Shown here: positions 1 to 64,000 of the stretch, piece after piece
Numbering within the stretch: the first letter of the stretch is position 1
Layout of the letters: every line of letters starts with the position of its first letter
Source: a virus
Taxonomy: Duplodnaviria; Caudoviricetes
DNA: 64,000 nucleotides
IMG/VR virus record: IMGVR_UViG_2903109678_000002
Span: 1-64,000 of that record
Direction: 5' to 3' (one strand)
The notes under the pieces: model-generated
What the model saw: the letters and a program-made list of their open reading frames with translations, nothing else
Databases searched by the model: none
What the model was told of the DNA's origin: nothing
Position numbers and translations under genes: made by a program

Positions 1-2487
1 TCATTGCTTGTCGTAAATCCACACCCGGCCTGCATTTTCTACCTCCTCACTGCAGTACTGCCCCTCGCCGATAAACAGCCGGTTGGCGGCATAATCTGTC
101 GCCAGGCTCGAGGAAAACGTAAAATCTTTATCCTCTGGCGCACTAATCGTCTGTTTTAACGTCCACTCCCCTTCCCACAGTTGGAAAATCCAGACCTTTC
201 CGCTGTAATTGGTACCTGATTGCCCTTTGGCAGATGAAGTATGCACCACGAAGGTGTTGCCATCGGGGGAGAAAATACTGTACTGACCAAAATAGTCCCC
301 CGCAGTCTGTTTAGCCTCCAGCAGTTGGCCCGCAATCCAGCCCTCTCTCTGCAGTTGGTAGAGCTGTAGCTTACCGGTATTATTTTCAAAATCCCTGTTT
401 CCAATCGCTATCAGCTCGCCAGAGGGATGCAAGCTGGCAAATGAGGTTCCCGAGGCAGGAATTCGTGCTGAATCCTGCCGGGTTACACCGGTGTCATCCA
501 GCGTACAGGTGGTGACCTTGATATACTCGGCCTCACCCTCTTTGAGAGTTTGAGAAAAAATCACCAGCTGCTCCCCGCTGCGGTTAAAACTCATCTGGTA
601 ACCAAACCGTTCATTTTCCTGCGGTTGTTCCGCCTGTAGGGTGTGTTTGTGTTGCCAGATGTTGTCCTGGTAATACCAGAGATACACCGCACCGGCGCTG
701 GCGGGATCATTATAAGTTGCCTGTTTGGCATACACTGCCAGCCGGCTACCGTCCGGGCTAATGGCTATTTTTTGACCATATCCTGAATTTGGCTGCGGAA
801 CTGGCACAACTTGCTGCCACTCATCCCACTCAGGCCAGGTACCGGCTATACGGCGGGCAAAGTAGAGCTTGTTACCATTCGGCACACCGATAAAAGCAGC
901 GGAACCGTCCTGATTGAGAGCGTATTGAGTAACAGGGCCAGATTGAGCGATAGCGGCTTTAAACACCGGCTCCCACTGACTGTCTGAGCGCTGCTGATAA
1001 ATATACATACCCAAACTTGCGTGATCACCACCAAAAATTACCGTCCGCCCATCGGCAGACATTCCTACGCTGCGTCCGATAAACGCATTAGCAATCAGTT
1101 CATATCCCTCCGGCTGCTCCCTGGGCGCAACGTAGTTGACCACCGGCTCCAGCTCCGGTAACGGCTCCCTGATCGGCGTCACCACATCGCCGCTCACGGC
1201 GCTCGCCATGGTCTGGCTAAACTCCAGCACAATAAACTCTGCCGGGCGTACCACGGCGAGGCCGATATTCATGCGCAAGATACCGTCATTGAGGTCTTGT
1301 TCGGTCATGCTGCTACCGACGCCAACCTGCACCTGATAACACTGCTCCGGTGTGGTACCAGCAAACGCTCCGGCTTCAAACAGGCCGAACAGGTAATTTT
1401 CTGCCGCATTGCGCAGCTGCTGCCAGGTCTGTGGGCCGTTGGGTTTAAACAGCACTTTGCGCAGCGACTGCTGCATATCGCGTTCGATGCGGTCAAAGGT
1501 GCGGCGCACCGGCACATAGCGCCATGCGACATCACCCGCACTCAGGGTACGCGCCCCCCACAGCTGCACGCCGATGCCGGGGAATTCACGCAGCATATTC
1601 ACCGCCAGCGTGCCGTCCTGGTTAAAGCGCGCCTGCGAAGCATCCCCTACCTTCACCAGCGGTTGCAGGCCTGGCTGCAAAGTGAGGTTGGCGGGGGCCT
1701 TCCAGGGGCCAATTTGCCTGTCGGTTTGCTGAATCAGGGCCGCTGCCACCGCACTGGGGGCCACCGGATGGATGACCGCCACCGGCTCGCCGCTACGCTG
1801 ATAAAGCAACCACAGAGGGCTGAGCCACGGATAGTAGAGTGCCGCGCTGGCGTTGGCATTGTACCCACTGACGAAGGTTGCCAGTGCCTCGGCATCAAAA
1901 CGCGGCTGGCGTTTCACCGGTTCAGTATCATCACCTGGTCGCTCTGCATCATTTGGCCCGTCCAGCAAGGCGAACAGCCCGCTGCCAGGCTGGCACAGAG
2001 CAGAAATAGCCAGCCCGACCGCCAGCGGTTGCCCCGCCTGCACCACCAGCGTGGCATCTGATAAATCCGCAATCTGATTGAGCTGGTCACTGCGGCACAG
2101 GTAGCAGGCACCGCCGCCGTTGTCGAAATAGGCTTTGAGCGCACTGAAGCTGGGGTGAGTCCAGTCCGGTTCGCTGCTGCTGTGGTTCTCGGGGCCAGAG
2201 TCCAGGCTACTGAGGCGCTGGTGTGCCGGGTTGCCACCCTTACGCACCGGACGGGCGCTGGCAAAGCCTGAGGCGCTCGCGCTACTGCTGAGGACACCAC
2301 TCTCTCCTTGCAGCCAGCGCTCAATTTCAGCAAAGCTACTGACCAGGTAAGGCTGAGACAGCGCCGACCACGGCCCGTCATTGCCGATAACCATCACCGG
2401 GAGGCCCGGTGCGGTTGCGGTTACAGAGAGTGAACTGCGGGTGATGTCATCAATATGCACACCGGGAGCAAGCGGGAAATTGAGCAT
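1..2487 (-). CDS. Afp2-like tail sheath protein fused to a C-terminal FG-GAP/integrin-alpha-like beta-propeller
   Basis: N-terminal ~425 aa carry sheath motifs (APGV, YFDNGGG, GPWKAPAN, WGARTL, WRYVPVRR, RPAEFIVLEFSQ). A Pro/Glu linker follows, then seven blade-like repeats (e.g. YGQKIAISPDGSRLAV, FGYQMSFNRSGEQLVI, FGQYSIFSPDGNTFVV). Confidence 0.9.
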   Translation of the reverse strand: MLNFPLAPGVHIDDITRSSLSVTATAPGLPVMVIGNDGPWSALSQPYLVSSFAEIERWLQGESGVLSSSASASGFASARPVRKGGNPAHQRLSSLDSGPENHSSSEPDWTHPSFSALKAYFDNGGGACYLCRSDQLNQIADLSDATLVVQAGQPLAVGLAISALCQPGSGLFALLDGPNDAERPGDDTEPVKRQPRFDAEALATFVSGYNANASAALYYPWLSPLWLLYQRSGEPVAVIHPVAPSAVAAALIQQTDRQIGPWKAPANLTLQPGLQPLVKVGDASQARFNQDGTLAVNMLREFPGIGVQLWGARTLSAGDVAWRYVPVRRTFDRIERDMQQSLRKVLFKPNGPQTWQQLRNAAENYLFGLFEAGAFAGTTPEQCYQVQVGVGSSMTEQDLNDGILRMNIGLAVVRPAEFIVLEFSQTMASAVSGDVVTPIREPLPELEPVVNYVAPREQPEGYELIANAFIGRSVGMSADGRTVIFGGDHASLGMYIYQQRSDSQWEPVFKAAIAQSGPVTQYALNQDGSAAFIGVPNGNKLYFARRIAGTWPEWDEWQQVVPVPQPNSGYGQKIAISPDGSRLAVYAKQATYNDPASAGAVYLWYYQDNIWQHKHTLQAEQPQENERFGYQMSFNRSGEQLVIFSQTLKEGEAEYIKVTTCTLDDTGVTRQDSARIPASGTSFASLHPSGELIAIGNRDFENNTGKLQLYQLQREGWIAGQLLEAKQTAGDYFGQYSIFSPDGNTFVVHTSSAKGQSGTNYSGKVWIFQLWEGEWTLKQTISAPEDKDFTFSSSLATDYAANRLFIGEGQYCSEEVENAGRVWIYDKQ

Positions 2488-2627
2488 AGGGTTCTCCGGT
2501 TACAGAATCAGGTTTTCTTTAGGGGAAACTGTGCGTATGAAATAAATCATGGCCATGCAAAACAGTAGTTGGCCGTTTGGCGACCACTGAGGTATGGCGG
2601 GTGGTTTGAACTACTTCTTTTGTCAAA

Positions 2628-2771
2628 CTACGGCAGAGTACAGAGCCTTGCGGTGAACCGAAAAGGGCCATGCTCCGGCGCGTTAATTGTCTGTTTTAAC
2701 CTCCACGGCCCTTCCCACAGCTGGAATCTCCAGACTTTTCCTCTGCCATCGCCATCAGATTGCCCTTTCAA
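2628..2771 (-). pseudogene. Decayed beta-propeller fragment, in frame after the stop codon of the 2772-4169 sheath gene
   Basis: 2671-2768 aligns ungapped to 131-228 (78/98 identical by hand count). Translates KGQSDGDGRGKVWRFQLWEGPWRLKQTINAPE versus KGQSGTNYSGKVWIFQLWEGEWTLKQTISAPE. Confidence 0.85.
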
Positions 2772-4169
2772 TCAAATCATCCCCCTCGGTTGTTCTCCCG
2801 CCTCAGGGTCATCCCGATAGGGATCCGACTCGGGCTCCGGCTCCGGTTCTGGCTCCGGTTCAGGTTCCGGTTCTGGCTCCGGTTCAGGTTCCGGTTCCGG
2901 CTCTGGTTCCGGCTCCGGCTCCGGTTCCGGCAACGCCGGCCCATCGGCAAGGGTGGCCCCGCCCAGCAGTTGGCTAAACTCGAGGAACACAAACTCTGCC
3001 GGTTTGACCACTGCCAGGCCAATGCGCATACGCATAATGCCAGCCAGCGTATCCTGCTGCGTCATGGTGCTGCCGAGGCCGATTTCAACGCGATAGCTGC
3101 TTTGCGGGGTATCCCCGGCGAAGGCCTGCTGGCGGAACAGGACGTAGAGATAATTCTCCACCCCGGCACGCAGTGCTTCCCAACTCACCGGGCCGTTGGG
3201 TTCAAACAGAAACCGCTGCATGGCCTGCTGCAAATCACGCTCCACCCGATCAAAGGTGCGGCGCACGTTAATATAGCCCCACGCCGGGCCGCTGTGGGTC
3301 AGGGTGCGCGCCCCCAACAGCACCGCACCACGACCGGGAAACTCGCGGAACATATTCACCGAGGGCGCGGTAAAATCCTTGCTGGTGAACGCCTGCTGGG
3401 CGCTGTTGCCCACGGCCACCTGCGGCTTCAGTCCACTGCTGAGCGGTAAATTACCCGGTGCGAGCCACGGGCCAGCGGCGTTATCGGTTTTCATCACCAA
3501 CCCGGCCGCCACGGCGCTGGGTGGCACCGCGTAAGTCCCCACTCTGCCTCCCTGCAATGTCCAGCGGGCATTGAGCCACGGATAGTAGAGCGCGGCACGG
3601 GGAGTGGGTGAAATCTCACCCAGAAAATCGTGCAGCCGCTGCGCCGAATAAAACCCCTGATGCTGCGGACCATCCAGCAGGGCAAAACGTCCGCTGCCGG
3701 GCTGGCACAGGTTGAGGATTCCCGCTATCACCTGCTGGGGTTGTCCGGCCTGCACCACCAGCGAGGCATCGCTCAGGGCTTCGATCTGCTCCAGCTGATC
3801 CACCGGGCAGAGGTAACAAGCCGTGCCGCCATTGGCGAAATAGGCGCGCAGAGCCAGTGCTTCAAGGCTGCCAGGATCGGCAGAGCGTTGGGCACCCGGT
3901 GCGTCCGCCGCTGCCGTCTGGGCGTCGTTGTCGGCCAGCCAGCGACTGGCCGCTGCTAAGCTCAGGCTCCCTACGCCCATATTGCCCGCACCTTCCAGCG
4001 CGAAATAGTCTTCCAGGCTACCGATCAGAGCTGGCTGCTGCTCGCCCCACCAACGGCTGCCCGCAGAGGTGAGCAACACCGGCACTGCGCGGGAGGACGA
4101 GCCAAGGGCGAGATCAAAGTGTGAAACCTCTTCAACATAAACACCGGGAGAGAGTGGCAATTGCGACAT
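2772..4169 (-). CDS. Afp2-like tail sheath protein with C-terminal (Pro-Glu)17 extension
   Basis: SPGVYVEEV, AYFANGG, GSGRFALLDGP, LGARTL, KPAEFVFLEFSQ, followed by a PE tract. Confidence 0.9.
   Translation of the reverse strand: MSQLPLSPGVYVEEVSHFDLALGSSSRAVPVLLTSAGSRWWGEQQPALIGSLEDYFALEGAGNMGVGSLSLAAASRWLADNDAQTAAADAPGAQRSADPGSLEALALRAYFANGGTACYLCPVDQLEQIEALSDASLVVQAGQPQQVIAGILNLCQPGSGRFALLDGPQHQGFYSAQRLHDFLGEISPTPRAALYYPWLNARWTLQGGRVGTYAVPPSAVAAGLVMKTDNAAGPWLAPGNLPLSSGLKPQVAVGNSAQQAFTSKDFTAPSVNMFREFPGRGAVLLGARTLTHSGPAWGYINVRRTFDRVERDLQQAMQRFLFEPNGPVSWEALRAGVENYLYVLFRQQAFAGDTPQSSYRVEIGLGSTMTQQDTLAGIMRMRIGLAVVKPAEFVFLEFSQLLGGATLADGPALPEPEPEPEPEPEPEPEPEPEPEPEPEPEPEPEPESDPYRDDPEAGEQPRGMI
2829..2930 (-). 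repeat. Coding (Pro-Glu)17 repeat with mixed synonymous codons
   Basis: 102 bp of imperfect 6-bp units using CCG/CCA/CCT/CCC and GAG/GAA. Confidence 0.95.
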
Positions 4170-4294
4170 AGTGCAGGTCTCCAGAACGTGGCCCGGCCAC
4201 GGTTCAGCGCAGCCGGTACCACAGGCATGATTAAGGGGCTCGTTCAGTGCGATCGGGTCGCGGGATCATTCAGCGCAGTCACCTGGCACCTCAG

Positions 4295-4328
4295 AAAAAA
4301 ACGATCTGCCCCCGGCGGAGGGCAGACC
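4295..4328 (-). terminator. Rho-independent terminator after the AAA+ ATPase gene
   Basis: Minus strand GGTCTGCCCTCCGCCGGGGGCAGATCG followed by T7. Confidence 0.75.
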
Positions 4329-4383
4329 TGGCGAAAGCGCCATGTGACCTGAGAGGTAACTGCAAGACTGAACCCGGCTATCG

Positions 4384-6447
4384 CTAGCCGCGCCCCATTT
4401 TGCTCAGTTCCCGCTGGATGGCGCGTTCAATATGTTCCAGCGAGATAGTTTTTTTCTCCGCGCTTAGCCAACTGGCGAGCAGCGCGGCGTTGCGGATGTT
4501 GGCACCGGTCAGCGCCAGCTGCGCCAGCCGGGCAAAATCGACCTCTTTCGCCACTTTGATCTGCGGCGGCCACACCGCACGCCACATCTGCTCGCGCAGG
4601 TCGGCGTTGGGGTAGGCAAAATGCGTAATAAACGAGAAGCGGCGGGTAAAGGCATCATCCAGATGGCTACGGTTGTTGGTGGCGAGGATCACCAGCCCAG
4701 GGTGATGCTCCAGCCGCTGGAGCAGATAAGCCACTTCGATGTTGGCATGCCTGTCTTTGGCATCTTTGGTTTCACTGCGCTTACCGAACAGCGCATCGGC
4801 TTCGTCAAAGAACAGCACCCCCGCATCCTGTACGGCGAGATCAAACACGCGGGCCAGGTTTTTCTCGGTTTCACCGATGTATTTGTTGATGATGCTGGAG
4901 AGATCAACGCGGATCAGATCCACACCTAGCGCCCCCGCCATCACCTCCGCCACCATACTTTTCCCGGTGCCGGGGTCACCATAGAACAGGGCGCTGATGC
5001 CGGTGGCCTTGCCCACTTTGCGCGCAAAGCCACGCTCCAGCACCCGCTCGCGCTGGCGTACTGCGCACAACACTTCATCCAGCTGCTCGCGTAGCCCAGG
5101 GCTAATAATGATGTCATCCCAGCTGCGCTGCGGCGTGACGCGCTGGGCCAGCGCATTGAAATTCTGTTTAGCACGACGCAGGAAGGCGGCACGAAAATCT
5201 TCCTCCTGCGGCCACATCTTGCCGCGCTGCATCGCCAGCGCGTGGGATTCAGCCACGGCGCTACGCATGGTATCGAACGGCAGCGCAATACGCTGCACCA
5301 GCGCGCGGGCATCCCACTGTGGCGTATTACCACCAAGTAAAGAGAGCAGGTAGTTGTAGCGTTCTTCTAAGCCCGGCACGCCAATCTCCAGCGCGTGGCG
5401 GCTGAGGCGGCTAAAGGGCAACTGCGAAAGCTGTGCTGCACTGAGGGTGCAGATCGGCAAGGGCAGCCCGTCGCGCACCTGTTGCTCCACTATCTGTTCC
5501 AGCTGCTCGATCAGGGCGCTGTAGCTGTCGCCCCCTTCCCCCGCTGCTTTAGGGGGCGGGAGGTCCAGCACCAGCAGTGAACGCGTCAGCCGGGTGAAGT
5601 TAAACAGCTGGCGCAGCAACAGCGGCGCATCACGGCCGGTGTTAAGCAGTTGCAGCCAGGAGACCCACAGCGCCTGGCTATTGAAGTGGCGTGCCAGTTC
5701 AGCAATATAGGCTTCACGGTCGGTACCGGCTTCACTGCGGATGTCGAGCAGCGGCGTCAGGCTTTGGTGAAACGCCAGCTGGCTCACCGCCGCCTGATGG
5801 CTGCGATCGTTGTGTTGATCCTCCACCCAGCGCGCCATGCCCTGTAACCCAGCAGGCAGGCTTTCACTGCCTAACAGCCAGTCCAGCACCATTTCATGGG
5901 TGCGATAGCCCTGCTCTTCACCGGCATTACGCCGGGGCAACAGTTCGATCAGCCCGTCGCGCTGTAGCGGCGCATCCGCCTGTAGGCTGGCGCGTTGGGC
6001 ATGACGGAGAAAGGTGCCCGGACAGAACAGTGCCTGAACCAGCCCGAAACTGGGGCCTTCATTTTGTTGCAGCGGAAGCTGAGCAAATAGCTGGCGATAG
6101 CGCGGCTCAAAGCTGTTCAGGCAGCCCAGCAGCAGCACCGCCAGTTCGAACTCACTCAGTTGATACTGCTCCACCAGCTGCGCCATGCGGCTTTCGGCGG
6201 GCAGATCGAACTGCGGGATGTTGCTTTGCCAGTTGGCACTGCGACCGGCCCAGTAAGGCATGGCGCGCGTGGCGCTTTCCAGCTCGCTGCTGGGCGGATA
6301 GAAATCACTTTGTGGATCAAACTGATACTGCTGCTGGTGGCGCAGCAGAATGGCATCCACCTGCGCCACGGCCGCCAGAAAGGTATAGAGTTGATCTTCC
6401 GCGGCAGCGCTGTCGGCTGGCGGGACATCTTCGGGCATCAGGTTCAT
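4384..6447 (-). CDS. Afp15/Pvc15-like AAA+ ATPase
   Basis: Walker A GDPGTGKS, Walker B LFFDEAD, KYIGETEKNL, DRHANIEVAYLLQRLE; long N-terminal domain. Confidence 0.93.
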   Translation of the reverse strand: MNLMPEDVPPADSAAAEDQLYTFLAAVAQVDAILLRHQQQYQFDPQSDFYPPSSELESATRAMPYWAGRSANWQSNIPQFDLPAESRMAQLVEQYQLSEFELAVLLLGCLNSFEPRYRQLFAQLPLQQNEGPSFGLVQALFCPGTFLRHAQRASLQADAPLQRDGLIELLPRRNAGEEQGYRTHEMVLDWLLGSESLPAGLQGMARWVEDQHNDRSHQAAVSQLAFHQSLTPLLDIRSEAGTDREAYIAELARHFNSQALWVSWLQLLNTGRDAPLLLRQLFNFTRLTRSLLVLDLPPPKAAGEGGDSYSALIEQLEQIVEQQVRDGLPLPICTLSAAQLSQLPFSRLSRHALEIGVPGLEERYNYLLSLLGGNTPQWDARALVQRIALPFDTMRSAVAESHALAMQRGKMWPQEEDFRAAFLRRAKQNFNALAQRVTPQRSWDDIIISPGLREQLDEVLCAVRQRERVLERGFARKVGKATGISALFYGDPGTGKSMVAEVMAGALGVDLIRVDLSSIINKYIGETEKNLARVFDLAVQDAGVLFFDEADALFGKRSETKDAKDRHANIEVAYLLQRLEHHPGLVILATNNRSHLDDAFTRRFSFITHFAYPNADLREQMWRAVWPPQIKVAKEVDFARLAQLALTGANIRNAALLASWLSAEKKTISLEHIERAIQRELSKMGRG

Positions 6448-6501
6448 AGGGCGATCCGTTTGTCAGGACAAAGGGGGAAATCGGGTGGACCGGAGGAATT
6501 A

Positions 6502-7434
6502 TTAATGGGGGGTGGGCACCGCCTCCGCATTTTTCTCCGGCACCTGCACCAGGCCATCAAGATTGACCTTTTTCACCGACCAGCTTGTGCCTGCCAGATC
6601 AAAGGTTTTCCCTGCCCAGCCGTTGGCGGTCTGCTCGAGCAACGTAACCTGTTCTGCCAGTACCAGCCCGGCCACGCTCACATCCACCTCCTGCACCGGT
6701 TCCCCGGCTTTCTTACGCCGGATGGTTAACGTGGGTACCGCCCGCACGGTGACGCGCGCCAGCGCCCCTCCCGGCAGCTTATGCGCCAGTTCGGCATACA
6801 GTGCCTGTTCTAACTGCAGCTGATCGTGGCCGGGGAGCGGTTCAAAGGTCGATTCCACCTTTTTCACCGGCAGAATTTCTTCCATATCATCCAGAACCAC
6901 CGGCATGGTGACGGCAAAGTTGAGAATGGTGCGCGGCTTATCCCCCAGCGCCTGCCAGAAGTTGCCGAGGCTGTTCAGCGCTTCTGGCTCGATAATGCGC
7001 AGCTGATACTTCTTAAACGCGCTGTTTTTACGCAACTTCAGCAGTGCGCGAATCATGGTGCTGTGGTTTTTCACCGAGTCGCTGTCCGGTTCCGCCTGCG
7101 GCGAGGTGGCACTGATTTTGGTCGGCGGCTCCCAGTAGGTCACCAGGTAGAGACAGCGGATAAAGGCGCGGTCCGGCTCATATTGCCCACTTTGCGGTAA
7201 ATAGGCAGTGGGTGAGCTGTGGCGAATCGCCAGGTCTTCATGAATCAGGTACATAAATAAGTGGAACGTCGGGCTATTAATTGACGCATCTTTATAATTG
7301 GGCTCATCGAAGCGGAAATTAAGTTTATCGCTGTCTTCGGGAACGCCAAAGCTGGTGTGCAAGTGGCGTTTAAGTGACATATTAAATTCACCGATCTCGC
7401 TGGCTGCGAGAGTGTCGAACAGGGATTTAGGCAT
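6502..7434 (-). CDS. Afp16/Pvc16-like cap / tail terminator (DUF4255-like)
   Basis: FMYLIHEDLAIRHS, YLVTYW and LNSLGNFWQALGDKPR motifs typical of Pvc16. Confidence 0.85.
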   Translation of the reverse strand: MPKSLFDTLAASEIGEFNMSLKRHLHTSFGVPEDSDKLNFRFDEPNYKDASINSPTFHLFMYLIHEDLAIRHSSPTAYLPQSGQYEPDRAFIRCLYLVTYWEPPTKISATSPQAEPDSDSVKNHSTMIRALLKLRKNSAFKKYQLRIIEPEALNSLGNFWQALGDKPRTILNFAVTMPVVLDDMEEILPVKKVESTFEPLPGHDQLQLEQALYAELAHKLPGGALARVTVRAVPTLTIRRKKAGEPVQEVDVSVAGLVLAEQVTLLEQTANGWAGKTFDLAGTSWSVKKVNLDGLVQVPEKNAEAVPTPH

Positions 7435-7635
7435 GGTGGCTCCTCGAAATAAGGAAGTAATAGGAAAGATTTTATTTTAAAAGTCGTTATCAGCCGTAAT
7501 TAACACTCTTCACTTTCGACAAGATAGATTTTAAAAAAAAACACTAATAATAGTTAATTTAAACTCATAAATAAGCACTTCTGAGTAAAAAATTATAATT
7601 CAACATAGTGCCTCATTGAGCCAATCCTCATTATA

Positions 7636-9099
7636 TTACAAAGTCTTGGTAATCATATCGCCAGTATTAGTAAATGCAACCGCATCACCAATCTTAAGTA
7701 TGTAATCGATAGACAGACTATAACCAACACTCCCCACCCCGCCGCGATGTGTTTTTTCATGTCGACTACCATTTATATAAACACTATCCGAATTATAATT
7801 CACCCCATTCAAATCAGCACCCCTTCCAAAGCCAGCCAAATACGTACCAGAAGAATTAACATAAGCAATAAAATAACCCCTAGAACTATACCCATATAAA
7901 TGACAGTTATGCAGCCTGGCCATTTGAATTATTAACATCTCCTCGGTAAAATTAGAATACAGCTGTCCAGAGCTGTTAATTTTTATCGTCGAATCATCGA
8001 CTTTCAACCCCAACTGCCCGGTGCTATTAATTTTTAATGTATTATCATGGCTTACGCCTAAAACCGCACCATAAGGCCCTGTTCCTTTATATTGTTTAAG
8101 GCCTTTTTTCTCCCCATTGGCGGCACCAACATTAATCCAGATACCGTCAATATCCTTTGGCGCACTGCTAATGACAGCAGCAACACCGCCATCATAGTCA
8201 GCATTATTTGAATATAAACTAACGCCTACCTCACCATTCGTTGTTATTTTCAACCCATTTGTACCGCTTATTTTCACATTAACTTTATTATCAGCGTCAA
8301 TCTCTAACGACGAACCCGTCGCCATCCTTAATGCATTGCTTTCAATTTTTAAGCCTGACATTTTACTAGTATTCAGCATCAAGCCATTAGTACTGCTGAC
8401 TAAGCCCCCCGAGGCATGGGGCATTACCCCTAGCTTCCCGGTACTGCTATCAATCTTTAACGTATCATCATGGCTCACGCCTAAAACCGCACCAGCAGCA
8501 TATGTGCTTTTATATTGTTTAAGACCTTTTTTACTCCCCATTCCACCAACATTAACCCCAAGACCGCTAATATCCGTTGGGTTATGGGAAATAACAGCAG
8601 CAACAAAGCTATCAGAGTCAGCATTGTATGAATATAAATTAACCTCCACCTCACCACCTTCTGATATTTTCAACCCATTTTTATTGCTTGTTTTAACATT
8701 AACTGTATTATCAGTGCCAATCACTAACGACTTCCCAGCGTCTAGACTCACGCCATTGGTATCGGAAAGCAGCCCTCCCGTTGCTTTCGCCTTTACATGC
8801 AATTTTTCATTTTCAAACACCAACCCATTACCGGTTTTACCACCATTATTATCGTCGGTATTTGCCATTCCTAGCGCACCGGCGACATCATAGTGCTGAT
8901 CCAATAGCTGTTTATAATCCGCTTCGCGCGGTACGGCATTGGCGCGAAATTTTTTGATTAATTCCTCACGCTTTTGCGCAAAGGGCAAGGTGCTGGCCGC
9001 CTGCGGGGCGGATTCCGACTGCGGCGCGATCGCGGCTTCAGGCTGCTTCTGCGCTGAATCCTGTGCATTATCCGTTGCTGCTGGGGTCTTTTTAGCCAT
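7636..9099 (-). CDS. Afp13/Pvc13-like tail fibre with shaft repeats
   Basis: N-terminal LIKKFRANAVPREADYKQLLD anchor motif; GLxx/LxV shaft-like repeats; AT-rich distal part. Confidence 0.8.
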   Translation of the reverse strand: MAKKTPAATDNAQDSAQKQPEAAIAPQSESAPQAASTLPFAQKREELIKKFRANAVPREADYKQLLDQHYDVAGALGMANTDDNNGGKTGNGLVFENEKLHVKAKATGGLLSDTNGVSLDAGKSLVIGTDNTVNVKTSNKNGLKISEGGEVEVNLYSYNADSDSFVAAVISHNPTDISGLGVNVGGMGSKKGLKQYKSTYAAGAVLGVSHDDTLKIDSSTGKLGVMPHASGGLVSSTNGLMLNTSKMSGLKIESNALRMATGSSLEIDADNKVNVKISGTNGLKITTNGEVGVSLYSNNADYDGGVAAVISSAPKDIDGIWINVGAANGEKKGLKQYKGTGPYGAVLGVSHDNTLKINSTGQLGLKVDDSTIKINSSGQLYSNFTEEMLIIQMARLHNCHLYGYSSRGYFIAYVNSSGTYLAGFGRGADLNGVNYNSDSVYINGSRHEKTHRGGVGSVGYSLSIDYILKIGDAVAFTNTGDMITKTL

Positions 9100-9226
9100 G
9101 ATAACTCTCCGGTTTGGAAAACGTTATGCAACATAGTGACAGCGGCAGCTGTCCGGGAAGGTGTTACGGCGGTTAGCCTGCGGCTTGCAATACAGGTTCA
9201 GGGCTCACCGCGCAGGAGTGACGAGA

Positions 9227-11596
9227 TTACAACGCGGCACCGTAGTCAGGGCGCGGCCAGTTCAGGGTGATCGGTTCGGATAACCAACTGTAATGAATCT
9301 GTTCCAGCGGCCAGGGAATATGGCGCAGCAAAATATCTGCCGGATGCGGCTGTACGCTAAGCTGCCAGCCGTAGCGCTGTTGCTCCAGGGTGCCGGCGCG
9401 CTGGAGAAACAGCTGACGTAACTCTGACAGGCTGAGGTTTTTCAGGCCCGGTAGCTGGAGCAGCAGCGCTTGCAGCGCCGGTTCCAGCTGTTGCGCCTGC
9501 TGCTGGGCCAGTTCCAGCGGCCACTCTTGCTCCAGCGGCCATTCCAGTGGCCAGCCACACAGCAGTTTGCTACACAGGCTGCGCCACTCACCACCTTCGT
9601 CGTCTTGCCAAATCAGCGCATCCAGCAGCGCTATCGCCTGTTGCTGCGCCTCGGGCCCGCTAAAGCGCAGCGGTGCCTGTGGATCGGCTTGCACCACCAG
9701 CCCCTGTGAACGCAGCCAGCCGGGTAGCAGCGGCCAGAGCAATACCAGGCCCGCGTGATGCAGCTCCAGCTGTTCGGGCAGCGGTGGCGGCTTTGGTGGT
9801 CGCTGCGCAGCATTGCGGGTTGTGGACGTGAGTCGTGCCAACTGCTGCTGTGCCCGCGCAGAGAGCAGTTGCTGCCAGCCTTGCTTTTCGTTAAGGGGAC
9901 GTCGTGAGCCTTCAGGCTGGAGGGCCACCTCCGCGGTTAACGCGGCGGCTGGCGGTTGCTGCGCCTGCTGTACAAGCCAGGGTTGCAGCGCCAGCAAACG
10001 TTGCGGGTTGCCCGCAGTTAACAACCGCTCCAGCTCACGCCGCTCCTGCGGCTGTGGCGGACGGAGTTCGGCCGCACTAAAGCCATGCAACAGTGGAAGT
10101 TCGCTCTGCTGCCACAGTAACAACAGCAGCGCCAGCGGGGATGCCGTGCTCAACCGGGCCGCTGGCGCTAACAGTGCGCACAGCTGCCGCCAGTCACTGG
10201 CCGTCATCAGCTGCAACAGCCGCTGGCGCCCGCCAGGCAACTGCAATACGCCGATCAGCGCAGCCCTCTCGGTGGGGGAAATTGCTGGCAGGCCCGCAAG
10301 GCGCTGGCGTAATAACTGCTGCGGCGTGCGGGGCTGCCCTGACAGCGGCTGTGGCGTGCGGCGGCTTCTCGCCCGAGCGTTTACACCAGACGGCACAATC
10401 CGGGGCTGCCCCACCCGACGCTGGCGTAATAATGGCTGCGGCCTGGAATGGCTTCTCGCCTGAGCGTTAACCCCAACTGGCATACTTTTCAGCTGGCCCG
10501 CCACTTGCTGGCGCAGCAACGGCTGCGGCGTGCGAGGCTGCCCTAACAATGGCTGCGCCGTGCGGCGGCTTCTCGCCTGCGCGTTAACCCCAACTGGCGT
10601 ATTTTTCAGCGGGCCCGTCACTCGCTGGCGCAGCAACGCTTGCGGCGTGCGGGGCTGCCTTAACAGCGGCTGTGGCATGCGGCGACTTCCCGCCTGCGCG
10701 TTAACCCCAACTGGCGTATTTTTCAGCTGGCCCGCCACTCGCTGGCGCAGCAACAGCTGCGGCGTGTGAAGCTGCCCTAACAGCGGCTGTGCCGTGCGGC
10801 GGCTTCTCGCCTGCGCGTTAACCCCAACTGGCGTACTTTTCAGCTGGCCCGCCACTCGCTGGCGCAGCAACGGCTGCGTCGTGCGGGGCTGCCTTAACAA
10901 CGGCTGCGGCTTGGAATGGCTTCCCGCCTGTGCGTTAACCCCAACTGGCGTACTTTTCAGCTGGCCCACCACTCGCTGGCGCAGCAACGGCTGCGTCGTG
11001 CGGGGCTGCCCTGACAATGGCTGCGCCGTGCGGCGGCTTCCCGCCTGCGCAATAACACCTGACTGGCCCTGCTGCTTTGACGCCGTCGCGTCAGTTTGCA
11101 GCGCCCACCCTGCCACAGGTTGCGGCACAGTGGCAAAAGTGGGCCAATAGCCATTGCTCAGGTAACGCAGCAATGTCGACCACTCTGGTGGCGCTGCGTC
11201 AGCCAGAGGGATGGCTCCTGGCGTATCGCCACTGAGATCCCTGAGACTTTCCTGCTCCTCAGGGGGATTGCTTATCTCACGCCGATCGGCTGCGCCCCGA
11301 TCCTGGTCGGCAGGAACGGCGAATCTCTCCGTTGGGTCAATCTCCTGCTGCTGTAGCGCCTGTTCCAGCGCGGCCAGCAGCCGTGGCACAAACTGCCAGG
11401 AGAACTGCCTAAGCGGCAGCGTGCCAATATCCACTCGTAATGGCTCTGTTAGCATGGTATCTGCGGGAAGATAACGCGCCAGTAACGCCGCGAGCTGTGG
11501 GTTCAGCTGCTGCATCAGCTGGCTCACCTGCTGCTGGAGATAAGCCGCATGCGTTCGTGAGGTGGTTAGCGATACGGTGACACGATCAATCGGCAT
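9227..11596 (-). CDS. Afp14/Pvc14-like tape measure protein with internal tandem repeats
   Basis: LRVDIGTLP and YLSNGYWP at the N-terminus; HAGLVLLWPLLP, LFLQRAGTL and DILLRHIPWP at the C-terminus. Start set at MPIDRV after an AGGAG RBS. Confidence 0.85.
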   Translation of the reverse strand: MPIDRVTVSLTTSRTHAAYLQQQVSQLMQQLNPQLAALLARYLPADTMLTEPLRVDIGTLPLRQFSWQFVPRLLAALEQALQQQEIDPTERFAVPADQDRGAADRREISNPPEEQESLRDLSGDTPGAIPLADAAPPEWSTLLRYLSNGYWPTFATVPQPVAGWALQTDATASKQQGQSGVIAQAGSRRTAQPLSGQPRTTQPLLRQRVVGQLKSTPVGVNAQAGSHSKPQPLLRQPRTTQPLLRQRVAGQLKSTPVGVNAQARSRRTAQPLLGQLHTPQLLLRQRVAGQLKNTPVGVNAQAGSRRMPQPLLRQPRTPQALLRQRVTGPLKNTPVGVNAQARSRRTAQPLLGQPRTPQPLLRQQVAGQLKSMPVGVNAQARSHSRPQPLLRQRRVGQPRIVPSGVNARARSRRTPQPLSGQPRTPQQLLRQRLAGLPAISPTERAALIGVLQLPGGRQRLLQLMTASDWRQLCALLAPAARLSTASPLALLLLLWQQSELPLLHGFSAAELRPPQPQERRELERLLTAGNPQRLLALQPWLVQQAQQPPAAALTAEVALQPEGSRRPLNEKQGWQQLLSARAQQQLARLTSTTRNAAQRPPKPPPLPEQLELHHAGLVLLWPLLPGWLRSQGLVVQADPQAPLRFSGPEAQQQAIALLDALIWQDDEGGEWRSLCSKLLCGWPLEWPLEQEWPLELAQQQAQQLEPALQALLLQLPGLKNLSLSELRQLFLQRAGTLEQQRYGWQLSVQPHPADILLRHIPWPLEQIHYSWLSEPITLNWPRPDYGAAL
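10286..11059 (-). repeat. 117-bp (39-aa) coding tandem repeat: five full units plus two shorter ones
   Basis: CCCCAACTGG recurs at 10471, 10588, 10705, 10822 and 10939. Unit resembles GVNAQARSRRTAQPLLGQPRTPQPLLRQRVAGQLKSTPV. Confidence 0.95.
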
Positions 11597-11650
11597 AAGT
11601 TCTCCTGTCAGCAGGACACAGCCCAACACCGGCTATGGCTGCGCGCGGGC

Positions 11651-14600
11651 TTAATCGTCCGGTGCCACAAACAGCAGGAAGTTATCGCTCGCCTCCTTGT
11701 TCCATGCGGCTTGGTTTTCCACTGTCCACTCTTTAAAGGGTTTCAGTACCCCATTAACGGTTTCCCTGGCTTCAATAGCCGTAAGCCTCGCCGACTCGGC
11801 ATGGTCCGGAATGCGCGCTATCCCAATGCCTTCTACCAGCTCGGCCAGCATACCCAGCGAGAGCATGCGCATGAGCTTCAGGGAGTCTTCCCCGACCGCC
11901 ATTCCCTGGTTTTGCCAACTGGCATAGGTGCTGCTAAAACTGGCAAATTGTTCGTCTGTTAACCACAGCACCCTCACCTGAATGTGCGCCGGCACCTCCC
12001 CCTGCACAATTTTGCGCACCCGCTGATCTTCGGCTTCAATCTGCTGTGCCGTCTTATCTTTCACATTCCCTATGTAACGCAGTGGCAATACCACGCTGAG
12101 GGTAAAGGAGAATCGATCGCGCTGTAGCAGGTCGTCATGGGAGGCAGGTTTGACCAGCGTGTCCTTAGATTTGATGAACCAGTAATAACGGTATTTTTCG
12201 AAGTCAACGGGGTCGTCCGCACTGTCTGTCACCGTAATGTTGGCGTAGCCTGTGACAGGGTCGACAGCATCAACGGTGGCCTCATACTGATAATCATTGC
12301 TGGCGGTACGTTCTTTGGTTTTAGACGCAGCATAGTAAGTACGCTCCAGGGTGAGCGTATCCCCTTTGCGGAGCACCTGCGGCCACGGTTGATCGCTGTT
12401 GGTGGTAATTTTATATTTGTTGGTCCCTGCGATAATCACTTCAGCGTGTTCTTTATCCAGCAAGTACTTCATTTCGTTAAGCCAGATATCGCTGAAGCTG
12501 GCGTTTAGCGTTGTCTTCGTCAGATCCAGCGCCAAAATCTCTTTTAACACCGCGCGCAGTTGCGCAAATTTACCCGGCAGTAGCAGGAAGCTGTTTTCAC
12601 GTTTAGGTGCACCCGTACCTGTTAGCCACAGTTCTTCTCGCACATCGTTACCCAGTTGCATCACCAGCAGGTTGCCTATGTGTACTTCCGGTTCGGTGCC
12701 AATTTTATATTTGAGATCAACCATATGCTTGCGCGTCATGTAGCCCGTAAGCTCCCTGTTCGTCTCCAGTACCAGGAAAGTTTCCGTGCCTAACTGCAGC
12801 TCTTTGGCCTGCGAGATTTTCAGCGGGGCCTGGCCCTGCTCTGGCGGCATATCCGGCAACAACAGGGCATGTTCCACCACATAAAACGACAGTTGGCGAA
12901 TATCGGGCGCGGTGCTGAACATCTCCTTGCCGATCCCCAACTGCCCGGCAAGGCGGCGCTGGAGGGAAGAGACCTGATTGTTGATAAATACGGTGCGTTT
13001 GTAGCCGACTTCAGGCACCTGGCGCAGCAGATTCAGGCCGATATACAGATTATCCAGCAGCTGCTGGTCAGTTGTGATCTGTTTATTGAAGTCTTCAATA
13101 CCGAAGTAATTTAACAAGAAGCGAATCAGCCGCAGCATGGCACTGAGTTCCATCTGGTTTATCTCTGCGGTGTTAATTAATTTCTCTTTAAGATCGGCGT
13201 CTTTATCGTCGCGATAGACCGCATCCAACACGCTACCTTCAGCAAATGGCCACTGCGCACCGTAGGCTTCCATCATGCTGAGATGGTCAGTGGAGAGATT
13301 GAGCAGCCGGGTCAGGTTTTCCAGCTGCTGCAGGTTGCTGGCAAGGTGCTGCTCAAACCCCAACAGAAAATGGTGTAACTGACGAACTTCCGGGGTCGGG
13401 TCAACTTGCTGTAGCTGGTAGAGCGGTGGCACCACCAGGCTGGCCGGGTAGTAACGGCGCAGATGACGATAACGGCCCAGGGGATAAGGCGGTGAGACCT
13501 GGCTGCGGGGGGACGCAAAACGCAATGCAATCAGCGACACAATGTTGCTTGCCTTACCGGCTATTTGCACCCCGTTACGGTAGATCAACACTTTTTCCAG
13601 CATCAACGCTACTTGTTTATCCAGGTCACGACTTGCTCCCCACAGCACCGGCAATTTATCTGTTAGCGTCCTGAAGAATTTCTCTTTCTCTGCTACGCCA
13701 TCAAACGCCAACTCACGCACCGCTTTCACGCCCTCCACCGCCGTCAGCGCAGTATTAAAGTGACTGAGTGAAATCACCTTCTTTCCGCCCAACTGGCCGG
13801 GAGGAAGTTTGGTAATCCAGCCATAGGCTGCCTTCGGCCCATGGTATTCCCCACGCGCCAGATCGACCTTTTCCTGACGTTCCAGCCGTGCTGCCAGCAC
13901 ATTTTGCAGCGCCAGATAGAGGTTGGCGTAACACGCATCGACATCTTCCAGCAGTTCGTCAGCCTCGATCTTTGCTGACAGCGTGATCACCTCTTCTTTT
14001 GCGCTAAGCACCGAGACACTCCGGAACACCTCACCCAGGTTGCGATGCTGCTCCAGATAGTTGGTCAGTTTCTGTTTATAAGCATCGTCATTGAGGTTAA
14101 GCCGCGGCAACTGTGAAATCTGTGCCACCACCTGGTAGCTGCCAAACAGCTCCATACGGGGGGGGCCTGGAAGAACTGGATCTTCCGGCTTCTCTTTTAC
14201 GGGTTTTTTAAACACAAAATTGCGGTTTACGGCATCGTAATAGTAGTGGAAACGGCCATTTGTCTCGCCATCTGCGGCCACGCGGGGATCGCGCGTAATC
14301 GTCGCATCGGCAAAGTAAAAACCAGCCGGCGTGCCTTGATGGTAAAGATCAAGAATGCCACGGCGATAATCTTCCGCCGTCACCGGGCTGGTGGTGAGCA
14401 TCTCTTCCGGCACAAAATTCGGCGGAAACAGCCCGCTGCCCACGGGCGCGTTTTCCAGCGTCAGTAGATCCTGCAACGGTAGCAGGCAACGGTAGCTGAT
14501 ATCAGAAATGTTCCAGGCCAGCGCCTCCAGCAGCGTAATGCCCGGATCGTGCAGTGCGGTATCGGTCCAGGTTTTCCCCGCCAGTTGTTCTACTACCTCG

Positions 14601-14686
14601 CGTGCATCACGCATCAGGGTGTTAAAGTGGATGTTCTCTTTTTCAGCTTCCACCAGCGAAGGCGGAATATAGTTATCGCTCATCAC
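11651..14686 (-). CDS. Afp12/Pvc12-like baseplate protein
   Basis: WTDTALHDPGITLLEAL, PVTAEDYRR, HRNLGE, YVVEHALLLP, EVPAHI. Confidence 0.88.
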   Translation of the reverse strand: MMSDNYIPPSLVEAEKENIHFNTLMRDAREVVEQLAGKTWTDTALHDPGITLLEALAWNISDISYRCLLPLQDLLTLENAPVGSGLFPPNFVPEEMLTTSPVTAEDYRRGILDLYHQGTPAGFYFADATITRDPRVAADGETNGRFHYYYDAVNRNFVFKKPVKEKPEDPVLPGPPRMELFGSYQVVAQISQLPRLNLNDDAYKQKLTNYLEQHRNLGEVFRSVSVLSAKEEVITLSAKIEADELLEDVDACYANLYLALQNVLAARLERQEKVDLARGEYHGPKAAYGWITKLPPGQLGGKKVISLSHFNTALTAVEGVKAVRELAFDGVAEKEKFFRTLTDKLPVLWGASRDLDKQVALMLEKVLIYRNGVQIAGKASNIVSLIALRFASPRSQVSPPYPLGRYRHLRRYYPASLVVPPLYQLQQVDPTPEVRQLHHFLLGFEQHLASNLQQLENLTRLLNLSTDHLSMMEAYGAQWPFAEGSVLDAVYRDDKDADLKEKLINTAEINQMELSAMLRLIRFLLNYFGIEDFNKQITTDQQLLDNLYIGLNLLRQVPEVGYKRTVFINNQVSSLQRRLAGQLGIGKEMFSTAPDIRQLSFYVVEHALLLPDMPPEQGQAPLKISQAKELQLGTETFLVLETNRELTGYMTRKHMVDLKYKIGTEPEVHIGNLLVMQLGNDVREELWLTGTGAPKRENSFLLLPGKFAQLRAVLKEILALDLTKTTLNASFSDIWLNEMKYLLDKEHAEVIIAGTNKYKITTNSDQPWPQVLRKGDTLTLERTYYAASKTKERTASNDYQYEATVDAVDPVTGYANITVTDSADDPVDFEKYRYYWFIKSKDTLVKPASHDDLLQRDRFSFTLSVVLPLRYIGNVKDKTAQQIEAEDQRVRKIVQGEVPAHIQVRVLWLTDEQFASFSSTYASWQNQGMAVGEDSLKLMRMLSLGMLAELVEGIGIARIPDHAESARLTAIEARETVNGVLKPFKEWTVENQAAWNKEASDNFLLFVAPDD

Positions 14687-17481
14687 ACAGTCTCCTCTGG
14701 CTGGGGTAATCCCACACTGGCATCACTGGGCAGCTTGAGATTAATCACTGCCAGCGTGGTTTCAATCGCCTGGTATTTATCTTTATCAGCCTGCGTTTCA
14801 TTTTTGACATCATTCAGCGTGACATCGGTGACATACCGCACATCAGGGTGCTGTTGCAGCACCTGCATGATGTCATTAATGGTCAGTGTGTCCCCCGGTT
14901 GCACCCGCTGCTGGCCATTCAGCCAGGGCATAAAGTGCTGGCGCAGCATCTCATCCAACTGACTTTGCAGATTGGCCTGGTTGACATGCTCATCCACGGC
15001 AACGTCATATTTCACCACAACGTCGAGATAGCAGGGGTTGAGCACCCGCAGATTGAGCCAGGGAGAAGCCCGATCGGTAATAAACTGCTGAATCTCTTTT
15101 AATCGTGCCGGGCTTAATATCGGTTTGTGGGGGTCCTGCCCCTGGTTGATGCCCGCTTGTGGGATCACCATAATCTCTTGCACGCGATCGGTAACGAATA
15201 CCGGTTCTGCTGTTGCGCTAGTGCCCGAACTGGCGGGTGGCACTTTCGGAATATACAAACCGTCGAGGATTTTCATACCGGGCAGGCGCACATGATGCAC
15301 ATCCGGGAAGTTGGCAATAATCAACTGGACAATATCGCGCCAGTTAGAGGCACGGCCACGATGCATAACCTGTTCAGCAATGCGCTGCATGCTGGCGGCA
15401 TCGCTCTCCTGTGCCTTCCCTCCCCAGCCCGGCAGCGGCTGAAGCACGGCAAGCAACCCATTGAACGGGACCACCGTGCTGCTCACCGTACCGGCGGGCA
15501 GCGGCGTGGCGAAGTGCTCAGGCGCAATACTGGCGGCATCCACCAACGTGGCACTCTGGGCATTGGTCCATAAACCATTGAACCATGGGTACGGCTCCAC
15601 ATTCGGCTGCATAGCCAGTAGTTTCTGTTGATCAGTGGCGGTGAGATCCTGAGTCATATAGACAGGTAGCTGTACCTGATGGTCAGTGAGTTCAAACTTA
15701 CTGACCCGAAGCCAGTAGCGTCCCGTGGGCATTAGCGTTGTCTCGTGAGCCGCGTCCGCTGGCAGCGTCACTGCGCCACTGCCGTTACGGGCAAAGTTGC
15801 CGGTGTTGTCACTTAGCTGCTTACTTAACGCTTTCCACTCAGCGACACCGTTAGTCTGCGACAGGTACTCCCACTCCAGCCCATCAGGCGTGAACGGTAC
15901 CGGCGTCTCGATGGACCAGTAGAGGCTCAGCTGTTGGCCGGGGTGCATATCCGTGAAGCCGAGATAGACGTGCGGGCTGGCGAACTCCTCGCGGGATTCA
16001 GCATAGCCATAGGGCAGCAGCGCGTATGGGGTAAATGCAACGTCAGCAAGGCTATAGCTGACATCGACATCCTCCAGACGGGGATCGTAAGGGGGATTGA
16101 GCGGCTTATTCTCGGTGATATTCCCCTCTTTAAACGTCTTTTCATACAGTGCATGCTGGAAGTCAATGGCCCCTAAATTCACCACCAGCGTATTTTCCCC
16201 CTCCTTTAGGGTGCGGGAAAAGATCAGTGCATTATCGCTTTGCCTCTCGCCAAACAACGAGACCTCTTTTTGCACCAGATCTTCACTCTTGACCTTGAAA
16301 ACCCCGTTACCCGAGACAGGATTATTGGGGTAGTTGGCGTACCAGGCCTTAAGATCCGCCGGACGTCCCTGCCATTTCGGGGTGAGGGTGAGCGTCAACG
16401 TCTGGCCGCTGGCGTTGCGCCATGCCGGAGATGACAGCGTAAAGGGGCTGCCTGCTTTCGGTGCCATACCAAAAAGATAATTTACCTGTTGAACCGGGCC
16501 TGAAACGCCATCGGCGGTCGTCACCGTCACGTCTGCAGCATTGACGACGGTAATCTCCACCGCCGTCACTTTTGGTAACGTCGCGTTAGATTTTTCCTGA
16601 TAGAGGCGTATCACCGGGTCGGTCAACAACGCATACTCCGCTGGCGCTTCCGGGCTCAGGCTCGCTTCCAGGGTGGCCGTTAGCGTATTGCCAGAAACAG
16701 AACACAGCAGTGGCTGCCATTTGGTGCCGATGCTCACTTCGGCCTTAAACCCTACAGGCGAGCTGTCAAACGTCAGCGTTAACTTACGCTGACCCGCGCC
16801 AGCCGCTTGCAGGGCGGCAATCACCAACAGCCAACCGTTGCGCACGGTTTCATCTTGCGGCTGTCCCCGCTTTCCGCCCAACTGGGGCGAAAATAGCCGC
16901 ACGCCACCCGCTGGCGGTGTGATGCCCGTCGCCACATCAAGCAGGGTACAGGCCCGGACGGTGTTTGTGACGGTATCAGGCAGCAGCCAGCGAATATCGG
17001 TAATACGCGCATGGTTGATCAGCAGCGGGGCATCCAACCGGTAGTTCACGGGTACACCCGCACTGTCTTGCCCGGCACTGAACAGCAGCCCTTCGGGTAC
17101 ATTCAGCGTCTGGTGCTGCTCATCCGGCGTGAGCTGTAGCATCACCTGGTCGGCCGCTGCGGGCAGCGGCTTAACCCCGAGCACGCCGCGAAAATAGAGA
17201 TCGCGATGCCGCGCTGGCAAGGTGTTCATCAGCCGGCGCGGGGTTTCCATCATTTTGAGGAATGCGAGAAGAAACGCCTGCTGCGGCTGAAGCGTACCCG
17301 GTGCCGATGCTGCTTGCTCCAGCAGAGCGGCGAGAGATTGCGGTGTCTGACCATCATTAAAGAAAACCTCATCCCAATTCTTAAGATCGTTGAATGGGAT
17401 AGCACGGGTATATGCCTGGAAATTCTGCAGGTGCGTAAGCAACGAACGATTATCATAGATAAACTCTTCTGGCGATGTCAT
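14683..17481 (-). CDS. Afp11/Pvc11-like baseplate wedge (J/gp6-like) protein
   Basis: PQQAFLLAFL, RHRDLYFRGVLG, AGQDSAG, HRGRASNWRD, LNPCY. Confidence 0.88.
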   Translation of the reverse strand: MTSPEEFIYDNRSLLTHLQNFQAYTRAIPFNDLKNWDEVFFNDGQTPQSLAALLEQAASAPGTLQPQQAFLLAFLKMMETPRRLMNTLPARHRDLYFRGVLGVKPLPAAADQVMLQLTPDEQHQTLNVPEGLLFSAGQDSAGVPVNYRLDAPLLINHARITDIRWLLPDTVTNTVRACTLLDVATGITPPAGGVRLFSPQLGGKRGQPQDETVRNGWLLVIAALQAAGAGQRKLTLTFDSSPVGFKAEVSIGTKWQPLLCSVSGNTLTATLEASLSPEAPAEYALLTDPVIRLYQEKSNATLPKVTAVEITVVNAADVTVTTADGVSGPVQQVNYLFGMAPKAGSPFTLSSPAWRNASGQTLTLTLTPKWQGRPADLKAWYANYPNNPVSGNGVFKVKSEDLVQKEVSLFGERQSDNALIFSRTLKEGENTLVVNLGAIDFQHALYEKTFKEGNITENKPLNPPYDPRLEDVDVSYSLADVAFTPYALLPYGYAESREEFASPHVYLGFTDMHPGQQLSLYWSIETPVPFTPDGLEWEYLSQTNGVAEWKALSKQLSDNTGNFARNGSGAVTLPADAAHETTLMPTGRYWLRVSKFELTDHQVQLPVYMTQDLTATDQQKLLAMQPNVEPYPWFNGLWTNAQSATLVDAASIAPEHFATPLPAGTVSSTVVPFNGLLAVLQPLPGWGGKAQESDAASMQRIAEQVMHRGRASNWRDIVQLIIANFPDVHHVRLPGMKILDGLYIPKVPPASSGTSATAEPVFVTDRVQEIMVIPQAGINQGQDPHKPILSPARLKEIQQFITDRASPWLNLRVLNPCYLDVVVKYDVAVDEHVNQANLQSQLDEMLRQHFMPWLNGQQRVQPGDTLTINDIMQVLQQHPDVRYVTDVTLNDVKNETQADKDKYQAIETTLAVINLKLPSDASVGLPQPEETV

Positions 17482-17525
17482 AGAAGTATCCTGCGGTCAG
17501 GGCCGAAAAAGCAGGCGAGTAAGAT

Positions 17526-17960
17526 TTAACCAGCGGTGACGAAGAATTGAGTGTTAATAAAGCTGCCGGTGCCGATCATCGGTGACCCAACAGTGGGATC
17601 GGGTGTTGAGGCGGGTGGCGGAAGGGTGGCCGGTGTTATGCCTGTGCACACGGCGATAAACTTCGTCCCCACGGTAATGACGTTGCCTTTACTGTCACAC
17701 CAGACCTGAAGCTGGTCGGCGTTTAACGCCTGTATCTCCAGTTTGCAGGTGCCCGGAACGGTATACGGCGGTGCGATATACGCGGTCGACATCACCTTGG
17801 TGGAGAGTTGATTGATATCTGCGGCGACACAGACCTTCAGCGCATTGATGTCGGCGTGGCCCGTACCGGTCATCACCGCCGGAACGGGCACCACGGTCCG
17901 GGTCATAAAAGTGGGGTCATAGAGCACTTTATCGCCGGTCACCACAATAAATTTGCTCAT
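17526..17960 (-). CDS. Afp10-like PAAR-type spike tip protein
   Basis: Position after gp25; short Pro/Thr/Cys-rich beta protein with YIAPPYTVPG and GTGSF..FVTAG. Confidence 0.7.
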   Translation of the reverse strand: MSKFIVVTGDKVLYDPTFMTRTVVPVPAVMTGTGHADINALKVCVAADINQLSTKVMSTAYIAPPYTVPGTCKLEIQALNADQLQVWCDSKGNVITVGTKFIAVCTGITPATLPPPASTPDPTVGSPMIGTGSFINTQFFVTAG

Positions 17961-18400
17961 GCAAATACCCCGCTTCGCCCGTCTGCGACATCCATGAATC
18001 CCTCTTCGGTTAGCACGATGTCGGAACCCTGAATTTTGTAGGAAACCTGTAACCGCAGCACGTTGAAACCCGACTGGCCGGTGCGCAGCACGCTGACATC
18101 CTCAAACAGCGCCTCAACGTTGAGGAGTGCGACCCTGGGTTCATAATGGGTAATACTCTCCCGTACCAGCGTGGTGATCCGTTGGAGCAAATCCGCATTG
18201 ACGTTAGCAAAAACCACTTCATGCAGGTCACAGCCGTAACCGGCGTGCATCACCCGTTCCAGCGGTAAGGTATTAAACAGAATGCGCAGGCTCTGCTGGA
18301 TATCTTCTACGTAGTTGGCAGCCAGTGCTGCGCCACTGTTAAGGGAGAAACGTGGCGGGAAGGCCCAGCCACGCCCGTGGATCTCGTCTAATGTTGGCAT
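17957..18400 (-). CDS. Afp9-like gp25 sheath initiator
   Basis: GRGWAFPPRF, DIQQSLRIL, ERVMHAGYGC, YEPRV. Confidence 0.92.
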   Translation of the reverse strand: MPTLDEIHGRGWAFPPRFSLNSGAALAANYVEDIQQSLRILFNTLPLERVMHAGYGCDLHEVVFANVNADLLQRITTLVRESITHYEPRVALLNVEALFEDVSVLRTGQSGFNVLRLQVSYKIQGSDIVLTEEGFMDVADGRSGVFA

Positions 18401-18418
18401 TCTTCACCTTCCCGTTTA

Positions 18419-20059
18419 TTAACCCTGTTTCAGGCTGACCAGCGCCCCTTTCACATCAACACCCGCTTTTCCCGCCACTTCTGTTTTCGCCGTGGCATCA
18501 AGTTTGATGTTAACTTTCGCCTTGATGGTGGCATTGGTATCCACATCCAGCGTGGCTTCGCCTTTATTAAGTACCAATGCGCTTTTCACCCCGGCTAACT
18601 CCTGCTGTAGCGTGATACCGGTAGTCGGACTGAGCATCAGAGACTGCTTGAGCTGTTTTTCGCTGTTGGTATGCACAATCCCTACGCCGTCCGCCGGAGT
18701 GAGGAACGGTGTCTGATTGAGGGTGCTGTGCATCGAACCGAGAATCACCGGGTAACAGGGATCTTCATCAATAAACGCCACCACCACTTCATCTCCCTGT
18801 TGCGGATAGAAGCTAAAGCCATGGCCTTTGCCAGCGTAAGGGCTGCTGAGGCGAGCCCGAATCGGCGTTGGTTTGCTCAGCTGGAGCGCGGGGATGTCAA
18901 TGGCCAACGTATTATCCGCAGGCAACGGCCCAGAGGGGTTCACACCGATGACCCCCACATGCAAACCTGGCGCGCGTGGCACGCGCTCGTGGGTTATGGG
19001 TGGCGCATACTCGCTGCCGATTTCTAACAGGGTCTCCCAGTCTTCCAGGCCCTGTGTCGCGGCGGAGAAGCGATGCCTCACCCCCATCACCAGCGCCGTT
19101 CCGTCACTGGCAGTACCAAACCCTGCCAGCAGCACGCTGTTGCCGGGCTCAATGCTGGCATCACCGTGAATAGCCAGCTCTGCGGAGACGGCACTGAGAT
19201 GGTTCATTTGCAGGCGAGCGGTGGCTAACTCAACCGCTTCGCCCGGATCCAGCATGTTATAACCTTGCTGCCAAATGGCGGTGTTTAACGGCTTAACCAG
19301 CTTTGCATCGTATGCCATTAACCCCAGCATAGCGGGCAGGCCTGCACCGGGGAGTAGCTTCTGCGTTGGCACGTTCCAGCCGCCGACGTTGATCCCCTGC
19401 GCCAGTTGCTCGTTACTGTGGGTGATGGTTAACCTGCGCAGTCCCTCTTTCCCTGGGACAAAACGTACAACCGGCGCTGCCGCCAGCGGCTTAATCGCGG
19501 AAACTACGCCCAGCCCATTGGTGGCGAGCATCAGGCCACAGGCATTCAGCCGGGTTTGCACATAGCGCCAGTCAGAACAGTTGAACTGAATCATCTGGGG
19601 ATGGCTGATTTTCATCCCCTCAACTTTACCCGCTACGATGCCGTGCTGCGTCAGGATCAGGCGCAGGATCGCTTCATCCGTCATCATCGGCCAGACCTGG
19701 CTCTGATACGTTGACTTCAGCAACTGCAACGCATGGCTGAGATGTAGCTCCAGCGTGCGGGATTTATCATCCATTGAAAGTTGTGTGCGCGTCAGCCGCC
19801 CTGTAAACAGCGCGGTTTTACCCACCATAATCGTGGCCACAGCCCCCGGCAGGAACGATGCCAGTTCGGCTTCCACCTCGGGATTAGGCACTTTGCCTGG
19901 TTTCGGGCATTGAAGTACCAGCTTTGCTGTCGATACCTCATTGAGTCGGTTGATGGTGGTCAACTCAACCAGCCGAAACCCTTTGAGTGCGCTGGCTTTT
20001 TTCGTGGGCTCAACCAGGACTTTACCTGCCACGGATACTGTTAACTGATAATTGGCCAT
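18419..20059 (-). CDS. Afp8-like VgrG/gp27-gp5 central spike
   Basis: QFNCSDWRY, ARLSSPYAG, FYPQQGDEVVVAFIDEDP.YPVILGSMH; short beta-helix C-terminus. Confidence 0.92.
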   Translation of the reverse strand: MANYQLTVSVAGKVLVEPTKKASALKGFRLVELTTINRLNEVSTAKLVLQCPKPGKVPNPEVEAELASFLPGAVATIMVGKTALFTGRLTRTQLSMDDKSRTLELHLSHALQLLKSTYQSQVWPMMTDEAILRLILTQHGIVAGKVEGMKISHPQMIQFNCSDWRYVQTRLNACGLMLATNGLGVVSAIKPLAAAPVVRFVPGKEGLRRLTITHSNEQLAQGINVGGWNVPTQKLLPGAGLPAMLGLMAYDAKLVKPLNTAIWQQGYNMLDPGEAVELATARLQMNHLSAVSAELAIHGDASIEPGNSVLLAGFGTASDGTALVMGVRHRFSAATQGLEDWETLLEIGSEYAPPITHERVPRAPGLHVGVIGVNPSGPLPADNTLAIDIPALQLSKPTPIRARLSSPYAGKGHGFSFYPQQGDEVVVAFIDEDPCYPVILGSMHSTLNQTPFLTPADGVGIVHTNSEKQLKQSLMLSPTTGITLQQELAGVKSALVLNKGEATLDVDTNATIKAKVNIKLDATAKTEVAGKAGVDVKGALVSLKQG

Positions 20060-20076
20060 CGCGTTTCTCCCGCAGA

Positions 20077-20811
20077 TCAGTGACCGACCATAAGGTTCTC
20101 ACCCACCTGGGGCTGATTCAGGCTGTCTAAATCGTTATCAACGGCGGTGCCCACGTAATCCACGCTGTCGCCCTGCTGTTCGCCCATCGCCGCAGCGGCA
20201 GCTGAAGCGGCTGTCAGTCCCGCGATCAGGGCAATCACCGCTGGCAGCACGGTCAGGTCAGGAACGGTCAGGTTGGGCATACTCAGACCCGCACCGACGG
20301 TGGTATCCGTTTTATAGTGCACGCCTTTAATCGAGAAACTGACTGAGGCCTGAATCGGCTCTCCTTGTCGGTTAAACAAGGTACGATTGATGGCCAGGCT
20401 GGTCATTAATCCTTCATAGGTCGTTGGACCATAGACAAATTTTACCCGTACCGGATTCGAGGTCAGCATATCTACCCCATGCACCAGGACCGTTAACGCC
20501 TCAATAATTTGCTGCACGGAATAAACGCGTTTTTCAGGCAGCGTGGAATCGAGGGTTAACGACAGATGCAGGGTCACGCCACTGGTCTGAGTACGCATCT
20601 CACTGTCTTTACCACCGGATAAGCTACTGACACTCTGGTAGCTGGACGTATGGGTGGTATGCAAATTGTCTGGATTGAAATGCAGAGGAATGCCCAATGG
20701 AAACAGCAGCAATTCCGGTGCGGTGACACCGACAGTGTAAGACTCATCGCTATAGCCATATAAGGTGGCTTTGGCGGGAATCATGGTTTTCAGCTGGCTG
20801 ACGATACTCAT
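20077..20811 (-). CDS. Afp7-like tube initiator protein
   Basis: FNPDNL, LTLDST, TLFNRQGEPIQA; degenerate LysM-like end NDLDSLN..VG..L. Confidence 0.78.
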   Translation of the reverse strand: MSIVSQLKTMIPAKATLYGYSDESYTVGVTAPELLLFPLGIPLHFNPDNLHTTHTSSYQSVSSLSGGKDSEMRTQTSGVTLHLSLTLDSTLPEKRVYSVQQIIEALTVLVHGVDMLTSNPVRVKFVYGPTTYEGLMTSLAINRTLFNRQGEPIQASVSFSIKGVHYKTDTTVGAGLSMPNLTVPDLTVLPAVIALIAGLTAASAAAAAMGEQQGDSVDYVGTAVDNDLDSLNQPQVGENLMVGH

Positions 20812-20987
20812 CTGAACCTCCAGGCTTCATCACGTATTTTTGCCATCACCTGGCTCATGACCTGGCGCGAAATACGATTGACCAGGTCCGCTTCGGTAAC
20901 CGGAGAGAGAGAGGCTGCCGGTGGCTGATCGTTGATATCATCAGTGACGCGTGCTTCGATGATCAGTTCACGAATTTCAATCGTCAT
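20808..20987 (-). CDS. Afp6-like spike plug protein
   Basis: MTIEIRELIIEARV motif; overlaps the upstream stop codon (ATGA). Confidence 0.82.
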   Translation of the reverse strand: MTIEIRELIIEARVTDDINDQPPAASLSPVTEADLVNRISRQVMSQVMAKIRDEAWRFR

Positions 20988-21448
20988 AGTTTGACTCCCA
21001 GCCATTCAATGCTGCGACAGGTAAACTCAAAGCTGTTGATCAGCGGCTGGCCCGAATCGGCATCCAGCGCCCCGTATTGCATGCGCACCGGGAGTGCATC
21101 ACTCGCCATCCAGATTGACTGCGGCTTGCCAGACTCCCCCAGCAGCATGATGGTAATGTCGAAATAGGTGACCGAGGTCAGGAACTCGCTCAGGATCAAC
21201 TGCACTCCCACGCTCATCGGTGTGGGGATCATCACCCCCCGATCAAACACCAGGTTTGAAGTGGTCGAGCGCTGCGGGAGTACCCGGTTGCTGGCGTTAT
21301 GCCCGCCTTCGTGAATCGATCGGGTCTGTAGCTGGTAGCCGAGCCCCGTGATACTGGCAAACTTAAAGCTTAACGGGTCTGGTACTAAGCCCAGCAAGAC
21401 AAAAGAGGCGAGAAAACGGTGATTCAGTTCAGGCTGATAGATGCTCAC
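20984..21448 (-). CDS. Afp5-like tail tube protein (gp19 family)
   Basis: FASITGLG, EGGHN, NLVFDRGV, ALPVR, LDA. GTG start after GGAGGA. Confidence 0.87.
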   Translation of the reverse strand: MSIYQPELNHRFLASFVLLGLVPDPLSFKFASITGLGYQLQTRSIHEGGHNASNRVLPQRSTTSNLVFDRGVMIPTPMSVGVQLILSEFLTSVTYFDITIMLLGESGKPQSIWMASDALPVRMQYGALDADSGQPLINSFEFTCRSIEWLGVKL

Positions 21449-21449
21449 G

Positions 21450-22646
21450 TTATCCTCCCGTGGCCGCGACATGCTCGGCAGTCAGATAGAAGTCGAGATT
21501 AATATGGATAAATTCGGCCGGTCTTTGGGTCGCCACCGCCACCCTGACGCGCAGCAAACCACTGGCGATTTCACTGGCTGACATGGTTTCATCCAGACCG
21601 ACACTGATTTTATAGGCATCATCTTCTACGCCCCCGGCCAGCCCCCCTTGTTCCCACAGCCTTTTAAGCTGTTGGCGCACCACGGCATGCAGCCGGTACC
21701 AGGTGATTTCATTGTTAGGTTCAAAGACATAAGGGCGCATAGCCTCTTTCAGCGTCTGTTTAATCCACTTGACCAACCGCTGATTTTGCAGATAGACAAA
21801 GCGCAGGTCAGGTTGATTACTCAACGTGCGGCAACCCCAAATTTTAACGCCGCGACCGGGGAAACTGCGGATCTGATTCACCGAGCGGCCGCTGCGCGGA
21901 TCAGGATGGAACAACGTGACGGGTGTGAGATGGTCATACTGGGGTTTGAGCACCCGCTCCAGCCGCAGGTTAGCGGGGGCGTACCAGATACCCCGCTGCT
22001 TATCAGACTGTTGCATTTTGGCCGCCACGGCCGCACCCGGAGGCACGGCCCGCAGCGCGCGCGTGGGAAAGGCCGGATCTTCGCTGACCATCACCCACGG
22101 CCAGTATCCCGCAAGGTGTGCCCAGTGTTCATTGCCCCATTTTGCGTTGTATTTTTCTGCGTCAGCAGGCGCACTCGGATAGTCAATTAAACCCGTCAGG
22201 TTCAGGCTCGAGGCGCAGCAGATGGCCAGTTGATTAACCACACTTTCCCACTGGTTCTCATCTAGCAGCGGGAGTTCTGGCAGCACCACCAGCGTAATGG
22301 TGGGCTCGTCTGCCAGCAGGGCAAAGGCTTCATCGTAGCCCGTAACAGAGGGGACATCGTCGATCAGTGTGCCGAGAGAAATCACATAGCACTGGCCGCC
22401 ACCATGACTGAAGTAGAGGCGCATAGCGTCGGCGAGATAGCCACCGTTGCGCACAGCATCACGGCCAAACTGGTCATAATAGTCTTGCAGCGAAGTGACC
22501 TGTACCCGCTCAAGTACCGATGCTTCAGGATGGTCGGCATAACCAATAAACACCGGCAGCGCGGTGAGTTTTTCCCGCTGGCTGATGTTGATGATCTGTT
22601 GATGAAAAGAGACGCCGGGCTGACTGAAATCACTGTTCAAAGACAT
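21450..22646 (-). CDS. Afp4-like tail sheath protein
   Basis: QPGVSF, LPVFIGY, YFSHGGG, GIWYAPAN, WGCRTL, RPAEFI. Confidence 0.9.
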   Translation of the reverse strand: MSLNSDFSQPGVSFHQQIINISQREKLTALPVFIGYADHPEASVLERVQVTSLQDYYDQFGRDAVRNGGYLADAMRLYFSHGGGQCYVISLGTLIDDVPSVTGYDEAFALLADEPTITLVVLPELPLLDENQWESVVNQLAICCASSLNLTGLIDYPSAPADAEKYNAKWGNEHWAHLAGYWPWVMVSEDPAFPTRALRAVPPGAAVAAKMQQSDKQRGIWYAPANLRLERVLKPQYDHLTPVTLFHPDPRSGRSVNQIRSFPGRGVKIWGCRTLSNQPDLRFVYLQNQRLVKWIKQTLKEAMRPYVFEPNNEITWYRLHAVVRQQLKRLWEQGGLAGGVEDDAYKISVGLDETMSASEIASGLLRVRVAVATQRPAEFIHINLDFYLTAEHVAATGG

Positions 22647-22711
22647 GGCTTAACCTCTTTACGTCTATTTTACGGAAGGTGGCAGGAGACGTGCCAACGC
22701 GTGGACGGCAC

Positions 22712-23986
22712 CTAAGCGGCCATAAGATCCTGCGAGAAGTCGAGCCAGAGAAACTCCACCGGACGCAGCGCCGCCAGCCCGATGCGGATGCGCAAAATGC
22801 CAAGGCTTAACTCACTGGACGTCAGCGCCAGTTCAACCTGGAAAGCCTGCTGTGGCGTTTCCCCATACAGCCCTCCCTGCTGCCACAGACGGTGCAGATA
22901 CTGATTGATTGCTGCCCGCGCCGACTGCCAGGTGCCTGCTGAGTTGGGTTGATACACCACCGGCAGCAGCAGGTTACGGACATCGCGCTCAACGGTGTTA
23001 AACAGCAGCCGCACCGGGATGTAGCGCCAACTGCTGTCGCTACTGGTCGCCAGCGTGCGAGCGCCCATCACCGTCGTGCCACCTTGTTCCTGCCAGAGAA
23101 TGGCATTAACGCCCCGTTCGTTGAGATCACCATGCTGAGCGTTACCAATGGCACGCTGCGGGTCAACGCCTTCCAGCGCAAGATTGGCGCTGGCCTGCCA
23201 CACGCCCAGTTGGCGCTCGGTGCGACAGTAAAGCCCGGCAACAGGTGCACAGGGTGAGAGCGTGAAGGTGTTCAGGTGCTGGTAATCCACGGTGACGAGA
23301 TTGAGCCACTGCTTGACCTTGCGATAGGTTTCCCGCTGTTTAGCCGTCCCCTGCGCCAGCGAGCTGAGGCTGCATGCAAGGTCACGGAGCCAGATATCCG
23401 ACGCCTGAATACTGAGCGGTTGACGCGGCACCAGATCCGGCGTGTAGCAGGCACTCTGTGCCTGTTCGCCGTAACGCGGTGGATTCCCACTGCCAACCAC
23501 ATAGCGCAGCAGCAAAAACGACTGTGGTAGCCGTGAAGTTAAGCCACCAAGCTGCGTCAGAATAGCCTCATCATCATGGCCCACATCAATCAGCGCCATC
23601 AGCGAGATATCATCCCGCTGCGCGAGGATTTCGCTGAGGCGCGCAATCTCATCACCCTGCGCCAGCGACAGGATGTAACAAGGGCCACCGCCGTTTTCGA
23701 AGTAGCTGCGCAAGGCAAATGCTGCGCTGTGAACGGCACTGCGTTCTGGCTGTAGGCTGTCTGGCAGTGAGTCGGTCTCGACTTCCACCCACACTTGCGC
23801 CCCCTGCAACAGCTGGCAGTAGTGCTGCCAGTTTTCAATCCACACCGGGCCATAGCTAAGGCTTAGTGGCGTGTTGTCCTGCTGACGAAAACGCCCCACC
23901 AGCAATGGCACCAGCTTGCTCATGCCGGGACTGGCCAGTGCCAGCCGGTTGTTCTCTTTAATAAATACGCCGGGATAATTGCTCAT
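22712..23986 (-). CDS. Afp3-like tail sheath protein (copy 3)
   Basis: YPGVFIKE, VPLLVGRF, YFENGGGPCY, MGARTL, WRYIPVR, RPVEF. Confidence 0.9.
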   Translation of the reverse strand: MSNYPGVFIKENNRLALASPGMSKLVPLLVGRFRQQDNTPLSLSYGPVWIENWQHYCQLLQGAQVWVEVETDSLPDSLQPERSAVHSAAFALRSYFENGGGPCYILSLAQGDEIARLSEILAQRDDISLMALIDVGHDDEAILTQLGGLTSRLPQSFLLLRYVVGSGNPPRYGEQAQSACYTPDLVPRQPLSIQASDIWLRDLACSLSSLAQGTAKQRETYRKVKQWLNLVTVDYQHLNTFTLSPCAPVAGLYCRTERQLGVWQASANLALEGVDPQRAIGNAQHGDLNERGVNAILWQEQGGTTVMGARTLATSSDSSWRYIPVRLLFNTVERDVRNLLLPVVYQPNSAGTWQSARAAINQYLHRLWQQGGLYGETPQQAFQVELALTSSELSLGILRIRIGLAALRPVEFLWLDFSQDLMAA

Positions 23987-24057
23987 CCTCTTCTCCTGGG
24001 AATCCATCGGGCCGCAGGGCGGCTGACGGCGAAGGGTTCAGGTGGTTAGGTATAGAT

Positions 24058-25455
24058 TCAGGCGAGAACCTGTAGCTGTTGGGTAAATTCCAGTTCGATA
24101 AATTCTGCGGGCCTGAGCGGCGCCAGGGCGACACGAATGCGCATTACCCCTTGTGCCTCGTCATCCTCATCCAGCGCAACCTGCACCTGGAAGGCCTGCT
24201 CCGGGGTCAGCCCTTGTAATCCACCCCGTTTCCACAGCAGGTAGAGGTATTGGCGGATGCCCGCCGTGGCCGCTTGCCAGCTGCGTGCGCCGTTGGGTTC
24301 GAACACCTGCGGTTGGATTATCGCCTGTAGATCTCGCTGCACCGCGTTAAACAGCAGGCGTACCGAGACGAAGCGCCCGTTGAGGTCTTGCGTGTCTGCG
24401 GTGCGCGCCCCGGCGATCACCGTGCCAGTGCGAGGCGACCACAGCAGCGGGTTAAAGCCTGCCTGAGTGAGCTCCGCCTGCTGCGACAGAGTGAGATTAT
24501 GGGTCGGCGCGGGGCCAGCGAGTTGAATGTTGGCCGGTGCTTTCCAGATGCCGCGTTCGCGTTCAGTTTTGCAGAAAACACCGGCGACACCACCGGAAGG
24601 GGCCAGGGTAATAGCCCGTAGAATGCTGTCATCGAACTGGTCAGTGTTACGCCTGGCGGTGACATTGGCATATTGCTCTCTTTGCCTTTCATCATCGCTG
24701 ACTTTAAGTTGTGCAAGGGTTTTACCGGTGCCCGCGAGCAGGGTGCTCTCTTCTTCCAGTTCACCGCCCGGCGAAGAAAACTTCAGTGCAGGTGTGTAAG
24801 TTGCAACCTGGCGGTTATCCGGCAGCGGTTGCGGAGGTACAGCGCCAGGGTACGGCTGATGGGTAATCAGCATGGCTTGTGGGTTAATTTCCTGCAACAG
24901 CGGAAAGGCAGTTTGCATGGCCACTTTGGCCTGGTCATCCAGGGCTACGTACAGGGTAATGTCATTATATTCTTGCAAAGAACCCGCGATTTTTCCCCCT
25001 TGCTGCTCGCTTTCGCAGTGCATGACATAGCAAGGGCTGCCACCATTATCAAAATAACATTTGACCCCAGCAGCACCCGTAGCGATGTCTGATGATTTAA
25101 GCACCACAATGTGATTATTTTCAGGTACTGGCACTGCACCGAATGTCACATCGTCTTCCATTGCGGAGAGGGATGTTTGCAGCGGCGATTCATCGCCTTG
25201 TTTTCTGTCTCCCCCCTTTTCAACAATCGGTTCTCCCCAACCATTCGCTAAAACAACGGTACGGGCATAAGGCGCGAATCTGGCCAGAAAAGCCTGATAA
25301 CTGTCAATCCACAGCGGTGCATTAACATGCTCGTCAGGATCGCCGCTGCAGCTCAGAAAACACCCCAACAACAGCGGCACATGGCCACTCGCGGCTGCCG
25401 CTCCCCGGCTGGGTGAATCCACTTCAGTAATACGCACACCAGGAATGTTACTCAT
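24058..25455 (-). CDS. Afp3-like tail sheath protein (copy 2)
   Basis: IPGVRITE, VPLLLGCF, YFDNGGSPCY, GIWKAPAN, RPAEFIELEFTQ. Confidence 0.9.
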   Translation of the reverse strand: MSNIPGVRITEVDSPSRGAAAASGHVPLLLGCFLSCSGDPDEHVNAPLWIDSYQAFLARFAPYARTVVLANGWGEPIVEKGGDRKQGDESPLQTSLSAMEDDVTFGAVPVPENNHIVVLKSSDIATGAAGVKCYFDNGGSPCYVMHCESEQQGGKIAGSLQEYNDITLYVALDDQAKVAMQTAFPLLQEINPQAMLITHQPYPGAVPPQPLPDNRQVATYTPALKFSSPGGELEEESTLLAGTGKTLAQLKVSDDERQREQYANVTARRNTDQFDDSILRAITLAPSGGVAGVFCKTERERGIWKAPANIQLAGPAPTHNLTLSQQAELTQAGFNPLLWSPRTGTVIAGARTADTQDLNGRFVSVRLLFNAVQRDLQAIIQPQVFEPNGARSWQAATAGIRQYLYLLWKRGGLQGLTPEQAFQVQVALDEDDEAQGVMRIRVALAPLRPAEFIELEFTQQLQVLA

Positions 25456-25547
25456 AACAGCTCCTCATCATGATGGCGTATCACCCACCGTAACCGGACG
25501 GTGCGATTAGCCACGGGCAAAATAAGTGTGATACGGCGAGAAAAGGG

Positions 25548-25589
25548 AAAAAGGGGCGGTGAAGCATGAGCAGCCAGTGAACACCGCCC
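25548..25589 (-). terminator. Terminator-like stem-loop after the first Afp3-like sheath gene
   Basis: Minus strand GGGCGGTG...CACCGCCC followed by CTTTTT; the loop is long. Confidence 0.5.
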
Positions 25590-25601
25590 AAAACAGCGTG
25601 A

Positions 25602-27005
25602 TTACGCGGCGGCTAACAGTTCCTGAGTAAACTCCAGGTCGATAAACTCCACCGGGCGCAACGCAGCAAGGCTGACGCGTACGCGCAGGATGCCGTTGTC
25701 GATATCCCCGTCTTGCAGCGCAATCTGCACCCGATAGGCCTCTTCTGGCGAGTTGCCAAACAGCCCACCGCGTTTCCAGATACCGTGCAGATAGTTACTG
25801 ATACCCGCCACTACCGCTTGCCAGGTAGGTGCTGAGTTCGGCTGGAAGATAATCGGTGCCAGCATTGCGCTGACATCACGTTCCACGGTGTTAAATAACA
25901 GGCGTACCGGGACGTAGCGCCAGTTAGTAATGTTGGGATCTGCGGAGGTGCGCGCCCCCATGATTGAAGTGCCCTTCTGCGGCGACCACAAAATGGCATT
26001 GACCCCAGCCTCGTTCAAAACACCGTGTTCCTGGGCACTAATAGTGTGTACTGGCGTTACCCCCACCAGAGAAACGTTCGCAGGTGCTTTCCACACCCCA
26101 CGGTTGCGCTCGCTGGTGCAATACGCGCCCGCCACAGCGGCAACTGGCGAGAGAGTTAGCGAACTCACCGCTGAGAAATCCAGTGGCGCGAGTGCCAGAT
26201 TGTCTTTTACCGTTTTGTAAACGGCTTTATCTCGCTGAGCGGAAAGCAGCGCATTACCCAGGAAAATACCGTTTTCATTCACCACGTTGAAATTACTCTC
26301 CAGCTTCAGCTCTGGGGTGTAACTGGCAGAAAATTCATTTTTAGGCATGACCGGGCCGGCTGGTGGCGTACTGCCGGTAAACGCTGCATGGGCAATAAAC
26401 AGGGATTGTGGATTATGCTCTTGAATCGCGGCAATACTGCCTTTAACCAGCTCTTGCGCACTGGCATTCAAAGGCACATACAACGAGACTTCATCCAACT
26501 CTGCCGTGGCTTTTTCTAAATCGTCTTTTGCATCAGAAGCGCTTAAAGCGAGGAGATAGCAAGCGCCGCCCCCGTTCGAAAAATAGCTGGCCACTGCTGC
26601 CGAGGAATTGTCATACAAATATGAACTGCTGATTTTTGTTGGCTGGCCGCTGGTAAAAGGTACCTCCGTGGCCGCAGCCACGCTATCAGCCTCTTTTGTC
26701 GCTTTTTTACTTTTTTTAGCTTCTACGCCTCCTGCCTCTTCGCCGCTTTCTTCATCACCGCCTTCCGGAAGGGGGGCCGCCTGGCCCCATGCCGGCGCCA
26801 GTTTAATAATCAGCGGGGCCGCAACGAATTTTTCAGCAAACTCCGCATAGTTAGCCACATAGACTGCGCCATCTGCCGCATTGGCTTGCGTTCCGTCCTT
26901 TTTCCAAAAGGCTCCCACCAAAAGCGGCACCAGGCCGCTCATGCCCGCAGCACCCACCGAAGGGGTACTGCTTTCAATAATTTTCACTCCAGGATTTCTA
27001 CTCAT
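25602..27005 (-). CDS. Afp3-like tail sheath protein (copy 1)
   Basis: NPGVKIIE, VPLLVGAF, YFSNGGGACY, GVWKAPAN, WRYVPVR, RPVEFIDLEFTQ. Confidence 0.92.
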   Translation of the reverse strand: MSRNPGVKIIESSTPSVGAAGMSGLVPLLVGAFWKKDGTQANAADGAVYVANYAEFAEKFVAAPLIIKLAPAWGQAAPLPEGGDEESGEEAGGVEAKKSKKATKEADSVAAATEVPFTSGQPTKISSSYLYDNSSAAVASYFSNGGGACYLLALSASDAKDDLEKATAELDEVSLYVPLNASAQELVKGSIAAIQEHNPQSLFIAHAAFTGSTPPAGPVMPKNEFSASYTPELKLESNFNVVNENGIFLGNALLSAQRDKAVYKTVKDNLALAPLDFSAVSSLTLSPVAAVAGAYCTSERNRGVWKAPANVSLVGVTPVHTISAQEHGVLNEAGVNAILWSPQKGTSIMGARTSADPNITNWRYVPVRLLFNTVERDVSAMLAPIIFQPNSAPTWQAVVAGISNYLHGIWKRGGLFGNSPEEAYRVQIALQDGDIDNGILRVRVSLAALRPVEFIDLEFTQELLAAA

Positions 27006-27032
27006 GATCGATCCTCATGAAAAGGCGCGTGA

Positions 27033-28301
27033 TCACGCGCCACTGGCAACTTGTTGGCTAAACTCCAGCACGATAAATTCCGCCGGGCGCACCACCGCAA
27101 TACCGATACGCGCTTTGAGGATTCCGTTATCAATGTCGGCCTGAGTCATGGTGACTCCCAGTCCCACCTGAATAAAGAAGGCCTCTTCCGGCGTATTCCC
27201 CTGTAACGCGCCTTTTTTCCACAGGTTGTAGAGGTAGTTCTCTACGGCGGCACGCACCGCCTCCCAGGTTGCCTGGCCGTTGGGCTCAAACAGCACCGAT
27301 TCCAGCGCCCGGCCAATATCGCGTTCTGCCATATCAAAGGTACGGCGCACCGGGACATATCCCCAGGCATTGCCGCCAGTGGTCAGCGTGCGAGCGCCCC
27401 ATAGCAGCAGACCACGCCCTTTGAATTCGCGCAGAATATTGACGGATTTGGTGGTGTGGTTTCCGCTGGTAAACAGGGCTTGCGTGGCTGACCCCACTTT
27501 AACCAGTGGGCTTAAACCCGAAGAGACAGCAGCATTTGCCGGTGCTTTCCATGGGCCTACGCTATTGTCAGTGCGACAGATGATGCCCGCTGCGACAGCA
27601 CTCGGCGCAACATTAGCAATCTCGGTCACCCCCGGAATGCTCCAGTTGGCTTTCAGCCATGGATAATAAACTGCAGCATGCTCTGTGGCCTGGATACCGC
27701 CGAGCGCAGTTTCAAGCTCACCTTTAACATCCCCTTTTGACTCCTCCGGCCCGTCCAGTAGAGCAAAACGCCCACTGCCTTCCGCGGTGTACTTCAGGAT
27801 GTCAGATGTTACTGTGCTCTGACCCGCCTGCACCACCAGGGTGACATCGGGCAATTTGTCCAGCCATTCGAGCTTATCTCTGGGCAGCAGATAGCAATAA
27901 CCGCCACCATTATCAAAATACGCTTTAAGGGCGGGTAAAGTGTGTCGATCCCAGTCCGGCACATCTGCCGTTTTGGTATTCACACCCATGGCATCGGCAA
28001 GACGAGGATGATGCGCCGGCCCGCCACGAGAAAGGCGTGAAAGCAGACTAACAACGGCACGCGGCGAGTAGTAGGCCACGCTTTCCGATTTACTCCCGCT
28101 GGCGGAGAAATAACTGAGTACATCCGCAAACGAATTGATCAAAGCGGGTTTTTCGCCCAACGCCTTCCACCAATCCAAAGAGCCCGAATTGCCGTCCAGA
28201 ATCACCGGTACTGCTGTCGCCGAGCTGCTGATGCTGAATGAGGGCAAATCCACCTCATCCACATACACGCCCGGCGCTTTTGGTAAAGTAAATACAGCCA
28301 T
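27033..28301 (-). CDS. Afp2-like major tail sheath protein
   Basis: APGVYVDE..SISSSATAVPV, YFDNGGGYCY, GPWKAPAN, WGARTL, RPAEFIVLEFSQ. Confidence 0.93.
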   Translation of the reverse strand: MAVFTLPKAPGVYVDEVDLPSFSISSSATAVPVILDGNSGSLDWWKALGEKPALINSFADVLSYFSASGSKSESVAYYSPRAVVSLLSRLSRGGPAHHPRLADAMGVNTKTADVPDWDRHTLPALKAYFDNGGGYCYLLPRDKLEWLDKLPDVTLVVQAGQSTVTSDILKYTAEGSGRFALLDGPEESKGDVKGELETALGGIQATEHAAVYYPWLKANWSIPGVTEIANVAPSAVAAGIICRTDNSVGPWKAPANAAVSSGLSPLVKVGSATQALFTSGNHTTKSVNILREFKGRGLLLWGARTLTTGGNAWGYVPVRRTFDMAERDIGRALESVLFEPNGQATWEAVRAAVENYLYNLWKKGALQGNTPEEAFFIQVGLGVTMTQADIDNGILKARIGIAVVRPAEFIVLEFSQQVASGA

Positions 28302-28328
28302 ATAACCTCCAGAAGGTTAAGCAGTACA

Positions 28329-28784
28329 TTACAGGGCGTGGCATTCCACGGTCAGACGATCGGCATTCAGGGTGATCTGCTTCGCCGCCACTTCATTGCT
28401 GGAAGCTTCGAGGCTTGGCCCGGTAATTCCGGTTGGGAAGCAGTTGAATACGTTCCAGGTGACATAGAGCTTTTTGCCCGATTCATCCGTCAGACTGATG
28501 GCGATATCTTTTTTGCCATCTGCGTGGTTGGCATAGTTATACAGCCACTCATACAGCTTGCACTCACCTGGGAAGATCGCCTGAGAAAGGGTGATAGAAG
28601 GTAACTGAACGCGCGTGATGTTGCGGAACAGGCCGCCCATACCATCGCGGTATTCATAACTTTCATACTGCTGGTCGAGGCCGCTTACTGAACTACAGCG
28701 GATCACATCACCGTCAATGGTTACAGTGAAGCGAAAACCGGGAACCGGATAACTTGCATCAATGATATCAGTGGTATCTGCCAT
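28329..28784 (-). CDS. Afp1-like major tail tube protein (gp19 family)
   Basis: YPVPGFRFTV, SVSGLD, YRDG, KKDIAISL, FPT..GPSLEASSNEVA. Confidence 0.93.
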   Translation of the reverse strand: MADTTDIIDASYPVPGFRFTVTIDGDVIRCSSVSGLDQQYESYEYRDGMGGLFRNITRVQLPSITLSQAIFPGECKLYEWLYNYANHADGKKDIAISLTDESGKKLYVTWNVFNCFPTGITGPSLEASSNEVAAKQITLNADRLTVECHAL

Positions 28785-28858
28785 GGTTATTTCTCACTTT
28801 GCAGGTTTGAACGTATCCGCTGCCCGCAGGCAGTCAGGATGGATGAACAACATTGATT

Positions 28859-30235
28859 TCAGGAGGTCCCGGTGGCTGACCTCAGAGGAACTAATTGCGT
28901 CAGGTTATTGTTAGAAGCGAATCTGGAATCTTGTGCGATCACAGAATCGGGGTGAATCCCTGGTAGTGGCGCCATCACGCCGAGCACCTGCTCAACGCTA
29001 ATAAACTTCGAGCAGGAAAACTGTTCACTGGTGCCCTTGTGACGTGGACACCAGAAAAAATCCTTTCGATCAAATTGATAGCGAGTGTCATTCCAGCAGC
29101 TATTGCAGACGTGGGTGTTAGTCACCCGATAGGGCGTGGCGAACTCGGTCGCTGGATTGCTAAATCCGCTGATCATCACCACCGGTGTGCCTGCGGTCCA
29201 GGCCAGCCAGGAGAGCCCGCTACTGAGGCCGACAAAAAATTCCGCGTGCATCAACCACCGCAGACGCTCGCTCAAGGGGCGATTGCCGGTTTCGTCTTCA
29301 GCGCCATGGGGAATGTGATTCCAGGTCAGATCGCGTCCTACTGTGGTCTCTTTGTCGATGCAGATCACCCGATAACCGCGTTCTTTAAGCTCCCGCACCA
29401 GTTGTATCCAGCCAACGGGATTGTTCCAGAATTTACACTGCGAGGTAGACTGAACGCCGATACAGACGTAAGGCTCCGCAATGGGGCGACGGTTTTCAGC
29501 CAGCCTGAACTGTGCGGGGTTTTCATCTGGGGCAAGGCCAAGAATGGCGCTGGCGATATGGTGTAGTGGCGTTTGTTGACCGTCAACCGGGCAGTATTCC
29601 CCCTGCGTATCCCCTATACCTGCATTCAGGAAGTAGGTGGCGTAATAGGTGGTTTCATCCGGTTCATACGGATCAATAAAGCGAATTTGCGGATAGCTGC
29701 TGGCAAAAACATCGTGGAAGCGTGCCGAGACACGGACCGTGAGACGGCACTGATGGCGTACCTGAAAACGCATCACTGAGGGCAGCCAGGCGAGGGTATC
29801 CCCCAGGGTATCTTCGGGGATTTGTATCAGCACCGGTTGCTGATACAAATCCATGACGTGCAACATGACAATCTCATTGTCTTTCTGCACCTGAAAGGCA
29901 AACGGCACGTAATACTTGTGTTTACTCTCAACCATCCCTCCTGACACCGCAGTATCACCAAACACGTGATAGTTCTGGATATCCACTACGCGTACGCGCC
30001 AGTTGCCTTCGGGTAGGTGAATGCGACAACCATGATTAAAGTCAAACAAAATGCCTGTGCCCTCTGCCCCCTGCTGGGTCGGCAGCTCGGGAACGGGGGC
30101 ATAAGGCGACTTTTTAAAATCAGAATCAGAAGCCACGGCGTACGACGACTCTGGTACAGAATCTTCTACGTGTTCGGGTTGTGGACGACTTTCAGGCGAT
30201 GGAAATGCAGCGTTATTAGGCGTAAAAAAACTCAT
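28859..30235 (-). CDS. TibC/Aah-like protein O-heptosyltransferase (BAHT family)
   Basis: FDFNHGCR, KYYVPF, TLGDTLAW, QSTSQCKFWNN, GLSSGLSWLAW, VVMISGFS and a four-Cys iron finger (CNSCWN...WCPRHKGT...FSCS). Confidence 0.92.
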   Translation of the reverse strand: MSFFTPNNAAFPSPESRPQPEHVEDSVPESSYAVASDSDFKKSPYAPVPELPTQQGAEGTGILFDFNHGCRIHLPEGNWRVRVVDIQNYHVFGDTAVSGGMVESKHKYYVPFAFQVQKDNEIVMLHVMDLYQQPVLIQIPEDTLGDTLAWLPSVMRFQVRHQCRLTVRVSARFHDVFASSYPQIRFIDPYEPDETTYYATYFLNAGIGDTQGEYCPVDGQQTPLHHIASAILGLAPDENPAQFRLAENRRPIAEPYVCIGVQSTSQCKFWNNPVGWIQLVRELKERGYRVICIDKETTVGRDLTWNHIPHGAEDETGNRPLSERLRWLMHAEFFVGLSSGLSWLAWTAGTPVVMISGFSNPATEFATPYRVTNTHVCNSCWNDTRYQFDRKDFFWCPRHKGTSEQFSCSKFISVEQVLGVMAPLPGIHPDSVIAQDSRFASNNNLTQLVPLRSATGTS

Positions 30236-30320
30236 ATTTCACCTTTATTTTTAAATAGGGCAGGTTATTTTTTCTGCTTATTGAGTTTTTATTTGCAGAT
30301 TTATAAAAAAGTGTTTTAGG

Positions 30321-30350
30321 CAGACTACCGTCCTCAGACATTCAAGCTGA
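30321..30350 (-). promoter_or_regulatory. ops-like (RfaH) element with JUMPstart-like upstream stem
   Basis: Minus strand GACGGTAGTCTG (30321-30332) is one mismatch from GGCGGTAGnnTG, is preceded by TCAG-N9-CTGA, and lies 85 nt before the first ATG. Confidence 0.65.
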
Positions 30351-30844
30351 TTTTTGGTAATTTTTTTCTTGCAATAAAGGGCATTCCTGGCGAGTGCCAG
30401 ATATAACCAGTTGAGTCGATCATGTGTTCCGCGAGGTGTTGCGGTCAGAGATAATATTAACCAGGTTTCTTAATTCAGCAAGCAGGTAAGACAATAAATA
30501 GGACAAACAAACACAACCATATGATTTTTAATCAAAAAAATAATTTATCGCTAGTTGAAAAATGTGACAGAGGCGTCAATTACAATAAAATCATGGTAAA
30601 GCAAGGGGTTGGCATGACCTATAGTTACTGTCTCAATAGCCGTTTTATCCATATATTTTAAAAAAAACCTTAATAATCAACACTCATAAATCCTCGATTA
30701 GGATAAAACTCATTCAATTAATGCCATTTTATCCATAGCGCTGGATCACGGTAAGCTCGGGAACATGACAATCATATGGGGGAATATTCAGGGCTTATTT
30801 CAATATGATTAAAATCACATGACTGAACCGACATGGATTAAAAA

Positions 30845-30858
30845 TAGGATTAGTCTTA
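30845..30858. promoter_or_regulatory. Putative RcsAB box
   Basis: Minus strand TAAGACTAATCCTA matches the consensus TaAGaatatTCctA at 12/14 positions. Confidence 0.5.
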
Positions 30859-31023
30859 TTTTAGAAAAAGATCAGCCACCACGCCTACTGCTGTTCAACG
30901 TGAGAGTGATCAAGGGGACAGGAAGAGCATGTTTGAGGCGCATTCTGAAGATTGAACAAACTGCTCTTTATAACCGCAATATTGATGCGGTTTAAGTGGT
31001 TGGTGGCCAGAAGCCAGGCAAAT

Positions 31024-31062
31024 GATATCAGGAAAGGATATCAGGAAAGGATATTGAGAAAG
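31024..31062. repeat. 13-bp tandem repeat, three copies
   Basis: GATATCAGGAAAG x2 plus GATATTGAGAAAG. Confidence 0.85.
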
Positions 31063-31076
31063 GAGGTGTAGAAACG

Positions 31077-31097
31077 AAAAAACCGCCCTTAGGCGGT
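31077..31097 (-). terminator. Terminator downstream of the tRNA-Leu 3' end
   Basis: Minus strand ACCGCC-TAAG-GGCGGT then a T run. Confidence 0.75.
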
Positions 31098-31142
31098 CAC
31101 GACATTACTACATATTGCTTTGATTTTATTCAGCTTTTACAT

Positions 31143-31198
31143 TGGTGCCCGGGGCGGGACTTGAACCCGCACAGCCATAAGCCGAGGGATTTTAAATC
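31143..31198 (-). repeat. 3' half of tRNA-Leu(UAA), leuZ-like; prophage att site
   Basis: Minus strand GATTTAAAATCCCTCGGCTTATGGCTGTGCGGGTTCAAGTCCCGCCCCGGGCACCA gives anticodon loop, variable arm, T arm and CCA. The 5' acceptor strand and D arm are absent. Confidence 0.88.
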
Positions 31199-31493
31199 GC
31201 TATCTTTTGCCTTTCATTTCAATGGATTACTTAGCTTCTTCATAATATGACGCATAAGTAGCATCCTGATAAAACAATGAGTTAGAGATACGGATTGTTC
31301 CTTATTATGAAGGCTTTTTCCATACATTCGCAGGATAAGCAAGCCGCACGTAGTATCTGGAAAGCTCCACGCAGATGCCCTATTGCTAATAACCAATAAT
31401 TTAATTAGATATTAAAAAATAATGCCATTTTATATTTAAATAAAACTATCGGATATTAGTTATATTGATTCATTTAATTCTTTCTCTTAAAAC

Positions 31494-31585
31494 TTAAATC
31501 GGCCCTTATGCTTCCCCAAGGTTAAAATCTCACAAACAATCTTCCCCAGCACAAACACCTCTTCCAGTAACCCAGCTTCTATAGC
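31494..31585 (-). pseudogene. Remnant of the 3' end of a second copy of the UmuD-like gene
   Basis: Translates AIEAGLLEEVFVLGKIVCEILTL versus AIEGEALEEVVVLGKIVCEILTL in 32366-32686; frameshifted before the GPI-stop. Confidence 0.8.
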
Positions 31586-31718
31586 GGGTTTCAGTTTAAG
31601 TACCTAGACTGGATGAGTATCACTTTCGACTCAAAAAAATGCACCCGGTGGTTCATTCTCTTCTATAGTTAACTCAGCTGTAGGTGTTGCTTATCCCCTT
31701 GGTGATGTTTCATGTTAC

Positions 31719-31746
31719 TGCCCGGCTGTCTCCGGGCATTTTTTTT
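31719..31746 (+). terminator. Rho-independent terminator with no ORF upstream
   Basis: TGCCCGG-CTGTCT-CCGGGCA then T8. Confidence 0.8.
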
Positions 31747-31814
31747 CGAAAAATCACATCCCGGCTGTTCAAAAAAAACTAGTCGTGCCTAGGCACGCAA
31801 CCGAGGTATTACTA

Positions 31815-31991
31815 ATGACTACAAGACGTGGTGGAAAAGGCAATTTTGCTGAGGATACTGATAGAGCAAGAGAGGCTGGCAGGAAAGGTGGCGCTATGAG
31901 TAGCGGTAACTTTAAAAATGATCCTGCACGCGCAGCAGAAGCAGGCCGCAAGGGTGGAAAAAAGAAGAAACCAGAGCCTACATCAGACTAG
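31815..31991 (+). CDS. KGG-repeat general stress protein (YciG/YmdF-like)
   Basis: GNFAED..RAREAGRKGG and GNFKNDPARAAEAGRKGG; GAGG RBS. Confidence 0.9.
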   Translation: MTTRRGGKGNFAEDTDRAREAGRKGGAMSSGNFKNDPARAAEAGRKGGKKKKPEPTSD

Positions 31992-32035
31992 CCACTAAGC
32001 CCGGTTCTATCCGGGCATTAGCTGTAAGTCACGAT

Positions 32036-32251
32036 CTAATTGTTGGCAATCTTACATGCTTTACGCATGATTTTTGCGGCGTCTAAGGTAAATGCTTTCA
32101 CCTGCAAATCTTTCGATTCAGCGGCCATCCTTTCAAGTTCATAGAGAATATTTTCATTGTTGACATGTACGCCTCTACCAGCAAGCTTTAAGACTGCTGA
32201 CCCTATAGCACGCCCAATCATTTTCGTACGATATGCTCGAACTTCCTTCAT
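32036..32251 (-). CDS. Small hypothetical moron protein
   Basis: 71-aa ORF with helical composition, converging on a hairpin near 31998-32017. Confidence 0.6.
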   Translation of the reverse strand: MKEVRAYRTKMIGRAIGSAVLKLAGRGVHVNNENILYELERMAAESKDLQVKAFTLDAAKIMRKACKIANN

Positions 32252-32365
32252 TTTTAAGCTTATTTCGTCATGCTGAATCGTTACACTAAACGTTTTGAGT
32301 AATTATTCAACATAAATAATTATATATTGTGCCCTAAGGCTTTTATTTATGCTCAGAAGCCGGAT

Positions 32366-32686
32366 TCAAACTGGCCCCTCGTTCTGCTCCAAAGTCAGAA
32401 TCTCACAAACAATTTTCCCCAGCACAACCACCTCTTCCAGAGCCTCGCCTTCTATAGCTTCACCGTCTTCAGTGACTAGGCTCTTTGGGTAGTATTTGCC
32501 GATCATTGGGTAGCCCAAATGCTGGAACGCCACCCGATCACCGACTTCGATTCGGGCAACACAATCAGCCAGGACGAACCCGGTTGATGTGTCGATGCGA
32601 AATGTTGCATCTGGGTGCGGCATGCAGATTTTGTTCAGGTCGATTCGTGATTCAATGTAGTCACTGGCCGGACTTGGGAATCCCAT
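32366..32686 (-). CDS. UmuD-like (degenerate S24 family) protein
   Basis: Starts MGFPSPASDYIESRIDLN, matching the processed-UmuD N-terminus; no clear GDSM catalytic Ser motif. Confidence 0.75.
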   Translation of the reverse strand: MGFPSPASDYIESRIDLNKICMPHPDATFRIDTSTGFVLADCVARIEVGDRVAFQHLGYPMIGKYYPKSLVTEDGEAIEGEALEEVVVLGKIVCEILTLEQNEGPV

Positions 32687-32689
32687 GTA

Positions 32690-32929
32690 TCACCTCACGT
32701 AGCCCATGTTACCCAACAGGAAAACGCGGTTGCCCTTCCCATCATCTGACTTTTCAACAAAGCAGGTCTGGTAGTACTCAATCCACCTGTTAGCCTCCTG
32801 CCGCGTCCAGATATGGTTCAGCTTCGCCAGTTCCCTGACGAAGTCGTTAGTTGATACCAGGCGATGCCCTTTTGGATCGAGTGATATGGCGTTGTTGAAC
32901 GCTGCGGGTATGTCAGAACGGCGCGGCAT
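32690..32929 (-). CDS. Small SOS-linked prophage protein of unknown function
   Basis: 79-aa ORF from MPRRSD with GAGGGG RBS, directly downstream of a LexA box. Confidence 0.7.
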   Translation of the reverse strand: MPRRSDIPAAFNNAISLDPKGHRLVSTNDFVRELAKLNHIWTRQEANRWIEYYQTCFVEKSDDGKGNRVFLLGNMGYVR

Positions 32930-32947
32930 GGTTTCCCCTCGAACAAT

Positions 32948-32967
32948 TACTGTATATATAAACAGTA
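32948..32967. promoter_or_regulatory. LexA (SOS) box
   Basis: TACTGTATATATAAACAGTA fits CTGT-N8-ACAG with near-consensus flanks. Confidence 0.9.
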
Positions 32968-33045
32968 TAATCACGACAAGGCAAAAGCGGCAACTGATCA
33001 TTTACCTATCAATCGCCGCCTCTGAAGTGCTCTTGATGCTGTTGG

Positions 33046-35055
33046 TTAGATTTCTGGTTGGTCGTTTAGGTCGGTGTCAGTAGATGCTGGTTCAGATGGT
33101 AATTCATCTGATTGCTGTGAAGTTTGTTCCGCTGCGGCCTGCGCTTCAGCAAGCGCTTCTGCTTCGGCTGCTGCAATTGCTGCTTGCTCTGCTTCCTCCT
33201 GCGCTTTCTGTTGAGCCGCAAGGTATTCACGCAGTTCAACAGTGGCCTGAGCCGCTTTCTGATTGAAAACAGAATCGCCAGGCATCGCAACACGCACATC
33301 AATCCATCGACCGTCCGGGACATCAACGGGATCGCCTGCAACAATCATAGCGCTATCAACATCAAATTTGCGCTTCGCCACGTTGAGGATCACTACTCCT
33401 TCCTGGTACGAAAGTGACGCATAGCAAAGCCTGTTACCATTTTCATCCTGCGGGATTTCCAGCGTCCAGCCATCAGGATAGAGACCCGCAGTACCGGCAA
33501 TGTGGTAAAGCCCTACATCCACACACTCGACGGTAACGCCTTCGGCCTCATCATTCACAGCAGCATAATCGGTCTGGGTGAAGTTACCTTCAGTAAAGCC
33601 TGCTGGCATTTTGCTGACATTGCTTGTCACGCGCACAATAGGGGAGGCTTTCTTGATGAACCCATTACCATCAACCGTGGTGTTCTTTTGTGACCAAATC
33701 ACATAGGAGTTAGCACCATTACTCCAGCCGCCAATTTTTAGCTGGTTGTCAGCATCAATACCAAACAGCGTTGCATATGCCCCGTCGCGGATGAATACCA
33801 TTGCTGCGGAAGCGCTGCTGTTAGCGCCATTAGAAACTCGGAAGCCGGGAGCATTCGTACCATTAGTCACATTTGCCATCGGGGGGGTAATGTTACTCGC
33901 AAAAGTCAGTGCAGCTATTGTGTTATTAGAGTTGACCTGACTCCCTGCAACAATAGGAGCGCCAGCTACTGGATCCGCACCAGATGGATTAACATTTAAG
34001 GTTGCTGCGTTCCCAAGGCCTAACCCGGTTCTTGCGGTTGCCTGGGTGGTGCCACCAGTGCCACCGTTGGCTATTGGTACAGTGGTTTTAGTTGAGAGAA
34101 GTTCAACCCATGCAACGAATGTTCCTCCAGAGCATAATCTTATAAACTTTCGGTTACCAGTAGCCGCAGATGCTGTATCAGTATGATATTCTTGAATGAA
34201 GCTTGTTTTACTTCCAATACTGCGTCTCTTAACCTCTAGAACTCCAGAACTTGTTATCGGTAAGTCTGTTACTGCATCAGATAAGAAATATCTACCAGGT
34301 AAATTTATATCATTTGCACTGCCGCTGATTACCTGAGTGTAAACTGTTCCAGCTCCGGCAGGTATCCATTCAGACCATGATGGAGTTGTTGCCGACCAGT
34401 TTGCAGATAGAGTTCTGGTATATATATTTCCATATCTTGTGGTATATCTCTGCGCACAGCTAAAAGCTCCACCAATAAATACTTCCAAGACACCAGAAAC
34501 CGGTTCAGGCAAATTAAGTAAATTATATTGAGCGGCTGAACTGAAATTCCAAATCCCAGAGTATCCAGCTTGCTGAGACATCATATTAACGTCAGTAACT
34601 TCACTGCCTGTAGTGCCCCTCTGAAGTATGGCACCACTCAAAGCTGCCATATCTGAAGTCAGCTTAGCGAAGCTACTGATGGTCACGTTGGTTCCATCCG
34701 GTGCAGTCAAAGTAATGCTTCCGCTGCCGGTCATTATCTGTTGCCAGCCATCCATCTGAGTCTGGTAGTAGCTCAGCTGTGCGGCCAGACGGCGAGCAAA
34801 ATCTGGCACAGAATCGGTGTAGAATGACATGATCGAGTAAGCTTGCCCCGCTGCGAGCGTACCCGGTGAAGTCATCAGCGTGATTTTAGTCGCGCTGTCC
34901 ACACTCTTAATTTCATACATCTTAACCGTACCGGAGCCTGGGATAAGAAGCGCCTGACCGGGGCCAATAGCAAATTTATTATCCAGCCAGTTGGTGCCTG
35001 TTCCGGTTACGGTCGTGCCTGATACGGCGATTGTTCCGGTGTTATACCATGCCAT
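33046..35055 (-). CDS. Phage side tail fibre protein
   Basis: MAWYNTGTIAVSGTTVTGTGTNW anchor, knob-like repeats, PIANGGTGGTT..ARTGLGLG, NTTVDGNGFIKKASP C-terminal module. Confidence 0.88.
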   Translation of the reverse strand: MAWYNTGTIAVSGTTVTGTGTNWLDNKFAIGPGQALLIPGSGTVKMYEIKSVDSATKITLMTSPGTLAAGQAYSIMSFYTDSVPDFARRLAAQLSYYQTQMDGWQQIMTGSGSITLTAPDGTNVTISSFAKLTSDMAALSGAILQRGTTGSEVTDVNMMSQQAGYSGIWNFSSAAQYNLLNLPEPVSGVLEVFIGGAFSCAQRYTTRYGNIYTRTLSANWSATTPSWSEWIPAGAGTVYTQVISGSANDINLPGRYFLSDAVTDLPITSSGVLEVKRRSIGSKTSFIQEYHTDTASAATGNRKFIRLCSGGTFVAWVELLSTKTTVPIANGGTGGTTQATARTGLGLGNAATLNVNPSGADPVAGAPIVAGSQVNSNNTIAALTFASNITPPMANVTNGTNAPGFRVSNGANSSASAAMVFIRDGAYATLFGIDADNQLKIGGWSNGANSYVIWSQKNTTVDGNGFIKKASPIVRVTSNVSKMPAGFTEGNFTQTDYAAVNDEAEGVTVECVDVGLYHIAGTAGLYPDGWTLEIPQDENGNRLCYASLSYQEGVVILNVAKRKFDVDSAMIVAGDPVDVPDGRWIDVRVAMPGDSVFNQKAAQATVELREYLAAQQKAQEEAEQAAIAAAEAEALAEAQAAAEQTSQQSDELPSEPASTDTDLNDQPEI

Positions 35056-35074
35056 TTACTTTTCTCCGGGCAAT

Positions 35075-35095
35075 AAAAAACCCGCCGTAGCGGGT
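35075..35095 (-). terminator. Terminator after the TonB-domain moron
   Basis: ACCCGC-TACG-GCGGGT then a T run. Confidence 0.75.
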
Positions 35096-35108
35096 CTCTG
35101 TTTATTCG

Positions 35109-35405
35109 TTAGCTTCTTTCGAAACTGATTTTAATCCTGATATCTTTCTCCGGACGTCCTTTAGGGAATCGCCATTTATAAATCTGGTCCCTTACCGCAT
35201 CGTCAAAAAGATATGCTGGTGTACTGCTTATAACCCTGACGTTCTCAGCCTTTCCGGTATCACCAATGTCATACATGACATCAACGCTGCCTGACTGACC
35301 TAGATACCACGCTCTTTCTGGATAGCTAACCTTGTTTTCATTTGCACCAGCAGATGAGAAAGAAAGCATTAAAAAAACCAGAAATAATTTTGGTAAGTTA
35401 TTCAT
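35109..35405 (-). CDS. Secreted stand-alone TonB C-terminal domain protein (moron)
   Basis: Signal-peptide-like MNNLPKLFLVFLMLSFSSAGA, then YPERA..G.SG.V.V.YDI...G....V.VISS.P..LFD.AV....KWRF; AGGAGG RBS. Confidence 0.8.
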   Translation of the reverse strand: MNNLPKLFLVFLMLSFSSAGANENKVSYPERAWYLGQSGSVDVMYDIGDTGKAENVRVISSTPAYLFDDAVRDQIYKWRFPKGRPEKDIRIKISFERS

Positions 35406-35501
35406 GACGCCTCCTGTGTTATTCACACAATGAGAACACAGATTCACTTACTCATGATTGAATTTATTCGATCTTAATGATCGAGTTTGCTTATTATTAA
35501 A

Positions 35502-36176
35502 TTAGTAACCTAATGATTGAATGTAATACTGATCATAGATGGCGGTTCTAATAGCAATTATCCCTCGACTCTGGTCAGGGTAAACTAGCCCTCCTGTATT
35601 AAGACCATCCCACCACGTTCCTTGTGATACACCTGTTGGACTACCTGCCCATGAGAGAAGAATAAACTGCTGGCTCCCACCGCTACCTGGCACACCCGGC
35701 CCAGCGACAGCAGAGTGAAACCCCGGCATAACTGCCATTGGCACACCCTGCGTGTTCGCTCCTGTCGTCCATGGTACATACTCGCAGGTGAGCGGAAGGC
35801 AATTCCCCGCATAGACCATAACCCCACCACGCCAAAAAGACAGGCCAAATGGGGGGTTATAAGCCACGTAGCCACCGAAGATATAGAACCTGACTGCAAA
35901 TGCATTTCCGCCATTACCTTGCGCGTAATCAATCTTGAGCTGCTTATACCCATTAGCGCCAGCAACAATCTGCATCATCATTCCACCAGTGGTGCTGATA
36001 TAGCGCCAGAAGACAGATGAACTTTGAAAGTTAGGTACGGTGGTTTGAATATAAATCGTCGACTTGACGCTGCCGGGTATTGTGTAGTCAATTACTTGTA
36101 CAAGATTAAACGGTGTAAAATCAGGAGAAGCAAAAAATTTACCATCACTTCTCCTTATCGTCATACCATAAGCCAT
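35502..36176 (-). CDS. Tail tip-associated protein
   Basis: MAYGM start, two beta-rich repeats, second gene after J. Confidence 0.65.
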   Translation of the reverse strand: MAYGMTIRRSDGKFFASPDFTPFNLVQVIDYTIPGSVKSTIYIQTTVPNFQSSSVFWRYISTTGGMMMQIVAGANGYKQLKIDYAQGNGGNAFAVRFYIFGGYVAYNPPFGLSFWRGGVMVYAGNCLPLTCEYVPWTTGANTQGVPMAVMPGFHSAVAGPGVPGSGGSQQFILLSWAGSPTGVSQGTWWDGLNTGGLVYPDQSRGIIAIRTAIYDQYYIQSLGY

Positions 36177-36178
36177 GC

Positions 36179-36445
36179 TTACCCCGCCCAGACAATGATT
36201 TTATAAGCCGTAGATGTCCCCGACCATGAAACAGTTGTGCCACTCACCGTTATGGTTGGCTCTTTTGTTCCCGAATAGGTTGGGGTATCCATGAAAGCCT
36301 GAGCAGTCAACGCCGTACCGGGTGGAACATTATACGACCTTGAACCACTTGCTATATTCTCAATGATATCCATCACATAAGAAGGTGACATTGAATTAAC
36401 GACATCAAAAGACGTGCCTTTGATATAGAGAAAAGCGCCAAACAT
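36179..36445 (-). CDS. Small tail tip-associated protein
   Basis: Abuts the J stop codon; GSRSY and ITVSGTTVSW. Confidence 0.65.
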   Translation of the reverse strand: MFGAFLYIKGTSFDVVNSMSPSYVMDIIENIASGSRSYNVPPGTALTAQAFMDTPTYSGTKEPTITVSGTTVSWSGTSTAYKIIVWAG

Positions 36446-39400
36446 TATTGTTGCCCCAGAATAAACACAACGTTGCCGCTTGCGTCATAGCCAACTAAAC
36501 GGTTATTTGACCAGGTCATTCTCCCCTGCCCTGCCACATAGCCATTGTTTTCAAATACACCTGTTTTGAAATTAATAGACAATCCTGTCATACCGGAAAC
36601 AAAGTTATCTGACTGGAGCGTATCCGTTATTTTACCCCTGCCGATTGTTGCATCGCCGATAAAAGCAGTGTCCATAATGGCCTGCCCGTTTTGCAGGGCG
36701 AAGAAGGCTTTTGGTGTGGTGCCAACCTGCGACATGATCACGAACCGGTCCGCCAGGAATGCCACTGTAGATTGCATCCCGTTAGGGCCGTTCTCCATGC
36801 CAATCCCCATACCTGCCGCATAAAGCACGCCGTTCTGGTCAACCTGCACCTTTACGTTGTACTGCGCTGATACCTTGCCATCTACCGCGCTAATAGCTGA
36901 GGCGTTTTGCTGAATAGACGCGGTGAAGGTGTTGAGCTGCGCTGTAGTCGTCTGCTGGAACTGAGCAAAAGCCTGACTTGAATCAGACTGAGCCTGTTCC
37001 AGCGTGGACACACGGGCGCTGTTGTTATCGAACTGAACGGTAATCTCGCGCTGGTATGAAGCAAACGCCTGATTCGCATCAGCCTGAGCCTTCTCAGCTT
37101 GCGTCACCCGCGCACGAATTACACCTGCTGCTGCACGCTGATTTTGTGCATCCTTATCATTTGCGAGAGCGTTCTCAATGTCCGCCATCGCCGAAGCATC
37201 AAAGTATGCCTCAGTGCTTTGCGTCAGCGTTGCCAGAGCCTGATCGGTCGTGGTCTGCGCTGTCTGCAACAAACCGATAGACGCAGTATTCCCATCCGTG
37301 CTGGTTTTAACGCTATCGATACGCGTACCCAGCGCGGTATCGGCATTAGCTCGGGCCGTCTGCTCAGTGGTGATCGCAGTGGCGTTGCTCGCAACAGACG
37401 CATCCAGGCTGTTTAAGCGGGTTGTAGTTGCTGACTGGTTATCAGTGACCGCTTTCTCTACCGTGGTCAGGCGTGACGTGTTGTTATCCGTCGTCGCTTT
37501 AACATCAGTGATCCGCTGCCCCAGCGCTGTATCTGCATTTGCCCGCGCCGTCTGCTCAGTAGTGATCGCTGTGGCGTTGCTACCAGCAGATGCCTCTACC
37601 GTGTCTATGCGTTTGCCTAACGCCGTATCGGCGTTTGCTCTGGCTGTCTGTTCAGTAGTGATCGCCGAAGTGTTAGAGCTAGTCGAAGCAGATACAGTAT
37701 CAATGCGTTTGCCCAAAGCGGTATCGCCATCTGCACGTGCAGTCTGTTCAGTAGCAATAGCCGATGCATTGTTACCAACAGAGGCGTCCAGGCTATCCAA
37801 CCGCTTCACAGTCGCCGACTGGTTATCGGTGACAGCTTTTTCCACAGTCGTTAGCCTGGCCGTGTTGCTGTCTGTGGTAGTTTTCACATCGGTAATTCGC
37901 TGACCAAGTGCTGTATCTGCATTTGCCCGAGCCGTCTGCTCAGTGGTGATCGCAGTGGCGTTCGCGCCAGTCGATGCCGTTACAGTGTCGATACGCTTAG
38001 CCAGGGCTGAATCAGCATCCGTCCGCGCCGTGATTTCAGTATTGATGCTTGCGGCATTAGAATCGGTCTTTGCTGACACTGCCATGACCATTTCGGTCAG
38101 GCCTTGATCAGCATCAGCCCGTGCTTTTGCTTCTGAAACGATACTGGCAGCATTACCAGCAGCCGTGGCTGTCACTGCATCAACCCTTGATGACAGCGCA
38201 TCATCAGCGCTGGCACGCGCCCCCTGCTCTGACAGAACCTGCGCACTAACATCAGCAATGTCACTGCCAGTGCTATCGAAACGAGCCTCAACACTCTGGC
38301 GATAAACTGCAAACGCCTCCCGATCATCAGCCTGAGCCTGCTCGCTTTGCGTGATACGCGCTGAGAGCTTGCCGGATGTTTCCCGCTGCTGCTGCGCGTT
38401 CTTATCCGTGCTGAGCGCATTTTCGATATCTGCCGCCGCGCCAGCATCAAACTTAGCGCTGGTGACGCGGGAAAACTCTGCCAGAGAGTTATCCGTTGTC
38501 GTTTGCGCGTTTTGCAGGGCGGTGATCGCCGCGCTGTTATTGCCGGTTTGGGTTGTGATGGTGTCAATTCGAGTGCCTAACGCACTGTCTGCATTCGCTC
38601 TGGCTGTCTGCTCGGTGGCTATTGCGGTAGCGTTTCCATCAGATTTAGCCACAACTGCATCCAGTCGGGTCGACATGGATTGATCATTAGCCTGTAACGT
38701 CTCGACTTGCGAAACCACCGTGGCGATACTCTGGCTGCTACCTCCAGTGATGGTATTGATCTTTTGCTGAATATCATTGTTGACGTTGGTTACGCGTGTA
38801 TTCACGTCACTGATGTTATTGTTGATGCCAGTAAGGGAGGTGTTAACCTGCTCCCTCGCCAGATCAAGATCATCACGGGCTGCTTTGATATCCGTTTTGT
38901 TCTGTTGGATGTCAATTTTCGCGCTAGATAAATCATCACGTGCAGCTTTGATATCAGTCTTATTCTGCTGGATATCGGTTTTCGCAGTAGATAAATCATC
39001 ACGCGCTGATTTGATATCTGCCTGAGCCTGATCAACCGCAGAATCCAGGCCGCTAACATCAGATTCAACAGAGGTGATGCGCTCAACCAGCGCTTTACCG
39101 GTTTCCGAGTTCATCACCGCTTCAGTGATATCGTTTAGCAACGCGCCAGTATCTGTACTGGTCACACCCTGAACCCATCCAGTCCAGTCACCGGCATTAC
39201 CAATACGGTCAACCAGTCGTGCGCGATACCAGCGGCGCACACCAGCAGCCATTGGCCCGTGTTGATAGCTGGTCGAAGGATACGCAACCGAAACAAGAAG
39301 CTGTGGGTTTTGCCCGTCTGCCGTTGTCGCTTGCTGAATCTCCGTTGTAGAGGTGTCACCTGAACCGGCAGGGAAAGCCCAGGACAGTTTGATATTCCAC

Positions 39401-41613
39401 ACAACGTTATCAGATGCCAGAAGGTTCAGCGGTGTACCGGGCTTGCCTACCTTGCCCGGAAGTGACACAGATTCAGATGTACCCCACGGGGAAGAGATAT
39501 CCGCCGCATTAACAGAGCGCACCCGTACATCATAAACCCCAGCGTAAATACCCTGGATAGAAAACCCCTGGGTGCTGGTCTGGCCTACGTTTATCCAGTC
39601 ACCTTTATCCTTTCGCCACTGCGCTGTGTAGCTAATCGCGCCTTCAACCTTGTCCCATTGCACCTGCATGGTGGCAACAGTTAATCCCTGGTCGATGTGG
39701 TCAACTTCAGTCACAGTGATATTTTTCGGGGCTTGCATCACCGCCGCAGGCGTAATGGTGATAGGTGCTGCATCAACTTTCACGCCATCATCAATGTACT
39801 GGTACTTGTTTTTGTCGTGTTGAACGCCGGTTACAGTGAATGTTCCGTCATCGTTTGAGGCGATAGAGGTAATGCGGAAATACTGGATAGCCAGATTATC
39901 ACTGTCAATTGCCCACACGCCGCCTGCTACGGGTTGCTGCCGGAAAGCAGTGGTCACTGTTACCGTTTTCTTGTCAGCACTTACCGCGCCGATTGTTCGC
40001 GTCTGCGCCGTGCCGTCAGGAAGGTTAAGCACCAGCCGGTCACCAGATGCGTAGTTGATCGCGCGATCAAGGGTTACGTTCAGCCCGTTCACCGCGCTAA
40101 TTCGCCCGCCGTTCTGCTTGCCAGCCCGATAAGGGTCAGCCACGCCAATGATTTCAGCCGGAAGTGGTATATACCCATCCAGGCCAACGCCAAAAGAGAT
40201 CGTTCCGTCTTTGGCATTAGAGAGCAGCAGCCACCGGCCACGGCGATGAGCCTCACTTTGAGAGGTGCAGCCAATAGCGGTGAGCTGGGTTTCATTGACG
40301 CCATAACGCTCGACTAAGTCTTTGTCATAGACCGCTTCAGGAGTATCGCTGTAGTTGTTCTGTGGGTCAGACCAGGAGACTTGGCATGAGGTGTAACGGT
40401 TCTTGTAAGAGCCGCCAGCGTAAGTAAATAGCCCATCAATAACGTTTGACGCATGATAAACAAAATCGACGTCATCCTGCGGGGCATCAGCACGCACATA
40501 AATCTGGTCGTTACCCCAGAAGGTAATACCGCGAAATATCGCCGCAATGTCCTTCAGGACGGTATACGCATCTTCCTGGCTCTGGATGTAGGCATTACAG
40601 GTAAAACGAGGCTCCTTGCCACCAGCTCCGTCTGACACCATGTCATCACAGTACTGTGCGATGGTGTACAGCTCCCATTTATCAATCATGGAAGCATCAA
40701 CGCGGTTCCCCATCCCGTAAATTTTATCCAGCACCAGATCGTAGAAAATCCACGCCGGGTTGTTGGTATAAGCCCACTTGAAACTACCCGTCCAGGTGCC
40801 GGTGTACGTGCGGGTGTTAGGGTCATAATTATCTGGAACCCGAACCAGCTTTCCTTTGTATTTACAGGTGGTTTTCGGCACAGAGCCGTTAAACTGGCTG
40901 GCATCCAATTCCAGAAAGAGCAAGGCTGTATTCGGGTAGCGTAACTTGCTGTCGATCACTTCCGCATAACTGAACACCTTGAAGGCGTTAACCAACTTAG
41001 TGGCCGATGTCGAATCAGCAGTGATACGGCGTACCCGGATTGACCAGCCCGAGGTGGCCTTGGGTAAATCGATGCGGTGATCGCGCTGGTATTCCGATGT
41101 GGTTTTGCCGCTAAACACGCCTTCAACTACAATCTGCCAGGCCGCGCCATCGGTGGATAACTCGATAACGTATTGGGTTGAGGTACCAACCATGTCGCCG
41201 TTATCTTTGTACTGATATTGAGCAGGCAGGCTTAGCTTAATACGTACGGCATCAAGGGAAAGATTGGTGTACTGGTGCGTCCAGGGAGAGGCCTGTTTGA
41301 CCTCAAGTCCAACAGCCAGCTCGTTATCAACCTCTGGCATGCCCTGAATGTATTCCTGATCCTGCGTGCCGGTACGGTATTCCCATTTAACGCCGGTAAA
41401 GTTATACGTGCCGTCATCGTTTGCCAGCGGCGTATCGCCGAGGAAAATATTTTGTGCCGTTAAATCGCCCTGGATTTCGCCTTCACCCAAAGCAATCAGA
41501 AGCTTTAGCTTTGCCGTGGAGAGCAAATCATCTGGCTGTTCGGTGGGCGTCTGCGCACTCTGACTGCCCCCTTTGCTCCCCCGGATAATGGTGGCACCGT
41601 CAAGAAGTCGCAT
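36445..41613 (-). CDS. Tail tip / host specificity protein J, extended by coiled-coil repeats
   Basis: GEGEIQG, YPNTAL, NNPAWIFYDL, EPRFTCN, GCTSQSEAHRRGRW; FN3-like region; C-terminal AAGMGIG..ADRF. Confidence 0.93.
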   Translation of the reverse strand: MRLLDGATIIRGSKGGSQSAQTPTEQPDDLLSTAKLKLLIALGEGEIQGDLTAQNIFLGDTPLANDDGTYNFTGVKWEYRTGTQDQEYIQGMPEVDNELAVGLEVKQASPWTHQYTNLSLDAVRIKLSLPAQYQYKDNGDMVGTSTQYVIELSTDGAAWQIVVEGVFSGKTTSEYQRDHRIDLPKATSGWSIRVRRITADSTSATKLVNAFKVFSYAEVIDSKLRYPNTALLFLELDASQFNGSVPKTTCKYKGKLVRVPDNYDPNTRTYTGTWTGSFKWAYTNNPAWIFYDLVLDKIYGMGNRVDASMIDKWELYTIAQYCDDMVSDGAGGKEPRFTCNAYIQSQEDAYTVLKDIAAIFRGITFWGNDQIYVRADAPQDDVDFVYHASNVIDGLFTYAGGSYKNRYTSCQVSWSDPQNNYSDTPEAVYDKDLVERYGVNETQLTAIGCTSQSEAHRRGRWLLLSNAKDGTISFGVGLDGYIPLPAEIIGVADPYRAGKQNGGRISAVNGLNVTLDRAINYASGDRLVLNLPDGTAQTRTIGAVSADKKTVTVTTAFRQQPVAGGVWAIDSDNLAIQYFRITSIASNDDGTFTVTGVQHDKNKYQYIDDGVKVDAAPITITPAAVMQAPKNITVTEVDHIDQGLTVATMQVQWDKVEGAISYTAQWRKDKGDWINVGQTSTQGFSIQGIYAGVYDVRVRSVNAADISSPWGTSESVSLPGKVGKPGTPLNLLASDNVVWNIKLSWAFPAGSGDTSTTEIQQATTADGQNPQLLVSVAYPSTSYQHGPMAAGVRRWYRARLVDRIGNAGDWTGWVQGVTSTDTGALLNDITEAVMNSETGKALVERITSVESDVSGLDSAVDQAQADIKSARDDLSTAKTDIQQNKTDIKAARDDLSSAKIDIQQNKTDIKAARDDLDLAREQVNTSLTGINNNISDVNTRVTNVNNDIQQKINTITGGSSQSIATVVSQVETLQANDQSMSTRLDAVVAKSDGNATAIATEQTARANADSALGTRIDTITTQTGNNSAAITALQNAQTTTDNSLAEFSRVTSAKFDAGAAADIENALSTDKNAQQQRETSGKLSARITQSEQAQADDREAFAVYRQSVEARFDSTGSDIADVSAQVLSEQGARASADDALSSRVDAVTATAAGNAASIVSEAKARADADQGLTEMVMAVSAKTDSNAASINTEITARTDADSALAKRIDTVTASTGANATAITTEQTARANADTALGQRITDVKTTTDSNTARLTTVEKAVTDNQSATVKRLDSLDASVGNNASAIATEQTARADGDTALGKRIDTVSASTSSNTSAITTEQTARANADTALGKRIDTVEASAGSNATAITTEQTARANADTALGQRITDVKATTDNNTSRLTTVEKAVTDNQSATTTRLNSLDASVASNATAITTEQTARANADTALGTRIDSVKTSTDGNTASIGLLQTAQTTTDQALATLTQSTEAYFDASAMADIENALANDKDAQNQRAAAGVIRARVTQAEKAQADANQAFASYQREITVQFDNNSARVSTLEQAQSDSSQAFAQFQQTTTAQLNTFTASIQQNASAISAVDGKVSAQYNVKVQVDQNGVLYAAGMGIGMENGPNGMQSTVAFLADRFVIMSQVGTTPKAFFALQNGQAIMDTAFIGDATIGRGKITDTLQSDNFVSGMTGLSINFKTGVFENNGYVAGQGRMTWSNNRLVGYDASGNVVFILGQQ

Positions 41614-41665
41614 ATTTCACCCATAAAAAAAGCCACCCGGAGGTGGCTTAGAAAAGTTGAAAAAA

Positions 41666-42310
41666 TTATTGCTGGTCGCTGGAGAAAATACCGGCGCTGA
41701 TTATCGCCCCGCCGTTTTCCCGCTCGCCATAAGCAACAGGAACGGGGTAGCCCATTGCTACCGTATTCACCGGGGAACCAAAGGCATAGTTCGGCTTGTT
41801 GTCGGCACTAGAAGATGATCCAACACTGTAGCCTGGCTGCGGCGTCAGCAAGCCGACTACACCACCGAGCATCATAGAGAGGCCCATACCAGTCAACGCT
41901 GTAGCCGCCAGCGCAGCACCGCCAGTAAGCGCGGCTGCACCTGTCCCCACACCGAGCGTGGCACCCCAGACTCCAAGGGATGCGCCAGCCGTAAAGAACG
42001 CAGCAACGAGTGCCGCAGAACCAATAACTATCTGCAATAGCCCAGCACTTTTACTTCCTTCAATGACCGATACCATCCGGTACTCATTTGCACCGTTGGA
42101 CATGTCGAACTCTGGAAGCGTGATGTTGTGCTTATCACTGTAGAAGGCAAAGCGAATGCCGTTTAGGTGGGCATTAGAAACATACTTTTTAAAGCCCGGT
42201 ACAGTGGTACACATTGCCCGGAGCATCTCGCGCAGGTCAGCAACTTGATAGCGATGCGTCTTGCCAAATTTCTTTGCAAGTGCTCCACCGAGCGTTAAGG
42301 TTTTAAGCAT
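41666..42310 (-). CDS. Tail assembly protein I
   Basis: GALAKKFG; NYAFGSPVNTVAMGYPVPVAYG..GGAIISAG. Confidence 0.9.
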   Translation of the reverse strand: MLKTLTLGGALAKKFGKTHRYQVADLREMLRAMCTTVPGFKKYVSNAHLNGIRFAFYSDKHNITLPEFDMSNGANEYRMVSVIEGSKSAGLLQIVIGSAALVAAFFTAGASLGVWGATLGVGTGAAALTGGAALAATALTGMGLSMMLGGVVGLLTPQPGYSVGSSSSADNKPNYAFGSPVNTVAMGYPVPVAYGERENGGAIISAGIFSSDQQ

Positions 42311-43022
42311 TCATCAGCTCCTTGTGCCTGACGATTCTCACTGTCCGATCCCGATGGTATGAACCATATGGGATGCGCGTTGAAAGCTGGCCGGACAGAT
42401 GATGAAGAATGATATTTTCACCGAGATAAACCGCTGCGTGATTGGTCACGGAAGACTGGAGCCGCATCATGATGATGTCGCCGTGGCGAAGATCGGAGGT
42501 TGAGATTTCAGCAAACCCCTCCTTCTCCCAGTTGTCATCGTAAAGCGCCTCTTTCCCGTCAATCCACCACTCGAGGGGTACGGAATAATCACCGAGCGCC
42601 AGCGAAAACTCCCGGCTGTAATATTCCTTAATCAAGCTCCAGCAGTCGGCATAGCCGATAACCCACGGCCTGCCGGTATAGTCTCGATCAACTCTTGGGG
42701 ACAGCGTGCAAAAGTCACCATCAGGCCAGGACATGATCCCCCACTCAACACCAGACCAGTCACACTGAATTCGGTCCATCTCGGAGGGAATAAGCTGCAC
42801 CACGTCCGGGTGAGAATGGATAATCATCAGCACTTCCCCCAACGCCTCCGCTGCGGTGAAGTCTTCCGGGGCCAGGGTAAAATTTTCCGTTGGCACTTCC
42901 GCCGTATTGCGACAGGGAATGTACTGTTGCGCCCTGCCGTTCTGCACAATCACGCCGCAAGCCTCATTCGGATAAGCGGCGGCTACATGCTGCTGGATAG
43001 CCTCAAGCACCTTTTTACGCAT
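42303..43022 (-). CDS. Tail assembly protein K (JAB + NlpC/P60)
   Basis: PNEACG, HSHP, DCWSLI, NHAAVYLG..LHH. Confidence 0.9.
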   Translation of the reverse strand: MRKKVLEAIQQHVAAAYPNEACGVIVQNGRAQQYIPCRNTAEVPTENFTLAPEDFTAAEALGEVLMIIHSHPDVVQLIPSEMDRIQCDWSGVEWGIMSWPDGDFCTLSPRVDRDYTGRPWVIGYADCWSLIKEYYSREFSLALGDYSVPLEWWIDGKEALYDDNWEKEGFAEISTSDLRHGDIIMMRLQSSVTNHAAVYLGENIILHHLSGQLSTRIPYGSYHRDRTVRIVRHKELMNA

Positions 43023-43023
43023 G

Positions 43024-43761
43024 CTATTTCCCCTGAAGATTTGCTGCGGGGAAGCCACCGAATGGCAACGGTTGATCGCTGCCAAATCGAGACTTACAGT
43101 CACTTAGCCTCCCGCCGCAAACATCTAACGCCGGGTTATCAGTTTCAGTTCCATCCTTCAGGAAGTAATTGCTGCCTGCATAATCACAGCCGGTTCCGCT
43201 TCTGTACCATCCGCGCATGCACCAGGTGCAAACAGGCGTTATCTGCCGGGAGGGTAATTGCAGGCTCTGGACGTCAAACGGAGAGCACAATTCAAAATCT
43301 ACCTGAATGCGCGTCTCGGTCGATTTGGCATTCACATAGAACAGTTGCACTCTCTCTTCAGTAGGTGATGCTGTCGGATTGCCTGAAGTCCAGTTCGCGG
43401 CGTCCAGATATTTCGCCATCGTGGTGCGGATTCGAACCTTGGCTTTAACGAGATCGTCGTATTGCAGGCACAACGCGCTGACGTACCCACCAATGTCGCC
43501 AACAGACAGAGTTGGCGTGGGCTGTGAACCCGTGCTGGAAAGCTCAACACTTTTCAGCTCATAGGGATGAGGATCGTACTGATTGCCCTGCCAGATAATG
43601 GCCGGCAAATTCTCTTGAGCAAAGGCGGCCCAGCCCTCTGTAGGGAGGTTGTAGGCGTGGAAACGTAAAACATCTGGCATGCCAAATTCAGTACCATCAA
43701 CCTCAATAAGCTGAATTAACTGACCGGCCTCCAGTTGTTGCAAATCTCGCGTCAGACTCAT
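43024..43761 (-). CDS. Minor tail protein L
   Basis: YLDAANW, CTWC..YRSG.GC.Y, DVCGG..SDCKSRFG, FGGFP. Confidence 0.92.
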   Translation of the reverse strand: MSLTRDLQQLEAGQLIQLIEVDGTEFGMPDVLRFHAYNLPTEGWAAFAQENLPAIIWQGNQYDPHPYELKSVELSSTGSQPTPTLSVGDIGGYVSALCLQYDDLVKAKVRIRTTMAKYLDAANWTSGNPTASPTEERVQLFYVNAKSTETRIQVDFELCSPFDVQSLQLPSRQITPVCTWCMRGWYRSGTGCDYAGSNYFLKDGTETDNPALDVCGGRLSDCKSRFGSDQPLPFGGFPAANLQGK

Positions 43762-43834
43762 AAGCGACCCAATAAAAAAGGCCGCATACGCGACCTGACT
43801 GGAAAGGATAGTAATTTAAGCTGTAGTGACTTAA

Positions 43835-44176
43835 TTACGGCGAAGGTGCCTCAAGGAAGGTAAAGCTGATATCTACAAATACACCCGTTGTGAAGTTAGG
43901 GGTGATCGAGTCTTTCTTAACGCGATAGAGCTTTTTTTCACCCCATGGATTTTCCCACCAGAATGAAGTGATCACATGGTCTTTCAGAAAACTTCTCACC
44001 TGTTTCATTTCGGTGATATCGCCGTTACATGAGAGCGTCCAGGTTTCGATTGCGGCGTTAATTCCGGCGCTGGCTATCTGACTGTAACCATCCCCGAACT
44101 GCGCAGACAAAGCCGCAACACTCAACTGCTCTTCTGCACCGATACGTACAGCCCAGCTAAATGTGTCGATTGCCAT
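43835..44176 (-). CDS. Minor tail protein M
   Basis: AQFGDGYSQ..GIN, FLKDH..SFWW..P. Confidence 0.88.
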   Translation of the reverse strand: MAIDTFSWAVRIGAEEQLSVAALSAQFGDGYSQIASAGINAAIETWTLSCNGDITEMKQVRSFLKDHVITSFWWENPWGEKKLYRVKKDSITPNFTTGVFVDISFTFLEAPSP

Positions 44177-44220
44177 AAAAATCTCCAGACGAAAAAAAAC
44201 CACCCGAAGGTGGTTATTTA

Positions 44221-44448
44221 CTACAGGCCAGCTTTCTTTCTGGCCTCTTCAAGATATCCTTCGGCGGATTTATCAAGATTAACTTTAGATCCGTTATCTG
44301 GTCCGGTTAGCTGTGATAGTTTCTCGTTAATTGACTCTAAGAGCTGAACTTGACGATTGGCTCTCACACTTGCGCGGTTCATGAAATACCAAAAAACAAA
44401 AGATATAACCATGAAAATAAGATAAACAACAAAACCTGCTGCGGCCAC
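44221..44448 (-). CDS. YebO-like small membrane protein (moron)
   Basis: Single TM segment then WYFMNRASVRANRQVQLLESI; followed by a terminator near 44192-44215. Confidence 0.7.
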   Translation of the reverse strand: MAAAGFVVYLIFMVISFVFWYFMNRASVRANRQVQLLESINEKLSQLTGPDNGSKVNLDKSAEGYLEEARKKAGL

Positions 44449-44503
44449 TTGTAACTCCCTCTAACATTTGGAGTCACAACCTTAACACTTGTTTGCTGCT
44501 GGA

Positions 44504-47500
44504 TCACCTGTTGTATAAAATCCCACCTGGAGACATTTCTTTTTTCAATAAGTCGGTAAACTTACTCTGTATTACAGCGCTTAATTGTTTTTGTATCGCA
44601 CCAACACCAGAAGGGTTTGAACTACCGCTATCTGGCTGAGTTAAATTGACCGGGGCATAGACACTTATTGATGGGCTTGCCTGATTAGATGCGGTGTTAA
44701 CTTTCGATGAATACTGTGCTTTTCCACCGACGGCCCCACCATCTGCATAACCTCGCATCATGCCATAAAGGTTATCAACCCCAATCCGTTGAGTCGCCTC
44801 TTTGGTAAAGACAAACTCTCCTTTATGAACAATTCCGGCTGGGTCGTACTTCCCGCCAACTCCTGTAAATCCACCACCATCATAAGCTGCAAAACTTGTG
44901 GACAAGCCCATAGCCCCAACGCCACCAGTCGAGGCAGCAGCGCCAGATGCGACCCCGCCAATGCTGCTAGTTATACCCCCTATAAGTCCACCTAATAGTG
45001 ATCCCCCTGATTGCTTTAGCGTATTCACAATCGTCATTTGCAAAGCAACTTTCGCGAGCATCTGAAGTACGGATAAGCCCCATGACTTCCAGTCAGCTTT
45101 GCTACCAATTAGCATTGAAGACATGTTGTCCAGGGCGCTATCCATAGTGGATGTGATGGCTGTGGCAACTGTTCCGGCCACGTTGCCAGCGCTATCAAGC
45201 CAGTTCTGGTAGCCCTTCGATACGCCGCTGAGCCAGTTACCCTCTGTTGCTGCTATCGCTTGGTACTTTTTATCGAGGGCATCTAATGCCTGATTGCGTG
45301 CTGCAATCGCGGCAGTCCCTTTGTCCGTTTTATCGAAGGTTCGGCCAATTTGCTGAGTTTCATCGTATCTCTGTTTTTGGCGATCGCTAAGGCTGGCCGT
45401 TTCTACTGTCAGCGCTCCCTCATCCTTGAGCCTGCGAGCTGCTTCACGTAAATCTTTTAACGCCTCCACCTGATCACGCTGTTTTTTAATATTTTCTTCT
45501 GCCCTTTGCGTCCAGATCGCCAGTTCAGCCGAAGAATCTCTTATCGCTTTACGCTGCTCCTCAGTCCACTTTGCCCCTGTTTGGTGAGTTGCGGCGTAAA
45601 GCTCAGAAGCTTTTTCTCCCTCAGATGCGCGGACTTTTTGCACCTCAGTGGCCACGCTTAAATCTGCCATCTTGCGAGCATAATTTTCCGCCTGCGAAGC
45701 GGCTTCTTTTTCCGCTTTATTTTGAGCGTTTGTTGATTTAGTTAATTCTTTCTTAGAATCAGCGATATTCTGAGTACTTATTGCGCCGCTATCCATATCA
45801 CTGATGTATTTATTATAATAAACACCAGTCAAGCCAAGGTCTTGTGCTTCATACACTCTTTGCTGGTGGAGCTTTTCAAGACCATCAAGCGCACCTAATA
45901 CGCGCTCTCTTTCCGCCTTTTGCAAAGCTTGTTGTTGTTTCTGGTTTAACCCTGAATAATCGAGCACAGGGCCAGTATAGGTTCCAAGATGGGAGCGCTG
46001 TTCAATCAGGTTGTTTCCCAATGACATTAAGCGGTTAAATTCGCTGTGTTGCCCGTTCATCATTACCAGTGACTGGTAAGCCGCGTTTTGCTCAGCAGCC
46101 TGCTGTCTGATTAGATCAATGCGGCGATTTTCAAGGGTGGTAAGAGCAGACTGAACATCCTGTGATTTAGCCTGCATTTGATAAAGCCTTTCCTGCTCCA
46201 CTGCCAGAGAGGAAGTCGATTTATCAAGTCCATTGGTCGCATCGGAAAGACTGATCAGATGGTTAACCAGAAACCCTCCAATGCTAGGGCCGGGGTTGGA
46301 CAGTATCTGCTGATACCCCTGCACTTCGCTTTTAAGCTCGCTTACCTTTCTTGCTTGCTCATCTACCAGACGATTCTGCTCATTAAGTGAGGCTTTGGTC
46401 TGAAATGCGTTGTCGGAAACTTCCGGCAAACTCATTTTTGGTAGAGCGCTTTTAACCTGCTCTAACGTTTTTATGTATTCCCGCGCTGACTCTCTCGCCT
46501 GCTCCTGGTTTTGATACATCGCATACCAGGCGCCAGCCCCCAGCATCACGAGGCCAGGAACACCACCGATAAGGCCTAGCGCGCCCCCAAGAAGACGCGA
46601 TCCAACAGATGTTACATTGTTGAGGTTATTTTGAGCTGCAACACGGTTTGCCAGATTACCATTCAGACTTGCTTGAGCTGCGGCCAATCGACGTTCTGCC
46701 GCAGCCTGCGCATCAGCATTCTTTGCCGAAACTAACGCAGCCTGGGCACGATCAAGTGCGGTTCGCGCTCTTCCCTTCTCCGTAGCCGTGCCGCTCGCTA
46801 GTGCAGCGTTGAGCCGCGTTTGTGCGGCAGTCACTTTCGCATCTGCTGCTGCGACTCTCTCCTGCTGAGCTGCTTGAACCTCGGCACTACGCGCAGCTTG
46901 CAGCCCCTGCTGTGCTCGATAAACTGCTGCACGTGAAGCAGCTACGGCTGAAGCCGCAGCCTTCTCCTGTGCGGCAGCAAGTGCGACCTCAGATTTAGCC
47001 GCAGCTATCAGAGAAGTAGTGGCACCGGTTGCGCTCGATACGACCCCGCCAAGATATTTTGCTAGCCCAACACCTACCAGAGCACCAGCTACAGTTGTGA
47101 TGGTTGACATGTTATTGGCAACATCATTTAGCGTGCCGCTAACAGCAGAGGCTGTGAATGAATCAATAGCTCCCGCCAATCCTGTCACGCCACCAGAAAG
47201 CGCCTGGGTTGCCCCGGTGGCATTGTTGATATTGCCTACCCAGGCCATGAAGGAGTTGCTAACCTTTTGCATGGCCCCTGAAACGGTCTGCGGCATTGCC
47301 GCAAACTCCTTTTGCAGGGTCCCAAGCTGGTTAATCAGCGCAGGAACTACCTTATCAATCGTAAGCTGCCCCTGATCGGCCATCCCTTTGAGGTCTTTAC
47401 GTGCAACCCCCATACCAGCAGCCAGTGCCCTGATAACGCGATCACCTGCCTCGTTGACTGCGTTAAACTCTTCACCACGCAAAACGCCCTGCGCAAGTGC

Positions 47501-48028
47501 CTGGCTGAACTGAGTAATAACGGAGCCTGATTCCTCTGTGCTTGCGCCAGAGAGTTTCAGGCCAGTACTGAGCGCCTCTGTGATTTTAAGTACATCATCA
47601 GAGCTGTAGCCATACTCTCGCATTGATGCAGCAGCACGCGAGAACAAGTTGGCGTTATCTACAAACGCCGTTCCTGTCGCCTGGCTGATTGCCATTAGCT
47701 TGCGCTGCGAAGCCGCAAAGTCCTCAGTTGATGAAGATGCCTGACGCATGCGGGCATTCACAGAAGTCCATTCATCGGCAATAGCAATGATTTCACCGGT
47801 AGCAAACGCAGCCGCAGCGGCCGCTGCCGCGCGCCCTGCGGAAGCGAAACCACTGGTTAAATCGGATAATGCTCTTTCGCTTTCTTTGGCCGCTGCGGCG
47901 GCCTGACGGCCACCATTTTCCATGGTGCGGTAGTAGTCCTGCCCCATGCGTGATGCTCGGGCAATTTCCGTTTGAAAGGAGCTGGAATTTGCGGAGATTT
48001 TGATAATTAGTTCGCGCAGCGTAGCCAT
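44504..48028 (-). CDS. Phage tail tape measure protein
   Basis: MATLRELIIKISANS, QALAQGVLRGEEFN, GGFTG.GGKYDPAGIVHKGEFV. Confidence 0.93.
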   Translation of the reverse strand: MATLRELIIKISANSSSFQTEIARASRMGQDYYRTMENGGRQAAAAAKESERALSDLTSGFASAGRAAAAAAAAFATGEIIAIADEWTSVNARMRQASSSTEDFAASQRKLMAISQATGTAFVDNANLFSRAAASMREYGYSSDDVLKITEALSTGLKLSGASTEESGSVITQFSQALAQGVLRGEEFNAVNEAGDRVIRALAAGMGVARKDLKGMADQGQLTIDKVVPALINQLGTLQKEFAAMPQTVSGAMQKVSNSFMAWVGNINNATGATQALSGGVTGLAGAIDSFTASAVSGTLNDVANNMSTITTVAGALVGVGLAKYLGGVVSSATGATTSLIAAAKSEVALAAAQEKAAASAVAASRAAVYRAQQGLQAARSAEVQAAQQERVAAADAKVTAAQTRLNAALASGTATEKGRARTALDRAQAALVSAKNADAQAAAERRLAAAQASLNGNLANRVAAQNNLNNVTSVGSRLLGGALGLIGGVPGLVMLGAGAWYAMYQNQEQARESAREYIKTLEQVKSALPKMSLPEVSDNAFQTKASLNEQNRLVDEQARKVSELKSEVQGYQQILSNPGPSIGGFLVNHLISLSDATNGLDKSTSSLAVEQERLYQMQAKSQDVQSALTTLENRRIDLIRQQAAEQNAAYQSLVMMNGQHSEFNRLMSLGNNLIEQRSHLGTYTGPVLDYSGLNQKQQQALQKAERERVLGALDGLEKLHQQRVYEAQDLGLTGVYYNKYISDMDSGAISTQNIADSKKELTKSTNAQNKAEKEAASQAENYARKMADLSVATEVQKVRASEGEKASELYAATHQTGAKWTEEQRKAIRDSSAELAIWTQRAEENIKKQRDQVEALKDLREAARRLKDEGALTVETASLSDRQKQRYDETQQIGRTFDKTDKGTAAIAARNQALDALDKKYQAIAATEGNWLSGVSKGYQNWLDSAGNVAGTVATAITSTMDSALDNMSSMLIGSKADWKSWGLSVLQMLAKVALQMTIVNTLKQSGGSLLGGLIGGITSSIGGVASGAAASTGGVGAMGLSTSFAAYDGGGFTGVGGKYDPAGIVHKGEFVFTKEATQRIGVDNLYGMMRGYADGGAVGGKAQYSSKVNTASNQASPSISVYAPVNLTQPDSGSSNPSGVGAIQKQLSAVIQSKFTDLLKKEMSPGGILYNR

Positions 48029-48056
48029 ATATCACCCTTAAATACCGCCGCAGCGG

Positions 48057-48349
48057 TTACTCAATTAATCCACCCATCCATGTTTCAAGGCCGCTTTTTT
48101 CCCGATCCTCTTCCTGTTGCCCCCACTTAACCAGCAATTCATCTATCGTCGCTTTGCCACCCTGCGAATTAATGACTGCTGCCGATATCTGTGCAGACTG
48201 AACATCCCCCCGCCAGTCTCCTATTGGGCTGAGTTGATCGTAGGTGATCCACATTTTCAGCTCACTGGCCGTCAGGGTCTGGTGTAATTCATGGAGAGTG
48301 CGCCCCAGCCGGAGCGCCAATGACATGAGAAAGAAAGTCAGCGGCTGTT
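48057..48349 (-). CDS. Tail assembly chaperone T-frame (expressed as G-T frameshift product)
   Basis: LALRLGRTL.EL, SPIGDWRGD; the -1 frame is open from the end of the upstream gene. Confidence 0.8.
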
Positions 48350-48742
48350 TTACTTTGCCTCCGCGTTTTCCTGGCTCATGGTTAATTTAAGCGCCTTTGA
48401 TAAAAGGCGAGAATGTACCGGCCCATATGAATCTGACACAATACTTTCATCTTCATCGCTAAATACCCGGTTGCCGTTTTCATCCAACAACACGTCCATA
48501 AACATCAATACATCAGCCCTTTTATTACGCTGATACTCTTGGGTGTGGCTCAGCTTTGGAGGTTCTTCACCTTCAGGTAGGTCAGGAGACATAATTTCAC
48601 GGAATTTAACCCACGATTCAGCAGAGGGTTCACGCACAGTTACTTGAGCGTTGTCCCATTCTGCTACAGAGATTATCGTGGTTCGGAATGAACTAGACTT
48701 GGCGAGCGCCAGACTACGAATAGAATTGTTAACCTCAGACAT
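48350..48742 (-). CDS. Tail assembly chaperone G
   Basis: V.EW....VREPS, LLDENGNRVF, YGPVHSRLL. Confidence 0.85.
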   Translation of the reverse strand: MSEVNNSIRSLALAKSSSFRTTIISVAEWDNAQVTVREPSAESWVKFREIMSPDLPEGEEPPKLSHTQEYQRNKRADVLMFMDVLLDENGNRVFSDEDESIVSDSYGPVHSRLLSKALKLTMSQENAEAK

Positions 48743-48776
48743 TTTTTTATTTTCCTGATGGTGAGATTTTAATTAA

Positions 48777-49247
48777 TTAGCTTGCATCAGCAGCGATGGT
48801 TTTCAGTTTTCCTTTAACTCGCAGGGAGTACGTTGAAGCAACTACGCTTGATGTAGTGGCAGACCAAGTGCTTTGGCGAACCTCAATCAATGCGTAGTAG
48901 CCATTTCCTGAAGGGAAGACAATCTTCAGCGCGCGCATTTCGTCATTATCGTAGGCTTCTTGCAACGCCTGCTGTGCAGCTTCAGAACCAACCCAGTTAC
49001 GGGTAATGCTCATTTCTGCTGCCGCTGCCAGCCCGTTAGTTTGTTCGACTTCCGTTGAGCAAAGTGTGGTGGTTTCGATATCCGCCTTTTGACCGCCGGT
49101 ATAAGAGATTTCTTTTGTGGCACAGGATGCATCCAGCCAGGTGATTCCAGCGGCGGGGAATCCAGCGCTTTTGAAGTCTTCTTGAGTTACTGGGGCAGAA
49201 GATACCGAAAATGACATACCCTGCGTTTTTTCAAATTTACTAGTCAT
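48777..49247 (-). CDS. Major tail tube protein
   Basis: TGGQKADIETTTLCSTE.E..NGL, FPSGNG. Confidence 0.87.
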   Translation of the reverse strand: MTSKFEKTQGMSFSVSSAPVTQEDFKSAGFPAAGITWLDASCATKEISYTGGQKADIETTTLCSTEVEQTNGLAAAAEMSITRNWVGSEAAQQALQEAYDNDEMRALKIVFPSGNGYYALIEVRQSTWSATTSSVVASTYSLRVKGKLKTIAADAS

Positions 49248-49300
49248 GTTTTCTCCAGACATAAAAAAACCGCCATTTGGCGGTGTGGTACTGAGGTTAT

Positions 49301-49648
49301 TTACTGAATAGCCTGAACTTCGAATGTCGCCCGGTATAGCCCGGTGTCAGATTCCCAACCTTGCGTTTTGCTCAACTGGCTAAACCCAAGCGGCTCAAGC
49401 ATATCTATCGCCTTGAGCCTTATCTCTCTGGCCTCGTCAATCGTCAGGGAATAGACATCCACCTGCAAAACGCCAGTGCTTTCCGCCCGACAACCAAGCG
49501 TGTCAGCTTCACTTTCAGAAACTACTGTGAAGATAACCCACGGGGCGCGAATGTCTGGCTGACCAGCGGCATTAAGCGGGGCGATATAGGGGTAGACCTG
49601 ACCATCAGCCAGGCCACCTATTAAGCTGTATACATCTGCTTCGGTCAT
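49301..49648 (-). CDS. Tail terminator protein (DUF3168-like)
   Basis: GQVYPYIAP, LQVDVYS, DTGLYRA; position in the neck cluster. Confidence 0.8.
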   Translation of the reverse strand: MTEADVYSLIGGLADGQVYPYIAPLNAAGQPDIRAPWVIFTVVSESEADTLGCRAESTGVLQVDVYSLTIDEAREIRLKAIDMLEPLGFSQLSKTQGWESDTGLYRATFEVQAIQ

Positions 49649-50091
49649 TTGCTGAGCGCCTCGTCAATTGCCTGGTTCGCACGCTCAAATGCAGCCTTAG
49701 TCGCGTCATCTTGCTTCGCTTCATAAGCGGGGCGAACGAAGGGGGTCGCAGGTAACCGTGATGTGCCAAGTTCGACAAAGCGCCAGTAATAGGCGTTGTT
49801 CGGGTTGTCCGCTTTCATTTTGTTATCACTGTTTCCAGTCTCTGGGTTTGTACCGCGAATATGGACACCAGAGGTAATGTTGCCATTGCGGTCACGTTGG
49901 GTCATGACGACAACATTCTTTTTGAGCTTACCGGTCAGCTCCGGAGCGCGCTCAATAACTTCATCTTTGAAAACTGTGGCCGCAGCGCGTGTCATGTCAC
50001 GGACCACTTTATTGTTTTCAGCTTTACTCAGCACATCCAAATCAGCGGACAAATCCAGAAGGTCTGAGAAATCTAGCCTCGAATTAATCAT
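49645..50091 (-). CDS. HK97 gp10-like tail completion protein
   Basis: AP..TGKLKK, YWRFVELGT..PATPFVRPA. Confidence 0.9.
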   Translation of the reverse strand: MINSRLDFSDLLDLSADLDVLSKAENNKVVRDMTRAAATVFKDEVIERAPELTGKLKKNVVVMTQRDRNGNITSGVHIRGTNPETGNSDNKMKADNPNNAYYWRFVELGTSRLPATPFVRPAYEAKQDDATKAAFERANQAIDEALSK

Positions 50092-50429
50092 GATTTCACG
50101 CCCTCTTCGCAGAGAAGCTCCAGGCGAGCACCGTTCTCCGCCTTAATGGCCGAATTAATGGTATAGACCTCACCATTACCTGTTGGGGGAAGATGCAATA
50201 CACGCCAGCCAGCTTTAACCAACACACCGGGAATTTTGCGAATCCAGATACGGGCAGTAGTCCCTGATAGCTCAGCGCCAGCGGCAATAATCTCCCGACC
50301 TGAGATATCAGTAATATCAGCACGAACAGAGATCACATCTACCCATGAAACGCCTGGCTGGCCTGATGGTAGCCTTCCCGTTCCGGGTTTTTGCAGCGTA
50401 ACCCGATAACGCATAGGACCGGCTTTCAT
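50088..50429 (-). CDS. Head closure (stopper) protein
   Basis: MKAG.MR.RVTLQ, ISGRE, RIWIR. Confidence 0.85.
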   Translation of the reverse strand: MKAGPMRYRVTLQKPGTGRLPSGQPGVSWVDVISVRADITDISGREIIAAGAELSGTTARIWIRKIPGVLVKAGWRVLHLPPTGNGEVYTINSAIKAENGARLELLCEEGVKS

Positions 50430-50752
50430 ACGCCATAAATCCGGTAAGGCTGAAGGATTGCTTCAACAGCATAATCCAGTGAAGTACTGGTTAGCCCGGT
50501 AACAACAGCCTCACGGTTGGCATACCAGTGTGCGATCAGCATCAGCATCGCGGTTTCAATATCCTCACCGTAAAGCAGAGAATCTCGGTCAGTGATAAAG
50601 CCAGGATCGTCCGCCGATTCGTACAGGGTTCGGCGCGTGGACTTTTCAACCATCTTCACTGCTGCCTTAATTCGCCCAGCGATCCAGACGTCATCCTCCG
50701 TAAACCCCAGCTCCAGATTGCAGTGATGCTTTACCTGCTCAACGGTCAGCAT
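50426..50752 (-). CDS. Head-tail connector (HK97 gp6-like)
   Basis: VKHHC, AMLMLIAHWYANREAV, LQPYR. Confidence 0.9.
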   Translation of the reverse strand: MLTVEQVKHHCNLELGFTEDDVWIAGRIKAAVKMVEKSTRRTLYESADDPGFITDRDSLLYGEDIETAMLMLIAHWYANREAVVTGLTSTSLDYAVEAILQPYRIYGV

Positions 50753-50761
50753 CTGGCCCCC

Positions 50762-51019
<258 letters not shown>

Positions 51020-51064
51020 TGGATTACTCCCAATAAAAAACGGCCCGGAGGCCGCGATTAGTGA

Positions 51065-52285
51065 TTAGGAACCGGAACTGACTGCCGGGGCAGTGAATGG
51101 GCCATAGATAAAGCCCTCTGGACGTTTAACCGCGAGTGCCAGACGCTCTTCGCATCGAATTGAAATCATGTTCTTTTCGAAGTCGTCGGAGTTCTCAGTA
51201 GAGATCACTACGTTCGCGTCTTCACGGTCAAAGAGCTGCGCCGCCGCGTTGAATGCACCAGTCAGGAACTTGCCCTGGAATGCTGCTGCTTCAGTCGCTA
51301 CAACCGGCAGCCCCCAGAGGGTGGGACCAGTAAGCCCTGATGGATTAGCCAGAATGTAGCGCCCCAGAGTGTCTTTGGTCAGTTCAATTTTCGCCCAGTC
51401 AATAAAGTGCAGAACATGGCCAGATGAAGGGAAACGAGCTAATTGCGCCTGCAACATCGCCAGTCGCAGATCGTCGATACCGTTTTGATTAGCGACTTCG
51501 AAAGCAGCGGCATAGGCCGAAGCCTGTGGAACGATGCCCTTGAGGTGTGCACCAGTACCGTCACCGAAAAGAATTTCCTGCTCTTCAACATACTTCAGGC
51601 CATAACGCATCTCAGCATCAACGGTCGATTGCAACTGAGCAAAGTCATCCAGAATTTGCTTAGAAGCTTTGAACATGTGAGCAATGGTTGTTACAGGGGT
51701 GATCTGCGTTGCAAATTGAATATCGCTATACGGCTTGGTCGTTCCTTCAGGCACTACAGCCGCTTTGTTGGTAAAGCCCGTCTGCTGCACCCAGAAAATC
51801 GCAGGTGATGAGGTTCGGCCTGGCGCAATCAGGTCACGAATGAACAAGCGCTGTTTAGGCGTAGTATCGATACCTGGCAGTCGTTGAGGTTCAACCACTC
51901 CATCAGCAACACCCGTTGATAACAATGCGGCGTTAACCGGGACGCTAACGCGTTTTCCTCCTTCAACGCTGGCAGCAAAGGCTTTCAGAGCTTCATTGTT
52001 GATAACAACCTGCCCAACCGTTTCAACCACTTTTGCTGCATTGATGAGAGGCATCTCGGCAACCTGCTGTTCCAGTTCACCCAACGCGGCTTTGAGTGTT
52101 TTTTCCGCATCGCGTAGGGCATTAAACTCTGACGCCATTTTATCTACAGCGGTTTTGGTTTCCGCTGAAAGCGTGCCTGCGTTTTTGGCCTCCTTCAAAG
52201 CCTCTTCCGCTTTGGCACTGAATTTACCACTGGCCTCTTCAATGCTGGCCGTGACCTTTTTCAGAATTTCATTTACTTCAGACAT
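51065..52285 (-). CDS. Major capsid protein, HK97 fold
   Basis: N-terminal helical delta domain; RLFIRDLI, TIAH..ASKQILDD, GPTLWGLPVV, EERLALAVKRP. Confidence 0.95.
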   Translation of the reverse strand: MSEVNEILKKVTASIEEASGKFSAKAEEALKEAKNAGTLSAETKTAVDKMASEFNALRDAEKTLKAALGELEQQVAEMPLINAAKVVETVGQVVINNEALKAFAASVEGGKRVSVPVNAALLSTGVADGVVEPQRLPGIDTTPKQRLFIRDLIAPGRTSSPAIFWVQQTGFTNKAAVVPEGTTKPYSDIQFATQITPVTTIAHMFKASKQILDDFAQLQSTVDAEMRYGLKYVEEQEILFGDGTGAHLKGIVPQASAYAAAFEVANQNGIDDLRLAMLQAQLARFPSSGHVLHFIDWAKIELTKDTLGRYILANPSGLTGPTLWGLPVVATEAAAFQGKFLTGAFNAAAQLFDREDANVVISTENSDDFEKNMISIRCEERLALAVKRPEGFIYGPFTAPAVSSGS

Positions 52286-52294
52286 GGGGATTCC

Positions 52295-53143
52295 TTATTT
52301 ACGAAACGCCGCCAGGGCGCTTTCAAGTTGTTTGAGGTTGTCAGGATTGATTTCATTGGTAGCGCCCGGCATACCATCTTGATCAGCAGTAGCGCCCGGC
52401 GTACTGCCTGTTAAAGCTTTAAGAAGTTTTCGCCGTTCTGAACGCGGGGTATCTGTTTTCGCCAGTAGCGCATCGAGTTTGCGAAGGGCTGCGGAGGGGC
52501 TGTCATCGTCGTCGGCAATCTCATCCGCAGAGAGAAGGCGATTAGCGAAACCTTTATCAACGGCATCACTACCGCCGATATACGTTTCACCGTCCATCAT
52601 TGCGCCAACCTCTTCCATGCTTAGCCCAGTTCGCGCTGAGTAGATGTCAGCCATGGCTTTATCAAACGGCTCCATATCGGCAGCCAGTTGCGCTAAATCG
52701 TGGCGATTGCCTGCTGCATACACCCAGCAGTTATGAATCATCAGAAACGCGCCGCGACCGATCTGGATGTCATCACCTGCCATCGCGATGATGGACGCAG
52801 CAGATGCAGCCAGGCCAAGCACCTTAACTGTCACCTTCCCCTCGTATTCACGCAGCAGGTTATAAATAGCCAGGCCTTCGAACATGTCACCGCCAGGGGA
52901 GTTAACGTTAACAGTCACGTCAGAGCCACCCAGGGAGCGAAGCGCTCCAGCAATACGGCTGGCAGTGACACCGTCGCCCCAATAGTCCGCGCCGATCACA
53001 TCAAAAATAGAAATGCTGCCCTCTTCGGGCTTTGCCGCCCTGATATTTCCGTCCCACTTTTCCATCGCCGCAGACGGTAAATCGCGATTTGAGAGCGCAG
53101 AAGGACGCCCTACCGGCGCTGCCGGAAGGTTTTTTAAAGTCAT
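52295..53143 (-). CDS. ClpP-like head maturation protease
   Basis: NSPGGD..G.AIYN, GLAASAASIIAMAGD, MIHN. Confidence 0.93.
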   Translation of the reverse strand: MTLKNLPAAPVGRPSALSNRDLPSAAMEKWDGNIRAAKPEEGSISIFDVIGADYWGDGVTASRIAGALRSLGGSDVTVNVNSPGGDMFEGLAIYNLLREYEGKVTVKVLGLAASAASIIAMAGDDIQIGRGAFLMIHNCWVYAAGNRHDLAQLAADMEPFDKAMADIYSARTGLSMEEVGAMMDGETYIGGSDAVDKGFANRLLSADEIADDDDSPSAALRKLDALLAKTDTPRSERRKLLKALTGSTPGATADQDGMPGATNEINPDNLKQLESALAAFRK

Positions 53144-53153
53144 TGAGAGGCTC

Positions 53154-54458
53154 CTAAGCCGCTTTTTTAAGCGGGGATTGTTCGAAAGGTATGTCCGGGA
53201 ATACGTGAGCGTGAAGTTGTCTTGCTGCTAAAGCGTTAGCTGCATGACTATTTGTTTTCAGGTCTTCAAGTGGTGTCAGGTTAAGTTGCACTGTGTACAG
53301 CTCACCGCCCTCAATTGGCGGCATATTCTCCAGCCTGCGAACATCGTTACGCGACATCCAGCCATTCTGAAGAGCTGTGGTGTAGTAAGCGGCACGGCCT
53401 GCACTGTCTGCTCTCAGCAATCCTTCAACTGAGAACTCGGCAAACAGATCGTCGTCACCATCCAGCAGACAGCGGCAAATCTCCTGCTCAATGTTGACCA
53501 GCATTGGCCGAAGCGTGTTAGTCAGGAATTGCAGATTCATTCCCTCCAGGCTAGAGGCCCAGCTACTTTGCTTGTCAGCGTGGCCGACCATAAAAGGCGG
53601 CACGCGGAACCAGCGGCAAATCTCCTCAATGCTGAATGACCGGGATTCCAGCATTTGTGCAGCTTCTGGATTCATGGTGACGTTCTGATACTTCAGGCCA
53701 CCTTCCAGCACCATGATTTTCCCGGCGTTTTTGGACCCGGTAAAAGCCTGCATGTAGCCACGAAGCCTTTCTCGCTGATCATCATTAAGAGCAGCCTCGG
53801 CTGAGAGGAACCCCGAACTCTGAAGGCCGTTTTCAAATATCTTCGCAGCGGATTCTTCAACCGCCATTGCTGAGCCAATCACATCGCGTCCAACCATCAT
53901 TGGCATCATCCCGCAGACACCATCCAGGCCAAATCCACGAATATGCATGATGTTCTTCAGCGGAATAACTCGCGGTGATTTTGACTCGGTGTAGGTGTAT
54001 TCCAGTACGCCGCTGTCGAGGCGTTTAACCACCATGTTCTGCGGCAGCAAAGGCACCAGAGAAACCAGTTTGCTACCGATAAATTTCTTTTCAATAAAGG
54101 CATTTCCGCGCAGGCAGATACTGGCAACCAGCATCAACATGAAGCGGGAAGGCGTCATTTCCATATTGGGGCGGCGACAAAGCACCTGATACGCCGGGTG
54201 ATTCATAGCCAGCTTTCGTGAGCCATCGTCTTGTCGCTCATAAATCTTTAACGGCAGCGTCGATACCGATTCACTCAGCAACCGGACGCACGCCCAGACA
54301 GCAGACAGGCGGATTGCTTTATCTGCTGACACCACCTTGCCGCTGCTGCTCATCCCCATCCATTCCTGCCAGAATGTTCCCGTGGTTAAGCTAATCGGCA
54401 CGCCCAGCCAGTTCAGCAGCGCACTTTTAACCCTGCCGGGCTGTTTGTTTGCTTTCAT
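53154..54458 (-). CDS. Portal protein, HK97 family
   Basis: AVWACVR, LRGNAF, VLEGG, EEICRWFRVPP, GWMSRN.VR..EN..P. Confidence 0.95.
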   Translation of the reverse strand: MKANKQPGRVKSALLNWLGVPISLTTGTFWQEWMGMSSSGKVVSADKAIRLSAVWACVRLLSESVSTLPLKIYERQDDGSRKLAMNHPAYQVLCRRPNMEMTPSRFMLMLVASICLRGNAFIEKKFIGSKLVSLVPLLPQNMVVKRLDSGVLEYTYTESKSPRVIPLKNIMHIRGFGLDGVCGMMPMMVGRDVIGSAMAVEESAAKIFENGLQSSGFLSAEAALNDDQRERLRGYMQAFTGSKNAGKIMVLEGGLKYQNVTMNPEAAQMLESRSFSIEEICRWFRVPPFMVGHADKQSSWASSLEGMNLQFLTNTLRPMLVNIEQEICRCLLDGDDDLFAEFSVEGLLRADSAGRAAYYTTALQNGWMSRNDVRRLENMPPIEGGELYTVQLNLTPLEDLKTNSHAANALAARQLHAHVFPDIPFEQSPLKKAA

Positions 54459-56188
54459 CAGAAACCTATCATTATCGGGTTGTCGAAGAAGCCGCTCAGG
54501 TCTTGCACGTCTCCACCACCATTGACCAGCAGACGACTTTTGGCGGTGAATAATGCTACAGGGCCATCAATTTTATTTTCCGGGGTCGATTTATTCGGAA
54601 ATATGTTGTCGTTCTTATCGGGCTTAACCGTAATATTCGACATCATCCATGTCATAACCGGATTATCGTTATGATGGAATTTGTTGCCATATATCTCCGC
54701 CTGCACCGATTTCATCGCTTCAGAGAGGTTTTTAACCGTCTGAGGTACTTCAACCAGCGGCAAACCTTCTTCAGCCAGCGCCAGACTGAATTGCAGTGCG
54801 CTCCATGGGTCAAAAGCAATTTCCTTGATATTCTCGCCATGCAGCCACTCCACAATTTCAGCCTTGATATACGCGTGATCGATAACATCACCATCGGTTA
54901 ATTCCAGATATCCGGCATCAGACCACTTGCGGTAAAGCTCAGCGATATGATTAGGGGCGGTTTCAATGCGCCCTTCCGGTAGCCAGAATCGCGGTTCAAT
55001 ATGTGTTTCGCCTGTTGGATCGCGCCATGCTTTCACTGCCGCGCAAATATCAATTTTGTTTGCCAGGTCAACACCAACCCACAGCGGCCAGCCTTTTCTC
55101 TTCTCAATAGCAGCCGTTTCGGGCATCTTCGCCCAGCGCTCCATGTCCATCCAGGCACTTTCAGCAGTAACCCAGATGTTCAGGTGTTTGGTGAAGAAGT
55201 TAGGCCGTGCGGCCACCTGCTCTTTCGCCTTCTTCGCGAGGCGGCGCATATCATCCCAGCGCTTGCAGACCCCGAGTCCGGGGTTTGCTTTCGGCCAGTT
55301 CGCCTCATCAAAGGGATCGTCATCTTCGTCCAGGGTGTAGATGACGGCAAAGTAAGTGTCATCATCCACTATTCCGCGTAATACCTTGATGGCGTAATCA
55401 CGCTGCTCGAAGCAGATTCCCTCTTTGTTAGTGCCCGCCGTGGTGATAGCAAACAACAGCGATTGAAGACGCGCACCCGTTGCGGTTTCGAGCACGTCCC
55501 ACACATCACGGGTACGGTGAGCGTGCAGCTCATCGACTATCCCGCAGTGGATGTTGAGGCCGTCGAGGTTGTTGGCGTCACTGGAAAGCGGCTCAAACTT
55601 TGACGCAGTTCTTTCCTGATGGATATTGAGCTTTACGTGACCGAAAAGCCGCCCCAGCGTACGAGGTGACTTCTTAATCATGTTCTTTGCATCGTCAAAC
55701 ACGATGCGAGCCTGATCGCGCGTAGTGGCTGCTGAGTAAACCTCTGCACCACCTTCGCCATCAGCTCCAGTCATGTACAGACCGATACCGGATGAGAGTG
55801 TAGATTTGGCGTTTTTACGTGCCACTTCGTCATAAGCCGTGCGGAAACGGCGTACCATAACCGGATCGCCATCTTCATCCAAAACCTGTTCGCCGCTGAT
55901 CTCATCGATAAGCGGAATAATGAATCCAAACAGGTTAATCAGAATAAAGATGTGCCAGGGCATTAAATCAATCGGCTTGCCTGCCAGCGCACCTTTCACA
56001 TGTGGAACGAAATTGTAGAAGTCGAGAATGTGCTGGGCGCGGTCCTCACTGAAATAGACGCCGCGTTCCGGTCCATGCTCTAAATCATTGAGGAATCGCT
56101 GACACGCCAGGCGCACCAGTTCGCCAGCAACAATCTCGCCAGCCAGTACGCGCTCGGCGTACTGAATACCAGCCTGGACGGTTGCCAT
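54458..56188 (-). CDS. Terminase large subunit
   Basis: VARKNAKST, IVDELH, ITTAG, GVDLA, KIDG. Confidence 0.95.
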   Translation of the reverse strand: MATVQAGIQYAERVLAGEIVAGELVRLACQRFLNDLEHGPERGVYFSEDRAQHILDFYNFVPHVKGALAGKPIDLMPWHIFILINLFGFIIPLIDEISGEQVLDEDGDPVMVRRFRTAYDEVARKNAKSTLSSGIGLYMTGADGEGGAEVYSAATTRDQARIVFDDAKNMIKKSPRTLGRLFGHVKLNIHQERTASKFEPLSSDANNLDGLNIHCGIVDELHAHRTRDVWDVLETATGARLQSLLFAITTAGTNKEGICFEQRDYAIKVLRGIVDDDTYFAVIYTLDEDDDPFDEANWPKANPGLGVCKRWDDMRRLAKKAKEQVAARPNFFTKHLNIWVTAESAWMDMERWAKMPETAAIEKRKGWPLWVGVDLANKIDICAAVKAWRDPTGETHIEPRFWLPEGRIETAPNHIAELYRKWSDAGYLELTDGDVIDHAYIKAEIVEWLHGENIKEIAFDPWSALQFSLALAEEGLPLVEVPQTVKNLSEAMKSVQAEIYGNKFHHNDNPVMTWMMSNITVKPDKNDNIFPNKSTPENKIDGPVALFTAKSRLLVNGGGDVQDLSGFFDNPIMIGF

Positions 56189-56191
56189 TCA

Positions 56192-56665
56192 TCATTTGCG
56201 CTTTTTAAGAAATTCTTCCAGTGGATCGGCTTCAGTCGGGTCTTTCGCGCCAACCTTGGTTCGGCTGGCAGGCGTCATTCCGAATTCGCCAAGCATCGCC
56301 CGTATTCTTTTCCAGGCGTCAGATTTCATTATCGCGGCGGGGTGAGCCTTGATTAACACATCCCCGGTCATGGTTTCGGTGCGATAGGTGTAACCCTCTA
56401 TCGCCAAAGTGTCGCAGTGGTGGCGAAACTCGGTGTAAGCCTCTACCAGCAATTCGAGCGCTCGGGCATCGAGTTTGGTTACCACGCCGATAGCGTCAAG
56501 TTCTTCGCCAATCCGCTTAAACCAGTACTTCCCCTGCTTATCAAAATGCTTAGGAATTGGGGGAACCCCTGAAGGCGGTTTTGGTTCGTTCTTGTTTATG
56601 GCTCTTTTTGATGGATTCCCCTTCACCAAAGCCAGGTGTGTCGGGGTTTTCGGTGGTCCTGGCAT
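56192..56665 (-). CDS. Terminase small subunit, P27 family
   Basis: GPPKTPT.L..KGNPSKR, HPA, EFGMTPASR. Confidence 0.92.
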   Translation of the reverse strand: MPGPPKTPTHLALVKGNPSKRAINKNEPKPPSGVPPIPKHFDKQGKYWFKRIGEELDAIGVVTKLDARALELLVEAYTEFRHHCDTLAIEGYTYRTETMTGDVLIKAHPAAIMKSDAWKRIRAMLGEFGMTPASRTKVGAKDPTEADPLEEFLKKRK

Positions 56666-56741
56666 AATCGAAAACTCCTATTAATTAACGATGCGGAAAC
56701 CCATAAAAAAGCTTTCTAACCTGCGGCGGTGTGAAAAAAGG

Positions 56742-56751
56742 TTAGGCGGCG
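56742..56751 (-). other. Candidate cos (cohesive end) site
   Basis: CGCCGCCTAA lies between the HNH and terS genes, the usual cos position in HK97-like phages. A second ACCGCCGC is nearby. The exact cut site is inferred. Confidence 0.45.
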
Positions 56752-56859
56752 GTCCTTTAGGGGCAAAGGCCCGAACTTTCGCCCCGCCCCACCCGATAAA
56801 CGATAATGAATCTCATTTATATTTAGGGCGCACTAGTTTTGTGCAAATAGTTTTGATTA

Positions 56860-57210
56860 TTACTTGCATCGCTCTTTGGCTGTTTTGCCTTTATGGCACG
56901 ACCAGCACAGCGCCTGTAGGTTGGCATCATCATCCGTGCCACCGTGTGCCTTGGGTTTGATGTGGTCTACGGTAGATGCTGGGGCGGGCTTCTGCTGCCG
57001 CAAGCACTCCTGGCATAGATGACGATCACGTTTAAGTATGCGAGCGCGGATGACGTCCCACTTGCTGCCATAGCCTCGCTGGTGTCGGGTCTTGCCGCCT
57101 TGATGTTGTTCCCAGCCCTCGTTGCGATGTTCTTCGCAATAGCCTGAGCGGTCGCTTGTGGTGCGCGCACAGCCACGCTTACGGCATGCGCGAGGAATAG
57201 CTGATGGCAT
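56860..57210 (-). CDS. HNH endonuclease (packaging-associated, gp74-like)
   Basis: RGYG..W, LCQEC, VDHIKP..GG, NLQALCWSCH. Confidence 0.92.
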   Translation of the reverse strand: MPSAIPRACRKRGCARTTSDRSGYCEEHRNEGWEQHQGGKTRHQRGYGSKWDVIRARILKRDRHLCQECLRQQKPAPASTVDHIKPKAHGGTDDDANLQALCWSCHKGKTAKERCK

Positions 57211-57242
57211 ATAAACTCCAATAAAAAACTGCCTGGAGGTGG

Positions 57243-57710
57243 CTAGAGTATAGAGTTTCCAAAAGCATCAAACCCTATGCCTTTTGCTTCGGGTAAGCTC
57301 TCCAGGGATATCCTTGTGTCTCTTCGAACGTACATATCGAAGAGCCCTAAGTCCTTTTTTCCTATGAGGTGCTTGTTGGCTCCTCTTCCCAGCCATCCGC
57401 TTACCATAGCTCCAATAAATTTCGGATGATGATGAGATTTGACGACAGGCTTGCTTTCTTGAAAGTTTTCTTTGTAAAAACGATGAAGATTTGTACGAGG
57501 ATACTTTTCATGAACATAATCCCACCAAACTGAAATCCTAATTTCACCATGCCCTACTCCGCTCCAGTTTATAACTGCAAGTTTACCTCCAATCTCGGCT
57601 ACAGCGTGGCCGGATGGTTCTCCTTCATCTTTTCCACTATCGAGGTTGATTAGACCATTAACAACTAAGTGGTTAGTGGCATGAACAAGTAGGTTTCGTA
57701 AGGCAGTCAT
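57243..57710 (-). CDS. Hypothetical moron protein
   Basis: 155-aa AT-rich ORF between the lysis and packaging genes. Confidence 0.7.
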   Translation of the reverse strand: MTALRNLLVHATNHLVVNGLINLDSGKDEGEPSGHAVAEIGGKLAVINWSGVGHGEIRISVWWDYVHEKYPRTNLHRFYKENFQESKPVVKSHHHPKFIGAMVSGWLGRGANKHLIGKKDLGLFDMYVRRDTRISLESLPEAKGIGFDAFGNSIL

Positions 57711-58009
57711 AGAAGCCTTCTCCAGGGATTCAGTTGATAGTTACCGGATGGAGAATTTTTTAACAGGAAACCTTTTGGAAAGCTAACATCTTAGGCAGCA
57801 CTCGCAAATGTGCCCTAAGATGATCGGCACAACTTGTGATGAAGTGCCAATGATTAGCTGAAGTATCTTATCGAACACCTTGATAGTGTCCAGAATCGTT
57901 CTCACGCCTTAAATTTACCTACCAATATTTAGATAGTGGTAAATTAGGCATGATTTACGCTCTTTAAATTACATCAAAAGTTAGGCTACCTAATCTCTCA
58001 CGCTGCAAA

Positions 58010-58357
58010 TTAGATCATACGCCTTTGACTTCTAAGCCTGTTTGACTCTACTTTTTTGCTTTTGAAGTCGTAAGCCCTAAGCTTCCTTTTAATAATCTTT
58101 ATAGAATATGCAATGACGCTACTCCATTCAGCACTAGCAGTCTTCATGAGGCAACTTTCAAGCATTTTAACTAAGTCTCTAAGAGCCGATTCGAATCCAG
58201 ACTTATCGTGACTAAATTTTAACCTCAACTCAATGATTACTGCATCTACATCAGCCTTGCTCTCAGAAAAACTCTCTCCCGACTGATGAGATAGAGCTAT
58301 CCTTCTGATTTTCCCAAAGAAGTAACTTAATTCTATGTTTTGATTTAACAAAGTCAC
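58010..58357 (-). CDS. Hypothetical moron protein
   Basis: 115-aa AT-rich ORF, GTG start after GAG. Confidence 0.5.
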   Translation of the reverse strand: MTLLNQNIELSYFFGKIRRIALSHQSGESFSESKADVDAVIIELRLKFSHDKSGFESALRDLVKMLESCLMKTASAEWSSVIAYSIKIIKRKLRAYDFKSKKVESNRLRSQRRMI

Positions 58358-58820
58358 CTCGACGTATGTATAAAAAAAGTAACCACACGAAACAAAAACA
58401 TTAGAAAACCAATAGTATTCTAAGAATCTCTCGGCTATAGAGGCCTACTAAATTGTACAGACTCAAACTATTTTTACTGATCAATTTTGTTTTATGCAAA
58501 ATTATCTCATTCAAATAAAGTGAATGACTTTAATGGTAAACGACCATGTAAACAATAAAACCTATCAATAACAATACTTTTAACATTAATTTTTTTGAAA
58601 ATATAACGCAAAGATATAGACAAACTGGTAATACCACTAGTTTTAAAAAAACTAAAGTTGTACATTTTTTCAAAAGCTGTATAAGTTAAAAACGTCATCA
58701 GTTTTAAAGTAACGAATGGTGCCTTGCGCCTCCTCTGAGAACTTTTTCGGATTACGCTCTCAGAGGTTTTTTTCGATGGATTTAAATCCCTTCATAAAGA
58801 ATTTAAGTAAGAAAATTCTT

Positions 58821-59123
58821 TCACCTACTCTTTAACCGATTTAATTCTATGATTCGTATAGACATTTTATCAAGGTTGCATTGAGCTAACGCGCTTAATG
58901 AAAGCACGTTAAGTTGCAGGCTCTGCGCCCAGGTCATGTTGTCGGGAATGGTGGGCTGTGGTGTGTCGGCGGTCAGCTCAATGCTGATCGGCACGTATGG
59001 CTCTTTGACGTAAACCGTTTGCGAATCCGCGCAACTGCTCAACAGCATCACTATTAATATGGGTGTTAGCGCACGTATCAGTGGAGAGTTGTTTTTGGAT
59101 AGTGATAACCCTTTCGCCAGCAT
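58821..59123 (-). CDS. o-spanin (Rz1-like lipoprotein); start uncertain
   Basis: Lipobox LLSSC, Pro-rich segment, second Cys (QCNLDK); overlaps the i-spanin gene. Confidence 0.8.
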   Translation of the reverse strand: MLAKGLSLSKNNSPLIRALTPILIVMLLSSCADSQTVYVKEPYVPISIELTADTPQPTIPDNMTWAQSLQLNVLSLSALAQCNLDKMSIRIIELNRLKSR

Positions 59124-59367
59124 CTGCCGCAACAGTCGTTTTTTCTTCATGGGTAGCTCGTGATAGATCATTAATGAGGGTTACAGCAGTTATCACGTTA
59201 TTGGTGATTGCCTCTGCTGTCGCTTTGCCCTGCTCCGCCTGTTCCTTCTGTTTAGCTAGCTCGACGTTGCTTGTGTGCTGCACTTTCACCGTTACAGCCA
59301 GGCCAATGATGAACAGAGCGAGAATGACTATCGCCACCGATCCCCACTTGATATCGGAAAGTGTCAT
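58978..59367 (-). CDS. i-spanin (Rz-like)
   Basis: N-terminal TM segment, coiled coil, C-terminal D.CA. Confidence 0.82.
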   Translation of the reverse strand: MTLSDIKWGSVAIVILALFIIGLAVTVKVQHTSNVELAKQKEQAEQGKATAEAITNNVITAVTLINDLSRATHEEKTTVAADAGERVITIQKQLSTDTCANTHINSDAVEQLRGFANGLRQRAIRADQH

Positions 59368-59903
59368 TCATCCAGTCCCCAGCACGTTAGCTCTGACTCC
59401 TGGTCCCGGCGATCAACCTGTCCGAAACAATTATTAGAGCGGATTCGGCAATCTTTCCCGCCGTCGAATATCCATTGCCTGATTGCAGCACACGCGCCTT
59501 TGCGATCACCGGCATTAAGCTTGCGATAGAACGTTGACGGCAGGCATTTGCCGGGGCCAATGTTCCACGGGCAGAACGAAGCAATGCCAACTTTCTGAGG
59601 TTCGGTCAGAGGAACGTGAACATTCCTGGCAACCCAGTCCAGCGCCTTTGCCTGTTCTGCTTTATCGATAGCATCGCATTGCGCAGCGCTTAACTTCATG
59701 CCTTCCACTACCGACTTGCCGTTAACGCGCGTAACGCCACCACAGATTGTCCAGACCCCGCCAGCGTCAGCGTATGCCGTCAGGCTTGAGCCTTCTTTCT
59801 CTTTCTGAAACTGTGACATCAGGGACGGAGCAGAAGCCCCTGCGGCTATAAGCGCCAGCATGGCGGCACTGAGACGGGTTTTAAGTTGGGTAGATACAGC
59901 CAT
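59364..59903 (-). CDS. SAR endolysin (GH24 lysozyme)
   Basis: Ala-rich N-terminal SAR segment; catalytic E-x8-D-x5-T (EGSSLTAYADAGGVWT). Confidence 0.92.
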   Translation of the reverse strand: MAVSTQLKTRLSAAMLALIAAGASAPSLMSQFQKEKEGSSLTAYADAGGVWTICGGVTRVNGKSVVEGMKLSAAQCDAIDKAEQAKALDWVARNVHVPLTEPQKVGIASFCPWNIGPGKCLPSTFYRKLNAGDRKGACAAIRQWIFDGGKDCRIRSNNCFGQVDRRDQESELTCWGLDE

Positions 59904-59905
59904 AC

Positions 59906-60148
59906 TTATTCCCCGCGTATTACTGCCTTGCCTTCACCGGCCGCTTTTTCAATGGCTCGGGTTTGACGGCGCTGAAAGTAAAAATTTGTGAAGAAAGTGG
60001 CTATACCGAGCACGATGCCGATAACCACCGCGATCTGATTCCAGTCAAGGTCATGAATCCATTGCGACACACTGCCTCCACAAACAAGTGCGCCGGACAC
60101 GCAGTAACTGACTGCGGAAGCAATTTTGTCAGGCATGATTTTTACCAT
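59906..60148 (-). CDS. Class II holin (S21-like pinholin) with dual-start motif
   Basis: M-V-K-I-M-P-D-K start, two TM segments, TNFYF, basic tail ending RGE. Confidence 0.85.
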   Translation of the reverse strand: MVKIMPDKIASAVSYCVSGALVCGGSVSQWIHDLDWNQIAVVIGIVLGIATFFTNFYFQRRQTRAIEKAAGEGKAVIRGE

Positions 60149-60337
60149 TTGGTCACCTCCGGTTGTCCGGTTGGTGCTGTTGTAGTCAGAAACCCCGAAT
60201 CTACGAGGATAAGAAGCGCCAGCAGCGCAAAGAACTTTTCACCACATCGGGAAAGACACTTAACGTTGTTGCAGCAAAGCCCACGCGCCAGCAGATGCCG
60301 GTGAGTGACAGTGTCTTTGGGGTTGTGGAGAGGGCAT

Positions 60338-60430
60338 AAAAAAACCCCGCAAGATGCGAGGCAAGATGGTAAGTTCCGAGTCTTAGAGACCACTCTTATC
60401 ACAATACACTGTAATTTGCGTACGCGTTAG
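60338..60430 (-). promoter_or_regulatory. Late promoter pR'/qut region and tR'-like terminator
   Basis: ACGCGTACGCAAA..TATTGT..TAAGAGT downstream of Q; hairpin CCTCGCA-TCT-TGCGGGG plus T7 at 60338-60361. Confidence 0.6.
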
Positions 60431-60481
60431 CTCTTATGTAAAATTTTCACAACTAACTAGACCTTACATGGATTAAATAAA

Positions 60482-61051
60482 ATGGAAATAATAAAGTACC
60501 TTATACCTTTGATAACTTTCCTCCTCGGGATGCTTTTAACTCCGTATATTGAAGGATTAAAAGAAAAAAGGAAGAATAGAATACTAAAAGATAACATTTG
60601 GATCGAGCTACATGATGAGCTGATAAACCTAAAGGGCTCTATAAAAGAAACAGACAAAAACATTTCATTTAGAAAAAATAAAATAGAAAAACTCCAGTAT
60701 TTGAACCTACCTCAAGAAATAGAGCTCCTCATTCTAAGTGATAAATTGAAAGAGATTTACCCATATCTGACTCGAGAGCAAAGACTAGCATGTAAGACAC
60801 TAATAAAACTACAAGACTCAATAAATGAAAAGCGAGAAGAAGTGATTAAAAATTATTTGGGGAGTAATAGTAGATGCCAAAGGCTTGAAGAAGCAATGCT
60901 TAAAGAAAAACTATCGATGTATTATTTAATTAATCAATTAATACATTCTAAAGACAAGTTCACTCGCCCAACTGAAAGCAATGATCACTTAATTCTTAAA
61001 GCTGCAGCGTCTCTCGACATACAAAACAAACCATCTCGAACAAATAATTAA
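60482..61051 (+). CDS. Hypothetical membrane-anchored moron protein
   Basis: Very AT-rich, opposite strand to the phage genes, N-terminal TM segment, helical body. Confidence 0.75.
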   Translation: MEIIKYLIPLITFLLGMLLTPYIEGLKEKRKNRILKDNIWIELHDELINLKGSIKETDKNISFRKNKIEKLQYLNLPQEIELLILSDKLKEIYPYLTREQRLACKTLIKLQDSINEKREEVIKNYLGSNSRCQRLEEAMLKEKLSMYYLINQLIHSKDKFTRPTESNDHLILKAAASLDIQNKPSRTNN

Positions 61052-61078
61052 AGCACCCAGTTAATGGGTGCCTATATT

Positions 61079-61423
61079 TTATATCATCATACATAGACAC
61101 CCATCAACAAAACCCATTGCTGCCTGCAACTCTTTTCTTATCGTACCATCTGAACATTTTCTTTTCTTAGCGATAGTTCTTAATGAGGCTCCAACAACAA
61201 AATGGGCAATAAGCAAATCATGCTCTTGAGATTTATATTTTTTTAGTTTAGCAATACATCTGTCAATCATAATGCCTTCATCATCATCTGATTGCACCCT
61301 CGACCGTCTGCTGTGTGGTAAAAGCCCTTTAAATCCAGCCGCAATTGGTTGCCAATCGACGCCGCTATTCTCTGAAGCAGCCCAAGCACCCCAACGCTCT
61401 AATACCTGTGACATGTCACGCAT
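61079..61423 (-). CDS. Antitermination protein Q
   Basis: VLERWGAWA, IAAGFKGL, SLRTIA, SDGTIRKEL..A.GFVDGCL. Confidence 0.9.
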   Translation of the reverse strand: MRDMSQVLERWGAWAASENSGVDWQPIAAGFKGLLPHSRRSRVQSDDDEGIMIDRCIAKLKKYKSQEHDLLIAHFVVGASLRTIAKKRKCSDGTIRKELQAAMGFVDGCLCMMI

Positions 61424-61441
61424 AATTATTCCCCACACTCA

Positions 61442-62011
61442 TTATTTTTTATCAGTCCCGAGCACGCCCACTGCAAAGACATGATCGAGAAATCGCGCCA
61501 CCAGCTCTAACTGGCTTCCGTGTTTATCTTCAAACGTTGTTACGTCCGCATGCAGTTCATCGTGATGCGCTCTGCAAAGCGGTATCACGAATATGTCATG
61601 CGCCTTTGTTGCCATACCGCCAAGGCCGTAGCCGATGACGTGATGGGGATCATCAGCTTGCTTGCCACAACACATACAGGGCTGAGTCTTTACCCATCGG
61701 GTGTACTTCTCATTTTCCCAGCGGCGGCGCTTAGGCCGCAGCATGAAGGATTCTGGTGATTCAGGGTCAACTTTTAGGGTCGTCACTGTGGAAAACGCGC
61801 CAGCAGCTACGTAATCGGGTATTTCTGCGCTATCGCCAATCGAAACGGCGTTATCCGGAATCTGACCAGATGGCAAATGCGCTAGGCATGTAGGCGCGGG
61901 TGATACCAGAACGCGGCCACGAAATAGCGGCAAGAGGTTTGGCCCCGGTTTAAACAGCACTATCCCCAGCTTTGGAGAAAGCTCAGGTGTCAGTATCGCC
62001 TTCACAGTCAC
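61442..62011 (-). CDS. DUF968/YdfU-like protein, short form
   Basis: VDPESPESFMLRPKRRRW, PCMCCG..ADDPHH, PLCRAHHDELH. Confidence 0.8.
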   Translation of the reverse strand: MTVKAILTPELSPKLGIVLFKPGPNLLPLFRGRVLVSPAPTCLAHLPSGQIPDNAVSIGDSAEIPDYVAAGAFSTVTTLKVDPESPESFMLRPKRRRWENEKYTRWVKTQPCMCCGKQADDPHHVIGYGLGGMATKAHDIFVIPLCRAHHDELHADVTTFEDKHGSQLELVARFLDHVFAVGVLGTDKK

Positions 62012-62012
62012 C

Positions 62013-62792
62013 TCAGCACACGTTATCTAACAGGCGAAGCAACTCGGGGAATTTTGACTCGAAGAAATGCGGCTGTGTTTCCCGTGGATTAGCCGGGCTG
62101 GTGATGTTCTTCCCGTACAAGCAGCCTTTTGAGGTAAGCGACCAGAACGATTTAACCCCGCCAGGACCGGACTTGCTGTTACGCGTTTTATGCTCAGCAA
62201 TCCCCAAGCGCACCAGTTGATGATAAACGCTGTTCGCCGTCACTCTCATACCATTGGCTTTCAGCAAAGCACTCAGTGACTGTGTGGGCCTGCTTGAGCC
62301 GTCCACAGCGTCTGCCGGGGCATCAATGGCGTAACTCGGCATCAGGTTTGGCAAGCCTGCGACCTGCTGAAGCTTCTGGAAAGCGCCGAGCTTAGATGAG
62401 TTGGACAGGTTGAGTAGCTTTGAAGCTGACTCCAGCAGGATAACACCTGCCTGAATACGATCTGCCACTACAGGGTTGCTGGAAGAGCCCTGGCTAATGA
62501 GCGCATCAAAGGTGCGGATCACTTTGAGGTTGAAGGCGGGACTGATCCACATGGCATACGAGTAGACCAGCTCTTTGCATACGAACGTCCCCTGATTGCT
62601 GCCACCTTTCACGACCGTTACGGGAATTCCCGTATCGCTCAGTAAATCGACAACCTCTTTGGTCTGCTTGAGGCGCAGCCAGTCATGCGGGTCATTGCGG
62701 CGTTCTGCGCCAGCGGCTTTATGAAGATCATTAAGGCAATAACGGCCAGCGTTGTCCTGACGTACAGGTACGCTATCAATCACTAGATTCAT
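62013..62792 (-). CDS. KilA-N domain DNA-binding (antirepressor-like) protein
   Basis: VRQD..GRYCLNDLHKAAG, QGTFVCKELVYSYAMWISP.F.LKVI. Confidence 0.88.
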   Translation of the reverse strand: MNLVIDSVPVRQDNAGRYCLNDLHKAAGAERRNDPHDWLRLKQTKEVVDLLSDTGIPVTVVKGGSNQGTFVCKELVYSYAMWISPAFNLKVIRTFDALISQGSSSNPVVADRIQAGVILLESASKLLNLSNSSKLGAFQKLQQVAGLPNLMPSYAIDAPADAVDGSSRPTQSLSALLKANGMRVTANSVYHQLVRLGIAEHKTRNSKSGPGGVKSFWSLTSKGCLYGKNITSPANPRETQPHFFESKFPELLRLLDNVC

Positions 62793-63386
62793 ATTGGTGC
62801 TCCACACTCGTTTTTATCCGGCCTCGCCTCTTCGTCTGCAAACAAACGAGGCCTACCTTTGCGCCAGCGACTGCAATCACTGGATGCGTATACATATTAA
62901 CGGGTAACCACCCTTTAACCAAGACTGGTCATGGCATTTTCTCACCATCGGATGGTAAGATTCTCACATCGGCTTAACACCTAGGTGTCCAGTATCTTCA
63001 TCCCGTTAATGTGGTACTCTCTAAAATGCTCGTCAATGGTTTGAAAAGTGAATGCGCCAATGTCAGCTTTGAGCCAGAAGCGGCTAGTAAGCCCAAAGGG
63101 AAATATCGGTTAATACTGCAACTTGTAGTACAAAAATTATATGTTTATCGAATTAAAAATGAATATGGCATCTACTCAACGCACAGGCACTAAAGGTAAG
63201 GGGTTTTCGTATTCTGCCTCCTTTACTAAACATTAGGAATTTGAGCTATGTGTATGAGATGGTGAAGTTTGAGGTAAGTTAAAGGATTCAACGCAGCCTT
63301 GCTGGTCCGGGTTCTAAAAAACGAGAGAAGCCGGAATCAAGACTGAATGCTAACAGTAGCCATCAATCAACATGGAGATAGGTTTT

Positions 63387-64000
63387 ATGGCAGTGGAAAA
63401 TCCAGAAGGACTCAAAAAATTCCTTCATGAGCTAAAAGAAGATACGCCCTCAAGCCCAATATCAGTGCGAGATTTTATAAGCTTGTTTGGCGCCGAACGC
63501 CGAGGATACATGGTTGCGTACAAAATTCGCAAAGAATTAGAAAACTTAGGTTTTATAACCAAACCTGATTTTGATAGTGTCCCGCTGGATTCAAAAATTA
63601 CTATTCATGCATATCAAGCAAATGACGCAATACCTCACGAAGCAGATGGATGCTTAGACGAAGCGGCCGAATCAAGTAATACTGAATTAGCTGCGCTTGA
63701 AACAGGACTTCTGCCGCAAGATCAATTAATTTCCGGTGCAGTTTCCGAGCCAGCCTTCCGAGTTAGCCGACTCGAAGCATCAGATGTTACATTAGTGACG
63801 GTAAAACCTGATGCTACATTAACAGAAGCCATCACATTGATGCTACGTCATGACTACTCTCAGTTACCTGTAATGACCAGTGAGCGAGATGTGAAAGGTG
63901 TTATTAGTTGGGAAAGCATTGCTCCAGTTCTGGCGTTGACCAAATCCGAATCGGCAGTTGTGAGAAATTATATGAAGCCGCACAGGGAAATAAACGCCAG
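63387..64000 (+). CDS. CBS-domain protein, truncated by the window end (absent from the ORF track)
   Basis: Open frame from an ATG after GGAG: MAVENPEG...VTVKPDATLTEAITLMLRHDYSQLPVM...VKGVISWESI...VRNYMKP. Confidence 0.82.
   Translation, partial: MAVENPEGLKKFLHELKEDTPSSPISVRDFISLFGAERRGYMVAYKIRKELENLGFITKPDFDSVPLDSKITIHAYQANDAIPHEADGCLDEAAESSNTELAALETGLLPQDQLISGAVSEPAFRVSRLEASDVTLVTVKPDATLTEAITLMLRHDYSQLPVMTSERDVKGVISWESIAPVLALTKSESAVVRNYMKPHREINA

Follow-up and report, generated by a model that had tools for sequence, protein, structure and literature searches.

The window, by which we mean the whole stretch of 64,000 nucleotides that was analysed, carries the Afp/PVC-class eCIS (extracellular contractile injection system) cluster of a bacterium, which encodes an injection machine resembling a phage tail. 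The last gene of this cluster, P0001, encodes a sheath protein that continues into a beta-propeller. The features of the cluster are as follows.

1 to 2487, minus strand: sheath-propeller fusion gene P0001 (828 aa; stop codon at 1-3)
4 to 1101, minus strand: predicted seven-bladed FG-GAP-type beta-propeller of P0001, aa 463-828 (AlphaFold2, structure comparison; GC 0.516)
1102 to 1209, minus strand: Pro/Glu-rich linker of P0001, aa 427-462 (36 aa; composition, break in identity against the Pantoea sp. A4 homolog)
1210 to 2487, minus strand: Afp2/Pvc2-type sheath moiety of P0001, aa 1-426 (Pfam PF17482, match to the ends of solved Pvc2/Afp2 chains, tree)
2637 to 2771, minus strand: remnant of the last propeller blades, in frame with wS6 behind its TGA stop
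2772 to 4169, minus strand: wS6, sister sheath paralog of 465 aa with a (Pro-Glu)n tail (Pfam, tree, downstream remnant)
2824 to 2931, minus strand: tandem repeat of period 12/18, encoding the Pro-Glu linker of wS6
4384 to 6447, minus strand: AAA+ ATPase, Afp15/Pvc15-like (PF00004, 94.2 bits; PF22977, 61.6 bits)
6502 to 7434, minus strand: cap protein (Pvc16_N, 43.9 bits)
7636 to 9099, minus strand: adenovirus-like tail fibre at the Afp13/Pvc13 position (Pfam; GC 0.431)
9227 to 11629, minus strand: CIS tape measure protein (190.7 bits)
11651 to 17481, minus strand: two large ORFs (1011 and 932 aa) without a Pfam match, placed at the Afp12/Afp11 baseplate position by location only
17526 to 18400, minus strand: CIS spike tip (144 aa) and gp25-like wedge protein (147 aa)
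18419 to 20059, minus strand: VgrG-like spike (Phage_GPD and Phage_base_V)
20077 to 21472, minus strand: CIS_tube protein (244 aa) and second tube protein (162 aa)
21450 to 28301, minus strand: five sheath paralogs wS5, wS4, wS3, wS2 and wS1 at the canonical sheath position (Pfam, tree)
28329 to 28784, minus strand: tube protein at the Afp1 position

The core eCIS genes are present (tube, sheath, spike, spike tip, gp25, tape measure, cap, AAA ATPase and fibre), and the cluster encodes seven sheath paralogs. At the canonical sheath position, wS5 is of the Afp4 type, wS4, wS3 and wS2 belong to the Afp3-type group, and wS1 is a plain Afp2-type sheath that is sister to the fusion clade. Pfam recognised no payload or toxin gene within the cluster, and no regulator was recognised in the region from 30.2 to 33 kb. 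The next gene downstream of P0001 is a convergent SulP transporter, and the promoter/terminator scan gave one terminator-like site downstream of P0001 against 1.1 expected.

P0001 is one intact ORF with an ATG start and a GGAGA Shine-Dalgarno-like motif 7 nt upstream. The original prediction had described its product as a sheath joined by a linker to a seven-bladed FG-GAP-like propeller; this description was borne out by Pfam, by matches to solved chains, by AlphaFold2 and by similarity to integrin alpha, and all nine motifs quoted from the protein are present. The sheath C-terminal motif RPAEFIVLEFSQ occupies aa 414-425, and blade motifs lie at aa 470-480, 522-528, 570-580, 628-638, 683-690, 733-743, 791-798 and 819-825. 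The propeller was also, as predicted, more AT-rich than the sheath: the sheath part had a GC content of 0.612 (GC3 0.685) and the propeller part one of 0.516 (GC3 0.544), with the linker at 0.667, and only the fibre gene, at 0.431, had a lower GC content than the propeller.

The sheath moiety passed Phage_sheath_1C (PF17482) with 36.3 bits against a cut-off of 26.9 over aa 321-425. It did not pass Phage_sheath_1 (PF04984; 17.7 bits against a gathering score of 31.4), but the other sheath paralogs of the cluster also fell below this threshold (18.6-24.2 bits), and the profile is thus weak for this sheath clade. Comparison with solved Pvc2/Afp2 chains gave strong matches (9qgl_2A, E 1.1e-71; 6j0b_A, 1.6e-66; 6rao_C, 8.1e-62), and these chains, which are 354-355 aa long, were matched to their last residues. 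They end opposite residue 427-428 of P0001, one or two residues past the start of its spacer, indicating that about 400 aa have been appended beyond the natural sheath C-terminus. In plain Afp2/Afp3-type sheaths the chain likewise stops 15-17 residues from the P of 'PAEF'; that of P0001 continues for about 400 aa. Pvc2 and Afp2, the major sheaths of PVC and Afp, are homologous to P0001 across its whole sheath moiety and fall into the same tree clade, sharing with it the N-terminal PGV motif and the C-terminal PAEF...SQ strand; unlike them, P0001 and its plain-sheath clade have a Ser-rich insertion of about 45 aa. In the tree, the sheath moieties of fusion type (n=7) formed one clade (SH-aLRT 98-99), adjoining the plain sheaths wS1, P0272 and P0278 within the Afp2/Pvc2 clade (support 96). 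The sequences thus point to a single origin of these fusions from an Afp2-type structural sheath.

An assembly artefact was considered as the source of the fusion and was rejected. A search of 5.8 billion protein clusters returned four other proteins that cover 95-100% of P0001, with identities of 86, 58, 38 and 36%, and P0271 is a sixth full-length member of the architecture. Further, the sheath-propeller junction is spanned, at about 91% identity, by a contig of 9,473 bases that comes from another study. Two runs, X2 and X4, contained only short pieces at low depth and were left out of any reading of habitat or strain. The architecture spans lineages with as little as 52-54% identity between their sheath parts. 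The family is nevertheless very rare, with six full-length members found: a profile search yielded no further member among 41 proteins at E<=1e-60, and tblastn against plasmids gave 135 records, none of which had a query coverage of >=80%. When genome contigs were searched with sheath-derived patterns, the 80 loci kept were ordinary sheath loci, and none matched past residue 473. A sheath match was found in none of the three other genomes of the same genus. When family-wide genomes were searched with the propeller, four of 401 matched (G000 included), and the matches in the other three, all of one genus, were non-sheath proteins. No published description of a sheath with a C-terminal FG-GAP propeller was found in the titles and abstracts that were searched.

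The C-terminal 377 aa of P0001 were predicted by AlphaFold2 (30-row alignment) to fold as a propeller with a mean pLDDT of 88.7 and a pTM of 0.88. Grouped by eye, the strands make up seven four-stranded blades in a closed ring; DSSP gives three strands for the seventh. The top eight VIA-align rows were integrin alpha chains (Z 29.2-31.1, rmsd 3.0-3.5, 326-338 residues aligned). WD40 propellers followed about 3 Z below at Z 26-28, Foldseek against the PDB ranked WD40/RACK1 first, and the top BFVD matches included named FG-GAP repeat proteins. By VIA-align, the modelled fold is closest to the FG-GAP propellers of integrin alpha chains. The same seven-bladed fold relates the domain to bacterial FG-GAP_2 (PF14312) proteins, and two homologs, P0005 and P0006, pass PF14312 with 75.3 and 83.4 bits, respectively. 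In contrast, the propeller of P0001 itself had no PF14312 match at E<=1; Pfam gave 26.8 bits for PD40, a sum of sub-threshold repeats, and 12 bits for FG-GAP against 22.1. With phmmer, the C-terminal part of P0001 matched 10,892 proteins at E<=0.001, of which 34 reached E<=1e-30, and all four of the matches that were scanned with Pfam were FG-GAP_2 repeat proteins. This homology excludes chance as the source of the propeller motifs. The shared fold says nothing about the ligand.

The original prediction had also allowed that cargo might be carried on the sheath. On this reading the propeller would be cargo or an effector, tethered to the particle through the sheath domain. In Afp/PVC loci the downstream end of the cluster, where P0001 lies, is where payload genes are carried (the Afp17/18 position), and no recognisable toxin gene was seen in the cluster. 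However, Pfam detected no enzyme or toxin family in the appended domain, which is a repeat propeller of a common surface/binding type, and the sheath, which is not expelled, remains outside the target. Further, in the second gene context, L096, the fusion gene lies between the cap and ATPase genes, inside the structural block. We rejected the cargo reading as extremely unlikely. Evolved T6SS components (VgrG, Hcp and PAAR) have C-terminal add-on domains that carry toxins and are expelled. P0001 resembles them in joining a functional module through a linker to the C-terminus of a structural subunit of a contractile machine, but its add-on looks like a binding module, on a part that is not expelled.

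The propeller and the sheath differ greatly in conservation. P0001 and P0004 are 92.5% identical in the sheath and 25% identical in the C-terminal part, and for P0006 and P0271 the values are 85% and 41%, respectively. The contigs of P0004, P0006 and P0271 belong to Pantoea sp. A4 and Serratia marcescens. The identity between P0001 and the homolog of Pantoea sp. A4 breaks within the linker. Thus the propeller behaves like a swappable module, with mosaic evolution between close relatives. A related propeller is also reused on fibre-like proteins in another genus. The genome G161 has five PVC-like clusters and encodes a protein of 522 aa. The propeller of this protein shares 43% identity with that of P0006 (E 5e-83), and over its first 146 aa the protein matches the N-termini of ORFs at the Pvc13 fibre position (E 2.9e-6 to 1.5e-3). 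G161 therefore joins a P0006-related propeller to an N-terminus like that of the Pvc13/Afp13 fibres. This fibre-type N-terminus occurs only on the G161 propeller proteins, and the N-terminus of P0001 is a sheath.

Appended domains were also found on other sheaths. P0313 is an Afp3-type sheath followed by an FG-GAP_2 propeller, P0307 is a sheath with appended Invasin_D3 and Big_1 domains (invasin-type Ig), and P0343 is a sheath-AAA fusion protein. Given its placement in the tree, P0313 gained its propeller independently, and well-supported branches (SH-aLRT >=95) force at least two origins of the sheath-propeller architecture.

The upstream neighbour of P0001, wS6, has lost such a domain. The in-frame remnant behind its stop codon is 60% identical to aa 753-797 of P0001 (E 5.1e-10); by protein, 27 of 44 aa are identical (E 5e-13), and by DNA, identity is 79.8% across 99 nt. 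We conclude that wS6 is a sister fusion from which the propeller has been deleted, and the propeller module can therefore be dispensable. Since deletion was tolerated there, P0001 might itself be a decaying relic of duplication with little or no function, and the rarity of the family and the empty search of the same-genus genomes would suit such a fate. We regard this as highly improbable: P0001 has retained an intact ORF and a ribosome-binding site, the architecture is kept across the divergent sheath lineages described above, the propeller is predicted with high confidence, and the same architecture has arisen at least twice.

The gene lies close to the cap gene. In the window the order is cap, ATPase, wS6 and fusion, and in L096 it is cap, fusion and ATPase, so that the fusion gene is no more than two genes from the cap gene in both contexts. 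The argument from gene position rests on these two contexts only. The product might act as a transient sheath mimic during assembly, as a chain terminator, a length regulator or a decoy that prevents sheath subunits from polymerising, with the propeller as its interaction platform. Its place beside genes for the cap and the assembly ATPase in both contexts, the existence of the sheath-AAA fusion and the frequent use of beta-propellers as protein-interaction scaffolds (as in the generic WD40 matches) are consistent with this. In an assembly factor with conserved partners, however, the propeller should not fall to 25% identity while the sheath keeps 92.5%, and the related propeller of G161 stands on fibre-like proteins outside any sheath context. 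We consider an assembly role very unlikely.

Our preferred reading, to which we assign a probability of about 0.55, is that P0001 is a minor 'evolved sheath' subunit of an Afp/PVC-class eCIS that displays an exchangeable module for binding at the particle exterior. The sheath moiety would join the polymer of wS1, the plain major sheath, in a minority of positions, and the Pro/Glu spacer of about 35 residues would let the propeller sit outside the sheath wall. The propeller, a ligand- or surface-binding module that can be exchanged, would provide a second adhesion or targeting element alongside the baseplate fibres, and would remain outside the target cell without being injected. The minor-subunit part of this reading is suggested by the occurrence of a plain sheath of the same clade on every fusion-bearing contig seen; besides wS1 in the window, plain sheaths of 420-436 aa are encoded on the contigs of P0004, P0005, P0006 and P0271. 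The exchangeable binding function is suggested by the mosaicism of the propeller, its lower GC content and the related propeller on Pvc13-fibre-like N-termini, and display fits the other sheaths with appended FG-GAP_2 or invasin-type Ig domains. The place of the gene in the structural operon, near the cap gene, also speaks for the reading. On such comparisons of sequence, a minor sheath subunit displaying a binding domain, as originally predicted, is plausible. We infer that P0001 is incorporated into the particle, and likewise its position, stoichiometry and ligand. The sheath C-terminal strand belongs to the handshake between subunits and the appendage amounts to 40 kDa, which counts against the reading.

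The location of such a subunit within the particle may be considered in two ways. The fusion might be distributed over the full length of the trunk, in the manner of Pvc3, which alternates with Pvc2, so that many propellers would serve avidity, shielding or bundling. Mixed-subunit trunks exist, an alternation of Pvc2 and Pvc3 having been described (bioRxiv 10.1101/2025.04.20.649488), and a long spacer prone to extension (36 aa here; a tandem-repeat (Pro-Glu)n in wS6) suits threading out of the sheath wall. Outward extra domains of sheaths are common in the parts of the literature covered here, where they are proposed to aid adhesion or stability (PMC8894135, PMC9230969). Those described there, however, are insertions between core parts and not appendages behind the handshake strand (PMC9230969; so also P0304, P0356 and P0299), and the P0001 gene lies beside the cap and ATPase genes, outside the sheath gene block. 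Distribution along the trunk is unlikely in our view. Alternatively, the evolved sheath subunit may occupy the last, cap-proximal sheath layer; this is the placement that we prefer, on the grounds of gene position and of published PVC structures, although taken by itself we regard it as possible but doubtful. At the cap end, a bulky domain behind the sheath C-terminus would cause the least obstruction, and it might block the addition of a further ring. Against the cap end, so long and flexible a spacer (in wS6 it has about 60 residues) would be needless there and would fit escape through the trunk wall better.

Several known systems resemble P0001 in part. In published structures and surveys of sheaths, extra domains are insertions, and the C-terminal strand is part of the inter-subunit handshake (PMC9230969, PMC8894135, bioRxiv 10.1101/2025.04.20.649488). 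Domains III/IV of AlgoCIS Alg2 and the Ig-like domains of type 2/3 phage sheaths are, like the propeller of P0001, outward non-core domains on a sheath, but they are inserted between core parts, whereas the propeller follows the handshake strand through a flexible spacer and differs in fold from an Ig sandwich. In the eBAP3 group of eCIS fibres, a beta-propeller is the presumed binding domain (bioRxiv 10.1101/2025.05.13.653841). Fibres of eCIS are trimeric and attached to the baseplate, whereas the carrier in P0001 is a sheath protomer, and the cluster has a separate adenovirus-like fibre gene. The cap adaptors Alg16B and SalCis16b (clade Ib/IIa) are extra distal components encoded near the cap (PMC8894135, bioRxiv 10.1101/2025.06.01.657177), which agrees with the placement that we prefer for P0001. 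They are not sheath paralogs and have no propeller; no homology to P0001 is claimed, and its distal position is only deduced.

A more speculative extension, which we hold to be rather doubtful, is a second targeting layer independent of fibres: evolved sheath protomers would close the cap end and bear a ring of six adhesin modules exchanged by recombination. In such a layer the modules would be FG-GAP propellers in the present cluster and Ig domains of invasin type in a different lineage, exchanged like fibre tips.

A conserved and independently recurring large appendage behind the C-terminal strand would show that the sheath C-terminus can carry a passenger, and one gene in one cluster, amenable to heterologous expression, offers a concrete, testable case. 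If the preferred reading of P0001 as a displaying minor sheath subunit is true, particles of the Afp/PVC type are able to carry binding modules at places other than the baseplate fibres, which would alter views of their attachment, orientation and specificity.

The sheath-propeller fusion (P0001) is encoded by a single open reading frame, with a GGAGA motif 7 nt upstream of its start.

1–2487, minus strand: fusion gene, 828 aa, ATG start, stop codon exactly at 1–3

A search of ~5.8 billion protein clusters returned four other proteins that cover 95–100% of the fusion, namely P0003 (86% identity), P0004 of Pantoea sp. A4 (58%), P0005 (38%) and P0006 of Serratia marcescens (36%); among the matches listed, the remainder cover 52% of it or less. 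A cluster look-up added P0271 as a sixth full-length member, and no further full-length fusion was found among the 41 proteins at E ≤ 1e-60 in a profile search. Further, a 9,473-base metagenome contig from a different study matched positions 1–848 and 955–2491 of the window (~91% identity) and spanned the sheath-propeller junction unbroken. The full-length relatives and this contig together ruled out an assembly artefact as the source of the fusion. Alongside the fusion, every one of the contigs that encode P0004, P0005, P0006 and P0271 carries a plain sheath of the same clade (420–436 aa), the pattern to be expected of a fusion that serves as an additional, minor subunit.

The complete sheath domain claimed in the original prediction was borne out. 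Residues 1–426 matched Phage_sheath_1C in Pfam (36.3 bits; cut-off, 26.9), and, among solved structures, the major sheaths of the PVC and Afp systems matched best (9qgl_2A, 1.1e-71; Pvc2 6j0b_A, 1.6e-66; Afp2 6rao_C, 8.1e-62). These chains (354–355 residues) aligned to their final 1–2 residues, opposite residue 427–428 of the fusion, and in 26 sheath sequences the plain Afp2/Afp3-type proteins ended 15–17 residues away from the proline of the PAEF strand; thus, the fusion beyond ~428 is an appendage on a complete sheath. A ~45-residue Ser-rich insertion after residue ~60 is also present in the plain sheaths placed beside the fusion clade in the trees below and is therefore not fusion-specific.

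The last 377 residues were modelled with AlphaFold2 from a 30-row alignment (mean pLDDT 88.7, pTM 0.88), and the predicted strands were read as seven four-stranded blades. When the PDB was searched using Foldseek, generic seven-bladed propellers were recovered (designer WRAP proteins and RACK1; E ~1e-11, TMq ~0.6). In an independent VIA-align search, the top eight matches were propellers of integrin alpha subunits (Z 29.2–31.1, rmsd 3.0–3.5, 326–338 residues aligned), ~3 Z above WD40 proteins, and the BFVD matches included named FG-GAP repeat proteins (E ~1e-20, TMq ~0.8). The propeller sequence of the fusion itself stayed below Pfam FG-GAP_2, which was reached by P0005 (75.3 bits) and P0006 (83.4 bits), both homologous to it at full length, and by all four phmmer matches scanned with Pfam. 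The fold searches and the Pfam scores of the homologs thus supported the predicted FG-GAP-like seven-bladed propeller; all motifs quoted in the original prediction, for the sheath end as well as the blades, were present at the expected spacing, and the propeller was, as noted earlier, more AT-rich than the sheath (GC 0.516 vs 0.612).

All seven fusion-type proteins grouped by their sheath moieties into one clade of a 26-row tree (SH-aLRT 98); this clade was sister to wS1, the plain first sheath gene of the window's cluster, and lay inside the Afp2/Pvc2 clade (96). A 33-row tree gave the same result (supports 99 and 96), with the plain sheaths P0272 and P0278 of other enterobacteria beside the fusion clade. 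These trees indicate that the fusion descends from a structural sheath. Sheath relatives of 740–2110 aa comprised 1,188 proteins at E ≤ 1e-20, and six, chosen among the 120 matches listed, were scanned with Pfam. Three of the six (P0304, P0356 and P0299, the last with 959 aa and two sheath units) had the sheath C-terminal domain at the chain end, the usual internal-insertion type. In the other three, domains were appended after it: an FG-GAP_2 propeller in P0313, Invasin_D3 and four Big_1 domains in P0307, and an AAA domain in the same chain in P0343. P0313 gave a full-length alignment with the fusion (27% identity, E 1e-54); its sheath fell in the Afp3/Pvc3-type clade of the 33-row tree, and well-supported branches (SH-aLRT 95 or more) therefore require that the sheath-propeller architecture arose at least twice.

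Sequence comparison further indicates that the propeller is a mobile, mosaic module. The sheath parts of P0001 and P0004 were 92.5% identical and their C-terminal parts 25%, with the break located in the spacer; for P0006 and P0271 the values were 85% and 41%. The propeller was present in 4 of 401 genomes of the family, including the source genome of the window; the remaining three all come from a single, different genus. One of these three (G161), with five PVC-like clusters, carries three tandem FG-GAP_2 propeller genes outside any of them, near flhB/flhA and a Fic gene (17123–19899 of locus L014 and 1–2315 of L015; the second gene was assigned by eye). The first encodes a 522-aa protein whose propeller is 43% identical to that of the Serratia fusion P0006 (E 5e-83), the similarity beginning at a shared QLPxF motif. 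Its N-terminal 146 residues matched the N-termini of Pvc13-position ORFs of G161 (E 2.9e-6, 5.4e-4 and 1.5e-3), and the one such ORF checked lies between the pvc12- and pvc14-position genes and bears an adenovirus-fibre repeat; the direct match to the fibre of the window was weak (E 0.005–0.01). Related propellers are thus carried by either a fibre-type N-terminus or a sheath, and the tandem genes are possibly orphan fibre variants.

The fusion gene is the last of one minus-strand Afp/PVC-class eCIS cluster, which runs from ~30.2 kb down to position 1. It opens with a TibC-like glycosyltransferase and the first tube protein, followed by five sheath paralogs, the second tube protein and CIS_tube. 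Next come the VgrG-like spike, the gp25-like protein and the spike tip; two large ORFs, neither matched in Pfam, occupy the Afp11/12 position. The tape measure then precedes the adenovirus-like fibre, the Pvc16-type cap and the AAA ATPase, after which two more sheath genes end the cluster.

28859–30235, minus strand: TibC-like heptosyltransferase gene (TibC_1st 67.5 bits, Glyco_transf_9 31.4 bits), separated by 74 nt from the co-oriented first tube gene downstream of it
7636–9099, minus strand: fibre gene, GC 0.431 (C-terminal half 0.393; cluster 0.56)
2772–4169, minus strand: wS6, 465 aa, sheath moiety with a tandem-repeat-encoded (Pro-Glu)n tail

The cluster thus holds seven sheath paralogs (1–28301); the Afp locus of the Serratia entomophila plasmid has three sheath genes. 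Of the five at the canonical position, one is Afp2-type, one is Afp4-type, and the remaining three form a separate Afp3-type group. The TibC-like gene and the Ser-rich insertion of this sheath clade raise the possibility that particle proteins are glycosylated. The fibre gene is the only one of the cluster with GC below that of the propeller, and its low GC suggests that the fibre was recently exchanged. Neither the cluster (1–30235) nor the DNA just downstream, where the next gene is a convergent SulP/STAS transporter, showed a recognisable gene for a toxin or payload. An unrelated lambda-like siphovirus prophage directly adjoins the island (33046–64000; terminase, capsid, tape measure, tail L, JAB/NlpC tail protein, 1722-aa J-like tip protein and tail fibre). 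No sheath match was obtained in three further genomes from the genus of the source, and the island is accordingly strain- or species-specific. A related metagenomic eCIS cluster with a fusion gene (L096) is closed by an ORF of >2,034 aa without a Pfam hit (14960–21184, minus strand), convergent to the ATPase gene.

Directly behind the TGA stop of wS6, 44 in-frame codons matched the last blades of the fusion propeller (27 of 44 residues identical, E 5e-13; DNA identity 79.8% over 99 nt). This remnant indicates that wS6 was formerly a second sheath-propeller fusion, most of whose propeller was deleted.

These analyses show the architecture, its conservation, its descent from a structural sheath, the mosaic propeller and the reuse of a related propeller on fibre-like proteins. 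The sheath moiety would co-assemble with wS1, and the spacer would let the propeller lie outside the sheath wall as a putative binding module. Because at most two genes separate the fusion gene from the cap gene in both contexts examined (cap-ATPase-wS6-fusion in the window; cap-fusion-ATPase in L096), we tentatively favour a cap-proximal layer, a placement that is still rather doubtful: it draws on two gene contexts, and the long spacer would suit escape from the trunk wall.

In the portions of the literature available, extra sheath domains are described as outward-pointing insertions (PMC9230969, PMC8894135), beta-propeller lectins are reported on eCIS fibres (bioRxiv 10.1101/2025.05.13.653841), and cap adaptors are known from other clades (PMC8894135, bioRxiv 10.1101/2025.06.01.657177). 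Targeted searches returned no papers, and we found no description there of a sheath that bears a propeller at its C-terminus, supplements aside, which may list long sheath variants. We concluded that the fusion is a genuine, rare and recurrent "evolved sheath".

What the first reader, a model, noticed from the sequence alone, without database searches (positions are those of the whole stretch)
1..30350. Candidate new eCIS subtype: heptosyltransferase-led, seven-sheath particle with adhesin-like sheath fusions in the cargo slot
Seen: a full Afp1-16-like gene set plus a leading BAHT glycosyltransferase, four extra sheath genes, and sheath fusions after the ATPase, with no recognisable toxin in the window. 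Known: Serratia Afp and Photorhabdus PVC have three sheath genes and encode effectors after the ATPase/cap genes. Inference: the particle may be glycosylated and decorated along its sheath with binding domains, acting as a surface-display or adhesive tailocin rather than only a fibre-targeted syringe. I do not know of a described system like this but could not search.
Basis: partly seen in the sequence, partly recalled or inferred. Interest (0 to 1): 0.92.

Follow-up and report, generated by a model that had tools for sequence, protein, structure and literature searches.

The report
Heptosyltransferase-led injection system with sheath-propeller fusions
This is a complete phage-tail-like injection particle gene cluster of the Afp/PVC kind that carries no toxin gene but has three rare additions: a protein-sugar transferase as its first gene, extra sheath genes, and sheath proteins with a binding-type propeller domain tethered to their tail.

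Summary
Window 30235..1 (minus strand) encodes a full Afp1-16-like eCIS. A TibC/Aah-type O-heptosyltransferase (BAHT) comes first. Five sheath genes follow in tandem: one Afp2-like, three Afp3-like, one Afp4-like. Two more Afp2-like sheath genes lie after the ATPase. One of these (g20) carries a roughly 32-residue linker and a 7-bladed FG-GAP/integrin-alpha-like propeller. The other (g19) is a decayed copy that keeps only a (Pro-Glu)17 tail. No toxin is encoded; the operon ends at window base 1, facing a sulfate permease gene.

The lineage is rare but conserved. Orthologues of six checked genes, including BAHT and the fusion, sit on single contigs in Pantoea sp. A4 and one more assembly. A distant metagenome contig holds BAHT-tube-sheath in the same order.

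Elsewhere BAHT genes precede AIDA-type autotransporters, and none was found in this genome. Sheath proteins elsewhere end 9-24 residues after their last conserved motif.

Between loci whose sheath domains are 96% identical, the propeller is swapped (24% identity). That is the behaviour of a specificity module.

Best reading (about 0.5): the particle is heptosylated in the cytoplasm and displays sheath-anchored propellers. Neither step is shown. This is a new variant of a known kind.

The parts
30236..31142 (-). AT-rich leader without long ORFs, lying between the tRNA-Leu att remnant and the BAHT start codon
   Evidence: 38% GC. The distant relative L104 also has an AT-rich (34% GC) leader of more than 1 kb, but no conserved sequence block was found.
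28859..30235 (-). g01: TibC/Aah-type protein O-heptosyltransferase (BAHT), 458 aa
   Evidence: Pfam TibC_1st + GT9. TIGR04414 scores 532.6 bits against a cut-off of 200. TibC PDB 4rap, E 5.9e-112. The catalytic Asp, four sugar-binding residues and four iron-finger Cys are conserved. It is the only BAHT in the genome.
28329..28784 (-). g02: tube protein (Afp1-like)
   Evidence: Pfam Phage_T4_gp19, E 4.6e-27. 88% identical to the tube gene that follows BAHT in L104.
27033..28301 (-). g03: Afp2/Pvc2-like main sheath protein, with a clade-specific insertion of about 55-70 aa
   Evidence: PDB Pvc2 E 2.2e-84 and Afp2 E 2.3e-71. The insertion carries a G-PAH-P-L...DW motif. It is shared with g20, L104_440, P0004 and P0005, and is absent from 10 Afp2-like sheaths of other eCIS loci.
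25602..27005 (-). g04: Afp3/Pvc3-like sheath paralogue 1
   Evidence: PDB Pvc3 E 1.9e-54. 33-39% identical to g05 and g06.
24058..25455 (-). g05: Afp3/Pvc3-like sheath paralogue 2
   Evidence: Intact orthologues at 87% identity in Pantoea sp. A4 and in one further assembly.
22712..24007 (-). g06: Afp3/Pvc3-like sheath paralogue 3
   Evidence: Orthologue at 92% identity in Pantoea sp. A4. The three paralogues are 43-56% identical in the last ~190 alignment columns (48% in the first 40) but 6-29% in the middle, outward-facing part.
21450..22646 (-). g07: Afp4/Pvc4-like sheath initiator
   Evidence: PDB Pvc4 E 2.2e-63 and Afp4 E 2.5e-50. 96% identical orthologue in Pantoea sp. A4.
20984..21472 (-). 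g08: tube protein (Afp5-like)
   Evidence: Pfam Phage_T4_gp19, E 1.2e-14.
20808..21005 (-). Small ORF in the Afp6 slot (DUF5908)
   Evidence: Pfam DUF5908, E 1.7e-10.
20077..20811 (-). g09: tube initiator (Afp7-like)
   Evidence: Pfam CIS_tube, E 1.5e-16.
18419..20059 (-). g10: VgrG-like spike (Afp8)
   Evidence: Pfam Phage_GPD + Phage_base_V.
17957..18400 (-). g11: gp25-like sheath adaptor (Afp9)
   Evidence: Pfam GPW_gp25, E 6.3e-20.
17526..17960 (-). g12: spike tip (Afp10)
   Evidence: Pfam CIS_spike_tip, E 1.2e-33.
14683..17481 (-). g13: baseplate wedge (Afp11/Pvc11)
   Evidence: PDB Pvc11 E 1e-111 and Afp11 E 3.6e-68.
11651..14686 (-). g14: baseplate wedge (Afp12/Pvc12)
   Evidence: PDB Pvc12 E 9.2e-98 and Afp12 E 1e-93.
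9227..11629 (-). g15: tape measure protein (Afp14-like), 800 aa
   Evidence: Pfam CIS_TMP, E 7.9e-56. The N-terminal half also matches CIS_TMP.
7636..9099 (-). g16: tail fibre (Afp13-like) with two tandem S/T-rich shaft modules of about 140 aa
   Evidence: Pfam Av_adeno_fibre. Weak PDB hits to an adenoviral fibre (E 9e-4) and to AfpX13 (E 7.6e-3). Sequence read. Its 90%-identity cluster holds only this sequence, so no close orthologue is recorded.
6502..7434 (-). g17: cap (Afp16/Pvc16-like)
   Evidence: Pfam Pvc16_N, E 2.8e-11.
4384..6447 (-). g18: AAA+ ATPase (Afp15-like)
   Evidence: Pfam AAA + WHD.
4303..4328 (-). Terminator-like hairpin between the ATPase gene and g19: 11 base pairs, 7 of them G-C, followed by a T run
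   Evidence: This is a consensus match only, not evidence of function.
2772..4169 (-). g19: Afp2-like sheath paralogue ending in (Pro-Glu)17 and a short acidic tail; a decayed sheath-propeller fusion
   Evidence: 48% identical to g03 and 44% to g20. Sequence read. It has 71 residues after the last conserved sheath motif. It sits on a long branch in the tree.
2637..2771 (-). Remnant of the last propeller blade, in g19's frame directly after its stop codon
   Evidence: 60% aa identity to part of g20's last ~100 residues (residues 324-368 of the 399-aa C-terminal query). 74% nt identity over 125 nt to window 104-228. Frame read.
1..2487 (-). g20: Afp2-like sheath domain (1-~429), disordered linker (~430-461) and 7-bladed FG-GAP/integrin-alpha-like beta-propeller (~462-828)
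   Evidence: AF2 model of residues 430-828: pLDDT 83.6, pTM 0.85, first 32 residues disordered. Integrin-alpha propellers are the top matches, Z 29-33. FG-GAP_2 relatives found. 409 residues follow the last conserved sheath motif.

Best explanation
The locus is an intact Afp/PVC-type extracellular contractile injection system, carried on an acquired island next to a tRNA site. It belongs to a small lineage with three additions.

(1) The first gene is a BAHT-type heptosyltransferase. I infer that it uses ADP-heptose to O-glycosylate one or more particle proteins while the particle is built in the cytoplasm. The candidates are the S/T-rich adenovirus-like fibre shaft or the clade-specific insertion in the Afp2-like sheaths.

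(2) The Afp3-like sheath is triplicated. The three copies keep their inner handshake parts and differ in the outward-facing part. In PVC that outward part is the knob thought to dock folded fibres. I infer several chemically different sheath layers.

(3) An old Afp2-like paralogue is encoded after the ATPase, behind a terminator-like hairpin. It copolymerises through the normal sheath handshake. Its otherwise invariant C-terminus continues into a flexible or stiff linker and an integrin-alpha-like propeller.

I infer that this subunit enters in small numbers, most likely in the apical layer, where the C-terminal region of Pvc2 meets the cap. There it would hold tethered propellers outside the sheath as a second, exchangeable binding layer beside the fibres.

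No toxin is encoded in or next to the operon. The particle would therefore act by binding and puncture alone, or load cargo encoded elsewhere.

Shown: gene content, homologies, conservation, rarity, and the propeller swap. Inferred: glycosylation of the particle, incorporation and position of the fusion, and a binding role.
For: Complete eCIS set.

BAHT is genuine. TIGR04414 scores 532.6 bits against a cut-off of 200. TibC matches at E 5.9e-112, with D110, T226, K230, R286, W305 and Cys339/342/358/370 all conserved as D146, T264, K268, R324, W343 and C377/380/396/408.

BAHT linkage to the eCIS is conserved:
- The 90% cluster of g01 includes Pantoea sp. A4 WP_017349782 (contig of 59,930 nt) and a protein on a contig of 109,552 nt.
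- The accession numbers 782, 787 and 788 fit the window's gene order.
- The metagenome locus L104 has BAHT (54% identity), then tube (88%), then Afp2-, Afp3- and Afp4-like sheaths and onwards. The fusion P0004 is on a contig of the same length.

This linkage is exceptional:
- 0 of 73 other eCIS loci have a BAHT in their flanks.
- 1 of 80 metagenome BAHT loci is eCIS-linked.
- 19 of 401 genomes of the family sample have a BAHT, and only this one is next to eCIS genes.
- 6 of 6 tested neighbours are ESPR + AIDA autotransporters.
- The genome (100% complete) has one BAHT and no AIDA-repeat match, while the E. coli control rang.

The fusion is old and unusual:
- The sheath domains of g19, g20, Pantoea A4, P0004 and P0005 form one clade (SH-aLRT 99) beside the in-place Afp2-likes.
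- 114 of the 120 best sheath homologues end 10-12 residues after the P-x-E-[FY]-[IVL] motif. The other 6 are this clade.
- 114 of 114 motif-bearing sheath ORFs in the 73 other loci end 9-24 residues after it.

Propeller:
- AF2 pLDDT 83.6, seven blades, preceded by a 32-residue disordered linker.
- Integrin-alpha propellers are the top matches: Z 33.1-29.4, rmsd about 3 A over about 340 residues.
- FG-GAP_2 relatives number 10,759 at E<=1e-3.
- Viral-library matches (TMq 0.65-0.79) include Caudovirales FG-GAP proteins, giant-virus collagen-like fibril proteins and an S74 fibre protein.

Swap: P0002 against Pantoea A4 is 96% identical in the sheath domain and 24% in the propeller. The window against A4 is 92.5% and 22%.

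Geometry: in PlPVC1 the sheath wall is (162-80)/2 = 41 A thick. The top-layer Pvc2 C-terminal region pairs with the Pvc16 middle loop. The Pvc3 knob is the presumed fibre dock (passages of bioRxiv 10.1101/2025.04.20.649488).

Afp3-like paralogues: 43-56% identical in the last ~190 alignment columns (48% in the first 40), 6-29% in the middle.
Against: - No expression, protein or glycan data exist for this locus.
- The BAHT thumb-tip residues F265/V266, needed for the TibC dodecamer, are L/T here. Oligomer state and activity are therefore open.
- No eCIS protein matches AIDA repeats, and no acceptor site is identified.
- The sheath C-terminal strands are buried in the handshake. The near-invariant C-terminus elsewhere could mean that extensions are poorly tolerated inside a sheath.
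- g19 has lost its propeller and sits on a long branch, so this gene class can decay.
- The terminator-like hairpin before g19 may mean that the fusions are weakly expressed or separately controlled.
- The propeller's margin over generic WD40 propellers is small: Z 33 against 27-30.
- Co-location in the relatives rests on equal contig lengths and accession order, not on DNA that I read, except for L104.
- All BAHT-linked loci belong to one clade, so their shared features count as one evolutionary event.
Confidence: 0.5

Rival explanations
1. The heptosyltransferase is a passenger. It serves some non-eCIS substrate, such as an autotransporter elsewhere or one that has been lost, and merely sits beside the eCIS operon.
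For: Everywhere else that I looked, BAHT genes precede AIDA-type autotransporters. In the family sample, 17 of 18 BAHT genes are followed by a long frame, and 6 of 6 tested are ESPR+AIDA. The genome does have a 928-aa pertactin-like autotransporter on another contig. No acceptor motif was found in any eCIS protein.
Against: The BAHT-then-tube order, with a 74-105 nt gap, is kept between loci whose BAHTs are only 54% identical. It is also kept in the closer relatives. There is one BAHT and no AIDA-repeat match in a 100%-complete genome. No other gene lies between the AT-rich leader and the tube gene.
Confidence: 0.15
2. The sheath-propeller proteins are not built into the sheath. They are free proteins in the payload slot. 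They use a sheath-like domain to dock transiently on the tube, cap or ATPase, or to regulate sheath polymerisation.
For: A terminator-like hairpin separates them from the structural genes. A C-terminal extension is otherwise never seen on sheath proteins.
Against: The sheath domain is full length, with N- and C-terminal handshake segments conserved at 44-48% identity to g03. Known eCIS cargo is not sheath-like (recalled, not tested here). The linker-plus-propeller architecture and the module swap fit a displayed binding domain.
Confidence: 0.2
3. The extra sheath genes are redundant duplicates on their way to decay. The working particle uses one Afp2/3/4 set, and the locus may be silent.
For: g19 is visibly decayed. 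The distant relative L104 manages with a single Afp3-like gene. An AT-rich leader is typical of silenced acquired DNA (the silencing is an inference). An independent tandem expansion in B. multivorans shows that such duplications happen readily.
Against: All other ORFs are intact and of normal length. The g05, g06 and g07 orthologues are intact at 87-96% identity in two other genomes. The Afp3-like paralogues keep their handshake parts at 43-56% identity while the exposed part has diverged to 6-29%, which is the pattern of subfunctionalisation.
Confidence: 0.15

Closest known systems
Photorhabdus virulence cassettes (PVCpnf, PlPVC1) and Serratia Afp
   Same: Same part list and nearest sequence relatives. 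Pvc2/Afp2, Pvc3/Afp3, Pvc4/Afp4, Pvc11 and Pvc12 are the top PDB hits. The tube, spike, gp25, tape measure, adenovirus-like fibre, Pvc16 cap and AAA ATPase are also shared.
   Different: PVC and Afp have three sheath genes, followed by toxin genes. Here there are seven sheath-domain genes, no toxin and a BAHT at the front. The tape measure/fibre and cap/ATPase orders are inverted. The Afp2-like sheaths carry an insertion of 55-70 aa.
TibC/TibA and Aah/AIDA-I (bacterial autotransporter heptosyltransferases)
   Same: g01 passes the equivalog model. It keeps the catalytic base, the sugar-binding residues and the iron finger.
   Different: The partner gene is an eCIS tube gene, not an AIDA-repeat autotransporter, and no AIDA repeat was found in the genome. 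The thumb-tip F-V is L-T, and there are 40 extra N-terminal residues.
Burkholderia multivorans WS-FJ9 eCIS locus (L028)
   Same: More than three sheath genes: five in tandem, three of them Afp2-like paralogues.
   Different: The expansion is independent of this one. There is no BAHT within 10 kb and no C-terminal extension.
FG-GAP_2 propeller proteins of phages and giant viruses, and integrin alpha headpieces
   Same: Same fold and family for the g20 C-terminal domain.
   Different: In those proteins the propeller is attached to fibre-like, collagen-like or capsid modules, or stands alone. Fusion to a contractile sheath protein was seen only in this clade: P0001-P0006, and 0 of 20 further checked proteins.

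Membership tests
eCIS (Afp/PVC superfamily; core set as given by Chen et al. 2019, PMC6899500, passages read) | Homologues of Afp1/5, Afp2/3/4, Afp7, Afp8, Afp9, Afp11, Afp15 and Afp16 in one locus | tested here: met
   All eight types are present. Afp6, Afp10, Afp12, Afp13 and Afp14 equivalents are also present.
eCIS (Afp/PVC superfamily) | Payload or toxin genes next to the structural operon, as in Afp17/18 and the PVC effectors | tested here: not met
   No toxin family was found in the operon, in the leader, or in the 20 kb beyond the last gene. Cargo encoded elsewhere in the genome was not searched for.
eCIS (Afp/PVC superfamily) | Released, contractile particle | not testable with these tools
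   Needs purification and EM.
BAHT (TibC/Aah O-heptosyltransferases) | Sequence membership: N-terminal beta-barrel plus GT-B catalytic domain | tested here: met
   TIGR04414 532.6 bits, cut-off 200. PF21129 + PF01075. TibC E 5.9e-112 over residues 41-424.
BAHT (TibC/Aah O-heptosyltransferases) | Catalytic base Asp-110; sugar-binding Thr-226, Lys-230, Arg-286, Trp-305; iron-finger Cys-339/342/358/370 (PMC4358343, passages read) | tested here: met
   9 of 9 are conserved in the alignment, as D146, T264, K268, R324, W343, C377, C380, C396 and C408.
BAHT (TibC/Aah O-heptosyltransferases) | Hydrophobic thumb tip (Phe-265/Val-266) needed for the dodecamer | tested here: inconclusive
   The aligned residues are Leu-Thr. 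Phe-368 is conserved (as F406).
BAHT (TibC/Aah O-heptosyltransferases) | Adjacent partner autotransporter with AIDA-type repeats | tested here: not met
   The next gene is the tube gene. There is no PF16168 match in the genome, while the E. coli control rang.
Contractile sheath protein, Afp2/Pvc2 type (g19, g20) | Full sheath fold with N- and C-terminal handshake segments | tested here: met
   44-48% identity to g03 over about 420 residues. Pfam sheath domains present. The Atlas model of residues 1-429 superposes on sheath clusters with TM 0.92 by target.
Contractile sheath protein, Afp2/Pvc2 type (g19, g20) | Chain ends about 9-24 residues after the last conserved P-x-E-[FY]-[IVL] motif | tested here: not met
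   g19 has 71 residues and g20 has 409 after the motif. This compares with 10-12 in 114 of the 120 best homologues, and 9-24 in 114 of 114 sheath ORFs of other loci.
FG-GAP_2 (PF14312) seven-bladed propeller | Pfam model match | tested here: inconclusive
   g20 itself gives only a weak PD40 hit. Its homologues P0004 and P0005 match PF14312 at E 4e-21 and 1e-23. phmmer links g20 to FG-GAP_2 proteins down to E 4e-100.
FG-GAP_2 (PF14312) seven-bladed propeller | Seven four-stranded blades, integrin-alpha-like | tested here: met
   AF2 model with pLDDT 83.6 and 27 strands. Integrin-alpha chains are the top matches, Z 33.1-29.4.

The most novel reading that the evidence does not exclude
This is a naturally glycosylated, toxin-less eCIS with two targeting layers. 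A BAHT coats a particle protein with heptose in the cytoplasm. A dedicated sheath paralogue threads a linker out of the sheath to display exchangeable integrin-like propellers. The propellers either give the particle a second receptor specificity, or they bind the heptosylated partner on neighbouring particles and tie them into bundles or arrays, as glycosylated self-associating autotransporters do for cells. It would also be the first evidence that the contractile sheath's C-terminus can carry a 400-residue passenger.
Probability: 0.3. Interest if true: 0.85.

Novelty: new variant of a known kind. Interest (0 to 1): 0.72.

Why it matters
eCIS particles are under intense study, both as natural host-interaction devices and as programmable protein-delivery tools. 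Their targeting is so far ascribed to the tail fibres alone.

This lineage suggests two mechanisms that have not been described. The first is post-translational heptosylation of a phage-tail-like particle by an enzyme family known only from autotransporter adhesins. The second is a sheath subunit that displays an exchangeable binding domain.

It would extend the substrate range of BAHTs. It would show that the most constrained end of the sheath protein can tolerate a passenger. It also gives a concrete, testable case of an eCIS without an adjacent toxin.

Tried and rejected
- RfaH ops-like element (consensus recalled from memory): 3 one-mismatch matches in the window against 4.45 expected, so not above chance.
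- Rfam at gathering thresholds: no match in the window.
- ARAGORN: no tRNA in the window. The tRNA-like 25-mer at 31143-31167 is an att repeat of tRNA-Leu(TAA).
- Conserved leader element between the window and L104: only chance-level blastn matches.
- Close relatives in genome contigs: the scan returned general eCIS sheaths only, at or below 47% identity, and none of the fusions.
- Plasmid collection: no record covers 80% or more of g20 (0 of 135 records with a match). All 220 BAHT matches are below 60% identity (the 25 rows shown reach 51.2% at most), and none was seen beside eCIS genes in the listed rows.
- A Serratia-labelled genus reached through L032: 0 of 16 genomes have a BAHT at E<=1e-30.
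- Island boundary test: in 1 of 5 same-genus genomes a tRNA (Cys) lies about 1 kb from the sulfate permease orthologue. The other four show none within 1.5 kb, so the result is inconclusive.
- Sequencing runs: no RNA holder is listed. One DNA holder may be the source sample.
- Earlier findings of this scan: nothing to show.
Only the C-terminal 399 residues were folded.
- Foldseek against the PDB gave only generic WD40 propellers, TMq 0.5-0.6. The integrin match came from the wide VIA-align search.
- Complex prediction was not used. No pair was both claimed to bind and discriminable from textbook sheath contacts.
- The careful tree search did not finish. The tree cited is the quick IQ-TREE run with SH-aLRT support and a midpoint root.

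Full report
**What is there**

The window maps to G000:C11:599568-663567. Twenty long ORFs on the minus strand run from 30235 down to 1, with gaps of -23 to 284 nt. Pfam names 18 of the 20. In order they are:
- a TibC_1st + GT9 glycosyltransferase (g01);
- a gp19-type tube protein (g02);
- five proteins with the sheath C-terminal domain (g03-g07);
- a second tube protein (g08);
- CIS_tube (g09), VgrG (g10), gp25 (g11) and spike tip (g12);
- two large proteins without a Pfam match (g13, g14);
- CIS tape measure (g15), an adenovirus-fibre-like protein (g16), Pvc16_N cap (g17) and AAA ATPase (g18);
- two more sheath-domain proteins (g19, g20).

g13 and g14 are Pvc11/Afp11 and Pvc12/Afp12 by sequence search of the PDB. 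A DUF5908 mini-ORF fills the Afp6 slot. The eight subunit types that Chen et al. 2019 give as the common core of eCIS loci are all present (PMC6899500, passages read).

**The seven sheath genes fall into three classes**

By pairwise BLAST and PDB search:
- g03, g19 and g20 are Afp2/Pvc2-like and 44-48% identical to one another.
- g04, g05 and g06 are Afp3/Pvc3-like and 33-39% identical to one another.
- g07 is Afp4/Pvc4-like.

I built a quick maximum-likelihood tree of 45 sheath sequences. It has SH-aLRT support and a midpoint root; the careful search did not finish. It gives three main results:
- The three Afp3-like genes fall in one clade of six rows (support 100), together with their two Pantoea sp. 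A4 orthologues (of g05 and g06) and the single Afp3-like gene of a distant relative (L104).
- The sheath domains of all fusion proteins (g19, g20, Pantoea sp. A4, P0004, Serratia marcescens P0005) form a clade of their own (support 99). It sits beside the in-place Afp2-like genes g03 and L104_440.
- The fusion gene is therefore an old member of the lineage, while the Afp3 triplication is younger.

The three Afp3-like paralogues are 43-56% identical in the last ~190 alignment columns (and 48% in the first 40). They are only 6-29% identical in the middle, which also carries indels.

In PlPVC1 the Pvc3-specific knob lies in that middle part and is thought to dock the folded fibres. There the sheath starts with Pvc4, alternates Pvc2 and Pvc3, and ends with Pvc2 layers (bioRxiv 10.1101/2025.04.20.649488, passages read).

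**The two post-ATPase genes**

g20 (828 aa) is a full Afp2-like sheath protein. After its last conserved strand it continues into a linker and a C-terminal domain. I folded residues 430-828 with a 27-sequence alignment:
- The model has mean pLDDT 83.6 and pTM 0.85.
- Its first 32 residues are disordered.
- The rest is all-beta, with 27 strands, as expected for seven blades.

In a search of 48,161 PDB representatives, the top seven rows and nine of the first twelve are integrin-alpha propellers. They score Z 33.1-29.4 at rmsd about 3 A over about 335-345 residues. Generic WD40 propellers follow at Z 27-30. Foldseek on the PDB gave only generic WD40 matches.

By sequence the domain belongs to the FG-GAP_2 world:
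- The homologues P0004 and P0005 match PF14312.
- An exhaustive phmmer search finds 10,759 proteins at E<=1e-3, many of them giant multi-propeller proteins.
- 0 of 20 checked hits of 750-930 aa carry a sheath domain.

In the viral structure library the model matches FG-GAP propellers at TMq 0.65-0.79. These belong to giant-virus collagen-like proteins, uncultured Caudovirales proteins, an S74-domain fibre protein and a phage protein named hemagglutinin. The ESM Atlas pointed the same way (a lead only).

g19 (465 aa) has the same sheath domain but ends in 17 Pro-Glu dipeptides and a short acidic tail. Directly after its stop codon, in the same frame, lie 45 codons that are 60% identical to part of g20's last ~100 residues. 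At the DNA level the match is 74% over 125 nt. g19 is thus a fusion gene that lost most of its propeller. It also sits on a long branch and has lost the motif in the clade-specific insertion.

**How unusual a C-terminal extension is**

Of the 120 best sheath homologues of g20 (455-1449 aa, many phyla), 114 end 10-12 residues after the last P-x-E-[FY]-[IVL] motif. The six exceptions are P0001-P0006, which is this clade.

The 73 other eCIS loci hold 118 sheath ORFs. Of these, 114 carry the motif and all 114 end 9-24 residues after it. In the window, g03-g07 end 11-18 residues after it, g19 ends 71 after it and g20 ends 409 after it.

Full-length relatives of g20 are few. Only five proteins cover 95% or more of it, out of 1,466 hits among 8,000 scored candidates.

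**The propeller is an exchangeable module**

| Gene or domain | Identity, window vs Pantoea sp. A4 |
|---|---|
| BAHT | 92% |
| g05 | 87.5% |
| g06 | 92% |
| g07 | 96% |
| g20 sheath domain | 92.5% |
| g20 propeller | 22% |

P0002 and the A4 protein are 96% identical in the sheath domain and 24% in the propeller. The break lies in the linker. A sharp module swap of this kind is what receptor-binding parts of fibres, and the C-terminal domains of polymorphic proteins, typically show. It is the main argument that the propeller determines a specificity.

**The heptosyltransferase**

g01 passes NCBI's equivalog model for Aah/TibC with 532.6 bits against a cut-off of 200. It aligns to TibC (PDB 4rap) at E 5.9e-112.

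The TibC paper (PMC4358343, passages read) names a catalytic base, four sugar-binding residues and four iron-coordinating cysteines. All nine are conserved here. The thumb-tip Phe-Val is Leu-Thr. TibC's Pro-300 is Ser here, as the paper reports for AAH.

What differs is the neighbourhood:
- In the family sample, 19 of 401 genomes have a BAHT.
- None of the other 18 has eCIS genes in the 1.5-kb flanks.
- 17 of those 18 are followed by a long frame, and 6 of 6 tested are ESPR + AIDA-repeat autotransporters.
- Of 80 BAHT loci from metagenomes, one is eCIS-linked.
- None of the 73 other eCIS loci has a BAHT within 10 kb.

The window's genome is 100% complete in 48 contigs. It has a single BAHT and no AIDA-repeat match, while the control rang in E. 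coli. Its two autotransporter beta-domains lie on other contigs, and one belongs to a pertactin-like protein.

**Conservation of the arrangement**

The 90%-identity cluster of g01 holds four sequences. One is Pantoea sp. A4 WP_017349782 on a 59,930-nt contig. Another is on a 109,552-nt contig.

The g06, g07 and g05 orthologues, and the fusions WP_017349803 and P0002, are recorded on contigs of the same two lengths. The A4 accession numbers 782 (BAHT), 787 (g06) and 788 (g07) step exactly as the window's gene order does. I did not see that DNA, so co-linearity there is inferred.

I did read L104, from a 35,646-nt metagenome contig. Its order is BAHT (54% identity), a 105-nt gap, tube (88%), Afp2-like with the same insertion, one Afp3-like gene, Afp4-like, tube, tube initiator, VgrG, gp25, spike tip and Afp11. 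The fusion P0004 (38% identical to g20) is recorded on a contig of that same length.

Within the window's own genus, 1 of 75 species genomes has any such sheath gene. A lambdoid prophage is flanked by a 25-nt repeat of the tRNA-Leu(TAA) 3' end. It separates the locus from a Gly-Cys-Leu tRNA cluster. The eCIS is therefore an acquired island beside a tRNA site.

**No toxin**

Nothing toxin-like was found in the operon or in the AT-rich leader. Nothing was found beyond the last gene either. A convergent sulfate permease gene ends 172 nt from g20's stop. After it come a TonB-dependent receptor, PLD, an acyltransferase, opgGH and a T6SS VgrG-DcrB-PAAR/Rhs cluster. Cargo encoded elsewhere in the genome was not searched for.

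**How it most likely works**

Steps that are shown:
- The gene set is complete.
- The BAHT has an intact active site.
- A sheath paralogue has intact handshake segments and a tethered propeller.
- BAHT and the fusion are kept across the lineage.
- The propeller module is exchanged between relatives.

Steps that are inferred:

(a) eCIS particles assemble in the cytoplasm, which is where BAHTs act. The canonical substrate class was not found in the genome. The enzyme therefore most likely heptosylates a particle protein. My candidates are the fibre and the sheath insertion. The fibre has two tandem S/T-rich adenovirus-shaft-like modules. The insertion is the 55-70-residue segment with a conserved G-PAH-P-L...DW motif. 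It is found in 5 of 6 Afp2-like sheaths of this clade (degenerate in g19) and in 0 of 10 from other loci. That is a single-clade correlation.

(b) g20 enters the sheath through the ordinary handshake. In PlPVC1 the C-terminal region of the top-layer Pvc2 pairs with the middle loop of the cap protein, and the sheath wall is about 41 A thick. A linker of 32-34 residues could exit at the apical ring or cross the wall. I favour sparse, apical incorporation, because the gene lies behind a terminator-like hairpin and because internal C-termini are buried.

(c) The propellers then act as a second, exchangeable binding layer.

I put about 0.5 on this combined reading. The rivals are a passenger BAHT (0.15), fusions that stay out of the particle (0.2), and redundant or decaying duplicates (0.15).

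**Comparison and novelty**

The system works like, and is a member of, the Afp/PVC group of eCIS. It fails the payload feature, since no toxin is adjacent. g01 is a BAHT by sequence and active-site criteria, but it fails the defining genomic feature of an adjacent AIDA-type partner. g19 and g20 are sheath proteins that break the otherwise fixed C-terminal end.

More than three sheath genes is not unique. Among the 73 other loci:

| Sheath genes per locus | Loci |
|---|---|
| 1 | 46 |
| 2 | 12 |
| 3 | 13 |
| 4 | 1 (Okeania) |
| 5 | 1 (B. multivorans) |

These are lower bounds, given the 10-kb flanks.

Four full-text searches found no paper that describes a glycosyltransferase as an eCIS structural-operon gene or a sheath fused to a propeller. 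The searches were: eCIS phrase + heptosyltransferase; eCIS + Pantoea; CIS + sheath + C-terminal extension + glycosyltransferase; and eCIS + glycosyltransferase. Three reviews or surveys that I checked for these words held none. Supplementary tables of eCIS catalogues were not read and may list the Pantoea sp. A4 locus.

My verdict is a new variant of a known kind, with interest 0.72.

Noticed in passing
window 31143-64000 and beyond, to G000:C11:674323: A lambdoid siphovirus prophage with terminase, portal, capsid, a 1174-aa tape measure and a 1722-aa tip protein J. It is flanked by an exact 25-nt direct repeat of the 3' end of tRNA-Leu(TAA). The intact Gly-Cys-Leu tRNA cluster lies at the far end.
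   Followed up: partly
L008:2-5009 (G000:C11:579569-584576): A T6SS VgrG (685 aa), a DcrB-like protein and a PAAR-Rhs protein lie about 15-20 kb beyond the end of the eCIS operon. The same genome therefore carries both T6SS parts and an eCIS.
   Followed up: no
L028 (Burkholderia multivorans WS-FJ9, JAAGNW010000049.1): An eCIS locus with five tandem sheath genes. Three are recent Afp2-like paralogues (404-425 aa) with a K/E-rich insertion that differs from the one in the window.
   Followed up: partly
L053 (Okeania sp. SIO2C9): An eCIS locus with four consecutive large sheath genes of 556, 868, 949 and 655 aa.
   Followed up: no
L093:123-5216; L094:15773-19957; L095:725-2305: Genomes of another genus in the family carry tandem arrays of free-standing FG-GAP_2 propeller proteins of about 400-530 aa. 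They are 20-29% identical to the g20 propeller, and no eCIS genes lie nearby.
   Followed up: partly
window 31785-31991 (+) and 32366-32686 (-): A 68-aa KGG-repeat stress-protein-like ORF, and a 106-aa ORF resembling the C-terminal part of UmuD/LexA-type proteins. They lie between the att repeat and the prophage tail genes. Both names are from reading the sequence and were not tested.
   Followed up: no
L104:1160-2347 (-): Upstream of the BAHT-led eCIS on the metagenome contig lies a 395-aa ORF with no Pfam match. By eye it looks like a plasmid replication initiator, which would put that locus on a plasmid. This was not confirmed.
   Followed up: partly
window 1-30235, composition: G+C content is mosaic along the operon: 61% around g18-g19, 63% around g15, 51-53% around the fibre/cap and around g14, and 32% in the fibre-cap spacer. 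This suggests assembly from modules with different histories.
   Followed up: no

Follow-up and report, generated by a model that had tools for sequence, protein, structure and literature searches.

The minus strand of positions 1-30235 of the window, by which we mean the whole 64,000-nucleotide stretch analysed (IMG/VR record IMGVR_UViG_2903109678_000002, Caudoviricetes), carries an Afp/PVC-type eCIS operon with seven intact sheath genes where three are usual. In the order of the operon strand its features are:

28859..30235, minus strand: TibC/Aah-type O-heptosyltransferase (TIGR04414, 532.6 bits, cut-off 200; Pfam TibC_1st, Glyco_transf_9)
28329..28784, minus strand: Afp1/Pvc1-type tube protein (Phage_T4_gp19, 94.9 bits)
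27033..28301, minus strand: S1, Afp2/Pvc2-type sheath in the canonical position, 422 aa (Pvc2 287, Afp2 244, Pvc3 220, Pvc4 131 bits)
25602..27005, minus strand: S2, Afp3/Pvc3-type sheath, 467 aa (Pvc3 188, Afp3 175, Pvc2 170 bits)
24058..25455, minus strand: S3, Afp3/Pvc3-type sheath, 465 aa (Afp3 165, PlPVC1 Pvc3 167, Pvc2 132 bits)
22712..24007, minus strand: S4, Afp3/Pvc3-type sheath, 431 aa (Pvc3 207.5, Afp3 202.6, Pvc2 167 bits)
21450..22646, minus strand: S5, Afp4/Pvc4-type sheath initiator, 398 aa (full-length matches: PlPVC1 Pvc4, 9qgl_4A, 229; Pvc4 218; Afp4 175 bits)
20984..21472, minus strand: Afp5-type tube protein (Phage_T4_gp19)
20808..21005, minus strand: 65-aa ORF in the Afp6/Pvc6 plug position, from the ORF listing, assigned by position and size only
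20077..20811, minus strand: Afp7-type tube initiator (CIS_tube)
18419..20059, minus strand: VgrG/gpD-type spike (Phage_GPD, Phage_base_V)
17957..18400, minus strand: gp25-type sheath adaptor (GPW_gp25)
17526..17960, minus strand: spike tip (CIS_spike_tip, 116 bits)
11651..17481, minus strand: a pair of large genes for baseplate wedge proteins of 932 and 1011 aa, located like Afp11/Afp12 and assigned mostly on that ground
9227..11629, minus strand: tape-measure protein, 800 aa (CIS_TMP, 190.7 bits)
7636..9099, minus strand: tail fibre (Av_adeno_fibre motif)
6502..7434, minus strand: Afp16/Pvc16-type cap (Pvc16_N)
4384..6447, minus strand: Afp15-type AAA+ ATPase (AAA, WHD)
4303..4328, minus strand: terminator-like hairpin with an 11-bp stem and then T7 (consensus scan)
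2772..4169, minus strand: S6, Afp2-type sheath, 465 aa (Pvc2 242.7 against Afp3 163 bits)
2637..2771, minus strand: relic of the lost S6 propeller, 45 codons in the same frame past the stop (60% identical to S7 residues 753-797)
1..2487, minus strand: S7, Afp2-type sheath, 828 aa (PlPVC1 Pvc2 245, Pvc2 228, Afp2 212 bits)

The heptosyltransferase gene, the single full copy in the whole genome, is the first on the operon strand, with the tube gene starting 74 bp downstream. A Pfam search with the two wedge genes returned no match, and the 932-aa product has a weak baseplate match (TIGR02243). Within the tape-measure gene there is a 117-bp tandem repeat (5.1 copies at 10450-11050, 88% matches), seen as 39-aa repeats in the translation. 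The strong hairpin (RNA fold -27.6 kcal/mol, z -2.57) lies 56 nt past the ATPase stop, ahead of S6. Beyond the sheath genes follow a sulfate permease, a TonB-dependent receptor, a PLD-domain protein (PLDc_2/PLDc) and mdoG, with no toxin gene among these next downstream genes at the operon's 3' end; the Afp of Serratia entomophila presumably carries the Afp17/18 payload genes.

Seven sheath genes in three classes

Searching the whole genome with Phage_sheath_1C (Pfam) gave exactly seven matches, every one in the eCIS cluster, six exceeding the cut-off and S5 scoring 26.3 against 26.9 bits. All seven ORFs are open, that at 1-2487 being complete with its stop at 1-3. Grouping drew on BLASTP, scores against solved Afp/PVC chains and ML trees. 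By BLASTP S1, S6 and S7 share 44-48% identity over 419-464 residues (317-353 bits), S2, S3 and S4 33-39% over 465-475 residues (239-327 bits), and S5 has 25-35% with each other paralogue; on such comparisons the resemblance among the seven is homology and not chance. Thirty-three alignment columns are invariant in all seven, including those of the P-x-EF motif in the last strand, at the C-terminus. The first-pass annotation had proposed a 3+3+1 grouping from shared motifs, and these are indeed found: LVVQAGQ, GSG.FALLDGP and GPW.AP.N in the translations of 27033-28301, 2772-4169 and 1-2487, and VPLL.G.F, (I/L)LW....GT...GART and RLLFN.V.RD in those of 25602-27005, 24058-25455 and 22712-24007. 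BLASTP, solved-chain scores and trees containing the Afp/Pvc classes agree on the same division, confirming at the sequence level three Afp2/Pvc2-type genes (S1, S6, S7), three of Afp3/Pvc3 type (S2, S3, S4) and one of Afp4/Pvc4 type (S5, in the Afp4 clade at 100/100). S1 falls within the Afp2-type clade and is 91.7% identical to P0011 (Pantoea sp. A4 according to its source).

In gene set and order (tube, sheath block, tube, spike, gp25, wedges, fibre/TMP, cap, ATPase) and in having three sheath classes, with S1, S6 and S7 scoring best with Pvc2, S2-S4 with Pvc3 and S5 with Pvc4, the operon resembles PlPVC1 of Photorhabdus luminescens (PDB 9QGL/9QGN/9QGP, PMC12546770) and PVCpnf of P. asymbiotica (6J0B/6J0N). 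Those systems, however, have three sheath genes, not seven, and a Pvc2 core of 354-355 aa, whereas the Afp2-type core here has 405-432 aa, with an N-terminal insertion of ~50-60 residues that AF2 models at low confidence; the window further adds two post-ATPase Afp2-type genes from a linker and C-terminal module lineage, is headed by the heptosyltransferase and lacks toxin genes at its 3' end. Afp2, Afp3 and Afp4 of Serratia entomophila (PDB 6RAO, a plasmid locus; 354, 451 and 418 aa, one gene per class, without C-terminal extension) each fall in the matching clade. The nearest named relative found, a chromosomal cluster of Enterobacter sp. ECC-175, has an Afp2-type protein as long as those of the window and only three sheath genes (427, 480 and 413 aa), each of which branches next to one class of the window, as its sister or closest outgroup (100/100, 100/100, 100/99); upstream of it are Rz, a Q antiterminator and a GH19 lysozyme, and no heptosyltransferase.

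S2-S4 are a local expansion within the canonical sheath block. Together with the 480-aa ECC-175 gene they form a clade at 100/100, in which S3, the longest branch, is sister to S2 (99/96) and S4 lies outside the group holding ECC-175's single Afp3-type gene (92/90), so that S4 seems to predate the separation of S2 and S3. S2 aligns with Pvc3 and Afp3 from residue 121-136 onward, and with Pvc2 over the C-terminal core only. Identity among the paralogues stands at 47-60% in the C-terminal core and falls to 16-33% in alignment columns 46-145 and 16-49% in columns 201-300; the first insertion is shortened in S4. Residues 64-117 and 225-278 of PlPVC1 Pvc3 are given as a presumed fibre-docking knob in PMC12546770; judging from the alignment the differences among S2-S4 fall mainly at this region.

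The six within-class pairs have pS of 0.69-0.74 and pN of 0.36-0.45; with synonymous sites saturated, dN/dS is at most 0.21-0.31, and the neutral evolution of extra copies that the first-pass annotation had envisaged as counting against its proposal is not what is seen.

A sheath lineage with a C-terminal propeller

S6 and S7 lie at the far 3' end, past the ATPase and the hairpin, ~18 kb from S2-S4. In S7 the sheath domain (1-~427) is followed by a low-confidence linker (428-461) and a 7-bladed FG-GAP-like propeller (~462-828) in the AF2 model (pLDDT 81.2 at full length; 88.3, with pTM 0.89, for the C-domain). The best Foldseek matches of the C-domain are 7-bladed propellers, RACK1 and WDR5 on top, and HMMER matches S7 to PF14312-bearing proteins; with so generic a fold, the ligand cannot be read from it. 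S6 has a sheath domain (1-~405), a (PE)n linker and a 20-residue tail, with a 12/18-bp repeat at 2824-2931. A ~91%-identical relative contig, X2, covers cap, ATPase, S6 and S7 and carries 1159 bases in place of the window's 407 at 2492-2898. S6 has lost its propeller, and the 45-codon relic is left past its stop. The statement in the first-pass annotation that all frames are intact thus stands for the seven sheath domains and falls for the S6 C-terminal module.

S6 and S7 belong to a distinct, older Afp2 sub-lineage marked by a Pro-rich linker and C-terminal propeller: in the tree P0007, P0008, P0013, S6 and (S7, P0002) form a clade at 100/99, apart from S1, P0011 and P0012 (100/100). Given this separate lineage and the outside branching of S4 (92/90), the sheath duplications are of unequal age. 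Besides the window the fusion lineage is present in at least four other sequences: P0007, P0275 (named Serratia marcescens), P0276 and P0002 have sheath, Pro-rich linker and propeller-like C-domain as in S7, P0002 and P0007 being placed by the tree and the other two compared solely in pairwise identity and domain layout. P0007, an 830-aa sheath-FG-GAP protein, comes from an independent metagenome cluster where its gene sits between those for cap and ATPase, not after the ATPase as here. In their source records they bear a generic label ('phage tail sheath ... protein').

S7 and P0002 are 91.4% identical in the sheath and 80.5% in the C-part, the exception among fusion C-domains otherwise ~26% identical to that of S7. 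With P0276 (Pantoea sp. A4 according to its source) the sheath is 92.6% and the C-part 26% identical, similarity stopping within the linker, and a distant sheath homologue, P0285, bears Invasin_D3 together with four Big_1 domains where S7 has its propeller. By these alignments the module is variable and has been exchanged. It is dispensable in some clusters, given its loss from S6 and its absence from the clade member P0013. C-terminal extensions on such sheath proteins are rare among the homologues retrieved: of the best 120 of near length, 118 stop no more than 10 residues from the end of the sheath model and two are extended, and among the best 120 longer ones eight have extensions of at least 60 residues.

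Every coding indel listed between X2 and the window preserves the frame: S7 has three compensated pairs, the ATPase has one such pair, and S6 has a single +3. Among the 40 differences listed of 578, the S7 propeller has 22 non-synonymous of 35 changed codons, a fast change compatible with relaxed constraint and with diversification alike.

Sheath assembly and competing readings

The explanation we consider most likely, at about half our belief, is that a single Afp/PVC-type eCIS, acquired horizontally, builds one mosaic sheath from a diversified subunit set whose minor members expose a variable module for binding. On the model of PlPVC1, S5 would sit on the gp25-type adaptor and start the sheath, S1 would be the bulk Pvc2-type subunit and S2, S3 and S4 would form Pvc3-type layers; the first-pass annotation's background of two sheath types alternating over a single initiator layer agrees with what PMC12546770 describes for Pvc2, Pvc3 and Pvc4 of PlPVC1. 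With S2-S4 differing in outward-facing knob insertions, the baseplate-near sheath would show up to three surfaces, their order being pure conjecture. S7, in which the full assembly core is retained, and formerly S6, would be minor Pvc2-type subunits made from the operon end at a lower level, the hairpin reducing their dosage. A ~35-residue Pro-rich spacer would hold the S7 propeller outside the sheath, most likely for binding, whether to a target surface or as another tether. We infer incorporation, stoichiometry and this binding function, and also position: the likeliest place, an evenly balanced call, would be the top, cap-proximal ring, where the cap, not another sheath layer, is the partner of the C-terminal strand. 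Strand exchange between layers involves the sheath C-terminus, and a subunit with 400 residues appended there might fail to assemble anywhere but in the last layer, or fail altogether; an apical module opposite the spike end is an odd site for a target adhesin; and, given the hairpin, S6 and S7 may not be co-expressed with the machine.

The first-pass annotation had thought of a symmetric expansion into interchangeable layer pairs giving several particle variants from one baseplate, or a patterned mosaic. The mosaic is plausible. A heterogeneous population built from matched pairs is decidedly unlikely, despite three genes in each class and terminal arms conserved within class such that members could in principle substitute: gene order, age and features reveal no pairing, S6 and S7, far past the hairpin, belong to the module-bearing lineage, the S6 module is lost while S4 apparently predates the S2/S3 split, and a scan of window positions 1-7600 saw no switch, invertible element or alternative promoter. 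The extra Afp2-type genes neither adjoin nor were co-duplicated with the extra Afp3-type genes, and as the 3+3 arose from two unrelated histories the symmetric reading lacks support.

That the extra copies are remnants of eCIS-cluster recombination, tolerated, little used and heading for loss, would suit the mosaic composition along the cluster (GC 63.4% in S6, 55.8% in S1), the deleted S6 module, the many non-synonymous propeller changes and the want of a close S6 orthologue among near-length matches (best 51%, where S1 and S7 have ~92% orthologues). It is unlikely, however, with seven sheath domains open over 398-432 codons despite synonymous saturation and low dN/dS, both S6 and S7 frames kept in X2 at ~9% nucleotide divergence, and the fusion lineage recurring elsewhere. 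Improbable too is that S6 and S7 are sheath-fold accessory proteins outside the layers of the injected particle (envelope or particle-particle tether, payload-region products): they do occupy the payload position past the ATPase, set apart by the putative terminator and with no toxin gene downstream, but retain the whole assembly core and both terminal arms, the N-terminus being the conserved sheath arm, and the P0007 gene is inside a structural block.

Sheath-gene expansion has also occurred elsewhere in the family: a further member, G050, has five tandem sheath genes, three of Afp2 type and one each of Afp3 and Afp4 type, though unlike in the window only the Afp2 type is expanded, in tandem, at 354-365 aa and without C-terminal modules.

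Sheath genes of three classes

Sheath-domain matches in the whole genome number exactly seven, all of them inside the eCIS cluster of the window, and every motif that the first-pass annotation had quoted for them is found in the translations. Its division of the seven into three Afp2-like proteins, three Afp3-like and one Afp4-like, for which phylogeny had been set beforehand as the check, is returned alike by BLASTP, by scores against solved chains and by maximum-likelihood trees; its further picture of a symmetric expansion is not supported, since S2-S4 and S6/S7 have different histories. Full-length identity in BLASTP is 44-48% within {S1, S6, S7} and 33-39% within {S2, S3, S4}, with S5 standing alone.

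Sheath genes of the window and their scores (bits) against solved chains; 9qgl_2A, 9qgl_3A and 9qgl_4A are chains of Photorhabdus luminescens PlPVC1 (9QGL)
S1, 27033-28301 (-), Afp2/Pvc2-type: Pvc2 287, Afp2 244, Pvc3 220, Pvc4 131
S2, 25602-27005 (-), Afp3/Pvc3-type: Pvc3 188, Afp3 175, Pvc2 170
S3, 24058-25455 (-), Afp3/Pvc3-type: Afp3 165, Pvc3 152, Pvc2 132
S4, 22712-24007 (-), Afp3/Pvc3-type: Pvc3 207.5, Afp3 203, Pvc2 167
S5, 21450-22646 (-), Afp4/Pvc4-type: 9qgl_4A 229, Pvc4 218, Afp4 175, Pvc2-type at most 160 (9qgl_2A); best match full-length
S6, 2772-4169 (-), Afp2/Pvc2-type: Pvc2 243, Afp2 188, Afp3 163, Pvc3 159, Pvc4 114
S7, 1-2487 (-), Afp2/Pvc2-type: 9qgl_2A 245, Pvc2 228, Afp2 212, Afp3 177, Pvc3 176, Pvc4 129

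The Afp2-type clade including S1, S6 and S7 has an SH-aLRT of 100 in a quick tree for which 17 clusters supplied 55 sheath proteins, and 84/99 in a careful 22-protein tree composed of the seven window paralogues and five chosen three-gene clusters (L002, L003, L010, L013 and L014), to the exclusion of L004, L009, L011, L012 and L015-L021, among them the rows with long branches in L004, L018 and L021. Within the careful tree the three proteins of Enterobacter sp. ECC-175 (L003), the nearest named relative, each join one window group: the 427-aa protein as {ECC-175, (S1, (S6, S7))} at 100/100, 98/96 and 98/94, the 480-aa protein as {S4, (ECC-175, (S2, S3))} at 100/100, 92/90 and 99/96, and the 413-aa protein with S5 at 100/99, nested in an Afp4 clade at 100/100. 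Afp2, Afp3 and Afp4 of Serratia entomophila (L002) are likewise each placed in the matching group. In both the 55- and the 22-protein trees the Afp3-type sequences form a grade and not a clade.

S2-S4 lie within the canonical sheath block and match Afp3/Pvc3 best across the region with the two knob insertions (aligned ranges: S2 136-463 with Pvc3 96-438; S3 4-461 with Afp3 7-449; S4 11-429 with Pvc3 7-439), the first of these insertions being short in S4. Their divergence is concentrated in alignment columns 46-145 (16-33% identity) and 201-300 (16-49%), with 47-60% in the C-terminal core. Docking of retracted tail fibres on the Pvc3 knob is a presumption even in PlPVC1 (PMC12546770).

Neutral evolution of the extra copies, against which the first-pass annotation had staked its interpretation, is not seen. 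Within-class paralogue pairs have pS of 0.69-0.74 and pN of 0.36-0.45, and since synonymous sites are thus saturated their dN/dS of 0.21-0.31 is an upper bound only; 33 alignment columns are invariant in all seven proteins. Against X2, a biofilm-metagenome contig about 91% identical that covers window 1-7436, every listed coding-region indel is frame-preserving.

How exceptional is a set of seven? Among 16 other sheath blocks extracted, 13 have three genes, two have two and one has five, these counts covering the sheath block only, with whole-genome match lists checked for ten genomes. (The family-wide profile search scored the top three candidates per genome, paralogues being recounted separately in 10 genomes.) The five-gene block, in G050, comprises three Afp2-type, one Afp3-type and one Afp4-type gene, and ECC-175 has three sheath genes as against the seven of the window. 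No sheath gene outside a block appears in the whole-genome lists of the ten genomes save one, at G346:C72:278872-280257, where, in a family member with several clusters, a lone Afp3-type frame (open over 507 aa, 348 bits) has a complete cluster on either side, another sheath gene located outside a canonical block.

The eCIS operon and its surroundings

The first 30 kb of the window hold an Afp/PVC-type eCIS operon on the minus strand, in this gene order:

First part (-): TibC-type heptosyltransferase, tube, five sheath genes, second tube, 65-aa plug candidate, tube initiator
Middle (-): VgrG-type spike, gp25, spike tip, two large wedge genes, tape measure, fibre
End (-): Pvc16-type cap, AAA+ ATPase, two further sheath genes (S6 and S7), the last gene ending at window 1-3

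The core set of such a system is complete (tube, sheath, spike and tip, gp25 adaptor, two wedges, tape measure, fibre, cap and ATPase), Pfam matches identifying all of these genes but the two for the wedges, which, like the 65-aa plug candidate, owe their assignment to position and size. No toxin, effector or other payload gene is found at the 3' end (window 1-4383 and the locus L001, G000:C11:584568-599567), where only S6 and S7 follow the ATPase. Beyond S7 are housekeeping genes, for a sulfate permease, a TonB-dependent receptor, a PLD-domain protein (PLDc_2/PLDc) and mdoG, together with acyltransferase- and glycosyltransferase-domain genes. The payload of this eCIS, if any, is encoded away from the usual place. 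S6 and S7 themselves were considered as payload and rejected, the full assembly core being present in both. Between the ATPase gene and S6 is a strong intrinsic-terminator-like hairpin (4303-4328 (-), 11-bp stem, T7, -27.6 kcal/mol), which suggests that the structural operon ends there and that S6 and S7 may be expressed separately or via read-through.

Because the GC content of the cluster is 52-63% as against about 44-53% in the flanking window, and because S7 has no match at E <= 1e-5 in any of 74 genomes from other species of the same genus, the cluster looks to have been horizontally acquired. No tRNA gene was found at the island borders. Directly upstream of the island is a lambdoid siphovirus prophage (33046-64000) with genes for terminase, portal, ClpP-type protease, capsid, tail tube, tape measure, gpL, gpK-like protein, gpJ, tail fibre and lysozyme. 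The spacer at 30.3-33 kb has a GC content of 40% and small ORFs only, one of which, at 31785-31991, encodes 68 aa in which RKGG motifs recur.

Heading the operon, 74 bp ahead of the tube gene, is the genome's only full copy of a TibC/Aah autotransporter O-heptosyltransferase (28859-30235 (-); TIGR04414 equivalog, 532.6 bits against a cut-off of 200), a gene that the related ECC-175 cluster is without. No autotransporter substrate lies beside it, the genome's only two Autotransporter-domain matches being on contigs C1 and C44 and the window on C11. Speculatively, the enzyme might glycosylate a component of the particle, for instance S1 and S7 at their Ser-rich insertions. Among the papers listed, titles and abstract openings do not seem to link heptosyltransferases to contractile injection systems.

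The C-terminal module of S6 and S7

A typical Afp2/Pvc2 subunit is compact, of about 354 aa, and ends right after its last strand. S1, S6 and S7 depart from this in having an N-terminal insertion of about 50-60 residues, and S6 and S7 further carry C-extensions of about 60 and about 400 residues, respectively. In a second careful tree, of 18 Afp2-type proteins, S6 and S7 cluster at 100/99 with P0002 and P0007, which are sheath-FG-GAP fusions, and with the Afp2-type P0008 and P0013, apart from {S1, P0011, P0012} at 100/100.

S7 consists of the sheath domain, a linker (428-461) of low AF2 confidence and a 7-bladed propeller, modelled with a pLDDT of 88.3, a pTM of 0.89 and 27 strands. The top Foldseek matches of the propeller are 7-bladed propellers (TM by target 0.73-0.79), generic WD40-like and without functional lead. 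In Pfam S7 gives PD40 alone, at 22.4 bits, and no FG-GAP match (PF14312/PF01839); its orthologue P0002 reaches 23.8 bits for FG-GAP_2 against a cut-off of 23, while P0007 and the further fusion P0275 have clear FG-GAP_2 repeats at 75-83 bits. The sequence relatives of the S7 C-domain are FG-GAP_2 repeat proteins, with PF14312-bearing proteins matched at E 5e-21 to 7e-11.

S6 stops after a (PE)n linker, and the same frame then runs on for 45 codons, with 60% identity to the last blade of S7, while at this site X2 has 1159 bases in place of the 407 of the window; the in-frame relic and the longer X2 sequence are the grounds for considering the S6 propeller deleted in the window genome. The DNA of the S6 linker (2824-2931) is a 12/18-bp tandem repeat coding about 20 Pro-Glu pairs, and could change length by slippage with the frame kept.

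Where the module is present, it is variable. S7 and P0002 share 91.4% of the sheath domain and 80.5% of the C-part, while for P0276, a fusion named Pantoea sp. A4 by its source, the figures are 92.6% and 26%, the likeness stopping within the linker. P0285, a distant homologue, has Invasin_D3 and four Big_1 domains at the position of the S7 module. P0275 has the source name Serratia marcescens; in the plasmid collection nothing comes closer to it than a match with 50% coverage at 36%. Among the 40 of 578 differences from X2 displayed, 35 codons of the S7 propeller are changed, 22 of them non-synonymously; such fast change is compatible with diversification as well as with relaxed constraint. 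At 848-955, in one blade, 106 bases are swapped for 103 unrelated bases in X2, a local patch replacement.

The module is also rare. Of the best near-length S6 homologues 118/120 end at most 10 residues from the end of the sheath model, and a C-extension of at least 60 residues occurs in 8 of the 120 best longer S1 homologues (one of these, a sheath-AAA fusion, may be a gene-calling artefact), the remaining 112 being long through insertions within the protein or through sheath domains in tandem. The fusion gene of the metagenome cluster L022 is located between the genes for cap and ATPase. Just past that ATPase gene, and convergent, L022:14960-21184 (-) encodes a protein of >2000 aa without Pfam match, a possible payload candidate. 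A full-text search of main texts outside subscription journals found nothing linking contractile injection systems and a sheath with FG-GAP, nor, judging by titles and abstract openings, with a beta-propeller C-terminus. Two things are unusual here, the number of genes and, more than that, the sheath lineage with its modules, of which the literature searched gave no description.

Sheath layers and a possible display function

A single mosaic particle would be the most economical reading of the seven genes. S5 would be the sheath initiator and S1 the bulk subunit, S2, S3 and S4 would make distinct Pvc3-type rings, and S7 would be a low-copy Pvc2-type subunit whose Pro-rich spacer keeps the variable propeller outside the sheath. 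Strand exchange between layers involves the sheath C-terminus. In PlPVC1 the sheath is ordered as Pvc4, then Pvc2 and Pvc3 alternating, then Pvc2 alone at the apex, and the cap loop pairs with top-layer Pvc2's C-terminal region (PMC12546770). Because the C-terminus is used between layers but pairs with the cap at the top, the top ring would be the only site for a C-terminal appendage without steric clash. S7 may be in this cap-proximal ring, at chances that we put close to even, and the position of its gene near those for cap and ATPase would agree with such a placement.

As protein-delivery devices, PVC and Afp particles are both under study and in use, and their specificity is thought to reside in the tail fibres. 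A joint reading, tentative and to our mind rather doubtful, would make the sheath a display scaffold, in which a dedicated Pvc2-type paralogue with exchangeable C-terminal binding modules (FG-GAP propellers, or invasin/Big_1 stalks in the distant homologue) provides a second layer of specificity that does not depend on the fibres, reshuffled among strains by linker recombination; the three Pvc3-type rings would form an ordered proximal surface pattern, and the cluster's own heptosyltransferase may glycosylate the particle. If true, a sheath subunit tolerating a C-terminal domain of ~400 residues, exchanged among near-identical strains, would show where a contractile sheath accepts cargo-sized appendages, and there would be a second determinant of what PVC/Afp-type particles attach to. 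How multi-paralogue sheaths specify their layer order, a matter left open by the PlPVC1 authors (PMC12546770), could also be tested directly with the seven-gene set.

The tape-measure gene (9227-11629) has at 10450-11050 a 117-bp tandem repeat, 5.1 copies with 88% matches, coding 39-aa repeats, and its protein has 800 aa as against 619 aa in L022. Particle length reportedly scales with the tape measure, Afp14, in Afp; if it does so here, the particle of the window would be longer, with room for more sheath layers.
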